Assembly (NCBI RefSeq): GCF_023055435.1
Contig: NW_025963802.1
Location: 36,642,001 to 36,706,000 of the forward strand
Length of the DNA stretch: 64,000 nt
Reading direction: 5' to 3'
Source: Haliotis rufescens
Lineage: Eukaryota
The notes under the pieces are model-generated. The model did no database searches. It had not been told where the DNA came from and worked only from the letters and a program-made list of their open reading frames with translations. A program made the translations under genes and the position numbers. Positions 1-64,000 of the stretch are shown one piece after another; within the stretch, counting starts at the first letter, position 1; each line of letters opens with the position of its first letter.

Positions 1-39
1 AGCCATTCCGACGATACCTACCCCCTGAGTATAGTGATA
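1..39 (+). pseudogene. Inverted duplicate of the 3' end of peroxidase exon 3 (..PFRRYLPPEYSD) followed by a GTAAGT donor
   Basis: Positions 1-~220 are the near-exact reverse complement of 6317-~6100 (exon end, intron start and SINE). Confidence 0.7.
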
Positions 40-66
40 GTAAGTAGAGATGAACGTCATAAGTCT

Positions 67-335
67 ACCCGTGAAGATCCAGGGTAGAATGGGTCTTCAG
101 CAACCCATGCTTGCCATAAGAGGCGACTATGCATGTCGTAAAAGGCGACTAACGGAATCGGGTGGTCAGGCTCGCTGACTTGGTTGATGCATGTCATCGA
201 ATCCAAACTGCGTGGATCCATGCTCATGATGCCAATCACTGGATTGTCTGGTCCAGACTCGATTATTTACAGATCGCCTTCATATAGCTTGAATATTGAG
301 AATAATAGAGTGCGGCGTTAAACAACAAACCAGCC
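67..335 (+). mobile_element. Non-tRNA-headed short retroposon family C (other copies ~346-541, 2815-3045, 6010-6252, 8290-8555, 8630-8900, 12356-12620, 12864-13095, 20814-20975, 21280-21447)
   Basis: Dispersed ~270-bp repeat starting ACCCGTGAAG..., containing GTCGTAA(A/G)AGGCGACTAA, ending GCGGCGTTAAACAACAAAC. Confidence 0.8.
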
Positions 336-583
336 AGCCAACCAACCATTCTAGCTATATGAAGGCGGTCTGTAAATATATCGAGTCCGAACCAGACAAT
401 CTAGTGATGGACATCATGAGCCTCGATCTACGCAATTGGGAAACGATTACATACATGAACCATGTCGGCGACCCTGTTAGTCGTCTCTTAAGACAAGCAT
501 TGGTTGCTGAAGACCAATTTTAACCCGGATCTTCACCGGTTCACACCCCATGGACAAAAGCCTATTCGTCGTATTAGTATTAC

Positions 584-3500
584 CTGCTTTGAAACATTTT
601 GTTGATCCACACGTGTTGACGTTAGAGGGCAATAGATCGGCAGCAGGGCATCCATGTTGACTCGGTATCCTCTGGCATTTCATCAAACCTGGAAGAAACA
701 GGCGGTATATCATCGATTGTCCACCTTGTCGCATCCTACAACACATTCCCCATACCCCAGACTTGCAAAAGTATCTAAGTTATGAGTTTAAATTATGATA
801 ATTTCTAGATTATCTAAATATGAACAAGGTGTCCCTATTAGAGACTGGTATCCTGTACTGTGCGCTTATCTAGACTTGACTAAGGATAGAATTACTCGAC
901 ACCCAAGGACATATTCAATACAGCCTTGGAGCAAGGCTACCTATACCCATTCGCAACCATGGCATCGTTTCTGAAATGATCGCTTATCACCAGTAGAGAA
1001 TGATCTCGCTTATGAGCTTGATGTCGAAACCAATCAACGTGTCTCTTCTGAACGAGACTTAGTGCCATCTTGTTTTGTTTGAACATTTTTGTTTCAGATT
1101 GAAATAAATAGGGAACAAGTTATCCAGCTTAGGACCCCGCTCCGTCCATGAGCATAAAGTTAGCTTAACGTTAAGACGTCTACTCCAAAACAGTCACTCT
1201 TAATGCAACCAATATCCATACAAGCCCCCTCCCCACTCAAAATGAAATGATCGGTCCCTGACCACATATACGTATCATTGACACGTGACATACTGCCACG
1301 TGATAGCTTGAACGGAAGGAGTGTATTCCCAAAGTATTATCCTACGACTGAACTTATTTCAAAGGATGCTAAACGTTATAAGAAAATTTCATTCATAATT
1401 GATCATAATAAGTCTCACCAAGTTGAGGTGCAGTCAAACATTGATTGCCCTACCAACATACACGAAATAAACAGGTACCTTGATTAAATTCCCTCAAGGA
1501 ATCCTGTTCCTCCTTGGACGACCCATACACGTTCGATGCGTCGATGTAAGCCGTGATTTGATTCAACTGTTCAACGGGAGCTGAAGAGTAAATGAGTTGG
1601 GTTTAACGCCCATTTGAACAGTATTTCAGTTACATCACGGCATGTCAGCCTAATGTGGGAGGAAAGCCCGAAGTGATGCAGGTCTCAGACGTTTACCACT
1701 TTGGTGAAACTCACGAGCACGGGTATGGTACCAACAAACCTAGAAACATAATAAGGGCGAACCGGGATTCGAACCCACAATCATAGTTTCTGGCGTGCCC
1801 AAGGGACGCAACTCTGCACAGTTAATTGCGGCACCTTAGACGAAGTGGCCCCCCGTGAAATATTGATTCTGAACAGAGTGCTTTTATTCCAACTAAATAT
1901 TTTTCATAGGAATAGCAAGAATACTTATAATTCTAATTCGAAACTAATCGTTATTAAACTGCCTGGCCCTCCACATTGGCGTTATTCGAAACAGATCCAA
2001 GATTATTGCACTTTTATAGCGACGTGCATGTGTGTGTGTGCGTGTGCGTGTGCGTGTGCGTGTGCGTGTGCGTGTGCGTGTACGCGAGTCCGGACTGATG
2101 CCGATTTACAGTGCTAGCCCATCGAGATACCATGCCGCAGTTTAACATGAATACCCCTCTCAGACACAGTATACTGACTCGGAGCGCCAGACACGGTAAC
2201 AACAAGTACCATCTTTTACCGTCTTTTGGTAAGACGCGGCCGGGGATGGAAACTTTTAAAGTCAGTTAACTCTCTTGCCTCGGGAAAATGTCCAAATTTA
2301 AAGTTAAGGCGACTTTTAAATGCTAAATGTTTGTATGTGTATTAAACGTCGTTTTTGCAGGAATAAGGCCCATATCCGATACGTTTAATACATAGCCATA
2401 CTTTCAATTCAACCAACATCTGATGAGCCCAGGCGGAAAAGGGATACTTCAGTTGACCACGTACCAATCTCACAATCTGTATTTTCAACTTGCACTGACC
2501 GAGCAAAACTAAAGCAGTTGAGCTTCTTCTTTCTTGTTGGTCCATTGAAGACTGGGTCGGTGGGCAATATGGGTATGGGGAAGCAAGTTCTGAAAAATAA
2601 AATTTATTGTCCTTTTAATATTTTGTGGCTGCATATTGTTTTGTAATACGTTGCAGCTACTTTTCTTATTTCGGATGCGACAGTTGTATGGCACCATATC
2701 GAAAAAAGACCCGCCACGTCACAAGATTTACGATGTTTAGAACTGATTTTCTTCAATCGAGCCAAGGATAATTACCAACGAAATCACAAAAAACGCAAAA
2801 TATTAACATATTAAGAAGTTCAATATTTTCGCCGCCCTCAGCAATATTCAGGCTATATGATGGCGGTCGGTAAAAAAATGAGTCTGGACCAGACAATCCA
2901 GTGATCGACATCATGAGGATCGATCCACGCAGTTTGGATACGGTGACATGCGTCAACCAAGACAGCGAGCCTGACCTCCCGATCCCGTTAGTCGCCTGTT
3001 ACGGCAAGTTTGCTGAAGATCTAACCTGGATCTTCCATGGTCTATGCAAGAGTGGGTGAGTAAGGTTTTACGCAGGTGTTAGCAATATTCTAGCAATCTC
3101 ACGGGGGGTTGGGGTGTCCAAGAAATGGGCTTCACAAAGAATGCATGAGAGTGGCATACTCACTCGTATGAGTAAATTGCTTTCACAGCATACTCGGTAA
3201 CGCTTTTCAGTTTGTCTTCACAGCAGGCATATGGCTTTACGTCGTTTCCTGTCATATAGGGTTAGAAAATGTAATAAGAAAAATGCATTGGTGAGGTATA
3301 GGCGAGATGAAATGGGGTTTTACCTCGCGGTCAAGATTATTGCACTTCTATAGCGACGTGCATATGCACGCGGGTGTGGCTGCCTTTAATAGGCTGTGCT
3401 AAAGCCGGTTTGTAATACCAGTTCACTGGGCCATCATGACCCAGTTTACATGGATACCAGTCCTTGTTCCATCCCTTTACTGCCGAGCGCCAGGAAGGAT

Positions 3501-6500
3501 AAAAATCATATTCGTGTGAGGAAATCGACATCCGGTTGTTAACTGATTGCAGGAATTGCAAAGCATGTGCACCGTCAGCTTGGCGTCGACATATAGTTTG
3601 CAAATCTTTTCATGTTTTTCATCAAGGTCCTCGCGTGATTTGAGGCACTTCGTGGGGTAAGACCCATTTTATTCCAATTTAGATCTTGATTATTGATCAG
3701 ATCGCCTTGATTTAGCGCTGCCATTTTGTTTGAAGCAAATGTTTGTGATATGAGAGGTTAAATTTGATTGGTCAATAGGAGTGCCATAGAAGGGGCATAA
3801 CTCGTAATATCCACTGGTGGCGCTTCGATCGAGCCCAGAAATTCTAGTCAAGTTCGGCAAGTGTGGAAAATGGACCTTTTCTCCCTTGCCTCGGGAAGGG
3901 ATGACACGGCCGGGAATCAAACCACCGACCTTCCGCTCTCAAGGCAGACGCTCTATCCGCTTGTCCACGGAAGCGGTCCCGGCAGGGTTAGAACTTTACA
4001 CTTGCCCGATAGCCCGGGGCTAGTACACATTCCAGCAGGCTAGTACAAATTTCTCACTTTCCCTTTGTTTTAGTATTACAAGGGCACTTTATCTTCACCC
4101 GGGCTAGCGAAGCTTTTGAATTTAGTTCTAACCCTGGCGGTGGAAAACGTACCGAAATGTGATGAGCAATATTTCACTTATATTGCGACCTGTCAGCTTA
4201 ATGTGCGAGCAAATCGCAAAGCGGTGCCACTGTTAGGCGTTTACCATTGGTACAGTGCTGAAGGAAGCAAAGGATTATATCGAGGGCCACACTGGGATAC
4301 GATCCCATGCTCAGTAGATCATGGCATACCTAAGGGACGTAACTCTGGCTGAATTGCCTCAGACGAAAATTACAAAACTGTCCACCTTGACGCCATGATA
4401 TAGCCATGAGATTCATACATCATATTCTTTAATATTTCTTTCAAAGTTTGCTGAAGAAACCTTGCATCACTGCCCAAATTGAAAATGCACATCGAATGAG
4501 TTACTGTTTTTCATCGCATATTCCATCTACCTCGTGGCGGCATGTAAGATGTCGAATCTGGTCCAGGAAAACAATGGTTTACAGAATGAGCAACGATAAT
4601 CCATATTCATATTCCAATAAACTCACACAAAGTGAATGTCAAGTCTTAATATTAATAGGAGGTGTAGAGGTGTACTGACCAATCTTTTCGGCCTGCACGG
4701 GGGTGAAGTCGATGTCGTGGTCTAGGAACTGCCCCCATTGCATCACCATGTGCGTGACGCCAGCTTCCTCCACCACCTCCGTGCCAGCAGTGTGGAACCG
4801 TCGACTCACTTCCCGGGCGCTGGGCAGCGGTCCTTTCTTGCCCTTCAAGCGTGGTTGACTTTCTTCTGCAGTATAGTCAATGGCCGTGTCAGAATGTCAA
4901 ATAGGACATATAAAAGAGAAACGACTTGCATATATCTGTCTTACAAAGGGCTGAAGGAAAATTCACTATTCCCAGCCATCTTTTGAATTATGAATAAGCT
5001 TAAATATGTGTGAAAACAGTATTGCCCAGTCCTGGAGAATTGCAAGGTTTACGTGTTTGGCACAGGAAAAAATCCCTACCCTAATTTTAACTCGTTGAAA
5101 CGTAAATAATTCTTTTTTTCAAAAGCAGCAAAATCCACCAGTTAGGCATGTTTTGTTTAACACCGCATTCTGCAGCACTTATCCAGCTATATGAAGGCGG
5201 TCTGTAAATAAATCTGTCGACCAGACAATCCAGTGAAATATCCCCCACAAGTACCACATTACTCCCAAAGGAACTGAGAACATAACATGAACATACCGAT
5301 GAACTGACTGCGGCAATAATAACAGCCTATAAAATATACATTTGATTACATATGTATCAGTAGCAGTACAGTGCGCAGTCGTGTAACATAGTTTACACTG
5401 AGTGAGTTGTGTTTAACGCCCCTTTGAACAGTATTCCTGTTATTTAGCTCTAGTGAGGTAAGGTGAAATGAGATTTATCACTGCGTTCAAGATTATTGCA
5501 CTTACATCGGGTAGCCTAGTGGTTAAAGCGTTCGCTCGTCACGCTAAAGACCCGGGTTCGATTCCCGATGGGTACGATGTGTGAAGCCTGTGTCTGGTGT
5601 CCCATGCCGTGATATTGCTGGAATATTGCTAAAAGCGGCGTAAAACAAACTCACTCACCCACTATTGCACGCACATAACGACGTGCATACGGGTGAGTTA
5701 TATCGCGGCGTGTCCGCTTAATGTGGGAGGAAAGCCTGAAGTGATGCAGGTCGTAGACGTTTACCACTTCGGTGAAACCCACGAGCACGGGTATGGTGCA
5801 GACAAACCAAGAAACATAAATCGCATCGAACAGGGATTCGAACCCACAATCATAGATTTCTGGCCACAGACCCGACCACTATACCACAGGGTTGGTGTCC
5901 ACATATACTACTCAACATTATCTAAGAATCAACCCTTTTCCTAAAGACGACTATTTTAGTCCTTAGCAAATGTTGAGTAGTATACGTATACTGTAGACTT
6001 ATGATATTTTTGTTCGTTGTTTAACGCCAGCTTTATGACGGCGGTCTGTAAATAATCGAGTCTGGACCAGACAATCCAGTGGTTGATATCAGGAGCATCG
6101 ATCCACGCAGTTTGGATTCGATGACATGCATCAACCAAGTCAGCGAGCCTGACCACCCGATTCCGTTAGTCGCCTTTTACGACATGCATAGTCGCCTTTT
6201 ATGGCAAGCATGGGTTGCTGAAGACCTATTCTACCCTGGATCTTCACGGGTAGACTTATGACGTTCATCTCTACTTACTATCACTATACTCAGGGGGTAG
6301 GTATCGTCGGAATGGCTGATTTGCCGCTCCCCAATGCGGATGGTCCAGGTTGTTACAGCTGCCGTCGGGAGTACGATAGAGGTCCTCTTCAGAACACTTA
6401 AACGACGCGGGACAGTCTGCCTTTTTCTTAGCACGCTTAATCTCTTCTTTTGACGCTTTTGGGTGTCTAAACGAGATATTGACATTGTTGGTTGTGTATT

Positions 6501-9375
6501 CGGCAATATTCCAGCTTTTCCATCACTGTGGTCTAAATAACCTGGAAAAAATCATGGCTTCTTTGTCTTTGACTGGGCATTTAGCCGACTGTTTAACACC
6601 ACTTGTCAAGGGCGGATCTTCTCCCTCTCTCCCACCCTTTGATAAAACAGTTTCACGGAAAACGAAGGTCTTTTACCACGGAGACATGGAAGAAACTATG
6701 AAATTAACAACTTATAAAAACATTATGATGACGTCACGCCATTTTTCTTGCAGTTGTTTCTGAACCAGGTATTCACTAGCCATTCTGAACATGCATTTTA
6801 AACAAGTATATAACTGATGCAATTTTCATTATGCAAAAATATGGAAGGATTATATATCAACCTTAATAATTGAAAGGTTTAAGCCAGGGAAACTCAAATC
6901 TGTTGATTCCGAAAGTCTCCGAAATAATCAGATTGTCGTGATGTTCTCATGATTTATGCTGTCCGTTTTATGTTATTCTATGCATTGTACGAACGCGTGA
7001 TTTTGTAGCTTTTCGTTCAAACAAACGAACATCTAGAAAAGTAATGGTGCTGACAAACCTTCAAACAATCGGTGCGAACCGGGATTCGTGGGTTTGAAAC
7101 CCGGTTCGCTCCGATAATAGGTTTCTGGCGTGCCCAATGGACGCAACTCTGTATGGCGAACTGCGGCGCCCGTGCTTCTGATATACAACTGTACATGTGT
7201 ATAAAAACTGATATCAAACTATGAGGGGATGCGGCAACCACAGCGACTACCCAACCATCACACGGCAACGACACCGTCTGCCCAACCATCACACGGCAAC
7301 CAAAGCGACTGCCCAACCATCACACGACAACCACAGCGACTGCCCAACCCTCACACGGCAACCACAGCGACTGCCCAACCCTCACGCGGCAACCACAGCG
7401 ACTACCCAACCATCACACGGCAACCACAGCGACTACCCAACCATCACACGACAACCACAGCGACTACCAAACCATCACACGGCAACCACAGTGACTACCC
7501 AACCATCACACGGCAACGACACCGTCTGCCCAACCATCACAAGGCAACGACACCGACTGCCCAACCCTCACACGGCAACCACAGCGACTGCTCAACCATC
7601 ACACGACAACTACAGCTGCAGCCCAACCATCACACGGCAACCACAGCTACAACAACCATCACACGTCAACCAGATACATATGTCTGTTTGACGCCGCACT
7701 CAGCAATATTCCAGCTATATGACGGTGGTCAGTAATAGCGATATAGTCCGTATAGTCTATAGTAAGTAACTCCCTCGCCTCGGGAAGATAGGTCTCACAA
7801 CGTTTCATCATAAAGTCTACTTACTCTTTCAGAAACTTTCTTAAGTTTTTGCGTTTCAGCTTCTGGTCTTTCGACCTGGTGATCGATTTAAAGCTGCTTC
7901 GCACCAGTCCAAAATGAAAGTTGAACGAGGAATTTATAACCCGACTAGGCCGCTTTGCATCACTGCCGGACAAGGCTGAAATCGAAGTTTTAATTTGGGA
8001 ATTAAGAATTCAACGCCAGTGTTTAAGTTATGTCACGATGTGTATATTTGATGTGGGAGCAAAACCCGAAGTAATGCAGGTCTCAGACGTTTACCTTTGG
8101 TAAAAAACCCAAACTGGGTTATAGTACTGACAAACCAACGATCATCAGGTCGGGCCGGGATTTCAACCCATGATGATAGGATTCTGGCACGCTTAAGGGA
8201 CGCTACTCTGCAGAGCGAATTGCTGCGTCTCAGGGATCGAGATATACATGTTAAAGACATACTTTATCGCATCACAACATCCTTTCATTTTGTTTGTTGT
8301 TTAACGTCGCACTCAGCAATATTCCAGCTATATGACGGCGGTCTGTAAAATAATCGAGTCTGGACCAGACAATCCAGTAATTGACATCATGAGCATCGAC
8401 CCACGCAATTAGGATCGATGGCATGTATCAACCAGGTCAGCGAGCCTGACCATCCGATCCCGTTAGTCGCCTTTTAATTTACGACAAGCATGGTCGTCTT
8501 TTACGGCAAGTATGGGTTGCTAAAGACATTTTCTACCCCTGAATCTTCACGGGTACACTGAATTAAAACGAAATACCCTACATGTCAACATTATGACTGA
8601 ACACAGCTCCAAGGACACGCGAAGCATGGGACCCGTGAAGGTCCGGGTTTGAATAGGTCTTCAGCAACCCATTCTTGCCGTAAAAGGTAACTATGCTTGT
8701 CGTAAGAGGCGACTTAACGGGATCGGGTGGTCAGGCTTGCTGACTTGGTTGACGCATGTCATCGATCCCAATTGCGTGGATCGATGCTTATGGTATCAAT
8801 CACTGGATTGTCTGGTCTAGACTCGATTATTTACAGACCGCCGTCACACAGCTGGAATATTGCTGAGTGCGGCGTAAAACAAAGAACCAGCCAACCAGCA
8901 GCGAGGAATGTGTAAAACTTGGTTACACCCTCTGCATGGCGACGAAGCAATCGTGGAATTCGAATCGAGGAGTAGCAGGTCCTGACATGACAAAAGGGAC
9001 ACAACTCTGTCGCCATGAAATTATGTGTAAATTTCATATAGGACTGCACGATGACTTTGTAATGAATTATTTGCATACTATTAGTAAACGTCGGTTCTAT
9101 GGCTAAACGTCAACTACCCGCAAGAAGATCCAAACGATACTCAATTATCTTCTACTTACGGCAAAATAGTATGTGTATGAAAATAAAATTCTTGGAAAAA
9201 AAGATACATATAATGGCTATGTTAAGGAGCTAGAGTTTCAAGTACAAATTATTAACAAACATTCTTAACAGAAAATGGACCATGTAATAATGGACTGAAT
9301 ATCAGAATCTCTGCCCAACTAATGTCTACAAAGCCTGCACATACATTCACTATAATAATAATCATAATCACCATA

Positions 9376-9407
<32 letters not shown>

Positions 9408-9503
9408 AATCATAACCATAATCATCATAATCATCATAATAATACCTGCAAGAAGGAAGAGAAGGAACTGAGTTTGAAGAAGCAGCGAAACTGTCGCGAC
9501 CAT
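584..9503 (-). CDS. Secreted animal heme peroxidase (peroxidase-cyclooxygenase superfamily; peroxinectin/chorion-peroxidase-like), 5' part, continues beyond left edge
   Basis: Phase-compatible GT-AG exons: 9503-9446, 7975-7825, 6466-6279, 4865-4680, 3248-3194, 2589-2465, 1580-1479, 688-584. Spliced protein has signal peptide MVATVSLLLQTQFLLFLLAALSGSDA, then YRTPDGSCNNLDHPHWG, PLPSAREVS, MQWGQFLDHDIDFT (distal His), CC..CFPI, EQLNQITAYIDASNVYGS and CFKAG. Confidence 0.93.
3983..4136. mobile_element. MITE with CAGGGTTAGAACT terminal inverted repeats (hAT-like ends)
   Basis: CAGGGTTAGAACT ... AGTTCTAACCCTG. TSD not evident. Confidence 0.6.
7232..7672. repeat. 31-bp minisatellite, ~14 copies, in peroxidase intron 2
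   Basis: Unit CACGGCAACCACAGCGACTRCCCAACCMTCA. Confidence 0.9.
9352..9443. repeat. (ATC/ATA)n microsatellite abutting the donor of the first peroxidase coding exon
   Basis: Seen directly in the sequence. Confidence 0.9.
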
Positions 9504-11807
9504 TATCTGCAAAAAAAGGTAAAGTTTAGACACGTAACGTGAGTATGGTTTTACGCCGCTTTTAAGCATTAGTCCAGCAATATCACGGCGGGGAACACCA
9601 GAAGACATGTGGGGAAGGTAATACTGGTTGATGTAGCGTGTGTGGCCGCGCATCCAGAGTTAACAGGTCAGAGTACGGGTATCTTAATCCCGAGGTACAT
9701 CTATTAAATCATATTTGTCATATCAAATTCAAGTATATTTAAGGGAAGATAAATAGTTTGCATAGTTGTATTTAATATACAATGTATCCATGTTATATAG
9801 TCAAAAGCAAATTTTGTCATGTAGACATGTACATACAAAGATGTTTATTTGGCATCGTGGGTTTGCGCCGTTTGTTGTGTTCGCGGAGAAACATTCAGGA
9901 CGGACAGAAAAAAACTTTTAAAAACTTGTGTCAGTGCATCACAGCTCATATCACAATCTCAAATCCAGTTTGGCCTTAGGCCGGCGCCACCACTCGCTAT
10001 AGCAACTGGCTTTTGATTCTATCGCCTAACATGGCCAGTGAATGTTTTAAATAAACAAGAACCTAATCTGTGAGGGGTCATTTTTTCTCTGTATTCGACT
10101 CTGGTAAACATATGACTAACCGCTGGTTGGTGTCTATTTTCTGCTGCAATATTCGAAACAGTGAGTTGGCTTGAACGGCACATGTGTATCGACTTTTTGA
10201 AATGACTACAGCGATGTTGTTTGAAAAAAGATGAGTTGTTTAACGCCGCACTGAGCAATGTACTACCTATGTGACGGCGCTCTGTAAATATCTCACGCAT
10301 GCACGCACGCACGCACGCGGCTTCATTTTCTTATAATCAAAAACTTATAAAAACATTAAATGAGTCCTACATTGAGTAGATCACAGTACTATCCAGAGTG
10401 AGTGAGTTGGGTTTAATGCCGCTTTTAACAGTATTCCAGTTATATCGCGGCGTATCAGCTTAATGTGGAAGGAAAGCCCGACGTGATGCATGTCTCAGAC
10501 GTTTACCACTTCGGTGAAACCCACGAGCACGGGTATGGTGCTGAAAACCTAGAAACATAATCGGGAAGAACCCGGGATTCGAACTCAAAATCATAGGTTT
10601 CTGGCGTGCCCAAGGGACGCAACCCTGCAAAGCGAATCGCGGGGCCTTAGACGACTGGGCCAGCCGTGCCCCCGCCGCTATAAGAAGAAAGTATCTCTCG
10701 CCATGTTACACTGAATATCCACCTCTTATAAAATTCACACAGCTAATGCAAACAGGTAATAATCTTGTCCTTCATAATATGAGTTATTACAAAGCAATTA
10801 AGAATTAAGAAATACCTTATACCTTTGTTTCGTGTATGAAATTGTTATGATATATGCATTTTAATCCAGCATGCGCGATTTTTCAAGCTATTTTAATGTA
10901 TTATGGGCCGGTGGTCGGTAATGGAAACATTTCTATCGATTCCCTAACATTGATATTTGAAACATAACATTTAACAGTCAGCAATGATAATTTTTATAAT
11001 GTGCAAGTCATTGATATTCCTATTGTAAACACAAGATGCCAATGTCTTCCTTCCTGCTGAATCTGACTTCTTAATAACAGGTAACATTTCTTGGGATGTG
11101 GGATCAGACGTTCAACAATTTACACCAGCACTGGACACATTTATGGTAGCAATAAATATAAATCCCACGTCTACCAGAGTCAGCTAAAGCTGCACTACTC
11201 CGTACTGTCTACCAACACCCAATACATATTTACAAAACTTATTATGAAATCTATCAATAACAGCTCTTTCTTGAAAGCCCCACACCAATTCATACAACGA
11301 AAGTGGTTTGTTTTACAATCAAACTTAAATGATATATTTACAGGAATATTTGGGTATTTATGCTTTCTCTTCTTAATACCAGAGGTTTAATGGCTTTTGA
11401 TACAAGATATACACAAATAACACTCAAATAACTAACTGAGGAAATCATAGTTAAAAAATGAACTTCAAAGTCTTACGATATCGTTTCAGCCCTGCTGACA
11501 CTTCCACCGTCTTTGCAGGAAATGAATACATGCGCTAAATACGTGCGCGTAACTGCCAACCTTTATGATCTGTAAATCACGCTGTGCACGTAATTAACAT
11601 GCGATGATGCTGAGGTGTCACGCTTACAGGCCAAATGAGTTCCACCAAGGTCATGCTGTTATTATTGTGAGTGAGGGAACATAAATTGCTTCAGGTCGCA
11701 GCAACTTTTATAATTTTAAGGGATAATAGATTTTCGAAGAAGAATTGACATTTGAAATAAATTATTTCTGGAATTGAGATTATCACCTTTGAAAGAATTT
11801 TATTCAA

Positions 11808-12185
11808 TACACTAGAGAACCAGTCTATTTGAGAAGAGTTGCAAGGCTACCGGGCGGACTGATAGACGGCATACTCCTATAAGTCGAATGTTTCTCCTAG
11901 TTGACGCTACGCATCTAAGATGTCGCAGCGCATGTACACTAGAGAACCAGTCTATTTGAGAAGAGTTGCAAGGCCACCGGGCGGACTGATAGACGGCATA
12001 CTCCTATAAGTCGAATGTTACTCCTAGAACGATAGAACGAGGCGAAAAAGCGATAACACGAGACGAGAAAGCGGTAACACGAGAAGAGAAAGCAATACCA
12101 CGAGACGAGAAAGCGGTAACACGAGAAGAGAAAGCAATACCACGAGACGACAAAGCGATAACACGAGACGAGAAAGCGGTAACAA
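11808..12185. repeat. 93-bp direct repeat (offset 127) followed by a 21-bp tandem array
   Basis: 11808-11900 matches 11935-12027, then ACGAGACGAGAAAGCGGTAAC-type units. Confidence 0.85.
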
Positions 12186-12209
12186 GATGCTGATGTTCGA
12201 CTGTTTCAG

Positions 12210-12328
12210 TTTGTGTGTCTGGTTCAAGGATGTGGGCAGACATTCAGTGCCCCGAAGAGCCGGAAGAACCACATGGTCAAGAAGCACAAGTACCCTGCCA
12301 ACTACAGATTTGATAGAGCCAAACCAGG
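12210..12328 (+). CDS. ZNF511: ZNF511-like C2H2 zinc-finger exon
   Basis: ttcag| FVCLVQGCGQTFSAPKSRKNHMVKKHKYPANYRFDRAKP |gtgagc. It matches the ZNF511-type finger CLVxGC...RKxHxxxxHxYPxxxRFD, recognised from memory of the family. Confidence 0.75.
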
Positions 12329-14002
12329 GTGAGCAGGGACATCTGACAAAATCAGGACCTGTGAAGACCCCGGGTAGAATAGGCCTTCACCAACCCACGC
12401 TGACTATGCTTGTTGTGAGAGGCGACTGACGGGGTCGGGTGGTCAGGCTCACTGATTTGGCTGATGCATGTCATTGTATCCCAACTGCATGGATCGATGC
12501 TCATGATGTCAATCACTGGATTTTCTTTACAACTGACTGGTCCAGACTCGATTGTTTACAGACCGCCGTCATATAGCTGGAATATATCTGAGTGCGCCAT
12601 TAGATAATAAACAAACAAAAGTTCATAGAATATCCTCTTACCAAGTCAGACTTGTGGCATTAACGTTCTTAAACAACAATGGTTTGCCTATTGTAATAAG
12701 TAGCTAGGAGAGACCTGTTCTGTCTCAGAACCTCATGAAACTGGTATCAGTATTATTGTATTATGCACTGCAATGTCAGGAACATAAGCTTGACAAGTTG
12801 TTCAGGGTTGATCTGGGTTGCGGTGTTCGGGGCCTAGGTGAAGTTTTCAAGGGATTTTTATGGTTTGTTTGTTTGTTTGTTTGTTTGTTTGTTTGTTGTT
12901 TAACGCCGCACTCAGCAATATTTCAGTTATATGACAGCGGTATGTAAATAATCAAGTCTTGACCAGAGAATCCATCAAACCAAGTCAGCGAGCCTGACCA
13001 CCCGACCCCGTTAGTCGCCTCTTATGACAAGCATAGTCGCCTTTTACGGCAAACATGGGTTGCTTAAGACCTGTTCTACCCCAGATCTTCGCTGGTCGAT
13101 TCGTGATGAGCGAACGCTTTAACCACTAGGCTACCCGACCGCCCCTGCATAAACAAGAGTTCACCCTGATGCCTGTGTATTTGCAAAATAATTATACTGC
13201 AATCCATATTGTAATATATGGGGAGCTAAAGTGTTTGAGAGTGATTGATACTGATTCTACAAGCAAATCCTTTTTTCTACATACTAAAGTAAATATTACC
13301 TGGCATGGTCCATCGCCATAATTTTGTAGTCATGGATACAGGGGAGATAACACCATGAAAGAAATATCAATTCCGGTGTTTCAGCCAGTCAATTTCTGTC
13401 TGTCAATTTTGAAGGAAACATCATTTGTAAATGAATTTCTGTGTAGATTGTAGGTTAAACAATATAAATGATAACAAGACTTGTTTTTTTATTTTTGAAC
13501 CAATATACCGGAACAGCGAAAAAAATATTGAACTATAAATCATTTGAAAAGCGTCTTGAACTGAACCGGTAATATTGTACTGTACTGTACTCTACTGTAC
13601 ACTAGAAAGTGTAAACCAATGGTCTGCAGAAGGTTCAGCTTCAGTTGGCAGACAAATACCTGAGTGAGTGAGTGAGTATGGTTTTATGCCGCTTTTAGCA
13701 ATATTCCTGCAAGATCACTCCGGGGTACACCAGAAATAGGCTTTACACATTGTATTCATGTGGGGAATCAAATCCGGTTCTTCGGCGTGACAAGCCAACG
13801 CTTTAACCACTAGGCTACCCCAACGCCCCTGCCTTAGGATGAACAGTGTTGCAAGAGTATAGCATTACATCAGATAAACAGCTGTCTGAACCAAATGGGG
13901 TGTTACTGAATGTGGATGACTTGCAATGACATTCTTATTTAAACATGCCTGTTGAATGCAAACGTGCAAGTGGAATAGAATCTTGGCCTCATGTTGTCCT
14001 CT

Positions 14003-15063
14003 CAGAGTGAGGCCAGGGGTGACATGGGTGCTGATAGGCAGAGTGAGGCCGGGGGTGACATGGCTACTGATAGGCAGAGTGAGGCCGGGGGTGACATGGC
14101 TGTTGATAGGCAGAGTGAGGCCGGGGGTGACATGGCTGCTGATAGGCAGAGTGAGGCCGGGGGTGACATGGCTACTGATAGGCAGAGTGAGGCCAGGGGT
14201 GACATGGCTACTGATAGGCAGAGTGAGGCCGGGGGGTGACATGGCTGCTGATAGGCAGAGTGAGGCCGGGGGTGACATGGCTGCTGATAGGCAGAGTGAG
14301 GCCGGGGGTGACATGGCTACTGATAGGCAGAGTGAGGCCAGGGGTGACATGGCTCCTGATAGGCAGAGTGAGGCCGGGGGTGACATGGCTGCTGATAGGC
14401 AGAGTGAGGCCGGGGGTGACATGGCTGCTGATAGGCAGAGTGAGGCCGGGGGTGACATGGCTGCTGATAGGCAGAGTGAGGCCGGGGGTGACGTGGCAGC
14501 TTATAGGCAGAGTGAGGCCAGGGGTGACATGGCTGCTGATAGGCAGAGTGAGGCCAGGGGTGACATGGCTGCTGATAGGCAGAGTGAGGCCAGGGGTGAC
14601 ATGGCTGCTGATAGGCAGAGTGAGGCTGGGGGTGACATGGCTGCTGATAGGCAGAGTGAGGCCGGGGGTGACATGGCTGCTTATAGGCAGAGTGAGGCCG
14701 GGGGTGACATGGCTACTGATAGGCAGTGTGAGGCCGGGGCTGACATGGCTGCTGCTGATAGGCAGAGTGAGGCCGGGGGTGACATGGCTCCTGATAGGCA
14801 GAGTGAGGCCGGGGGTGACATGGCTGCTGATAGGCAGAGTGAAGCCGGGGGTGACATGGATCCTGATAGGCAGAGTGAGGCCGGGGGTGACATGGCTGCT
14901 GATAGGCAGACTGAGGCCGGGGGTGACATGGCTGCTGATAGGCAGAGTGAGGCCGGGGGTGACATGGCTGCTGATAGGCAGAGTGAGGCTGGGGGTGACA
15001 TGGCTGCTGATAGGCAAAGTGAGGCCGGGGGTGACATGGCTGCTGATAGGCAGAGTGAGGCAG
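14003..15063. repeat. 36-bp minisatellite, ~29 copies
   Basis: Unit CAGAGTGAGGCCGGGGGTGACATGGCTGCTGATAGG. Confidence 0.95.
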
Positions 15064-15133
15064 GAGACATGGAGGTGGCAGAGAAGGAGAACATTCCCCA
15101 GGAGGGCACTGCCCGACGTGTGTTCAGTAACAA
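14006..15133 (+). CDS. Probable next ZNF511-like exon, largely a 36-bp repeat, ending ...GDMEVAEKENIPQEGTARRVFSN(K)
   Basis: Open frame to a strong AA|gtaagt donor at 15134. The unique tail resembles the ZNF511 segment preceding its C-terminal motif. The acceptor (tcctctcag at 14005) is uncertain. Confidence 0.45.
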
Positions 15134-15887
15134 GTAAGTACTCTCGCTATACAGTGGAGCTTCATGCAGACTTGTACAGACTATTTCATGAATTTTTTTT
15201 CGTCATACTCATTTTAAGTGAATGAGTTAGTGAGTGAGTTGGGTTTAACGCTGCTTTTAACAGTATTCCAGTTGTATCACGGCGTGTCAGCTTAATGTGG
15301 GAGGAAAGCCCGAAGTGATGCAGGTCTCAGACGTTTACCACTCCGGTGAAACCCACGAGCACGGGTATGGTGCTGACAAACCTAGAAACATAATCGGGGC
15401 GAACCGGGATTCGAACCCACAATCATAGGTTTCTTGCGTGCCCAAAGGACGCAACTCTGCACAGCGAATCGCGGAGCCTTAGACGACTGGGCCACCCGTG
15501 CCCCCTCTCATTTTAAGAACAAAATGTTATAATCTATTTATTTCGTGCACAAGAGCAAGGAATTCAGCATTTCTGACCTGAGTTTGAAGGGAGATATAGG
15601 AATGGGTGCATGTTTCCGGTGCAGAACTCAAAACCATGAGAGATATCTTAACCAAAATTGTCACATAGATACGTAGGTCTAGTTATTGCTAAAAGCTGCG
15701 TAAAACCATACTCACTCACTCACTCCCCTCTATGGAAATGATACTGGGGAGAATTAACAAAAATTTCAGTCTAACTTATGCAGCAAGAAATTGAGAATGT
15801 ATCAGGGGCTGACAGCTGGGACATTTCTTAGAGACAGGGTATCCTTGGTCACTGCTTCAAAAACTACAATATTCCTCACTGAAGTGG

Positions 15888-16242
15888 GACCGCCTCCGTG
15901 GTCTAGTGGTAGAGCGTCCGCCCGGAGAGCGGAAGGTACGGGATTCGATCCCCGGCCGCGTCATACCAAAAGACGTTAAAAGATGGTACTTGTTGTTACC
16001 CTGTCTGGCGCTCGGCATTAAGGGGCTAAAACAAGGACTGGTCGGCTCGGAGTCAGTATAGTGTGTCTGAGTGGGGTATTCATGTTAAACTGCGGCATGG
16101 TATCTCAGTGTGCTAGCACTATAAATCGGTATCACTCCGGACTAGTACAAGCAGCCACACACACACACACACGTGCATGCACGTCGCTATATAAGTGCAA
16201 TAATCTTGGACGCGACGTTAAACCCAATTTCACCTCACCACC
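15888..16242 (+). mobile_element. tRNA-derived SINE family D, Meta-domain-like with internal (CA)n (other copies ~2000-2250 minus, 46006-46345, 51697-52097 minus, 55530-55866 minus)
   Basis: A/B boxes, GTCATACCAAAAGACGTTAAAAGATGGTAC core, (CACCT)n tail, TSD CTCACTGAAGTG. Confidence 0.85.
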
Positions 16243-17307
16243 TCACTGAAGTGAGGATCCGAACACTTTTCTTTCAGTGGTCCATTCATATTTTCTCTCT
16301 TGCATTGACGTTTTACTTTTTTTTACAACTTATTTATGGTCAGGACAAGTCCAGTGAACAACTGATTTTTTTTTAAATTAGAAACCTGAGTGTCGGGTGC
16401 TACCGGTAGGGTACCTCTTTTCGCGAACACTTAGCGTCATCACTGCTTTCAGTTACCATTCATATAATGTTCACTACTATTTGACTTTTACGCCCAATGG
16501 AATCTGTTTCATCGGATAATCGAGACTGGTTATTCAATGGTGTTGAATATTCATATTTCATTTTCTTGGGGCCAAAGAGGAAGTTACACCTCAAATATTC
16601 TCTCCCTTCTATTACAATTCTTCTGGCCGAAGTTTGTGTGAATGAAATCAATGGAGGTAAATAATTCCCAGTTCCCTGTATTTATTGTGTAGATAGGAAT
16701 CGGGTGATTATATTGTTGAAAGGACATGTCCCCGGGTAGATATACATGTATACATGCTGTACAATGTATTTTGAGGAAATACAAAACGTGTGTCTGTACT
16801 GATATTACGTAGCCCCAGCAGCTTTATAAACTGAGGGGCAAAAGAACATATTCAGAGTTGTTTTTGTACCTAATTAAAAATTCTGAGAACTGTTGTTAAA
16901 TTTTCGAAGTAGTTTTCAATCAACTCGCGCAATTATTTCTATATATTTAAGTACAAATTTCATTGTTTTAACTCAAACACTGAACGCTTATGTAGTGACG
17001 CCCAGCGTCTAATGTTACTTGATACTGTGTAGTATGGATCAGTGTGCATTAGATGTTTCTACCACATACCCGTAGGGAGTACACAACCCAAACTGTCCAT
17101 GACGCGCGAGAAGGTTAACAGTCTTATAACCATGTCATCCTACCAGGTACCCATTCACTGCAGGGTGAAGAGAGGCATATTTCGAACAAAACTTCTTTCT
17201 TTAGGAGACACGAACTTAGGAGTGACGGCGTTGCTTAACTATGCACAGGACCACGTCCCACCACACGATTTCTCTATCCACGACTTCCACCCATTCGACA
17301 CTTACAT

Positions 17308-17465
17308 GGGCGGTCGGGTAGCCTAGTGGTTAAAGCGTTCGCTCGTCACGCCGAAGACCCGGGTTCGATTCCCGACATGGGTACAATGTGTGAAGCCCAT
17401 TTCTGGTGTCCCCCGCCGTGATATTGCTGGAATATAGCTACAAGCGGCGTAAAACCATACTCACT
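17308..17465 (+). mobile_element. tRNA-derived SINE family A (other copies ~5509-5658, 13661-13830 minus, 31100-31263, 38340-38493 minus, 47786-47947)
   Basis: A box TAGCCTAGTGG, B box GGTTCGATTCCC, (ACTC)n tail, TSD TCGAC(A/G)CTTACAT. Confidence 0.85.
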
Positions 17466-17978
17466 CGACGCTTACATAGATTTGCTGATAATATGGTCTT
17501 CGTCAGTGTTTGGTTGCAACTATCTGATTCTTAATGTGTGTAGTCGGGTTTTCTTCTATAATGAAAAAAATCAAGCCCCCGTTTTTCCCGAAAAAATACG
17601 TATGGCTGCATTCTAGGAGAGGAAATAAGATGCACTTTTCTTGCAGACAAGCGTCCAAAGAATATAGTTTCTTTTTTTTATATATTTCCAAAAACTACTT
17701 TAGTACCTGTTGTAAAACATATTTTGTTTAAATTGCTCAAACCAACGTCACCCTACGCCGTACTTCCGAGTTGTTAATAAATTATTCTCTGAAATACTCA
17801 TGTTCTTTTTTCTATGAGGGTTTCATTGATTTAAGTTAAGATCTGAACGACGTCACATGACATAGAGACACTTTGGCAAATCTGGACACCCGTACAATTA
17901 GTTTCTGACACTCCCGGAAACGGAAGGGGATTATGGTTCTGTTCTTATACAATATCCCTACTCGTTCATGTATCTATA

Positions 17979-18260
17979 GGGGGCACGGGTGGCCCAGTCG
18001 TCTAAGGCGCCGCGATTCGCTGTGCAGAGTTGCGTCCCTTGGGCAGGCAAGAAACCTAAGATTGTGGGTTCGAATCCCGGTTCGCCCGGATTATGTTTCT
18101 AGGTTTGTCAGCACCATACCCTTGCTCGTGGGTTTCAACGAAGTGGTAAACGTCTGAGATCTGCATCACTTCGGGCTTTCCTCCCACATTAAGCTGACAC
18201 GCCGCGATATAACTCGAATACTGTTAAAAGAGGCGTTAAACTAAACTCACTCACTCACTC
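17979..18260 (+). mobile_element. tRNA-derived SINE family B, V-domain-like (other copies mostly minus: ~1587-1856, 5692-5870, 8030-8235, 10397-10675, 15225-15508, 22565-22856, 31938-32220, 37823-38060)
   Basis: tRNA-Leu-like head TGGCCCAGTCGTCTAAGGCG...GTGGGTTCGAATCCC, body GTGGGTTTC...TTTCCTCCCAC, (ACTC)n tail, TSD CATGT(A/T)TCTATA. Confidence 0.85.
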
Positions 18261-18600
18261 ATGTTTCTATATCACGTGACAAGAAACCTTGGTTGGAAAA
18301 TTATAATAGAAAAGTAACAAAAACTACACTCAATAATTTTAATTAAATTCATATTTAACCATAACACCTAATTATATGCAAATATATACTGCCATTAATA
18401 CTCAATCATTCCTCAAGCAGCAGTTGATAAATAAAGTACTTGATAATATAAGGAAAAGAATAAAAATATTTTTTGTGGGGAAAACACTGAAGAACTGCCT
18501 CAAATTAAAAGTGGTTCCTGTTTTGCATAAAAAACATTATACATATGCGTGAAGCTGAACCGCATGACGTGTGAGTGAGTGAGTGAGGGAAAGGAACTTT

Positions 18601-21600
18601 TCAATAGGGAAATGGACGATGGCACTTTTCTTCATACATTTTGTCGAATCGCTCACTCTGAGCAACTGTGAACCAGTTCTTCCAATCGCCTGTTTCGCCT
18701 GCAAACAGAAGTATGTACAGTAAAGTACGGTTATAACGAACTCAAAGGGACTACTAATTTTAGTTCGTTATAACCGTAGTTCGTTATAAGCATATATACA
18801 GCATCACTACAGCAAATAGTCGGGACCAAAAAAGTAAGTTCGTTATATCCGTCAGTTCGTTATAAGCGTGTTCGTTATAACCGTAGTTTACTGTAATTCA
18901 ATTATGTATGTTACCATAGAATAAAGATCACCTGCCTCGTCATATGATGTTATAACATTGTCTTGGAACGTTAGAATTACCTTTACTTATTTCTCAATGT
19001 CAGGATGTGCCATACCTCTGCTGAACAAACCAGATGACCCGTCTCTCCATGGGTTCAAGTGTGTTGGGTCCTTGTGCTTGGAAGCCTGTTTCAGCTCAGA
19101 AAAGCTGCATGCGTCAGAGATTTCTTCGTAAACCTTGTCAGATAGAGGACGATTGAGGAATTCAGCAAGGCGCTTTATTTCCTCCACATTATTCTGACCA
19201 AAAACGAAGCATTCTCTTGTAATAACAATGTCAAATGAATTAGTTATTTGTTCGTATTTGTTAAGAAGTTACCCACAATAAGTGACACAAATTGTGTAGA
19301 TTTGTATTTGAATAGAAAAGAATTCTGATTCTGAATTCTGATGATCAAGTTCACTATGTACGGGAATTGTTGATACACGCGGTATGATGGGAACACTACA
19401 TAAGTTTTTATGTATGAATTAGATCTGTCAATTGTACGGGAATTGTTGATACACGCGGTATGATGGGAACACTATATACGTTTTTATGCATGAATTAGAT
19501 CTGTCTATTGTACGGGAATTGTTGATACACGCGGTATGATGGGAACACTACATAAGTTTTTATGTATGAATTAGATCTGTCTATTGCACGGGAATTGTTG
19601 ATACACGCGGTATGATGGGAACACTATATACGTTTTTATGCATGAATTAGATCTGTCAATTGTACGGGAATTGTTGATACACGCGGTATGATGGGAACAC
19701 TATATAAGTTTTTATGCATGAATTAGATCTGTCAATTGTACGGGAATTGTTGATACACGCGGTATGATGGGAACACTATATTAAGTTTTTATGCATGAAT
19801 TAGATCTGTCAATTGTACGGGAATTGTTGATACACGCGGTTTGATGGGAACACTATATTAAGTTTTTATGCATGAATTAGATCTGTCAATTGTACGGGAA
19901 TTGTTGATACACGCGGTATGATGGGAACACTATATAAGTTTTTATGCATGAATTAGATCTGTCTATTGTACGGGAATTGTTGATACACGCGGTATGATGG
20001 GAACACTATATATGTTTTTATGTATGAATTAGATCTGTCAATTGTACGGGAATTGTTGATACACGCGGTATGATGGGAACACTATATATGTTTTTATGTA
20101 TGAATTAGATCTGTCAATTGTACGGGAATTGTTGATACACGCGGTATGATGGGAACACTATATAAGTTTTTATGCATGAATTAGATCTGTCAATTGTACG
20201 GGAATTGTTGATACACGCGGTATGATGGGAACACTATATAAGTTTTTATGCATGAATTAGATCTGTCAATTGTACGGAAATTGTTGATACACGCGGTATG
20301 ATGGGAACACTATATAAGTTTTTTATGCATGAATTAGATCTGTCAATTGTACGGGAATTGTTGATACACGCGGTATGATGGGAACACTATATAAGTTTTT
20401 ATGCATGAATTAGATCTGTCAATTGTACGGGAATTGTTGATACACGCGGTATGATGGGAACACTATATAAGTTTTTATGTATGAATTAGATCTGTCAATT
20501 GTACGGGAATTGTTGATACACGCGGTATGATAGGAACACTATATAAGTTTTTTATGTATGAATTAGATCTGTCAATTGTACGGGAATTGTTGATACACGC
20601 GGTATGATGGGAACACTATATAAGTTTTTATGCATGAATTAGATCTGTCAATTGTACGGGAATTGTTGATACACGCGGTATGATAGGAACACTATATAAG
20701 TTTTTTATGTATGAATTAGATCTGTCAATTGTACGGGAATTGTTGACACACGTGGTATGATGGAAATACTATATAAGTTTTTTATGTATGAATTAGATCT
20801 GTCAATTGTAAAGGACCGTGGGGAGTCCGGGTTAAAATTGGTCCCCAGGAACCTGTTCTAAACGTAAGAGGCGACCTAATGGGTCAGGTGACATGGTTGA
20901 AGTCGTGTCGCTGCTCACAATATCAGTCACTCGATTATTTACGTCATATTGTTGGAATATATGGCGGTATTCACCACACACACATTACACACACTTGTAA
21001 TCGATGACATATCTACAAAGACGGGTACTCACTCTTTTCAATTCTTCAAAATGTACTTGAAGAAAAGGAACATCCGGGTAGTCTTCTGGAAATTTGTTCC
21101 ATGCCAGCATGTGATCCAACACTGAATCATAGGGTACTGAAATGGACATATCACCTGGGACTAATTGGTTGGCGTCCATCAGCTGTTCATAAAAGTGCAA
21201 TTAAACTAGATCACACATGACAAATATATATATTTTCCTAGAAAGTAGTGAACATACATTCCCAGTGCATTTTAGTATATGTGTTGCTTAACGCCACACG
21301 CACACAATAACGCAACATTCATGCGGTGGTCTGTAAATAATCGAGCCTGGAGGAGACAGTTCAGTGATTCACATCACGAGCAACGATCCACGCAAATGGT
21401 ATGACCACCCGATCCCATTACGACAAGCGTGTCTTGCTGAAGACCAANNNNNNNNNNNNNNNNNNNNNNNNNNNNNNNNNNNNNNNNNNNNNNNNNNNNN
21501 NNNNNNNNNNNNNNNNNNNNNNNNNNNNNNNNNNNNNNNNNNNNNNNNNNNNNNNNNNNNNNNNNNNNNNNNNNNNNNNNNNNNNNNNNNNNNNNNNNNN

Positions 21601-24600
21601 NNNNNNNNNNNNNNNNNNNNNNNNNNNNNNNNNNNNNNNNNNNNNNNNNNNNNNNNNNNNNGTTAATTATGAACAAAATATTCTACAGTCTTACAAACGA
21701 AGGGTTAGATCTGCAACAGTAGATGAGTCAGTTTCAATTTAAACCCACGTCGACAATATTGTAGCCACGCTGTGATAATCTGCACTTGTTACACATTAGT
21801 AATGTCAATATAATGTATGTCAATAACTATCTTGCAGTATATGGGCTTCTGAAGTCAAACTTTGGTACTGACAGTTTCCTTTGATAAAGGCATCCATGAA
21901 GTTTTCCCAGGAACCAGTGAAAGACGGATCCTTTGATTTATCCAGCCAATCTTGATTCGTAAGATTGTTGTAGTAAGACACGGCAACATCTTTGGGGTTT
22001 CTCTGTACATTGATGACCCGACACTTTCGTTCCCAAATTTGTCTTGGCAAAATGCTGAAAATTAGGCACATATTTTATCATCTCATAATGACACAAACTA
22101 AAAATGCAAAATGTGGATCTGACGCTTGTCTGACAAGTCTATGAATACGACGGAGAAAGATAAAAAAAAGTACGACTGATTTGGAAATGACAGTCATCAA
22201 TCAATGTTACAACGTTATGATCGTAGCGACGTCCAATTCCACAGTCTGTTCAAATTCTATGCAAATAATTTCCTTTATCCATTTGATAAATAAAGGAAAA
22301 TAATTAAAGGAGCATCAAGAACGTATAATGCCTTGACATGAATATATATCCACAGACATAAATGATATTTTAAAAAATGTCGTCTTGGATAAGATAGATA
22401 TTATATTTAAGAAAAGCCTAAAATGTAAATATCCTCATCCTTTGTGTCTTGTCGAACCCTAAACCTTTCTTGAAATTAATTCATTCTTTTCATCCGTCCG
22501 AACAAGCCATACAGGAGAATACTAAGGGTATATACAGATGACATAACGGCGGAAGAGATGGAATGAGTGAGTGAGTGAGTGAGTGAGTTGGGTTTAACGC
22601 CGCTTTTAACAGTGTTCCAGTTATATCGCGGCGTGTCAGCTTAATGTGGGAGGAAAGCCCGAAGTGATGCAGGTCTCAGACGTTTACCACTTCGGTGAAA
22701 CCCACGAGCACGGGAATGATGCTGACTAACCAAGAAACATAATCGGGGCGAACCGGGACTCGAACCCATAATTATAGGTTTCTGGCCTGTCCAAGGGACG
22801 CAACTCTGCACAGCGAATCGCGGCGCTTTACACGACTGAGCCACCCGTGCCCCCTGGAAGAGATAGAATGCCTGTAAACAACGCGTGTTTTGACGCGGGA
22901 CTGACTGAGTGAACAGATACAATGGGTGCGTTTCAGCAGGAACTTCACGCAAATAAAGCGACGAAACCATTTCCACAATCAGGGATAAACTCTTTAAAAA
23001 ACAGAAACGCATAGGAAATAGTGAGAATGTTGATTTTTGTTTATTCATGAAACATGCAATACAAATGTAATATTTTTTTATTGAACGGTGTTAGTCACAT
23101 GTTCGTTAACTGGTGTAGTGCACAAACACAGCCATTTTAAATTTTGTAGCTTTATACAGCATTTGTATGCACGAAAATGTCATGGAAATGGAATTGCAAA
23201 TAAAATGCACGTGCAATTTTGTAAATCATGTGATGTGACAATGACTATAAAAGGTCAAACATCAGTCGACATTTTGTCATACGTTTGTCGACTTATTGGA
23301 AGTGGGAAAGTGAAGGCTGCCAATCACAACATCGCAAGAGGACGTCTTGAAGTGGGAGAGTCCCGGTCTACAGTTGCACGTCATTTCAACGTACACCAGA
23401 GCACCCTATCTCATTCATGGGATCGGTATGCCCGCCTCAATTCAACCCAAAACGTACTTGAAGTGGTAGACAAAGAGTCACCACCTCCATATTCACTAGA
23501 AATCTCGGCTAAAAGCAGAGACGTTTGAACGATTCCGACCATATCATGACCATGTGTTCATGAATCACTATCATACAGTGATGACACCAGGGATTCGCGA
23601 AAAGGTTAGCATATCCTGCCCCACCGGTGGCAGCCTTCATAAAAACATGCATGTACAAATAAAAATAGGGAATAGCAATGGATATCATTGGAACGACATT
23701 TTCAAATTTCCGAAATTTTCTGTTTGGGAAATATCTTCATATGACACGGAACTAATTTCCATAAATGTCGACGATACCACCGACAGTTCTTCTGAAACCA
23801 GATGAAAAGTTGGTACACCAGCACTGAATGTTCTACAGATGGTCGAAAGGACTGGATCATATCATAGGTTTCGAAGAAGCGGGGGGGGGGGGGGGGGGGG
23901 GGAGTCGAAAGGTCAGTCAAATAACTATTGGCATGGACTTGCTACAAAATGTGTCATTACATACTATATATCAGCTTCAATATGTCATTATTAGTGTGTC
24001 ATGTTGAAAACTTTTTTATGATAGATATTGGTGCTTAAGTACTTTCGAGGTGTATACCTATCTACCTTACACTCACCTAGGTTTCAATACATTTGTATCT
24101 ATCTTCTTCACACTTACCTTGGTCGGTATATCTATCTGGGTTACACTCACATTTGTCAATCTATCTATCAACGTTACATTTACCTGGGTCTATGATGGGA
24201 TGACAATATTCTTGGAGAAGAAATGGTTTCAAAATCCTCTTCCATTCCCATGTCAATGTGGGAACTTCTTAGCCAGTGTTTAGCATATTCAGCTTGCCCT
24301 GCTGTAATCATGTTAATAATTTCCCATGTCCAGTGGGCGCCTGCAAATGGAAATTACATAGTTTAGTTTCATTCATATTTTACAATATGTACCATGTCAA
24401 TTCTTTTTTACAATATATTGATAACAGGCCCTTGGGCTGATTCAGCTTTCTTAAATACTCGTAACCTAATACCATACACAGTCATTTCTGATACAGACAA
24501 ATATGTTCCGTATTTACAAATTGAGGAAATACAACTGATAAGATATATCTTTGCAATCCCCATAAAGCACATGATTACATGAACCTGTTTATAGCCTTTG

Positions 24601-25487
24601 TTTATATATATGTTCTTATATATTTTCAACTTGTAATCAAATAGTTGCACTTGTTTTAACGCCGCATACTTTTAATCTAAATGCATAGACGCCTATTGGA
24701 ACGTGCATAAACGTAGGAATTGCACTGTAAAATTTGAAATGTAGGAAAGTGATGATTTGCACGTAAGACTTTCCTTACAGATTATAAACAGGAACACGAA
24801 GATAATTTCCCTAAGTTATGACTTATGACGAGTTATATGTCCAAAGACCATATGACTATTGCCAGGAACTGCTGCTGCTGTTTTCAAATCATACTGCAGA
24901 AGTCAGAACGTTCCAAAACCAGAAATGGAAGGCAGCAATGGTTTATGCAGTTCAACATGAAATACATAAGTCAATTCTCTCTTTATTGGTACTGCTGCAA
25001 CAGCTTCAATAATAATTTCATATAAACGAAGTATCTTTAAGTTTCTAATTAATTATGCTAATACTTAATTCTTCTGAACTACTTATTTATAATAAATGGT
25101 TATTCTTCTTTTTTCATATTTAAATTGGGAACTATATTCTCAAAAAAATGATATTAGGTTTGATTGCAGATTTTCTAAAGTGCAAGTAAATGTGACAGAC
25201 ACAGAAAAGAAGAGGAAACAAGAGTTTAGAGTACTAAACAAACAATCATTGCCTTAGAAGCATTTACACGTTGCACATATAACAGGTTTTAAGTTATATC
25301 TGTCTATATTGTTAAGGTTCCTGCCTGATTTGGGATATGTGCAGAGGTATATATCGTCATCTCGCACTCCACGGGACTTCATGGTAGATATAGTGTTGAT
25401 GTCCGCAGCTGTTACTACTTGGTCCTTAAACATGGCCAGTTTAAGCTTGAAACCAGCTTCCATTCCTTCTTCCGCTCGAGTAGACAT
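18601..25487 (-). CDS. Cytosolic sulfotransferase (SULT1-like fold), 6 coding exons
   Basis: Exons 25487-25325, 24340-24184, 22054-21873, 21136-21033, 19193-19016, 18698-18601 are all phase compatible. Motifs: [62 protein letters not shown]. Intron 1 needs a GC donor. Confidence 0.9.
18718..18893. mobile_element. Tc1/mariner (pogo/Tigger-like) MITE in the last SULT intron
   Basis: TA|CAGTAAAGTACGGTTATAACGAAC ... GTTCGTTATAACCGTAGTTTACTG|TA, with internal GTTCGTTATAA repeats. Confidence 0.8.
19357..20810. repeat. 76-77-bp tandem array, ~19 copies, in SULT intron 4
   Basis: Unit TGTACGGGAATTGTTGATACACGCGGTATGATGGGAACACTATATAAGTTTTTATGCATGAATTAGATCTGTCAAT. Confidence 0.95.
21448..21661. other. 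Assembly gap (N run)
   Basis: N bases. Confidence 1.
22915..23490 (+). mobile_element. Tc1/mariner transposon 5' relic (N-terminal HTH region)
   Basis: [34 protein letters not shown] resembles the Tc1 transposase paired-like HTH. Confidence 0.7.
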
Positions 25488-26090
25488 ATTTATTCCTAGC
25501 AAACAATATAAAAACTATTAGTGATACATTGTTATATTTCTAAAATTGATAATCCTCATGTTCTTACCAGAAATTAAATAAAGCATTGCATAATTAAACA
25601 CTAATCCTAGTGAGATGGCAACCACGAGGAGACGCGTTGCTAATGTACACGATAATTATAGTGAAAACGCTTCTTGAAACACATCTTGTACAAATCAAGG
25701 GCATGTCCTATTCGGCGTATAAGCCAGGTTAGTGTATTTCAGGTGTTCCCCGAGGGGATGCTGAGACTGAATAAAATTCAAGTATTCAATGACTGATAGA
25801 GAAGCACCTAATACAATACACAGCAACACGATGTGGCACCAATAATGCGGAATGTATATCCTGATGAATTCCTGTTTCGTCCATATATACTCCCACGCAA
25901 AAGAAACGCAAGTCAAGTATGCAGTATACATGTTATTTATTTCAACAGTAAAGACACGAAATACTAATAGGGTAAGATTGACAAAAATTAGACTGAAGAC
26001 AGTTTAATGGATTAAAAGGCAGATGACATAATTGGTTTTTTTCAAATGTTAAGGGCTTACACAGTTTCGGGTCAATACCCAAAATGTCAG

Positions 26091-26380
26091 TCAATACCTG
26101 GTGTGACCACCATTAGCATTGATCACTGCCACACATCTCCTGTACATTGAGTGGATCAGACGATTTGTGAAGGCCCTAGGGATCCTCCTGCACACATCCA
26201 GAGCAGCTGTGCGTAGTTCATCGGCAGTTGTAGGGACAGGGCGCACATTGTGCAGACGCCTTTGAACCTCATCCCACAAGTGTTCGATGGGGTTCAGATC
26301 AGGGCTGAGGGCTGGCCACGGTAGAACACGGATGTTGTGTTGTTGCAGAAAGGCCATGGTAGCTTTGGCAACATGCACAA
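26091..26380 (-). mobile_element. Tc1 transposase C-terminal fragment
   Basis: VLPWPALSPDLNPIEHLW ... LIHSMYRRCVAVINANGGHTRY*. Confidence 0.9.
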
Positions 26381-29119
26381 GGTAAAATTCCAATATATAC
26401 AAAATATACAATATGGTACATCCAAAAATACAATTTGGTATATATGGATAGATTTTACCACTGCTTCACTCAGTTTCTTCTTTCTGGATTCTCACAATAT
26501 GTGGTTGATATTGAAAATATTTCTTATAATACCGGACAGAATTACTGCATATGACAAATATACTTTAAAACTATATTCATAATGACAACTATATTTGGAG
26601 TGTTATAAAATAATTGGCATTTATTCATGTTGACAGCATTTTACATTATTAATAAAGAAATAGAAGATTTCAGCAGTAACAGTTAGATATATAATACGTT
26701 TGCCTACTGTTTACAAATAAGATGATCTATACATACAAGCAGTTCAGAGTAGTTTTAAACAGTGACGGTAAAATAAATTTATCGTGAATAGCGGCAAATA
26801 TGAATGTATGCAATTTAATATATTTGTTTCTGTTATGTCATGGTATGGTGATTCTGAATCTAAAATATTGCTTGATATTGTTTGACAAACAGTTGTATGC
26901 ACTGTCCATCGTGATACCTCTACTTAAGTATATATAACAGTATGTTTGTTTAGTCAATTGACATGCGTTCATTGTAAACAAGGATTAGTGTGACAGGATA
27001 ACTAAGTTTGTCATCTGGTATAATGCACTTCCTTCGATTAGCATAATTAGAACAGAGTTTGTAATTAGTTATATCCAGACTCCAGTTAACCAAAACAGTT
27101 AGCATCAGTGGAGAGTGTGAGCAACTGGAGAAGCGGCGAGCAACTCAATGTAATTTATGAATTTGTGGAATTTTAATAAATAAATGAACACCTGTCACAA
27201 ACATGCAGTCGAACATTGAACACACAGAATCGCAGATTTTTCTGTCGTACATTTGAGGGTAAACATGAACGACGCCGTGCAGGATGCCTTACAGAGATTT
27301 GACTTCAGAACACACAGTGAGCTCAGGTAAGTTTATTAATGATGAAATGTTCATTCATTCGTGCAATAGATATGGCAATCATGAGCGCTGACTCTATATG
27401 TGTTCGCAATAGAACATTTGGAAGAAATAAAATTTACTAACATGACTAGTAGTGAGTGGGTGAGTGAGTGAAATTTAACGTCACTACAAGACTAGTACAC
27501 AACAAAGTCATTAAGTGAATATTAAATAAATTGATTCACGATATGACATCATCAAATGCTATATTTGTTTGATGAAACGGGTTGAAAGCAATCCAAATTG
27601 TACAATCATTATTATAAAATACAGCATGCTTATATATGTGTGTCGCTACCCCTCTCACGTCAAATACATAAATGTATAAAAATGTTTTAATATAATTCAA
27701 AATCACTATTATTTTTACATTATAACTAAAACTATGGAGCTTAGCATGTCGAGCCAACAAACTATTGTATATATTTTCACCCTTAGAATTTCTGTTTAAA
27801 GTGTTTGCGTTGGGGTCCAGACAATTCCCAAAATGGACAATTCCAAATAATACTGCGTAAAATATTGGATTAAAGTAAGTAAAATTTAATCCAAAGAAAA
27901 CATAAACTATTCAATTTCAAGTTAAAGTCGTTAGAAGTTATGTACACGCATATATTGCCCATATGTTTTCTCCCATATTTGGGATAATTGTACCAAAGAA
28001 CAAGAATCAATCCTTGAAAGTTTACACTTAGATTCATTACGGACTATTTATTGGGCGACAAGGCGTAAAGAACCAAAAGAAAACACTATTTCACAAGATT
28101 GAAAACACCTCTTCTGTCAGTGATTACTATTAAAGAAATCGAACCAATTTACAGGCTGCAAGTTGCTGAACAGAATGCTATGCCAAGTCATTCCTTCCTG
28201 ATACCATTGATAATTGGAATAGTCACCTGATACAGAGGATTATTAAACTATTATTATAATAATTGGACACTATTACTAATATTCAGCTATACCAGATTTT
28301 GTCACATAATCATTTATCGCCCCGGACTCGGCTGTTAGTGATAAACTTCCATCGGCTTGAAAGACACATCTCAGATAACGCATCATGCATGCTCTTGTGG
28401 CTATCCCATATACTGCATTTTTTTCACATGCCCTAACTACAATATTTTAAGAAAAGATTCACCTTTCTATTCAAAAGGTTAGAGTTTGAGTTCAGTGCTT
28501 TTTGGGAAACAAAATCTGTCAATTTAGCCATTTTGAATTTAGTCCATATGTACATCCTACATTCTTAAGAATTAATTCATATTTTAAGATAATTATGTAT
28601 TAGGTATTAAAGAGTTAAATAGCTTTTCTTAATAATTGAATACCTTTCCATCAACCGCACCAAACTGTTGGCCACTCGTTTTGTGTTCTGTTTTAATGTT
28701 TATATGTATTATGTTTTATAATATGTATGTATGTATATATTAACCAACACATATCAATATTACTTGATAAATATATTTTTGTCTCTGGAACAGTTTTTAG
28801 CAATCCCGATTCAATTACTGAGTAAAAAATATGTTAAAAGCATGAACAATGTCCCATTCACAGTAGGACATCTCCCAAAATACCACATTTTTGTTTTTGT
28901 AAGAATTAATAAGAGGAAGTTTGGTGGGGGACTTTTGGGATGAATGAATACAGACTGCCATGTTGTCAGAGTAGATCTGTAGATCTTAACTATCACCGGG
29001 TGTGACCATGTAGACAGGATTTCATTCGGGTTTCTGATTTTGACAATTACTCCATGAACATACTGAATATTGGTGCTTGGGGATATAAAATGTAACAGTT
29101 TGTTATCAGAGGAGATTGC

Positions 29120-29740
29120 GGCCACAATGCAGTTTACCGGGCGCAGCCCGAGCTCTACCATCCAGTCAATTACCGCACTATAGTTACCGCAATATATGCT
29201 GTCTCGCTATACCGTTACCGTGCCTCACGCTCCGGTGACTCTCGCTTCACGATCCAAAACCCGTTTTCGGTCTTACGGAAACTTACACGTCTTTACGATC
29301 CAACACCCGTTTTCGGTCTTTGGGAAATTTACACGTCTTTACGATCCAACACCCGTTTTCGGTCTTAGGGAAACTTACACAGCGCTAATTGGATCTGAAA
29401 AAGTGCGCCCGGTAAAGTGCACTACTCCCAAATAAATGACCATCTGTCATTATATGACTTGTCAACGTTGAACTGACGTAAATCAACAGTTTGTGTACGA
29501 GCTGTCTCATGTAGGCCAACATGCTTCGTCAGGTGGCCTAGTCGGTCGGCTGATAATTGCGGCTTCGCTTAGCAATAGGTAGGTCATTACTTGAAAAACC
29601 AAATGCACTTGGAGAGATACAGAGGGAGTAGTGCACTGACGAAGCATGTTGGCCTAGCCTACATGAGAGAGCTCGTACACAAACTGTTGATTTACGTCAG
29701 TTCAACGTTGACAAGTCATATAATGACAGATGGTCATTTA
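29120..29740. mobile_element. Two abutting MITE/foldback elements
   Basis: 29120-29429: TGCA(G/C)TTTACCGGGCGCA inverted ends with three ~46-bp internal repeats. 29433-29740: ~100-bp inverted arms. Confidence 0.65.
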
Positions 29741-31379
29741 TGTAGCTAATACCGATTCTTACCGTTTGTTATTTTGTTGAAAATGATTCGTATTAAACTG
29801 TAAATTTCTCATCTAATTTGTCAGTCGATCCTTTTCGTTTCGCAAAGCGCCATTTTGTTACTTGACTTGCGTGTATTCTTTCGCTTAGAACAACCGTCTC
29901 ATTGATTTGAAATTTATTTTTTGATGAAGCTGATTTTGTATATAATCATATCTAAATGTATACTAAAGAATTTTAGTGACATCAAATATTTTTGGTTACT
30001 TTTGTTTATTTTTTTAAGATTAAGCAAAGACGGAACTACATTTCTAGTCGTACTTACAGGGGGTGGTAAACCGTCCATGTGTGTTATGTAGGGAGAATTT
30101 ACGCTTGAAGGTTTTACATTTGTAATGAAATAATTTAATCTTCCTGCAGACAAGACGTAGATGAAAGTAACATCAACGTGGCGATCGATGAAACTATAAT
30201 CTACGTAGATGATGCTTGGCTGACTTTTATATACCAATTAGAGTAGGTTGGTGGCAATGTATTCTACATAATAAAATAATATGCACTTTATGTGGTTTAA
30301 AAGACAACGGTGACGAATACCAATATTTGTGTTTTTGTGTTCATAACACAACAGTATAGTCATTAGATTATATAAAGCTTCAACACATAGCCAGCATGCA
30401 TATAAACATGTGAAGGAGTTAACCCACATGTTTAAGCATGTTTATAGTTTCAGTTAATCGTTAATAGTATCAGTTAAAAAATAAAGTATGTCATTCCGCA
30501 TGGATGGCCAGTCCCTGGTGTGTTGCCCTTTCTGCTTGAGAAATCAGGACTACCTTTAATCTTCTTCAGGGGGTACAGCTACGTTTTGACACATTCACAT
30601 TCACACATTGAGCATGGGAGTTCAAACAAGTGCTTCAGATAAAGAACGTTTATGATATATATCCAATTAAATGTACTTAACATTTGTTGATGTGCAGTCA
30701 TGTCCTCCATTACTTAGTATCATAAGCAGCATGTAGTTGTCATATTATAATTATCCTGACAGACAATATGCACTTATGGTAAGGTGATATGAAGTCAAAC
30801 CAATGTATATTAGATATCAACCAAATAGCATTAAATGCTACGGCTAATTGATATAAACTAGTTAGTAGGGCAACAATGATGCTGTGCCCAAATCTGGTAC
30901 CTATTCTGCCCCCAAGCCCTATGGAAAAACGTCGAAAATAATCATTGCTTGGTTATAATTAATTGTTAACAATAAATGATCAATCCACGTTTTGTGTCTT
31001 CTGTAAGATATATGTATGGACTCTTTTTTGATAAGATGGAATAGAAGTTGATCGAGGTTGTAAATATAACTATTTTGACGCCTTCTTTTGTATTCATGTG
31101 GGGCGGTCTGGTGGCCTAGTGGTTAAAGCGTTCGCTCGTCACGCCGAAAACCCGGGCTCGATTCCCGACATGGGTACAATATGTGAAGCCCATTTCTGGT
31201 GTCCCTCGCCGTGATATTGCTGGAATATTGCTAAAAGCGGCGTAAAACCATACTCACTCACTCGCTATTCAAGTACAACGCGTCTGTTGAAATAATATGT
31301 ATGTCCGTTTATATACAGGATTTCTCTTTTACGATTCGTTGTCGGAAGTGACAAGATCTCTGTTTCTCTGAGGCAAACG

Positions 31380-31720
31380 AATCTATTCTTCATGAAATGC
31401 GGCTTCAAGTCCAGCGAGATTTTGAACTTGGGGATCACGATGTCTGATTTTCCGGCCAATAATGTCCCAGAGATGCTCAATCGGATTAAGATCCGAACTA
31501 CAGGAAGAGTGGCAATAGCTTCTTGACGCAAATAAGCCAAAACTGCCCGAGATCTGTGTGGTCTAGCATTGTCGTCCATGGAAACAGGTCTTGTCTGAAG
31601 AGGATGGTTGTCAAAATGAGGGACTACCACTGGACGAAGAACGGCATCTTGGTATTGTTGGCCAATCAGGTTTTCCCGAATTGTCACCAGCGGAAGTTTG
31701 CAGCCGGAGGAAACACCCTC
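31380..31720 (-). mobile_element. Degenerate Tc1 transposase DDE fragment
   Basis: YQDAVLRPVVVPHF...MDDNARPHRSRAV, followed by a frameshifted DLNPIEHLW-like sequence. Confidence 0.8.
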
Positions 31721-32649
31721 CAAAAAACTCCCCTCCAAAAAAAAGGTGTGACCCTGAAAGATTGAGTATATTATGAATAAATTTAATTTGCAGTTTACAG
31801 TTACAATATCGTGTTGTCAAAAAATAAATTTTCCAAATGCTGATATAGTGAATGAAAATCCAAACTAAGTATTATAATTTACCTATTTAACCAGGAAAGT
31901 CTGAAGTGATGCAGTTCTCAGACGTTTATCACTTTAAAGAGTGAGTGAGTGAGTTGGGTTTAACGCCGCTTTTAACAATATTCCAGTTATATCACGGCGC
32001 GTCAACTTAATGTGGGAGGAAAGCCCGAAGTGATGCAGGTCTAAGACGTTTACCACTTCGGTGAAACCCGCGAGCACGGGTATGGTGCTGACAAACCTAG
32101 AAACATAATCGGGGCGAACCGGGATTCGAACCAACAATCATAGGTTTCTGGCGTGTTCAAGGGACGCAACTCTGCACAGCGAATGGCGGCGCCTTAGACG
32201 ACTGGGCCACCCGTGCCACCTCACTTTAAAGAAACCCACGAGTACAGGTATGGTACTGACAAACCTCGAAATATTATCGGGGAACGAGGATTCGTTGAAA
32301 TCCATGATATGAAGTAATGTGCCCTGTGAGTAAATATTTACTGTATATGTAACATGATTCACCGAAGGAATTCCAGGTTAGAATAAAAACCCAGCGAACT
32401 ATGCTGGACGTGCTTACATATCGTGCTACTACATATATTGTGATTGCGCAGTCACGTCCATCGCAGTTGCTAATAGAATTCCAGTTTTATGGTAGGACCA
32501 ATGTATTCCGAAGAATCTGCTATGGAGAAACGATGAGATTTATCTTTATTTAACCTTGTCATGATTGAATTCAGGGTATTGACACCCTCACTTGAAGAGT
32601 CGTGTCAGACAATAGATCCTTCCATCCTATCTCATCCCCAAATCGCTTA

Positions 32650-33745
32650 TATTTATTTACCAATCAAAATGAGAGGGCGTGGGTTGATTAACGTGGAGGC
32701 TCTTAATGATAGAATTTTATTGTGCGCTTCTGCACACATTTATTTGTCTGATGATCCTCTTGTGAAGCATGTCAAGACTTGTGATGAAAACAAGGCATTC
32801 CACAGTTTTCTTAAACGAGCCAATTCGGATCGGTGTGGGACATAACCTCATTGTCAGTGTTGATTTTGTTGATGGTTCCGTACTGCTGGACGGTACAGAA
32901 ATGAGTGTCAACCAAGCGAGGTACCATATCGAATCAGGTTTTCAAGGATAGGCTATTTGAACGACCACTGCATCGAGTATGTGTGCAGTGTGTTGAGAAG
33001 GTGAGCAACCCTATAGAGTCCTTTGCTTAGATGAAGTCGACCAGCATGAAAGGAGAAACAGAAGGCTTTCTGTTTGCTGCTCAGGACCAGTCACTTCTCA
33101 CTCAAAACCGTCAATGTGTGATTTTGCATCAAGATGTGAATATGAAAAGTAGATAATGCAATGAATTTAATGAGACTGTCCAACACATTGTCAGTAGATG
33201 CCCAGCTTTGGCACAAACACAGTATCTTAAGCGACATGAAGGTGTAGCTCGATCATTTTATTACCCTTTTCGCAATGCTTGTGGCTTTGACACAGAGGTC
33301 CATCCATGGTAAGACCCAGAATATGTAGAGGGCGTTATGGAAAATGAAAAAGTACAAAATTCTTTGGAATAGGCCCGTTTACAGCCTCAGACGTATCCAG
33401 GCAAACAACCCTGATCTTGTCCTTTTTCATTAATCAAATGAAATCATTTATATTATTGAATTTTCTGTCCCTTTTGACACTAATGTGATTGACAAGGTTC
33501 AGGAAAACATGGCAGATATGCGGACCTCACGTTCGAAATGTCACGCTTTCATCTTAAGTAACAAGTTGTCCGACTCCCCATTTTTACTCGGTGACTTAGG
33601 TTTGGTACCTCTTAATCTGTTGACTGGCATTGGGAGAGTACCCGTGTTTGCTTCCAGGAAAACAGCCCTTCTGACAATCTGTGTTTTGCAGAAGGCTGCA
33701 ATGTTGGGGAGTCTTCAAATTCTCCGAAAGGTTCTCTGTGGGTTC
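32650..33745 (+). mobile_element. Degenerate R4/Dong-like (restriction-like endonuclease) non-LTR retrotransposon 3' part
   Basis: YLPIKMRGRGLINVE, ETEGFLFAAQDQSL, ETVQHIVSRCPALAQTQYLKRH, PDLV..IYIIEFSVP, LQKAAMLGSLQILRKVL, with stops and frameshifts. Confidence 0.75.
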
Positions 33746-34876
33746 GACTGCTCAAAACGCTATTATTACCTGGTGCTGAGTGCACTCACGAATCATTCTC
33801 TGCTCCCTGGGGACCATACAACCCAAGTTGCCTGTTCGGCGGTAGATGGTTAACAACCACATTGCCATCTCATCAAACTGGGTACCCATTCACTGCTGGG
33901 TGAACAGAGGCACATTTTGAACAAAGTCACTTGCCCAAGGAGACGCCACATGTGTTACATGTGCCTTAATGTGGGGCAGGACCGAAGCCCCAGAAACTCT
34001 CACCAAGGACTCCCCGCGACCGACGTTGCTTAACTTCATCTGATTTGCCACCACACGCACGTCAAATTGATATACGTCATGCAAACAGAAACAAAATGCA
34101 AACAGAAAGAATGACTTTGCCTCTCCTGGCTGACCCACAGCATTAACCTAATGTTAGACATACACCATTATTAGTTTCAATATTTTCATTATTAAAATCT
34201 CAACTCTAAAAGAGGATTTTTCATATTTCGGATGGTTAATTCCCTTGTCGTTGCAGCATATTATTTTTGTTTCGTCAAAACAACACTTTATGTAGTAGTA
34301 TACCTCATAGCCAGGGCTCCGATTCACCAATTTAAAGCGTTCTTTGTTTACGACATTCGTAATCCTATGATAAACCATGGCGTTACGCTTTGTGAATATA
34401 ATTAAATAAACGTTCACAAACTAGTTTAGTTACATGGGAATATGATCTTATACTAAATGATGCTTTTACCATTTGATAGTGATTCATAAACACATGCCCA
34501 TCATATAGCCGGAATCGTGCAATCGACTCTGCTTAATGCAAAGATCTATATTGGCTATTGAAAGGGTTTTGTCGCTTTATTTATTTGGTGTTTAAATTGA
34601 AATCTTAACATAAATGTACAGGGTATGATCCTCATCTTGACACAGATACGTAGTGACCTTCACCATCCACTGTAACGGTGGAGCAGGATACGCTCATCTT
34701 TCCGCGAACACCTGGTGTCATTACTAATTAATAATGATATATAAACACATGCTCGTAAGGAAGTCGGAATTGTACATTGGCCTCTACGTTTAGAGATTTC
34801 TTATGAATATGGAAAGTGTTTATTAAAGCTTTATCATCTAAATATGAAATTTGACTCAGCCAGAATAAAAACTGTA

Positions 34877-35030
34877 CCGTATTCGACGTAATAAGCGCCC
34901 CGCTGATATATTGGCTAGTGAACAATCCCAATAAGCACCCCCGTCCGACCCCTATTCGCATATAATACGCATCGCTTCCTTTCCCTTTTCGCGTATAATA
35001 CGCACTCGTGTGTTATTACGTCGAATACGG
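34877..35030. mobile_element. Tc1/mariner-type MITE
   Basis: TA|CCGTATTCGACGTAATAA ... TTATTACGTCGAATACGG|TA. Confidence 0.75.
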
Positions 35031-35945
35031 TATTTGTGTTATTATATAATATCGAGTTTGAGCATAGATCTTCATATACATTCAGATTTGTATACATAAA
35101 CTGATGAAGAGGAAAAAGAAACTACCTCTCAGTTGATTTTATCATATCTTACAAACTTTGATATTTAATTGAAAAAAATTTAAGTTATCGATATTGTATC
35201 CAAAAATTAACTGTTTTGGCACTTAGTCAACACTCAAAGAATTCTTCTGCTTAGTTTTATATTTTTTTAATATATTTTGATTCAAAACTTTAAAAAGAAT
35301 TATCATAATATTTGTCATGCTACACAACTGATGATGTGTATCTTAAACATCTTATCCTTGAAAAAGAAATGTGTCGCTTTTTTCGGCACAAATATATATT
35401 TCAAACATGGCATGGGTCACGTGGTTGCAAACTCATTTATTACTCTAGTCTTCATTGAACCAATTTAATTTTACACCTGATCTGAATACCTTGATCAAAG
35501 TGCTATACGGCTGTAATATTGCCGATGCGATGTAACATTTAACTCACTCTCTATTTTTACACACAGTTTCCTAGACACAGATTACATTTTACAATTGCAG
35601 GAATGAGTGATGGTTAAATCGACATTAACAAATTTAACAATAGTTCTTTCAATTGGGAATTAAATAAAAAAACAAATTCGGTATACCTTCTTTTGCCCCT
35701 AAGTTAAAGAATATTTTCATATATTTGACATCTTAAAAGCTTGCGAAAACCATACGTGAAAGAAAATACATGAAAACAACAAGTACTGTGTATCGTACTT
35801 CCGAACTCAGCTGACCATCCAGTTAAAAGAATAATTAAATTCCTCTTAACTGAACATATCTATTTCGTTTCAGATTCCAGTTTCATATATTTGTGTAAAG
35901 TCAAACATGTAACATTAAAAATATTAATCAAATATATTTCTATAA

Positions 35946-36134
35946 CAAGTTGTCCGACTCCCCATTTTTCTCGGTGACCTAGGTTTGGTACCTCTTAAAT
36001 CTGTTGACTGGCATTGGCCTGGGAGAGTACCCGTGTTTGCTTCCAGGAAAACAGCCCTTCTGACAATCTGTGTATTGCAGAAGGCTGCAGTGTTAGGCAG
36101 TCTTCAAATTCTCCGAAAAGTTCTCTGTGGGTTC
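35946..36134 (+). mobile_element. Second copy of the 3' ~190 bp of the R4-like element, between long direct repeats
   Basis: Nearly identical to 33562-33747. Flanked by 35829-35945 and 36135-36251. Confidence 0.75.
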
Positions 36135-37184
36135 GAATGATTAAATTTCTCTTAACTGAACATATCTATTTCGTTTCAGATTCCAGTTTCATATATTTGT
36201 GTAAAGTCAAACATGTAACATTAAAAAGATTAATCAAATATATTTCTATAAAATTAAGATGTCGTGATATATATTTGTCTTCGTTCTGAGTTGCATCTGT
36301 CCGAACATTAATTATTGACGCCTTCATCTCACATAGTCATAGGTGCGGTACTTGGTGGAAGGCAATCTATTGATGAGGATGCTGACACCACCAGCTCATC
36401 GCTGTTCCGCTCTCAAGGCTCAGTGTCAATGCGACAGTCGTCTCACATTTCTATTTGCTGTGAATGTAGGGGCTATATTTACTGAGGGTTAAACTGCCTT
36501 CTACAAACCGAATGTATTTGCATTGCTGACTGGTAGGTTACGAGTGAGTGAGGGAGTATAGCCGAAATATATAGCAAAAGTCCATCCATATCTCGCGGGG
36601 GACGACACCAGAAATAGGTTTATAGCATTATTCCAATGTGTTTGTTGAGGAGGTTATGTTAATAAGAATATGATTTATGATCATTCAAAATGTATTTGAC
36701 AATTTCATTTTTAATAGGTTTATTAACGTACTACAGTAAATCATGTCTAAGTACATAAATGGAACTACTTCAATGTTGGATATGATTTGTTTCAATTTAA
36801 AAACAACGAATATTACATTTTATAGATATAATTGCAAGTAGGTTTAAGCACATATGTGTTAAGAATAAATCATCGTTAAAACGGAAACCCAAAGTTATCT
36901 TGCAATGTAAACCACCAGGCGAAAGAAAGTACAGTTTGAAAATTGGATGTGACCAAAAGTATCACAAACGCTTTCGAAACGTTACTAGGCTGAAAACAGT
37001 CGCGGGAACACTGGAAACTTCACGTCCAAAACTTGTTTGTTTCATTTTAGCCACCATCAAACATGGGTGTGTACTTTCTTAAGCCCGGCGGTTTCTGAAG
37101 CTGAAGATATTCAGATACCCAAGGGGTTTCCCATTCTATGTTACTGTTTCTTAAGTATCAACAGCGTAATCTACACGTGTTGAT

Positions 37185-37650
37185 ATAATCCACCTAATCC
37201 AGATCAATCTGACTACGATACACCTTAATCCCGCTAGCTGGGGAATCCGTGCCCAAAGTGTGTCCCAATAAAATACCGCGTTCCGCCAGTTAAAACAAAT
37301 TGTCCTTAATTGTCATTCAGCTGACGACTAGAACGATCTTAACCATGTATTGTGCAAACACGGGTGCACGGTACATTTGATGTCCTACCTGGTGATTACG
37401 CCGAGATAATCCCTCTCACACTTCGTATAGGTCGCTAAATATCCACTGGACGCACAAGCGATAGTACTTTCACACCAAGCCCAAGATCACTATTATAATA
37501 TTTTGTTTATCTTTGTTTCCGTTACCAAGTATATCCAATGTGAGATCAATTCGTTACTGAATCGATCAACGAGTGCTGCCTTTGTTATGTAAATATGTTG
37601 TTTTAGAAAGATATATAAACATTGGATAGGACAGATTCAGTATCATTCTC
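37185..37650 (+). promoter_or_regulatory. Conserved cdc25 promoter module (copy 1)
   Basis: TAATCC at 37186, 37195, 37226 and 37407; TAATTGTCA at 37307; CTTTGTT at 37580; TATATAAA at 37612; TCATTC Inr-like at 37643. Blocks are collinear upstream of all five copies. Confidence 0.7.
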
Positions 37651-37731
37651 CGTCTAATACTTGACGAGTACACACCATCATACAACGATTTCTTAACATT
37701 ACAGAATTCCCTCGAAGAAACCGATTCCACC

Positions 37732-40121
37732 ATGTCAAGAAAACAGCTGAAGGTAAGAATAACAGATGTATTCCGTTGACTCAATTTAAAATTTTCATGG
37801 AGTATTACGTTTACATTTATCATGAGTGAGTGAGTTTGTTTTAACGCCGCCGTATTCCAGTTATATCACTGCGTGTCGGCTTCATGTAGGAGGAAAGTCC
37901 GAAATGATGCAGGTCTAAGACATTTACCACATTGGTGAAACCCACGAGCATGGTTTGGTACTGACAAACCAAGAAACATAATTATGGCGAACCAATTTCG
38001 AACTCACGACATCTTGTACGTCTATAGGACGAATTGCGGTGCCATAGACGACTGGGGCACCAATGTCACAGGGAATGTGACATGTGGCAGGGAAAAGAAC
38101 AATTTGCATTACGCATTTATTCTGCTTCATTTCAGTTTTGCATGGAACCTTCCCTATTTGAGGATTTAACAACCTCTGGTGATGTGTGCATGAGTTCGCC
38201 GGATGTCTTCATACCAAAGAGCCTCGATTTCGACGAAGAAGATTCAAATGATAGCGGCTTTGAATCTATGAGCAGCGACAATGAGGTATGTTCATCTTGG
38301 TAAATCCTTCTTTCCTTGTTCGTTGTCACACCGATGCAGTTAGTTGGGTTTTACGCCGCTTTTAGCAATATCCAAGCAATATAACGGCGGGGGACAACAG
38401 ATATCGGCCACTTTGTAGCTATGTGGTGAATCGAACACACCCTTCGGCGTGACGAGTGAACGCCTCGACCACAAGGCTGCACCATCGCCCCTCGACGATG
38501 CAGGAACTTGAGCAGGTTGTGACTGTTGGGAACTGACCTAATCCTGGCTTATAAGCTTGTATACATATATTGGAACTTATCTCTTATCAGGTATCTCCTC
38601 TGGCATTGGATCATAAGACAAGGAATGGTTTCCATGGCACCAGGAGATCGCTCTTCTCGGGCAAGAGATCACGTGAAGAGGACGCTGAAGGTCACGCTGT
38701 TTGGCAGGTCAAGAAACTTCGATCACCCAAAATTTCCGACAAAGCCCAAGCTGAAGTGACGTCCATTGTTATGAAGACAGCCGTCGATAAAATGCAAAAC
38801 GATACAGGTCTTATTGGCGATGGCTCAAAGGTTAGTTGAAACAAATTCTTATCCAAATCAATTGAATAACGGTTAAATTAATCATTTTGGGGATTAATAC
38901 CGACTAACAATAATCTCATTTCAAGTAAATAACAGTTCTCTTTTGCATTTCAGGTTCATAGTCTCCCAACTATACAAGGACGACACAAGGATCTCAGTTC
39001 TGTGGCTCCACAAACAGTTAGTAAACTTCTGGCAGGAGACTACGAAGACATCATTTCCAGCTACAGGATCATCGACTGTCGTTACCCGTATGAATATGAA
39101 GGGGGTCACATTGAGGTATGCTATTGTCTTCATCAGGGATGAGATAAATGCTACTATAGCTCGGGTGTATATGTGGACGTTCATATAATGATTCCTTATA
39201 TATCAGCTTTTTTAATATTCCGAATTTATAGTTTGCCAATTTGTTTACTTACAGGGAGCGGAGAACCTTCACAACGAGGCTCTGATCACAGACTTAGTGA
39301 CCAGTCTACAGGGGAGGGACTCCACTCAACGGAACATCCTGGTCTTCCACTGTGAATTTTCATCAGAGAGAGGCCCAAAGCTGTAAGCATTTGCCACATC
39401 ACTTGAGGCAACTGATTCTAAACGACACTAAGCAAATTTAATAAATAAATATTGCTGTTACATTTATCCTGTATTAAAGTTGTCTATGAATAATAATTAC
39501 AAGTACAACTTTCATTCATCGTGGTTTCCCATCATACAGATTGCGCCATCTGAGAAACCTTGACCGGAAGCTGAACAGTGACCGTTACCCTTTCCTCTTC
39601 TACCCGGAAGTGTACCTGTTAGATGGCGGATACAAGACCTTCTATGAACAACATGAGGTAGGTTAATGCACTTATTACATACTTTGATATTCAAATGTGA
39701 GCATGTTCTTATGTCAATATGTTAGTCTACTTTATTCAGGAGTATGTGTTGACAACAAAATGTATGTATTAGTCTATGCATTATTTCTAATTTGTCTTAT
39801 AGGGTGCCCAACCTACATCAATTCAACAATATAGGCATACAATCGTACTGACATTGAAATATCTTTTCACTATTGATTTTTGTTGAACATTAATGTTTTA
39901 TCAATCTACATATTCCAAATGTTTCTAACAGATTCCTTTCATCATTTTGTTAGTGTCAGTGCGAACCAAGATCCTACCTTCCCATGCTGCATCAAGATTA
40001 CTCCAAACAACTACGTCAGTTCCGGGTTCAATCAAAGTCATGGACAGCAGGACAGAAACAGAGCATGCGCAGTCGGCGTTTCCAAATGGATGCGTCTCCA
40101 CTCAAGTTATCTTTATGGTAA
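37732..40121 (+). CDS. cdc25: Cdc25 (M-phase inducer) phosphatase, copy 1, 7 exons, 328 aa
   Basis: Exons 37732-37752, 38136-38285, 38591-38830, 38954-39115, 39255-39382, 39540-39657, 39954-40121. Motifs: [27 protein letters not shown], catalytic [49 protein letters not shown] at 40309. Confidence 0.95.
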
Positions 40122-43100
40122 AAGATGAACTGCTCACGCAAAGAACTAAATGTTGTTCTTGTTCTTGTTGAACTATGTTGCAGACGTTGTTGAAGCTAGT
40201 GCCGATATGTTGCAATTGCGGAAGACTGATTATATATTGTGACCTGCTGTGTTAAGGTCATCAACTATTCTGTGATATTCTTTTGTTAATCCATTATTGT
40301 TTCATGTGAATAAATTCCACACATACAATTCTTTGTCATTATCTCTCCACTCTTGCTTGTCACCATTACAATCCTAGCCTCGTAATATTATTTTATCTGT
40401 ATGGTTTTATAAATCGATAAGGCCGGGTGAAATGATCTCATGACTGTATCATGTAAATGTGTGTATGAATCACTATCAACTAGTGATGATACCAGGTGTT
40501 CGTGAAAAGGTTAACATATCTTGCAACACCTGTGACATACGTCATAAACACTTGCAAACATTAAAGGCAAGTCAACTGTCTACAATGGCACATTACGAAA
40601 TTTGCTTTGGACTTAATAAAAACCGATCACATGTTCATAATAACTTTAAATCATGAAAGAAAGTTCGATTACCTTATAGTCATGTGGTTGATAATAGGCG
40701 AGGGAGTTAATATATAACGACACAGCAACAAACTTTCATCAAAATATTAGCAGAGGATCCATTAAATGTGAGTTCTCATCCCAGATGTGGTACATTGCAT
40801 ACACATTCACTGTTCCCTCAATGTTGTCCATTTGTTAACATATAACAGTGATTAGCTAAAATAAGGAAATCATGTTAATTGGCATATGTGCAATTAAATA
40901 TTCGTATTTTGTATCTAATAGTAAGAATGAACAAGACACTTTTCATTAAAATTTACATTGTCGCATGTACCAGTTCCAACACCTTAAAAGTACAAAATGT
41001 AGATTATGAGAAATTTTATTGATGAAAAATTTACAGTAAAAACAATTGTAATTGAATGATAGTTAGCATTTTAGCCACTAACCACAAGCTTTACTTTAAA
41101 TGGTAACACATTCTCCTGCCGGTTCGACTGTCACCACTCAATGAAGCACTGATGACTTCAGCGAATATCTGGGATCATCACTATTTGATAGTGATTCATA
41201 AACACATGCTCCTGATATAGTCGGATAAGTACAATTGACTCTGCTTTTGGCAGAGTTTTCTTATGAATATAGAAAGGATTTTGTTGCTTTTATTCATACA
41301 AATGAAACTAAGGTGAATGTACACATAGTCTTTTATTTTACTTTTATGGGGCCAGATAAAACTTTTGATGTGTCTGATTAAACATTCCCTATGTGCTACC
41401 TATTCCATGAAGATAGTTGAGTAATAATTAATGCATTGTGTTACAAGCATTCAGTGTGATCCATATGTTCACTGAACCTAACGCTATACATGAAGTTATA
41501 TATCATTACACAATGGGAGATATGATACTGCTTACATCGACGAACAACACTCCTCATACACTCATAAATATAAACATCGGGAGGAACAATCATTAAGAAG
41601 ATAAACATACTGTATTTGCAATGTAGAGCTGGATTAACTTTAATCGCGCTAAATTGAAATTGAAACCGAACGCGAAGCCATGACTTTATGAAATGCGAAG
41701 CCTCTGGTGTTCATCTGAGTGAAGCGACATTGGTCGAGTCCAATGTTTTGAATGGGTTGTCAGTCTGACTCACGGAATCACAGACAACTGCTTTTACACA
41801 AAATATGGCGCTGTTTATGCTCAAGCTGTTCTCTGCAGCGTAATACTTCACTCGGGCATTAAATTTAATGGCAGGCATTGACAGCATGTAGCACAGCAAC
41901 TTCGTACGCTAATATGATGTGGGCACTCCTAAAGAAAACTAAGCAAGCCTTGCAAAGGTTTCCTTCTTCACCGCACATCACTATTATTTCCTCACCGTGA
42001 GGCAAAAGATATGACGTCACAGTCTTATGTAGAAAAGCGTCAAAATCCAAGCTATCTGTCATCCCCAGAACTTGAAATACATTCTCTTGGTAGGTTTCTA
42101 TCGTGTATTCTGCACAAAAAGTATTGCCACACATCCTTTGAATATTGCAGTATCCGCAACTTTGCATTTTGTAACCTATAGTTATTTAGTAGTTAGTACA
42201 CATAATTATTTACATATGCCTACTGACAATGACTAAACAAGAAGTATTAGCTTCCGTGTCAAATCGCCTGTTATTGCGATTAATTTCCAAATTCATGAGA
42301 CAATAACGATTATCCCCCGAAATCGATTCCATTAGTCCTAAAAGGCAAAATAGTGGTGAAAAGTATCTGAATGGATCACCGAAAATCAGTGTTGACACTG
42401 GGTGCTCGCGAAAAAGGTAAACATATCATGTCCTACCTGTAGAATGACATTAAGTATGTCACTCTTTATTGTGAATAGTAATACGTTGCAGACATACATG
42501 TAGTGTTCTTCCTTAGTTTAAACAATGCTACTTGGACTGACACATCATAGATGTCAAATAAGGTGAACTGTATAAAATTAAACTTTTTTCGATTTCTTTG
42601 GAAAATGCATTAATATGAGACAAATTACTATCACCGTCTAGCTTTCCTATAAAAACAAAACAGGTCAACGATTAGATGTCCTGATCTTTGAAATATGCTT
42701 CCATGTATATTCATGTGATACCATGCAATTCCCTTTGTTGACTTGAACCATACGTACCCGTGTTTTCTCGGGTAAACAAGTTGATCTGCCCCTGCATGTG
42801 TTTGTGACGGTGCCATCGGTGAACCCTATCATCACTATTTGATAGTGATTCATAAACAGAGGATTACGAAAATGTCGGAATCGTACAATGGACTCTACTT
42901 TCAATAGAGATTACTTATCATTATGGAAAGGGTACATGATCATTATATTTCTATGCGAACGAGACGAAACCTATTATTCTGATATGTTTGACACAGGAAT
43001 AGACATGATATAAACATACTTATTTCCATTAAGTGGAGGGATTGGCAACCAAGCAAAGTTTGCTAATCTGAATGCCTCTCCCAAACATGATACACATACA

Positions 43101-43274
43101 AATTACAATGTATTGAAAGTGACATAAGAGATAGCATACATTATATAATTGACAGCAAAGATAAGTATTGTTCTGTAAGTGTTTAATTACTGGATTATCT
43201 TTCGTAACTACAGCTACGTTATTATTTACATCCAGCACAACAACATCGCAGTATCATATAGCAAAGCCAACATC

Positions 43275-43585
43275 TCAGACAAAATCTCTAAATTGGCAAG
43301 AAGATCGAATAAAACTGTGCACTGATTTCAAAATTTCAAGATTTGTTACAGTCGTTAAATGTAAATTACCATTTAGAATTGAATTTAAATCGTAGCCTTT
43401 TACGAAATAATACATATCTTGCCTTAATGTACTGTTTAAGGGACACGTAAGGAAGAAATGAAGTGCATCTTCCGTATGATAGCCACAACAACATCTCGCG
43501 CTGTCGGAAATAAATCTGGCAAATTTGTCGGAGTTAAGATCACTGCAGCCAAGCCTGAGACGGGAGTGTATAACCTGACAGAATA
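43275..43585 (-). mobile_element. LINE ORF2 C-terminal (CCHC) fragment, CR1-group-like
   Basis: HSRLRLGCSDLN...CCCGYHTEDALHFFLTCP...R...ILNG...N..I...V..FI. Confidence 0.7.
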
Positions 43586-44344
43586 TTGATCCATAATTTA
43601 CATCAAAGTATACACCATTGTTATAATATAGACATGGTATGGAACATGCAACAGAAACGAGAAAGTACAATTTCCACATGTCAAAACAGCATTAAATATT
43701 ATCACACAAACAAAAGTTCAACCCACCTCAATAGCATCCACATTAACTGTAAAATTGAACATTATCAACACTTTTTATTATACAATATCACAAATATCTC
43801 TATATTATTATTTTATGTACTTTGTCCTTCGAATGGCTCAAGTTTAATTGGGTCGGTGGGGTTCAATGTGTGAAGCTTATTTCTGGTGTCACCCGCCGTG
43901 ATATTGCTGGCATATTGCTAAAAGCGGCGTAAAACCATACTCACTCACTCCAGTTTTATTTAATGTGAACGTGATGTGTACTTAGGTTCTTCACGCCGAA
44001 CTACCGAGTTCACTCACTCACCCATTATTTACCTCAACATGTAGTTCAAAGGCAAAACAAATATTTTGTAGTTATATAAATCACGCCATCCTTCGAGTAA
44101 ACGCAAAAAAAACTGTTAGATAAACATAAGTTTCTATAATAACGTGATACTTCAATTTGTTCAGAAAACCGAGATAAAGCTTTACAAGAAATTCCATATA
44201 TCTGCGTATAACAATGGCAATTCTTTATGACTCTTTCAAGGTTATAATCACATGAAACCAATATGAAATACAAAACAATTATTGTTTCACAGAATTTGAG
44301 TGAACATCCATCCAACCATTCAGTCGTTTTCTACAAGGGTGGGT

Positions 44345-44830
44345 CTAATCGAGCTAATCCAGATCATCCTAACAACCGCTTGATAAATCTGCTTACTTTA
44401 CACCTTAACCCAGCCAGTGGGGAATCCACGCAGAAAGTGTGCCCGTATTAAATATCTTGTTCCCAAAGTAAATACAAATTGTCCTTAATTGTCATCCAAC
44501 TGACGACCAAAACTATTTGAATTCTGTGTTATCAACACATGGGCTACCGGTACGTCTCATGTCCAACCCGGTGATTAAACCCGGATAATCCCCCTCACAC
44601 CCTTGTATGGGTGGTTCCATATCTACGGGGGACGCAAGCGATCGTACATTCACACCAAGCCCGACTTAGTATTATGTTAGTGTTTAACTATGTTTTCATT
44701 AGCCATTATGAATAAAGTACGGTTAAGTGGATAATGAACCGATTAACGAGTGTTTTCTTTGTTATGTTACTATGTTGTTTTAGTACAGGTATATAAACAC
44801 GAGAATGCACAGATATTGAATCATTCGACT
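44345..44830 (+). promoter_or_regulatory. Conserved cdc25 promoter module (copy 2)
   Basis: Same order of blocks: CTAATCCAGATC, GGGAATCC, TTAATTGTCAT, GATAATCCC, CAAGCG..CACACCAAGC, CTTTGTTATG, TATATAAA, TCATTC. Confidence 0.7.
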
Positions 44831-44900
44831 TCAAACTGTTAAACTGTCCAACTTACATTTCTTACTATTATTGAAACAATTTGAAAATACTTGTGTCATA

Positions 44901-47295
44901 ATGTCACGAAGGCAGATGACGGTAAGTAATAACATGCTTCTTATTTTCATAATCAGTAAAATTTTTATAAGGATGAAGAATATATATATTTATATATTAT
45001 ATTTTTGTCTTGTCTTTTCAGTTTTCCAGTGACCTGTCAAATAACCTTGAATGCCCGACTTCACCGGAAGACTCCATCAAACAGAGTCTGGTTTTCGAAG
45101 ATGAAACCTCTCGAGATAGTGGCTTTGAATCTCTTGGCAGTGACAGCGAGGTTTGTTACATTTCATTTAACACCATGGGCAGTTCTTATTTGCAGAAATA
45201 CATAGGTATATCAATATACTATCCTGTAAATGCTTGAAACAAAATTAAAAAATATTTGCCAGAAATATCCAATAAATATTATAAATAAATAGCTATATTC
45301 ATAAAAAAATGTCTAATCCAAATAAAACATGTGATGATATGTTTCTTTATCAGGTGTCGCCACTACCTTTGGATCATAGGAGGACTGGTTTCCATGGAAC
45401 GAGGAAATCCCTTTTCGGAGAAAAGAGACGACGTGATGATGATGGTGCTGAAGATCATATTCTAGCTCGGCAGATGAAGAAACTTAAAACAACCAATGGT
45501 ATCCACAAAGCCCAAACAGAAGTCACGTCAGAGGTTATGAAGACAGCCGTTGACAAAATGGAACAAGGGACTGATCTCATCGGTGATGGCTCACAGGTTA
45601 GTTGGAGGCTGATGGCTTCTTATTTATCAATCGAATAAAAAATGCATGCTGATTTTGAAGATGACGAGGTAACTGGAAAACAACTTCACATTTAAATCAA
45701 TATCGAAATTATTTCTTTTCCAGAATCATGGTCTTCCAACTATTCAAGGAAGACACAAGGATCTCAAGTCCTTGGCTCCACACACAGTCAGTCAGCTTCT
45801 GGCAGGACAGTACGATGACGTCATATCCAGCTTCAGGATCATCGACTGTCGTTACCCATATGAATATGAAGGTGGTCATATTGAGGTATGCTACTGTCTT
45901 TAAACTCCCTCAAAACAATTCAATCATGACCATGTAATATTGTTCATGGGCTATGTTTATACCATATTAACAACATATTGATTGTATCTTTCTTAATATC
46001 TCGTGACCGCCTCCGTGGTCTAGTGGTAGAGCATCCACCCGGAGAGCGGAAGCTCAGGGGTTCGATCCCCGGGCGTCATACCAAAAGACGTTAAAAGATG
46101 GTACTTGTTGTTATCCTGTCTGGCGCTCGGACTAAAACAAGGACTGGTCGGCACGGAGTCAGTACACTGTGTCTGAGTGGGGTATTCATGTTAATCTGCG
46201 GCAAGGTATCTCAGTGAGCTAGCACTATAAATCGGCATCAGCCGGACAAGTACAAGCAGCCACACACACACACACACGTGCATGCACGTCACAAGTGCAA
46301 TAATCTTGGACGTGACGTTAAACCCAATTTCACCTCACCTCACCTTCATATCTCTAAAAATCTAAGTTTACAGTTTACTTCAGGGTGCCTAGCATGCAGT
46401 AACAGTCTGAGTTTACATTTTACTTATTATTTACTTCAGAGTGCCGAGAACCTTCACAACGAGGCTCTGATCACAGACTTGGTGACCAGTCTACAAGGGA
46501 GGGACTCCACTCAACGGAACATCCTGGTCTTCCACTGTGAATTTTCATCAGAGAGAGGCCCGAAACTGTAAGTATTTTTGTTACATCACTTACTTGAGGC
46601 ACTTAACGATACTTACATAACGATAAAGATGCTTAGTTTCAATGAAAACTAAAACGAACATGTATATCTCAGCCTCTCGTTTTAATACGGCTTCTCTTTT
46701 ACAGATTGCGCTGCCTCAGAAACCTTGACCGGAAGCTGAACAGTGACCGTTACCCTTTCCTCTTCTACCCGGAAGTATACCTGTTAGATGGCGGATACAA
46801 GGCCTTTTATGAACAACATCGGGTAAGTTGATTGACACTTGATGCGGATTTAATAACTGAATACGAATATATATGCGTGACACATGTTTTGCTGATTACG
46901 TTATCTTTATAACTACTCTCAGTGTAATACAAGAACGTGTAGTGTCTATGATCTTACCAACCTACATCAATACAACAATTGATGAATACATTCTTGTTGA
47001 CATTGATATCGTTTTGAAAATTTGAGAAATATTTCTTTGTCACTATTTATCATTTTTGTTGAAAAGTGGATAATGTTCTATCTCAACATTATGAAATCTG
47101 TCTAACAGTGTATCGTCATCATTTTTCCAGTGTCAGTGTGAACCAAAAAGCTATCTTCCCATGCTGCATCAGGATTACTCCAAACAACTACGTCACTTCC
47201 GGGTAAAGTCCAAGTCATGGACAGCAGGAGAGAAACAGAACATGCGCAGTCGACGTCTTCAAATTGATGTGTCACCACTCAAGTTATCTCTATAG
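44901..47295 (+). CDS. cdc25: Cdc25 phosphatase, copy 2, 7 exons, 321 aa
   Basis: Exons 44901-44921, 45022-45150, 45354-45596, 45724-45885, 46440-46567, 46705-46822, 47131-47295. Intact HCEFSSER and [13 protein letters not shown]. Confidence 0.95.
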
Positions 47296-48689
47296 CAATG
47301 TGGAAAATATTCTTACGTGTACTATTTTTCCTGACTGTTGGTGCTGTTGAAGTTGTTAACATATATTACTGATGCTGTTGATGTTAGTGTCTGCTTGTTA
47401 TGGCAATCCATGACATTCATTTTTGACCTGCCGTGTTAAGGTCAACAAGCCCCACTGTGATACCAAATATTGTTTCATGTCAATAAATATCAAACTTTTA
47501 GTTCATTGAATGTCCTCATTTCTTTCCACTCTTTGGGTGCACGGGTGACCCGGACGGCCTAGGTGCTGCAATTTGATGTGCATAGTTGCGTCCTTTAGAC
47601 GTGCAAGAATTCAATAATCGTGGGTTTGATCTCAGCTTAGCACTGGTTATATTTCTAGCTTTATCAGCACCATGTCGTGCACGTGTTAAACGTCTAAGTC
47701 CTTGAAATACTGTAAACTAAACACACTCACTCTTGACACTAGTTTAACCATCGCTTTAACCACTAGGCTACCCTATTGGATAAGGGGCAGTCGAGTAGCC
47801 TTGTGGTTAAAGCGTTCGCTCGTCACGCCGAAGACCCGTTTCCGATTCCCGACATGGGTACAATGTGTGAAGCCCATTTCAGGTGTCCACTGCCCGACAT
47901 TCCTGGAATATTGCTAAAAGCGGCGTAAAACCATACTCATTCACTCATATTGGACAAGGAGGTGTACAGAAGTTGGGATCGATTCAAGCAAAGGTACAAC
48001 GTGTGAATTCATTTCTGACGCCCCCATCTTCTACATGTGGAGTAAATTTCTAAATTTGATGCATCAGTGACAAAACTTATGTCCGATTCAACTCCCTATT
48101 TTGACATGCACCATATGTTCCCGCTTTTTTCTTCAGGTGTGCAATTGACTTGCCCTCGCGTGTGTTACGGGTGCCACCGGTAGAGCAGGATACTCTCATC
48201 TTTTCGCTAACACCTCGTATCATCGCTGTTTGATAGTGGTTCATGCTCATGATATAGTCGGAATCGTGCTATGAACTCTGCTTTGAGGGACAGATCATAT
48301 TATATTTTCGGAGGTGTGTGTGGGGGCGGGTGGTGGGGGTGGTGGGGGGTGGGGGGAGGGGGGGTGGGTCTTGAGGCGCAATGAATATTTTTCAGCTGCA
48401 GCTGCAAAACCAGAAGAAAAAAATTAATTACAACTATGAGCCCATTACAAAGTACTTTCAAAAAATATCTTGCAACAAAGTATTTTTTTGTGTTCGGCAA
48501 TTTTGGGGGGTTTCAACACTCTGAAGCATAATTATCTTTTGAACGATATTTCTGCGACAATTTATTTTTTGTCGTTAATCAAATCCCAACCACTTGTCTT
48601 TTTTTATTTGTTAAATTGTATATTGTTATTGATAATCTATTCATAATCTTTATGTAAAGATTCCCCTTCCCTTGCTAAAATGTGCTTAC

Positions 48690-49412
48690 TTCGTACTTTA
48701 ACCCAGCTACCTTGAGTCTCAAGTAGAGAATTTCTCGGTAATATATTTCTGTTCTTTCAGTGAATACAAATCTTCTTAATTGACATTGTCAGCTGGCGAT
48801 GTACACCCTGCTAAATACCCTGTAGTGCTGGTAAGTTTATGTCTTAACGAGGTGATTAACACAGGATAATCTCTCACACCTTGGTATATATAGCTAATAT
48901 CCACTGGACGCACAAGCGATCGTTCTTTCACAGAAGAAGAAGAAGAAAATTATTTTATTTTCGTGTCACACACTGTACAGCAGTGACAATAAAAATACAT
49001 AAATAGTGTGTACAGTGTCCGGCCATTATGGCCTACGAGACACGCAGGACGTCACATACATATAAGTAAAAATGAGAAATATCACAGCACATACATATAC
49101 ATAAAAATGAGTTATCACCAGTTATCACAGTACATACATATACATAAAAATGAGTTATCACCGGTTATCGCCAGTTATCAGAACATTCTGATACTAAGAT
49201 ACATGGAACTAGGCTGGTAGAGACGAAAGACACAGTTGTCTTCGCTCATACATGTGGTGAAGAAGCGCGGCTAGGGGTCTGACCACCTTATTGTTCCGCA
49301 TAAAGAACCAAGCCCACATAGTTGGCGGATCACTTTAATGTTTATCTTAGCCAGTAGAAAAGAATAAACAACCAACTGGGCAATGAATTGATCAACGAGT
49401 GTTGTCTTTGTG
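48690..49412 (+). promoter_or_regulatory. Orphan copy of the cdc25 promoter module, split by an insertion (~48932-49305)
   Basis: GGTGATTAAC..GATAATC..CACACC..ATATCCACTGGACGCACAAGCGAT..TTTCACA / CCAAGCCC..GATCAACGAGTG..CTTTGT. No cdc25 exon follows. Confidence 0.65.
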
Positions 49413-50763
49413 AAACGTGCAAGGAACCATTGAATGTGAGCTTTAATCCCAGATACGGTAGATTCCATATATATTCACTAACAGTGTTTCAGTTTATTCG
49501 TTTGTTGACATATTTCAAGGATTAGCTAAAATATAAAATAAAATCATTCACTGACATGGGTCTATTGGCGTATGTACTATACAATATTTGGCTGTAACAA
49601 ATGTTATATTTGGGATAACATTTTCTTGGTAAAGAACATATTCTCTTACTTTTGGGATTGAGTCCCGTTCGGGATTCGAACCCACACTGTCAGAGTGTCG
49701 GACAAAACACTTTCCATGTTCATAAGACGTATCGCCTAAAAGCAGAGTCTCTTGTACGATTCCGAATATATGAGCATGTGTTTATGAATGACTATCAAAT
49801 AGTGATGCTACAAGATGTTCTCGAAAAGGTGAGAGTATCCTTGTCTCACCAGTGGCAGCCATTACATACTGAATCCTAAATTTACAAAATCGAAGTCAAC
49901 GTCCGGGAATAACCACCCGTTGTAATCACTGGCGTTGACATGTAGATTCATATAATAAGGAGGGACAGGAGTGTTTTGAGTATCTTCATATTTCATACCA
50001 ACTGGCAGGCTTTCAATGCGTATGGTGTTACTCTGGCAGTTTGGGCTATAAACAGGTCGGGGTGCCAAGAATTCTAATATTGTATTCTCAGTGGAATCGA
50101 ACCTGAGCTCTCAGTGCGTCGAGTTAAAGTTCCATTGTGCTACTCAATCTTCCAATCATGTCAAGTATATATGAAGTCCTATCAAGGTGTTCAGTATAAC
50201 GATGGCGAGAAGTAAACCCCATGATAAACTGTAACCTTGGATCATAGGCGTGAATTTTCAACTCGCGTCCATTGGAGTTTACTTTTAATGTCTCAGGTCC
50301 AATTTCTATACACTCTTATTGTTCAGTGGGATAGCCTTGTGGTCAACGCGCTGGTTAGACAGGTGTGGAGAGTAAGTTTGGTTTTACAGTATTTCAAGGT
50401 CTTATACTTTTTGCCACGTGCATGCCATAGTGCTAAAAGCATAATCAGGGCGTCGAGGAGTTAAAACCCACGATCATTGATTTCTTGATCGTCTAAAGAA
50501 CGCAGCTTTAAACATCAAATTGCGATGCCTTCCCAAAATGTGAAAAAATGAGGACATTCAATGAACTATAAGTTTGATATTTATTAACAATAATCGGTAT
50601 CACAGTGGGGCTTGTTGACCTTAACACGGCAGGTCAAAATGAATCTCACGGACAGCAATAACAAGCAGACACTAACATCAACAGCATCAGTAATATATGT
50701 TAAAAAATTCAACAGCACCAACTGTCATGTAAAATAGTTCACGTTACATTATGTTCCACAGTT

Positions 50764-51758
50764 CTATAGAGATAACTTGAGAGGGGATACATCTATTTGA
50801 AGACGTCGACTGCGCATGTTCTGTTTCTCTCCTGCTGTCCATGACTTGGACTTTACCCGGAAGTGACGTAGTTGTTTGGAGTAATCCTGATGCAGCATGG
50901 GAAGATAGCTTTTTGGTTCACACTGACACTGGAAAAATGATGATTTCATAATGTTGAAATAGAACATTATCCACTTTCAACAAAAATGATAAATAGTGAA
51001 AAAGAAATATTTCTCAAATTTTCAAAACGATATCAATGTCAACAAGAATGTATTCATCAATTGTTGTATTGATGTAGGTTGGTAAGATCATAGACAATAC
51101 ACGTTCTTGTATTACACTGAGAGTAGTTATAAAGATAACGTAATCAGCAAAACATGTGTCACGCATATATACTCGTATTCAGTTATTAAATCCGCATCAA
51201 GTGTCAATCAACTTACCCGATGTTGTTCATAAAAGGCCTTGTATCCGCCATCTAACAGGTAGACTTCCGGGTAGAAGAGGAAAGGGTAACGGTCACTGTT
51301 CAGCTTCCGGTCAAGGTTTCTGAGGCAGCGCAATCTGTATCAGAGAAGCCGTTTTAAAACGAGAGGCCTTAGATTTTCATGGTCTTTTTACTTTCCATTT
51401 AAACTAAGCATCGTTGTCGTAATGTAAGAATCGTTAAATGCCTCAAGTAAGTGATGTGACAAAAATACTTACAGTTTCGGGCCTCTCTCTGATGAAAATT
51501 CACAGTGGAAGACCAGGATGTTTCGTTGAGTGGAGTCCCTCCCTTGTAGGCTGGTCATCAAGTCTGTGATCAGAGCCTCGTTGTGAAGGTTCTCGGCACT
51601 CTGAAGTAAATAATCAGTAAAATGTAAACTTAGACTGTTACTGCATGCTAGGCACCCTGAAGTAAACTGTAAACTTAGATTTTTAGAGATATGAAGGTGA
51701 GGTGAGGTGAAATTGGGTTTAACGTCACGTCCCAGATTATTGCACTTGTGACGTGCAT

Positions 51759-51842
<84 letters not shown>

Positions 51843-53203
51843 CTGCTTGTACTTGTCCGGCTGATGCCGATTTATAGTGCTAGCTCACTGAGATACCTTG
51901 CTGCAGATTAACATGAATACCCCACTCAGACACAGTGTACTGACTCCGTGCCGACCAGTCCTTGTTTTAGTCAGAGCGTTAGACAGGATAACAACAAGTA
52001 CCATCTTTTAACGTCTTTTGGTATGACGCCCGGGGATCGAACCCCTGACCTTCCGCTCTCCGGGTGGATGCTCTACCACTAGACCACAGAGGCGGTCACG
52101 AGATATTAAGAAAGATACAATCAATATGTTGTTAATATGGTATAAACATAGCCCATGAACAATATTACATGGTCATGATTGAATTGTTTTGAGGGAGTTT
52201 AAAGACAGTAGCATACCTCAATATGACCACCTTCATATTCATATGGGTAACGACAGTCGATGATCCTGAAGCTGGATATGACGTCATCGTACTGTCCTGC
52301 CAGAAGCTGACTGACTGTGTGTGGAGCCACGGACTTGAGATCCTTGTGTCTTCCTTGAATAGTTGGAAGACCATGATTCTGGAAAAGAAATAATTTCGAT
52401 ATTGATTTAAATGTGAAGTTGTTTTCCAGTTACCTCGTCATCTTCAAAATCAGCATGCATTTTTTATTCGATTGATAAATAAGAAGCCATCAGCCTCCAA
52501 CTAACCTGTGAGCCATCACCGATGAGATCAGTCCCTTGTTCCATTTTGTCAACGGCTGTCTTCACAACCTGTGAAGTGACTTCTGTTTGGGCTTTGTGGA
52601 TACCATTGGTTGTTTTAAGTTTCTTCATCTGCCGAGATAGAATATGATATTCATCGTCATCGTCATCACGTCGTCTCTTCTGTCCGAAAAGAGATTTCCT
52701 CGTTCCATGTAAACCAGTTCTCCTATGATCCAAAGGTAGTGGCGACACCTGATAAAGAAACATAGCATCAGTTGTTTTATTTTGATTAGAATAATGTTTA
52801 AGAATATACATATGTCTGTCAAATATTCATTTTGCTTGCTTCAATCATTTACAGTATAGTATTTATATACCTAGTATTTCTGCAAATAAAAACTGCCCAT
52901 AGTGTTAAATGAAATGTAACAAACCTCGATGTCACTGCCAAGAGATTCAAAGCCACTGTCTAGAGAGTTGTCATCATCGAAAACAAGGCTCTTCTTGATG
53001 AAAACTTCCGGTGAAGTCGGACACTCAAGGTTATTTGACGGGTCACTGGAAAACTGAAAAGAAATATTTTTCATATGATTGCTTTCATCCTTAATTTGTT
53101 TCTTATTATGATTAAATGAACATAAGAAGTCGGTCTTATGGTTGTGAAACACGTCAAAATGTTACAATACATAAATACTTACCGAGAGTTGCCTTCTTGA
53201 CAT
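50764..53203 (-). CDS. cdc25: Cdc25 phosphatase, copy 3, 7 exons, 321 aa (inverted near-duplicate of copy 2)
   Basis: Exons 53203-53183, 53053-52925, 52748-52506, 52378-52217, 51600-51473, 51334-51217, 50928-50764. Catalytic motifs intact. Confidence 0.95.
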
Positions 53204-53259
53204 TATGTCACAAGTATAATAATAGTAAGAAATGTAAGTTGGACAGTTGAACAGTTTGA

Positions 53260-53750
53260 AGGCGAATGACAAAATGTCTGTGCACTCTCCTGTTTAATAT
53301 ATACCTGTGCAAAAAGAACACATTAGCATAACAAAGAAAACATTTGTTAATCGGTTCATTATTCATTTAACCGTACTTTATTCATAATGGCTAATGAAAA
53401 CATAGTTAAACGCTAACACAGTAAGAAAGTGCGCTTGGTGTGAATGTACGATCGCTTGTGTCCCCCGTAGATATGGAGCCGCCCATACGAGGGTGTGAGG
53501 GGGATTATCCCGGGGTAATCACAAGGTAGGACATCAAATGTGCCGGTGGTCCATGTATTGATAACGCAGAATTCAAGTAGGTTTTGTCGTCAGTTGAATG
53601 ACAATTAGGGACAATTTGTATTTACTTTGGGAACAAGATATTTAATACGGGCAGTTTTTACGTGGATTCCCCACTGGCTGGGTTAAGGTGTAAAGTAAGC
53701 AGGTTTATCAAGAGTATGTTAGGACGATCTGGATTACCTGGATTAGAATC
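53260..53750 (-). promoter_or_regulatory. Conserved cdc25 promoter module (copy 3)
   Basis: Reverse-complement copy of the module. GGATTA at 53502, 53731 and 53740. Confidence 0.7.
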
Positions 53751-53974
53751 ATGCTTGAAACTGAAATTAAGTAGCACAGTGAAGTGTTTTGTATTTCATA
53801 TTGGTTTCATGTTCTATTTCAGCTTTAGAAGAGACAGTGTCGTTATAAACTGACATGTTTGTTGTGTTATGTCTTAATTTAGGTTTCCTACACCTGTTAT
53901 CACATTGTTTCATTTGTGTTTATCAGTGTTTACTTACAAACTTGTATGGCAACTATGTGGCTTCCTTCCGAACT

Positions 53975-54011
<37 letters not shown>

Positions 54012-54020
54012 TGAGAGAGT

Positions 54021-54062
<42 letters not shown>

Positions 54063-54864
54063 AGGGAGAAAGACAGATACAATTACAATCATTTTAATGT
54101 GATTTTATTGAGAAGTTCAGGCATCGTTCAACTGCAGTGCTTGCAGATACCTGTTTTATTTGTATCTCAACTCTTGTGTTACATTTAGAAACACAACATA
54201 CATCGCATTCACATCAGAAGAACAGGAACCATACAAAGGAAAACGTTCATAAATATACAATATTAATTATGATAGGAGTGTGTTGCATAGAGAAATTTCC
54301 AATATACATGTAGTTGAATATAAAAGTGTTGATGATATATAATAGTTTATAAGCATCATGCACGTGGGTCCTATTGAGATGGTTGAACGTGCGTCCTTGA
54401 AATAGTATTTAAAAGCTGTTTTGAAAGACGGTAATTGTATATTCTTGCGTCTGTGGCATGTTTCACGCCATGTCTATGTCTATTTCGGAAACAAAAATAC
54501 ATGAAGAATATGTTCGTAAGAAAAATGATGTTACAACATGTCCTAAAGGGTCAGGGAGTATAGTTCTAATACTACTGTTATCCTATTGCAGCCATATCAA
54601 AATCGTCCTAAACATTCACAAAGGTCCTCACAATTCTAGTATTACATTTAGATACAAAGCATACATCGCATTCACATTTGAAGAACTGGAGTTACTCAAA
54701 GGAACACAGGCTTAAACCTAATACTTCATACACTATATAACTTTAAGCAGATATTGTTTACGCTTATGGAAATGGTTTTGACACTTTTTTATTTATTAAA
54801 CTGTGTATGGATATTGACAATCTATTCTGGTGCATCTTCTTTATTCTAATATTTAGAACCTTCT

Positions 54865-55190
54865 ACTTCGCACCTTAACCCCTCCCTTGGGCTTCATGCA
54901 GAAAGTGTATATGTATACAGTAAAATATCTTTCTTAAGTGACATTAAGCTAACGATCTAAACCCTGCATTATCCTATATTATATCGGTACATTTGATGGC
55001 TAACTTGGATGATTACCAGACCTTAATCCCTCACACCTTGTTATATGTAGCTAATATCCACTGGACGCACAAGCGATAGTACTTTCACACAAAGCCCACA
55101 TTGTTGTCGGGTCGCTTAATGTGTTAATGTTTATCTTCGTTTTCATTTGACAGTAGAAAACAATGTACGCTCAATTGGGCAATGAGCTTA
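54865..55190 (+). promoter_or_regulatory. Second orphan copy of the cdc25 promoter module
   Basis: CACCTTAACCC, CGGTACATTTGATG, TTAATCCCTCACACC and ATATCCACTGGACGCACAAGCGATAGTACTTTCACAC (the last identical to copy 1). No exon downstream. Confidence 0.65.
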
Positions 55191-55540
55191 TACAACAAAA
55201 ATGACATCATTCACCTACTATCTATTTGGTCCATTACAAAACCTATTTGAAGAATCTATTCAATAACGTGAAGAAGTCAGCTTTCCCTTTACGGACATCA
55301 TATCTAAAGTATAGGTTTGTTTATCAGTTGTTATCAATAATATATGTCTTTGTCTGATCAAGAATAATGTTCACAGTATTACCGAAAAGCATAAACATAA
55401 ATCTTATAATATGAAAAAATACTTACATTTTTCAATTCAGTTTTCCATGGGGGAAAAGTCGGGGAAACTGTCTTTGAGACTTTTTGCAGTGATAGCGAGA
55501 ATTGAAAAGTTTCATATTATAACAAATGAATGAATGTGTG

Positions 55541-55587
<47 letters not shown>

Positions 55588-55866
55588 CTGCGTGCCTGCG
55601 TGCGTGCGTGCGTGCGTGCGTGCCAGCGTTGCTGCTAGTACTAGTCCGGACTGATGCCGATTTATAGCACTAGCACACTGAGGTACCATGCCGCATGAAT
55701 ACCCAAGTCAGACACAGTATACCGACCAGTCCTTGATTTAGTCCCTCAATGCCGAGCGCCAGACAGGGTAACACCAGGTACCATCTTTTAACGTCTTTTG
55801 GTATGACGTGGCCGGGGATCGAACCACTGACCTTCCTTCCGCTATCCGGGCGGACCCTCTACCCCT

Positions 55867-56029
55867 NNNNNNNNNNNNNNNNNNNNNNNNNNNNNNNNNN
55901 NNNNNNNNNNNNNNNNNNNNNNNNNNNNNNNNNNNNNNNNNNNNNNNNNNNNNNNNNNNNNNNNNNNNNNNNNNNNNNNNNNNNNNNNNNNNNNNNNNNN
56001 NNNNNNNNNNNNNNNNNNNNNNNNNNNNN
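55867..56029. other. Assembly gap (N run)
   Basis: N bases. Confidence 1.
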
Positions 56030-57299
56030 GTGTTGAGGTATGAGTTATGACAATTTACAGGCTGTTTGTTGCTTTGTTACCATGTTGTGATGCATAAGTG
56101 TTATATATGATGATTCCATGTGAATGTTCTCATGTCTAATAATAGAAACAATTTCTGAAACAAATTATATTTGTAACTTCTTCTAAAACAGTGCCATCGA
56201 TGATCACAACCTAAGAGCCTAAGTAATGAGGATCGGTAGTGACAGCGTGTGACCTGACCAAGTAGGAGTCGTAGAACCCCGACGTGCCCCTGACACTGCC
56301 GTATTCTAGCTACCTGACTGTGTGATGAAACACCATTCCCTCACTCACTCATTGATACTGTGAAAAATGACTGACTGACAACTTCCTTGTATTACAGATA
56401 CAAGAGTGAAAAATACATTGATGATATTACAGTGATATTTACGGGTTCCGGGTATCTTAGATATCTTTTATTTCTAAATAAATAAATTTGCTTTTTTCGG
56501 AAAATAATTACAACATTTCAAACAATGTAGGGGTCACGTGGTTGCAAATTCATTTCTTACCCAAGTCTCCATTGAACCAATTTATGTTCACTCACAATTA
56601 TCAAGCTACAGATTAATTTTACATACAGTTGCAGGATACGGAATGAGCGATGCTTAAAAAAGACATAATTAAATATAACTAATTCTTTCAATTTTCAGTG
56701 ACAAATCAGTTTTATCAATATGCTCAACGGTTAATGTGAAAGCTTGGATATTTACATATAAAGTAAAGGTATGATAGTAGAATGTATGTGATACGATTTC
56801 GGTATCCAGTTTGTGTATCTTACTAAATATTTGACATTTCGATTATTATTTATACAAATCTGGTCATCACGCACTCATATATTATGACAGTCATCAAACG
56901 GTAAAGTGTTTCAGTGCCATTGACAAAATGTAAGAACATCATTTTGAGAAGTTTACCTCGCATAATTATTATAACAACAAACGCTTCTCATTTTCGACCA
57001 CATCCCTCCAAACTTAAAACTTGCAAGATCGTGCAGGGTTTGGAACGGTGACAAACCATGAATACAAAAACGTATTTATTAAGAGCATGTCTTTAAGACG
57101 TTCCTCAACAAACCATCTCGTATGTCACTTCACAGACAATAATGTAAAGATTGTTGTTGTTGCTGCTGTTGTTGTTGTTGTGCACCTGATTATTACTTTA
57201 CATAGAATTTCTCATAATAGAATGTTTAATTTTCTTTTTATGAATAATTTAAAGGGTCAGATTGTGCTGGGTTTGGAACTGTGACAAACCATGAATACA

Positions 57300-57920
57300 A
57301 AAACGTATTGATTAAAAGCAGGTCTTTAAGACGTTCCTCAACAAACCATCAAACCATATTTGGAAATGTCCTCCACATATCTTCCATAATACTGTTTGAA
57401 AGCTTTTCTAAGGCTTTGAATGTTGAATATCAGATCATGGACATACTTGAAGCCTATGTTAAACTACTTGGCCAGATTCCCTTGTTTTGACTTTACCAAT
57501 CCGAGCTGATAATTTCTTATTCATATGCATAAAAAAACATAATAACAAGAAGGGGATGACAGTTGGTGCCCATTGAGATGCCTTCTTCTTGCCTTAATGT
57601 TGTATCTCCAATTTTTACATAGATATTATCAATGTAGAAGTCAAGCATTTCACGAATTGTCTTCTCAGTAAACTTCGGACGGCATTTGCTTTCATTTTTG
57701 ACAAACTACCCCGAACCTTAAGAAATAGAGATACAACTGTAAACATGGAAAAAGATTCAAGGAATGAATTTTTCGTTAAGTTTGTGATGTGGGATAGTTG
57801 TGTTGTTGAAAACTCAATTGTTTTGACAGAATTGAACTTTGTTTTTTTCTGAGATTAGAAACATTCAAGTAAATACGTCGAGTATTTGTTAATCCACATG
57901 GTATTAATTCCTAAAATACT
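57300..57920 (-). mobile_element. Decayed Penelope-like reverse transcriptase fragment
   Basis: Minus strand encodes GISMGTNCHPL (RT motif B) and an upstream WI.K.S..LL / VKTIEFST-like segment, with frameshifts. Confidence 0.55.
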
Positions 57921-58280
57921 TTCTGCACAAATAAAGAAAGCCCTTCCTTGATTATATTAAGGATTCCGGTTAAACTTCGAGAGATATATTCGGTGGTAGA
58001 GTTTCTGGATCCAATCATGTATTTCGCTCCGTACAGGTATGTATGGAACATTTATAAAGAAATAAAGGAGAATGAACAAATTGTAAGTCAGTATTTATTT
58101 TTATTGTACGAATGTTGTATCACAGAGTGGGTGGTAAAACAGATCAACATATGTGTAAAGTATTCAGTTATTGCCTCAACATTCAGGCACCAAAACAACA
58201 ATAACAATAGCCTTAAATAAGTCCCTCAAAACCGATGGTCCGGTAGTATCTGAAATCTGATTCATCATTTCATCTTCAGA

Positions 58281-59987
58281 TTACCAAAGAGGCATCTTGA
58301 GCGGAGACGTGTCTATTATGAGACTTCGACTGCGCATGTTCTGTTTCTCTCCTGCTGTCCACGACTTGGACTTCACCCGGAAGTGACGTAGTTGTTTGGA
58401 GTAATCCTGGTGTAGCATGGGAACATAGCTTCTTGGTTGACACTGAGTCTGAAATAGAGTTGTAAAGACACATTATTACATAACATTTTACAAAAAAGTA
58501 GTACAGTACAAATAACTCTGCTTTATTAAAATATATACGAAAAACGTTTACATGTACACTAAATATAGACATATTTATCTTTCCCGAAAAGGGACTCCCG
58601 TCAGTTTCAAACGTTTCTCAGCCTACCTGATGTTGTTCATAGAAGGCCTTGTATCCGCCATCTAACAGGTATACTTCCGGGTAGAAGAGGAAAGGGTAAC
58701 GGTCACTGTTCATCTTCCGGTCAAGGTTTCTAAGATGGCGCAATCTGTATCAGAAGATACATCACTGAATGAAACGTTGCATAAGAAAATGATAATTACT
58801 TTCGATGTCATTAGTATTTTACATCGTGCAATAAACGTATAAACCGGTTCACATATATTTGAAGTTGTTTATATCAACCACTTTTATGAAATACTTACAG
58901 TTTCGGGCCTCTCTCTGATGAAAATTCACAGTGGAAGACCAGGATGTTCCGTTGAATGGAGTCCCTCGCCCGTAGATTGGTCACTAAATCTGTGATCAGA
59001 GCCTCGTTGTGAAGGTTCTGGGCACCCTGAAGTTGAAAAATAGCAGTATTTAGATTACAGACCTTAAGAATGTTGGTCTCTGCCATTGTAGATTTGTTTA
59101 TAATGTGTAAGATCGCCACACCAATATTAAAAAAGGAGTTGAATATATTTGTGATATTTGGGACATTTTACCTCAATATGTCCGCCTTCATATTCATAGG
59201 GGTAACGACAGTCGATGATTTGGTAACCGGAAATGACGTCATCATATTTTCCAGCAAGAAGTTGACTGACTGTGTGTGGAGACACAGATTTGAGATCCTT
59301 GTGTCTGCCTCGTATGGTTGGGAGACTATGAATCTAAAACATAAGGAAAACTTCATAATAACTTGAATAATAAATTAATGCTATTTATATGTCTATGTGA
59401 TAGAAATGTTAACAAAATGATGAATGTCCTTATTATTGCAATTAATTAGGCAATTCAGAACCGCTTAATAATCGACATGAGAATGGAATAATAAACCTTC
59501 TACAAACCTGTGAACCATCACCGATCAGGTCAACCTCATTTTGCATTTTGTCCACAGCTGTTTTCATAACTTCTGACGTTAATTCTACTTGGGTTTCATG
59601 GACAACGTAGGCGGATTTGTGTTTCTTCATCTGCTGAGCTTGAACGTGTTCGTCATTTTCATCATCATAATCACGTGGTCTCTTTCCCGTGAAAAGCGAC
59701 TTCCTTGTGCCATGAAAACTAGTTTTCATGTGAGCCAAAGATTGGGGAGACACCTGAAGAAAAAAACATATATTGCCTTTAATTTTCTAAATAACTGTCT
59801 TTCCTTTCTTTGTTTATATCTTTCTATCTGTCGTATAGATTTTAAAAAAAGCGCGATATATTATTCAACACACCTCGTCGTCACTGCAGAGAGAGTCAAA
59901 GCCGCTATCTCGTGAGTCTTCATCATCGAAAACTAGGCTTTGGGGTTTGAAAACCTCCAGTAAACTCTGACGTTGCTTTCTAGACAT
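58281..59987 (-). CDS. cdc25: Cdc25 phosphatase, copy 4, 6 exons, 311 aa (no intron 1)
   Basis: Exons 59987-59874 (MSRKQRQ...DSGFDS..), 59753-59508, 59333-59172, 59026-58899, 58744-58627, 58448-58281. Intact HCEFSSER. Confidence 0.93.
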
Positions 59988-60059
59988 TGTCGTGAACAAA
60001 TAATTTCAACAGGGATAGGAAAATGTATCTAGTATCTTGTGTTTGCTATTTAGACAGCT

Positions 60060-60570
60060 GTCAAGCGAATGGTGCTATGTCTGTCCTCTCTCATATCTAT
60101 ATACCTTTACTAAAACAACATATTTACATAACAAAGACAACACTCGTTGATCGATTCTTTACCCAATTGATCGTACATTGTTTATATTGGTTAATGGAAG
60201 CAGTATAAACATTCACACATTAAAGGAGATCGGTTAAGTATTGTAGGCTTGGTGTGAATGTGCGTTCGCTTGTGTCCACCGCAGATACGTAGATACCTGT
60301 ACGGTGAGAAGGGATTATCCTGGGACAATTATAATCATCCAGGAAGAACTTCAAATTAGCGGTAGACAATGTTTGGATAACGTCGGACGCAGGTCGTGCT
60401 GGTCGTCAGTTGAATGACAATTAAGGCCAGTTTAATTTGTTGTAACTTCGCGAACGCGATATTAATGCCGGAGCACTTTCTATGTGGATTCCCATCTAGC
60501 TAGGTTAATGTGTTAAATAAGAAAGCTTTGTCAGAGGACAGTTAGGATGATCTGGATTAGATGGATTATG
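60060..60570 (-). promoter_or_regulatory. Conserved cdc25 promoter module (copy 4)
   Basis: Reverse-complement copy. GGATTA at 60312, 60554 and 60563; ATGACAATTAA; CATAACAAAG. Confidence 0.65.
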
Positions 60571-61303
60571 TGCTTGTTGAAAGCGCATTAATCGTTATAT
60601 GGTCATTAACATAAACAAGGTAATTCTAGTTATTTACTGGATTGTAAAATATTGTGTGTAACCAGATACTCCGAAAGAGGTAGTCATGCCCTGCTCTACC
60701 GGTTTCACCAGTAATAGGAGATGGAGATATTGTCTTTGTTTTAGTGTAGAGTTATGTTGACGGTATACGTACTAAGATGATTATCAATCGAACACGCATT
60801 GTGATGTTTCAAATGTCTGTTTTAGAGGTGCATTCGGTTGAAAAAATGCTGTCACAACGTAAAGGTGAGCGATCTCCATCGAAAACGCAGAATCATGATA
60901 ACTATTCTACTTTTAAAAACTTAAATGTTAAGTCTAATGTTACCAGGGTTCTGATCTAATTTAAGGAATCGTCGATCACATTCTATTTATAGTGGAATTT
61001 GTACCCAAACAACGTTGTCGTCATGCAAGTGGCTAATGGATACTTCTTGAGAAATAACGTCAAGGGAGGTTTAGGTCTCAAGCACATCACTATAATCACG
61101 TGACAATATTCTACTTTTGCAATGGGCTGCAAAGGAAAAGGCCAAATTTAAAACTAAATAATCTCTCAATGTCGGTTGTCATGGTATTTTGTGTCCAGAT
61201 TATACTGCCATCTATAGTTTAGTTTTCATTTAAACTGAGCATCGTTATCGTAATGTAAGAATTGTTAAGTGCTTCAAGTAAGTGATGTGACAAATACACT
61301 TAC

Positions 61304-62579
61304 AGTTTCGGGCCTCTCTCTGATGAAAATTCACAGTGGAAGACCATGATGTTCCGTTGAGTGGAGTCCCTCCTCTGTAGACTGGTCGCTAAGTCTGTGA
61401 TCAGAGTCTCGTTGTGAAGGTTCTCGGCACCCTGAAGTAAATAATAAGTAAAATGTAGACTTAGACTGTTACTGTATCTTAGGCAACCTGAAGTAAAATG
61501 TAAACTTAGATTTTAAGAGATATTAAGAAAGATACAATCAATATGTTGTTAATATGGTATAAACATAGCCTATGAACAATATTACATGGCCATGATTGAA
61601 TTGTTTTGAAGGAGTTTAAAGACAGTAGCATACCTCAATATGACCACCTTCATATGCATATGGGTAACGACAGTCGATGATCCTGAAGCTGGAAATGACG
61701 TCATCGTACTGTCTTGCCAGAAGCTGACTAACTGTGTGTGGAGCCACGGTTTCTGGAAAAGAAATAATTTCGATATTGATTTAAATGTATAGTTGTTTTC
61801 CAGTTACCTCGTCATCTTCAAAATCAGCGTGCAATTTACTTATTTGATTGATGATAAGAAGCCATCAGCCTCCAACAAACCTTGGAGCCATCACCGATGA
61901 CATCAGTCCCTTGTTCCATTTTGTCGACGGCTGTCTTCATAACCTCTGACGTGACTTCTGTTTGGGCTTTGTGGACACCATTGGTTGTTTTAAATTTCTT
62001 CACCTACCGAGCTAGAATATGATCTTCAGCACCATCGTCATCACGTCGTCTCTTTTCTCCGAAAAGGGATTTCCTTGTTCCATGGAAACCAGTCCTCCTG
62101 TGATCCAAAGGTAGTGGCGACACCTGATAAAGAAACATATCCCACCAAATGTTTTATTTGGATTAGACTTTTTTTATGAATATAGATATTTCTGGCAAAT
62201 ATTATATTTTGTTTCAAGCATTTACAGGATAGTATATTGATATACCTAAGTATTTCTGCAAATAAAAACTGCCCATAGTGTTAAATGAAATGTAACAAAC
62301 CTCGCTATCACTGCCAAGAGATTCAAAGCCACTATCTCGAGAGTTGTCTTCATCGAAAACTAGGCTCTGCTTGATAAAGATTTCGGGTGAAGTCGGACAC
62401 TCAAGGTTATTTGACAGGTCACTGGAAAACTGAAAAGAACTATTTTTCATATGATTGTTTTCATCCTTTAATTGTTTCTTATTATGATTAAATGAACATA
62501 AGAAGTCGGTCTTTTGGTTGTGAAACAAGTCAAAATGTTATTATAAATTAATACTTACCGAGAGCTGCCTTCTTGACAT
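61304..62579 (-). pseudogene. cdc25: Cdc25 pseudogene, copy 5
   Basis: Exons 62579-62559, 62429-62301, 62123-61881 (CAG>TAG nonsense at 62006-62004), 61752-61634 (119 nt vs 162 nt, frameshifting deletion), 61431-61304. Exons 6-7 are absent; homology stops at ~61215. Confidence 0.9.
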
Positions 62580-62656
62580 TATGACACAAGTATAATATTG
62601 GTAAGAAATGTAAGTTGGACAATTGAACAGTTTTAAGGCGAATGACACAATGTCTG

Positions 62657-62658
<2 letters not shown>

Positions 62659-62696
<38 letters not shown>

Positions 62697-62864
62697 GCAT
62701 TAAGTGTTTAAGAGGTCGCCTTCTGCTTAAGCAATTTCGGCTGACCTGTCCCTCTGTGTGTGAGTAGGGTACACATGTCTATTGTGAGTTTGGTATTCAC
62801 CGCTAAAGCATCTCTTGGCTTTAGGAGATCTATGACAGATAGTGGATCTAACTGCAATTTTTGT
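62659..62864 (-). mobile_element. 5'-truncated retroposon insertion with (CAA)n tail in the copy-5 core promoter
   Basis: TSD CAATGTCTGTG at 62648-62658 and 62865-62875. Absent at the homologous site of copy 3. Confidence 0.75.
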
Positions 62865-62874
62865 CAATGTCTGT

Positions 62875-63260
62875 GCATTCTCCTGTCTATATATATACCT
62901 ATACAAAAACAACACATTAACATAACAAAGAAAGCACTCGTTAATCGGTTCATTATTCATTTAACCGTACTTTATTCATAACGAATAATGAAAACATAGT
63001 TAAACCCTAACGAGGGTGTGCGGGGGATTGTCCCGGGGTAATCCAATGTGCCGATGGTCCATGTATTGATAACACAGAATTCAAACAGGTTTGGTCGTCA
63101 GTTGAATGACAATTGAGGACAATTTGTATTTACTTTGGGAACAAGATATTTAATACGGGCACACTTTTTACGTGAATTCCCCACTGGTTTGGTTAAGGTG
63201 TAAAGTAAGCAGATTTATCAAGGGACTGTCAGGATGATCTGGATTAGCTTGATTAGGATC
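62875..63260 (-). promoter_or_regulatory. cdc25 promoter module of pseudogene copy 5, internally deleted
   Basis: Homologous to 53280-53750, lacks the CAAGCG/CACACCAAGC block, and the proximal GGATTA is mutated to GGATTG. Confidence 0.6.
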
Positions 63261-64000
63261 ATCCTTGTAGAAAACGTCTGAATGGTTGGACGGTTGTTAA
63301 CTGAAATTAAGTAACAGTGAAATGTTCAGCTAGCTTTAGAAGAGACATAAATTTCTGTTCATATATACAGACATGTTTTGTGTACAATTTCTAGGCTTCC
63401 TACACCTGTTATCGCGTTGTTACAGACATTTGTGTTTATCTTTGTTTACTTACAAGCTTGTATGGCTATGGCGTGGCTTCCTTCCAAAATGCATGTTAAG
63501 GCTAAATATATGGGTGAGTGAGTTGGGGTTTTTTTTGCCGCTTTAGGCAAATCACGAAGGAGAAAGAAATGGGCTGAGAGAGAGAGAGAGAGAGAGATTA
63601 CAATATTTTCAATTGCAATGCTTACAGATTCCTGTTTTATTTGTATCTCAACTCTAGTGTTACATTTAGATACAAAGCATACATCGCATTCACATCAGAA
63701 GAACAGGAGCCATAAAAAGGAAAAAGTTCATAAATAGACAATATTAATAATGATAGAAGGAGTGTGTTGCATAGAGAAATTTCCAATATAGTTGGAGGAT
63801 ATATAATAGTTAATTAGCATCATGCATGTGGATCCTATTTAGGTGGTTAAACGTGCGTCCTTGAAATACTATTTAAAAGCTATTTTGAAAGACGATAATT
63901 GTACATGCTCGCGTCTGTTGCATGTTTCACGTCATGACTATTTCTGAACCAAAAATACATGAAGAATATGTTCGTAAGAAAAATGATGTTATAACATGTC

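Follow-up and report, generated by a model that had tools for sequence, protein, structure and literature searches.

The window analyzed here, the whole stretch of 64,000 nucleotides from Haliotis rufescens (C24:36.64-36.71 Mb), contains five Cdc25 genes oriented + + - - -, which are called c1 to c5 below. A scan of the window with a degenerate pattern for the HCEFSSER active site gave exactly five matches, at 39348 and 46533 on the forward strand and at 51485, 58911, and 61316 on the reverse strand, against 0.05 expected by chance. None of the five copies is a single open reading frame; each is a spliced gene with GT-AG introns, and the gene models place HCEFSSER, the Cdc25-specific form of the H-C-X5-R active-site loop, in frame in c1 to c4. 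A preliminary description of this DNA had claimed five Cdc25 genes in this orientation, each with the HCEFSSER motif, four of them intact and one a pseudogene. Motif matches and splice models bear out both counts, with full spliced reading frames for c1 to c4 and a broken one for c5.

Three of the intact copies have seven exons. The first, c1, lies on the forward strand at 37732-40121 (exons 37732-37752, 38136-38285, 38591-38830, 38954-39115, 39255-39382, 39540-39657, and 39954-40121), encodes 328 aa, and is identical to RefSeq XP_046358408.2. The second, c2, lies on the same strand at 44901-47295 (exons 44901-44921, 45022-45150, 45354-45596, 45724-45885, 46440-46567, 46705-46822, and 47131-47295); its 321-aa model is identical to XP_048249706.1. 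Its inverted partner c3, on the reverse strand at 53203-50764 (exons 53203-53183, 53053-52925, 52748-52506, 52378-52217, 51600-51473, 51334-51217, and 50928-50764), also encodes 321 aa and is identical to XP_046358406.2, and the inverted arms (45013-47773 around c2, 53062-50328 around c3) share 89.6-93.4% identity. The fourth copy, c4, occupies 59987-58281 on the reverse strand with six exons (59987-59874, 59753-59508, 59333-59172, 59026-58899, 58744-58627, and 58448-58281) encoding 311 aa; the first coding intron, present in c1 to c3, has been lost, which fuses exon 1 with exon A. The closest paralogue of c4 is c7, outside the window (dS 0.067). The truncated pseudogene c5, on the reverse strand at 62579-61304, retains exon 1 (62579-62559), exon A (62429-62301), exon B (62123-61881), a remnant of exon C (61752-61634), and exon D (61431-61304). 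It carries a TAG at 62006-62004 in exon B and a 43-nt deletion in exon C that shifts the frame, and it lacks the last two exons (E and F), homology stopping ~95 nt past exon D.

Each copy is accompanied by a 5' flanking module of ~0.5 kb, found at 44344-44872 (forward strand) upstream of c2, with counterparts at 37202-37621 (c1), 53747-53218 (c3), 60568-60049 (c4), and 63308-63059 (c5). By self-BLAST, the upstream regions of the window copies are 73-90% identical among themselves, and the module is a putative promoter. An assembly gap (N) at 55867-56029 falls between the 5' end of c3 (53203) and the 3' end of c4 (58281). It is intergenic, lies more than 2.2 kb from every exon, and touches no copy or gene model; no Cdc25 exon matches were found within 2.2 kb on either side of it. 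Its left flank resembles a tRNA-derived SINE.

The array and other Cdc25 loci of the genome

Genome-wide matches continue the array past the window to 14 loci in ~94 kb; the count of five is an artifact of the window edge, and the window holds the proximal end of the 14-locus array. Besides the array, C24 carries two four-gene clusters, two single paralogues, and one canonical long Cdc25, for a total of ~25 Cdc25 loci, at least 21 of them apparently intact. Three of the 14 array loci (c5, c8, and c14) are broken, the codon for the catalytic cysteine is a stop in one copy of the 2.5-Mb cluster, and intact genes, pseudogenes, and isolated fragments adjoin one another. On C57, a further head-to-tail array (18.49-19.08 Mb) with a 2.6-kb unit that encodes an intact 332-aa Cdc25 holds ~225 apparently intact genes, figures that derive from one 10-kb sample and two whole-genome match tables.

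The separate canonical long Cdc25, for which a search had been proposed at the outset, was found at C24:29.40 Mb as a single-copy gene that spans more than 8 kb and has at least 11 coding exons. Its catalytic exons are homologous to those of the arrayed copies, and the B/C, C/D, D/E, and E/F boundaries are common to both, but in the long gene exon C is interrupted by a further intron, which the arrayed copies have lost. The long gene is also collinear with molluscan proteins of 486-548 aa that carry PF06617, a region that the short copies lack.

Introns, six or five in number, occupy conserved positions and phases in all copies, and the upstream modules and intergenic DNA have been duplicated along with the genes; the copies were made by segmental duplication at the DNA level. 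The conserved introns rule out retrocopies. Carriage by a mobile element was likewise rejected, no transposase-like open reading frame of at least 130 aa having been seen in the array; there is a LINE-like fragment at 43275-43679 and otherwise only short repeats.

Family assignment and protein architecture

Spliced models were searched exon by exon, and the identical database proteins were used for full-length searches. Against the PDB, single exons matched only human Cdc25A/B/C, and a phmmer search with c1 returned only Cdc25A/B/C chains over residues 122-313 (E 4e-55 to 8e-47), with the catalytic domain of human Cdc25C at E 4e-55. The Pfam Rhodanese model (PF00581) scored 44-46 bits against a cut-off of 22.2; when exons were searched singly, exon C alone gave a Rhodanese match, at a sub-threshold score. 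The N-terminal regulatory region PF06617 (M-inducer_phosp), to which a 486-aa long-form homologue does match, gave no match in c1, c2, c3, c6, or either of the single paralogues. The window copies belong to the short subtype and not to the long canonical subtype of Cdc25. Among candidate short database proteins of 44-140 aa, none was found that matched exon B of c1 (80 aa).

The AlphaFold model of c1 has pLDDT values of 85-96 over most of residues 120-280 and a disordered N terminus. Compared with the PDB, its top 14 matches are all Cdc25A/B/C (TM 0.79-0.88, normalized to target), and the catalytic domain matches Cdc25B/A/C at TM 0.84-0.88 under the same normalization. Across 39 molluscan homologues, 42 alignment columns are invariant, among them C224, E225, S227, S228, and R230; R236, R239, D242, R243, Y250, and P251 are invariant as well. 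Downstream of the active site, the protein can be aligned with human Cdc25C, and the region that on our reading of the alignment matches the remote substrate-docking residues of Cdc25B (R488, R492, and Y497) is conserved in the abalone copies. We infer from these similarities that the short copies would retain catalytic activity and CDK specificity, dephosphorylating pT14/pY15 of CDK1/2.

In the N-terminal region (~110 residues, disordered) there are basic patches, an RKSLF motif, and a phosphodegron of the DSGFES type, and all intact copies keep the conserved N-terminal motifs; the catalytic domain behind this region is complete. A DSG-type degron in the N terminus is a feature of Cdc25A, and it is the DSGFES type that the abalone copies keep. 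The catalytic domain shares 46-50% identity, its fold, and the HCEFSSER loop with human Cdc25A/B/C (M-phase inducer phosphatases 1-3). The abalone proteins are, however, only 311-328 aa long, lack the PF06617 region, and are arrayed in tandem, whereas human Cdc25 proteins have ~470-580 aa and are encoded by three dispersed genes.

Orthology, selection, and birth and death of copies

Alignment, dN/dS, and tree building drew on joined coding sequences. In the phylogeny, an analysis of the kind that the preliminary description had advised, the arrayed short Cdc25 genes of C24 form a Haliotis-only clade (SH-aLRT 98), and 1:1 orthologues of c1 are present in H. cracherodii, H. rubra, and H. asinina (support 99). 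Pairs of H. cracherodii genes are the partners in the tree of both c2/c3 and c4/c7, and the H. cracherodii accessions XP_071089149 to 089164 follow one another in an order that mirrors that of the red abalone genes. Judged by accession order and tree, our measure of the synteny that was also to be compared, the window copies thus appear to have collinear orthologues in black abalone. Given the c1 orthologues in three further species, the array is, on this gene-tree reading, ancestral within Haliotis. The possibility had been raised that it is an already described ancestral feature; the ancestry is upheld at the level of the genus and the genes are annotated in RefSeq, but no paper describing the array was found.

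These comparisons bear on the concern that the cluster is an assembly artifact, in which one or two genes would pass for many through uncollapsed haplotypes or the mis-assembly of repeats. The assembly gap inside the cluster is the kind of feature that invites such a reading, as is the 99% identity over 4.6 kb of some copies further along the array. The window copies, however, are 7-25% apart in DNA and differ in intron contents and lengths, c2 and c3 are mutually inverted, c4 is without an intron that c1 to c3 have, and each lineage has its own orthologue, in collinear order, in the independent H. cracherodii assembly. The dS between copies (0.06-0.37) is, moreover, far above what we would expect between haplotypes. 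On the grounds of divergence, inversion, and interspecies orthology we reject uncollapsed haplotypes, and we regard an artifact of any of these kinds as exceedingly improbable.

The copies are under purifying selection: dN/dS lies at 0.2-0.3 in the catalytic exons, and in exon B it spans 0.17-0.64, with most values at 0.2-0.45. The former range fits function but leaves unspecified which function. It might still be supposed that most copies are nonfunctional duplicates, too recent to have decayed, and that function rests with the canonical gene together with a few paralogues; the three broken array loci and the stop at a catalytic cysteine codon are what such a process would leave. Yet dN/dS stays at 0.2-0.3 even where dS between copies exceeds 0.3, c1 predates the divergence of red abalone from H. 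asinina and H. rubra and has remained intact ever since, no intact copy has lost the N-terminal motifs, and every catalytic-core residue that is invariant in the 39 molluscan homologues has been retained, so that we consider widespread loss of function unlikely.

Synonymous divergence is uneven along the genes. Within the array, dS is 0.09-0.33 for exons D and E as against 0.65-1.9 for exon B, and when different arrays are compared exons D and E reach a dS of 0.4-1.1. This pattern points to partial homogenization of the catalytic exons by local gene conversion and not to constraint on synonymous sites. The lineage-specific birth-and-death expansion suggested in the preliminary description, if anything understated there, is supported by the Haliotis-only clade, the broken loci, and the spread of dS among duplicates (0.06 to >0.7).

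The wider setting is molluscan. In the tree, short and long forms are separated by an old molluscan split (support 99). A database search with c1 returned 2933 proteins at E<=1e-20, and nearly all of the 120 listed matches come from molluscs and fall into many distinct short Cdc25 clusters in each species. These proteins share the architecture of the abalone copies (~290-350 aa, with the Rhodanese domain only), and there are again many distinct copies per species, some adjacent in Tegillarca and, in Solemya, a fused three-domain model. The Haliotis C24 copies nevertheless form their own clade, and both number and density look higher in Haliotis. The premise that Cdc25 is usually low copy and never densely arrayed therefore fails for molluscs, where short Cdc25 is multi-copy across the phylum among the listed matches and where seven CDC25 genes are reported for Crassostrea gigas (PMC4254928). 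Apart from that passing mention of seven oyster genes, we found no literature on Cdc25 expansion in abalone or molluscs.

Proposed role of the short copies

Cdc25 is a dose-sensitive trigger of mitosis and meiosis, and the standard model animals have two to four dispersed genes. In Drosophila (string and twine) and C. elegans (cdc-25.1 to cdc-25.4), where the two to four Cdc25 genes of each species are likewise dispersed, these are lineage-specific paralogues, some of which serve germline meiosis or embryonic cycles. Abalone differs in having a 14-locus array, further clusters, and a ~225-copy array. The reading that we favor, and think probable, is that the five genes make up the proximal end of a real tandem/inverted array of short ("mini") Cdc25 genes whose products are proposed CDK activators. 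The short copies would activate CDK1/2 by removing the inhibitory pT14/pY15 phosphates, and their turnover may be mediated by SCF-beta-TrCP. High copy number could provide dosage, or a supply timed to particular stages, when meiosis resumes and early cleavage takes place, and ordinary cell cycles would be left to the long canonical gene at C24:29.40 Mb. By analogy with a bivalve microarray study in which six CDC25 probes were more abundant in spawned clam oocytes (PMC4254928), we propose a germline or embryonic role for the short copies.

The short paralogues might instead have been neofunctionalized, acting on other substrates or serving as decoys or as regulators, for instance in the control of proliferation during stress or immune responses, with the long gene alone driving the cell cycle. 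The missing N-terminal regulatory region (PF06617), the age of the short lineage apart from the long form, and its repeated expansion in many molluscs among the listed matches would all suit such a history, repeated expansion being a pattern that we associate with environment-facing gene families. Conservation of the catalytic domain, including the region aligned to the Cdc25B docking residues, and retention of the degron-like DSGFES motif, typical of Cdc25A regulation, weigh against it, as does the association of multiple Cdc25 transcripts with oocytes in clam (PMC4254928); we judge it very unlikely.

If the short copies are CDK activators, a more far-reaching version can be entertained, although we hold it as a doubtful conjecture. 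The ~25 C24 loci and the satellite-like C57 array of ~225 copies, possibly the largest animal Cdc25 complement known to us, might constitute a gene-dosage system analogous to histone genes or rDNA, loading oocytes and early embryos with CDK activator for the resumption of meiosis and for rapid cleavage, and kept homogeneous by gene conversion, with the window copies as its older, diversifying end.

With a conserved, partly homogenized 14-locus array under purifying selection, Cdc25 copy number is itself an evolving trait in abalone, and the database matches suggest that the same may hold across molluscs. Should the copies prove specific to germline or embryo, they would offer a natural system for studying CDK-activation thresholds in broadcast spawners, as well as markers of oocyte competence for abalone aquaculture.

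The genes are already in RefSeq, where NCBI annotates them as "M-phase inducer phosphatase-like". The RefSeq models of c4, c7, and c9-c13 nevertheless start at an internal Met and have 211 aa; for c4, XP_046358404.2 equals residues 101-311 of our model, which contains the whole RefSeq protein. The upstream coding exons of these seven genes are probably real, judged by conservation; in practice, annotation pipelines cut several of the Cdc25 genes short.

Cdc25 genes in the window

The Cdc25 active-site peptide HCEFSSER, sought across the window as a degenerate DNA pattern, has exactly five matches, at 39348 and 46533 on the forward strand and at 51485, 58911 and 61316 on the reverse strand, against an expectation from shuffles of 0.05. 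None of the five copies carrying it is a continuous ORF. When the copies were read in six frames, aligned with one another as DNA and searched by tblastn with exons of their own, a common structure emerged: seven coding exons, labelled 1 and A to F, separated by GT-AG introns. Four copies are intact: c1 (37732-40121, +; 328 aa), c2 (44901-47295, +; 321 aa), c3 (53203-50764, -; 321 aa) and c4 (59987-58281, -; 311 aa), the last with its 21-nt first exon joined to exon A through imprecise intron loss. The fifth, c5 (62579-61304, -), is broken: exon B is interrupted by a TAG (62006-62004), 43 nt are deleted at the start of exon C, and likeness to the intact copies stops ~95 nt into the intron behind exon D, leaving this copy without exons E and F. 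These models bear out the preliminary description, which had reported five HCEFSSER-bearing Cdc25 genes (four intact, one pseudogene) oriented + + - - - over 37732-62579, an interval bounded by the ATG start codons of c1 and c5.

The spliced models were queried by single exons, and whole-length searches used the database protein identical to c1 (P0151). Exons C, D and F each match only human Cdc25A/B/C among solved structures, and exon C of c4, searched against a library of 1.84 billion proteins, returned abalone proteins named 'M-phase inducer phosphatase-like [Haliotis rufescens]'. Searched against the PDB, P0151 matches only the catalytic domains of Cdc25C, B and A (E 4e-55 to 8e-47); in a Pfam search Rhodanese is above threshold and PF06617, the N-terminal 'M-inducer_phosp' region, is absent. 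In the AlphaFold model of c1 the catalytic domain is confident, each of its 14 best structural matches is a Cdc25 (TM 0.79-0.88, target-normalised), and residues 1-106 are predicted to be disordered. Kept in the short N-terminus of all intact copies are HGTRKSLF, a DSGFES-type motif with acidic surroundings, basic patches, and a block that ends DLIGDGS.

In a local comparison, the c1, c2 and c3 models match RefSeq XP_046358408.2, XP_048249706.1 and XP_046358406.2, respectively, residue for residue, and the 211-aa XP_046358404.2 is contained within our model of c4. The RefSeq models of c4 and of six copies beyond the window (c7 and c9-c13) either take an internal Met as their start (211 aa) or run on into the following gene (267-268 aa). 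The upstream coding exons that they omit are conserved in frame across copies and occur in the Haliotis cracherodii model P0152, and to judge by sequence these models look like annotation truncations.

Extent of the array and other Cdc25 loci

A whole-assembly six-frame search with exon C put the window at C24:36,642,001-36,706,000 and revealed many additional copies. Modelling of the DNA neighbouring the window then placed 14 loci in the ~94-kb array that starts at c1. Eleven are intact (c1-c4, c6, c7 and c9-c13) and three are broken (c5; c8, which is without the active-site exon; and the degenerate c14); the array additionally holds two isolated last-exon fragments. At c8 (C24:36,722,580-36,724,460) exons A, B, C and F are open and most of exon E is kept, with the active-site exon D gone, and from its sequence we read this locus as a pseudogene or variant devoid of catalytic activity. 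Distally, c8-c13 form regular direct repeats in ~9-kb units with 88-99% mutual identity, and the part within the window is older and rearranged, including an inverted duplication of c2 and c3.

Elsewhere on the same contig, C24, four genes are clustered at 5.21-5.24 Mb, four more and a fragment at 2.51-2.54 Mb, and two divergent genes stand singly at 36.874 and 36.887 Mb. The active-site exon of the second gene in the 2.51-2.54-Mb cluster (C24:2,522,171-2,522,296) reads ...ILVFH*EFSSERAPKL, the stop falling exactly on the catalytic cysteine codon. The existence of a separate canonical long Cdc25, a possibility raised in the preliminary description, was confirmed at C24:29,402,800-29,410,700 (29.40 Mb). 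This gene spans >8 kb in at least 11 coding exons, with an extra intron inside exon C, and is collinear with molluscan proteins of 486-548 aa that carry PF06617. It also has the B/C, C/D, D/E and E/F exon boundaries of the short copies (the arrayed genes), which are therefore DNA-level duplicates; an origin as retrocopies is ruled out by these boundaries in common.

On a second contig, C57, units of ~2.64 kb are repeated head to tail over 18,492,852-19,084,388 (~18.49-19.08 Mb), and in a 10-kb sample of this array every unit contains a Cdc25 gene with five exons, no stops and a product of 332 aa. The 100-aa second exon of this gene, searched against the whole genome, gave 236 candidates, and all 150 that were scored are full-length, free of stops and 97-100% identical. 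Dividing the span of the array by its period gives ~225 units. The identity of the 332-aa protein to any protein compared here reaches only ~50-58%. With a cell-cycle regulator in a satellite-like arrangement, this array merits separate study.

Origin, selection and likely role

Uncollapsed haplotypes, a possible source of the window copies, would differ far too little: the copies diverge by 7-25% in DNA, as well as in intron length and orientation, which by our own judgement is far beyond expectation for haplotypes. Further, the accession order of the H. cracherodii genes (XP_071089149, 089151-156, 089158-160 and 089162-164) mirrors the gene order of red abalone, and the array is therefore reproduced by an independent assembly of another species.

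In a maximum-likelihood tree of 87 catalytic-region sequences (quick search, SH-aLRT support), long forms split from all short forms (99), and every arrayed C24 copy falls inside a Haliotis-only clade (98), separate from the sampled sequences of other gastropods (Gigantopelta, Patella, Lottia) and of bivalves. For c1, the tree gives 1:1 orthologues in three further species, H. rubra, H. asinina and H. cracherodii (99); the H. cracherodii orthologue is 98% identical. Two H. cracherodii genes join c2/c3 (98), two others join c4/c7 (99), one joins c6, and six cluster with c9-c13; H. asinina, in which the genes form a run of >20 consecutive accessions, and H. rubra also have species-specific clades of their own. 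On this evidence the array is ancestral within Haliotis. Its genes are already annotated, though a search for papers describing a Cdc25 expansion in abalone or other molluscs found none. The lineage-specific birth-and-death expansion that had been proposed from five copies is supported, but its scale was understated, given the 14-locus array and the further loci on C24 and C57.

Pairwise Nei-Gojobori dN/dS is 0.2-0.3 in the catalytic exons and 0.17-0.64 (mostly 0.2-0.45) in exon B, and these values persist between copies with dS >0.3. Within the array, dS for exons D and E is 0.09-0.33, much below that for exon B (0.65-1.9); between arrays, it is 0.4-1.1 for D and E. Such a pattern fits gene conversion acting locally on the catalytic exons better than constraint on synonymous sites.

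The premise that Cdc25 is always low-copy does not hold for molluscs. A search with c1 gave 2933 proteins at E<=1e-20, and among the matches listed, species of Mytilus, Mya, Argopecten, Pecten, Dreissena, Mercenaria, Patella and Lottia, and oysters as well, each show many distinct clusters of short Cdc25-like proteins (~290-350 aa), with some of the short genes adjacent, for example in Tegillarca. A single gene model of Solemya velum (KAL5006213.1, P0001; 581 aa) contains three Cdc25 catalytic-domain repeats and is probably a tandem array merged by the gene predictor; if so, tandem Cdc25 arrays also occur in protobranch bivalves. The only relevant paper found, a clam oocyte microarray study (PMC4254928), gives the number of CDC25 genes in Crassostrea gigas as seven and reports enrichment of six CDC25 probes in spawned clam oocytes.

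Most likely, the short copies would encode active phosphatases that activate CDKs, with a minimal regulatory region that carries a degron, and copy number together with N-terminal diversification may tune dose or timing. By analogy, a role in the germline or early embryo is plausible. The array is real and biologically interesting; the five-copy cluster alone is modest, and what makes it interesting is how large a Cdc25 family it belongs to.

Sequence surroundings

The N run at 55867-56029 is intergenic, 2.66 kb from c3 (on its 5' side) and 2.25 kb from c4 (on its 3' side). No match to a Cdc25 exon was found near it, its left flank is a dispersed repeat resembling a tRNA-derived SINE, and no gene model in the window depends on contiguity across it. 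A second N gap lies at 21448-21661. Between c1 and c2, a 134-aa ORF (43275-43679, -) has a cysteine-rich tail reminiscent of the C-terminus of a LINE reverse transcriptase; this ORF is probably a retroelement fragment, and the array holds no other long ORF. Three long minisatellites lie upstream of the array, at 14003-15061, 19354-20810 and 7231-7672, with periods of ~36, 76 and 31 nt, respectively, and 87-97% identity between repeats. A dispersed ~280-bp family, probably a SINE by its sequence, has copies of 81-94% identity at 1586-1857, 10396-10673, 15217-15519, 17978-18261, 22573-22855, 31922-32233 and 37807-38015, one of which is hosted by the first intron of c1.
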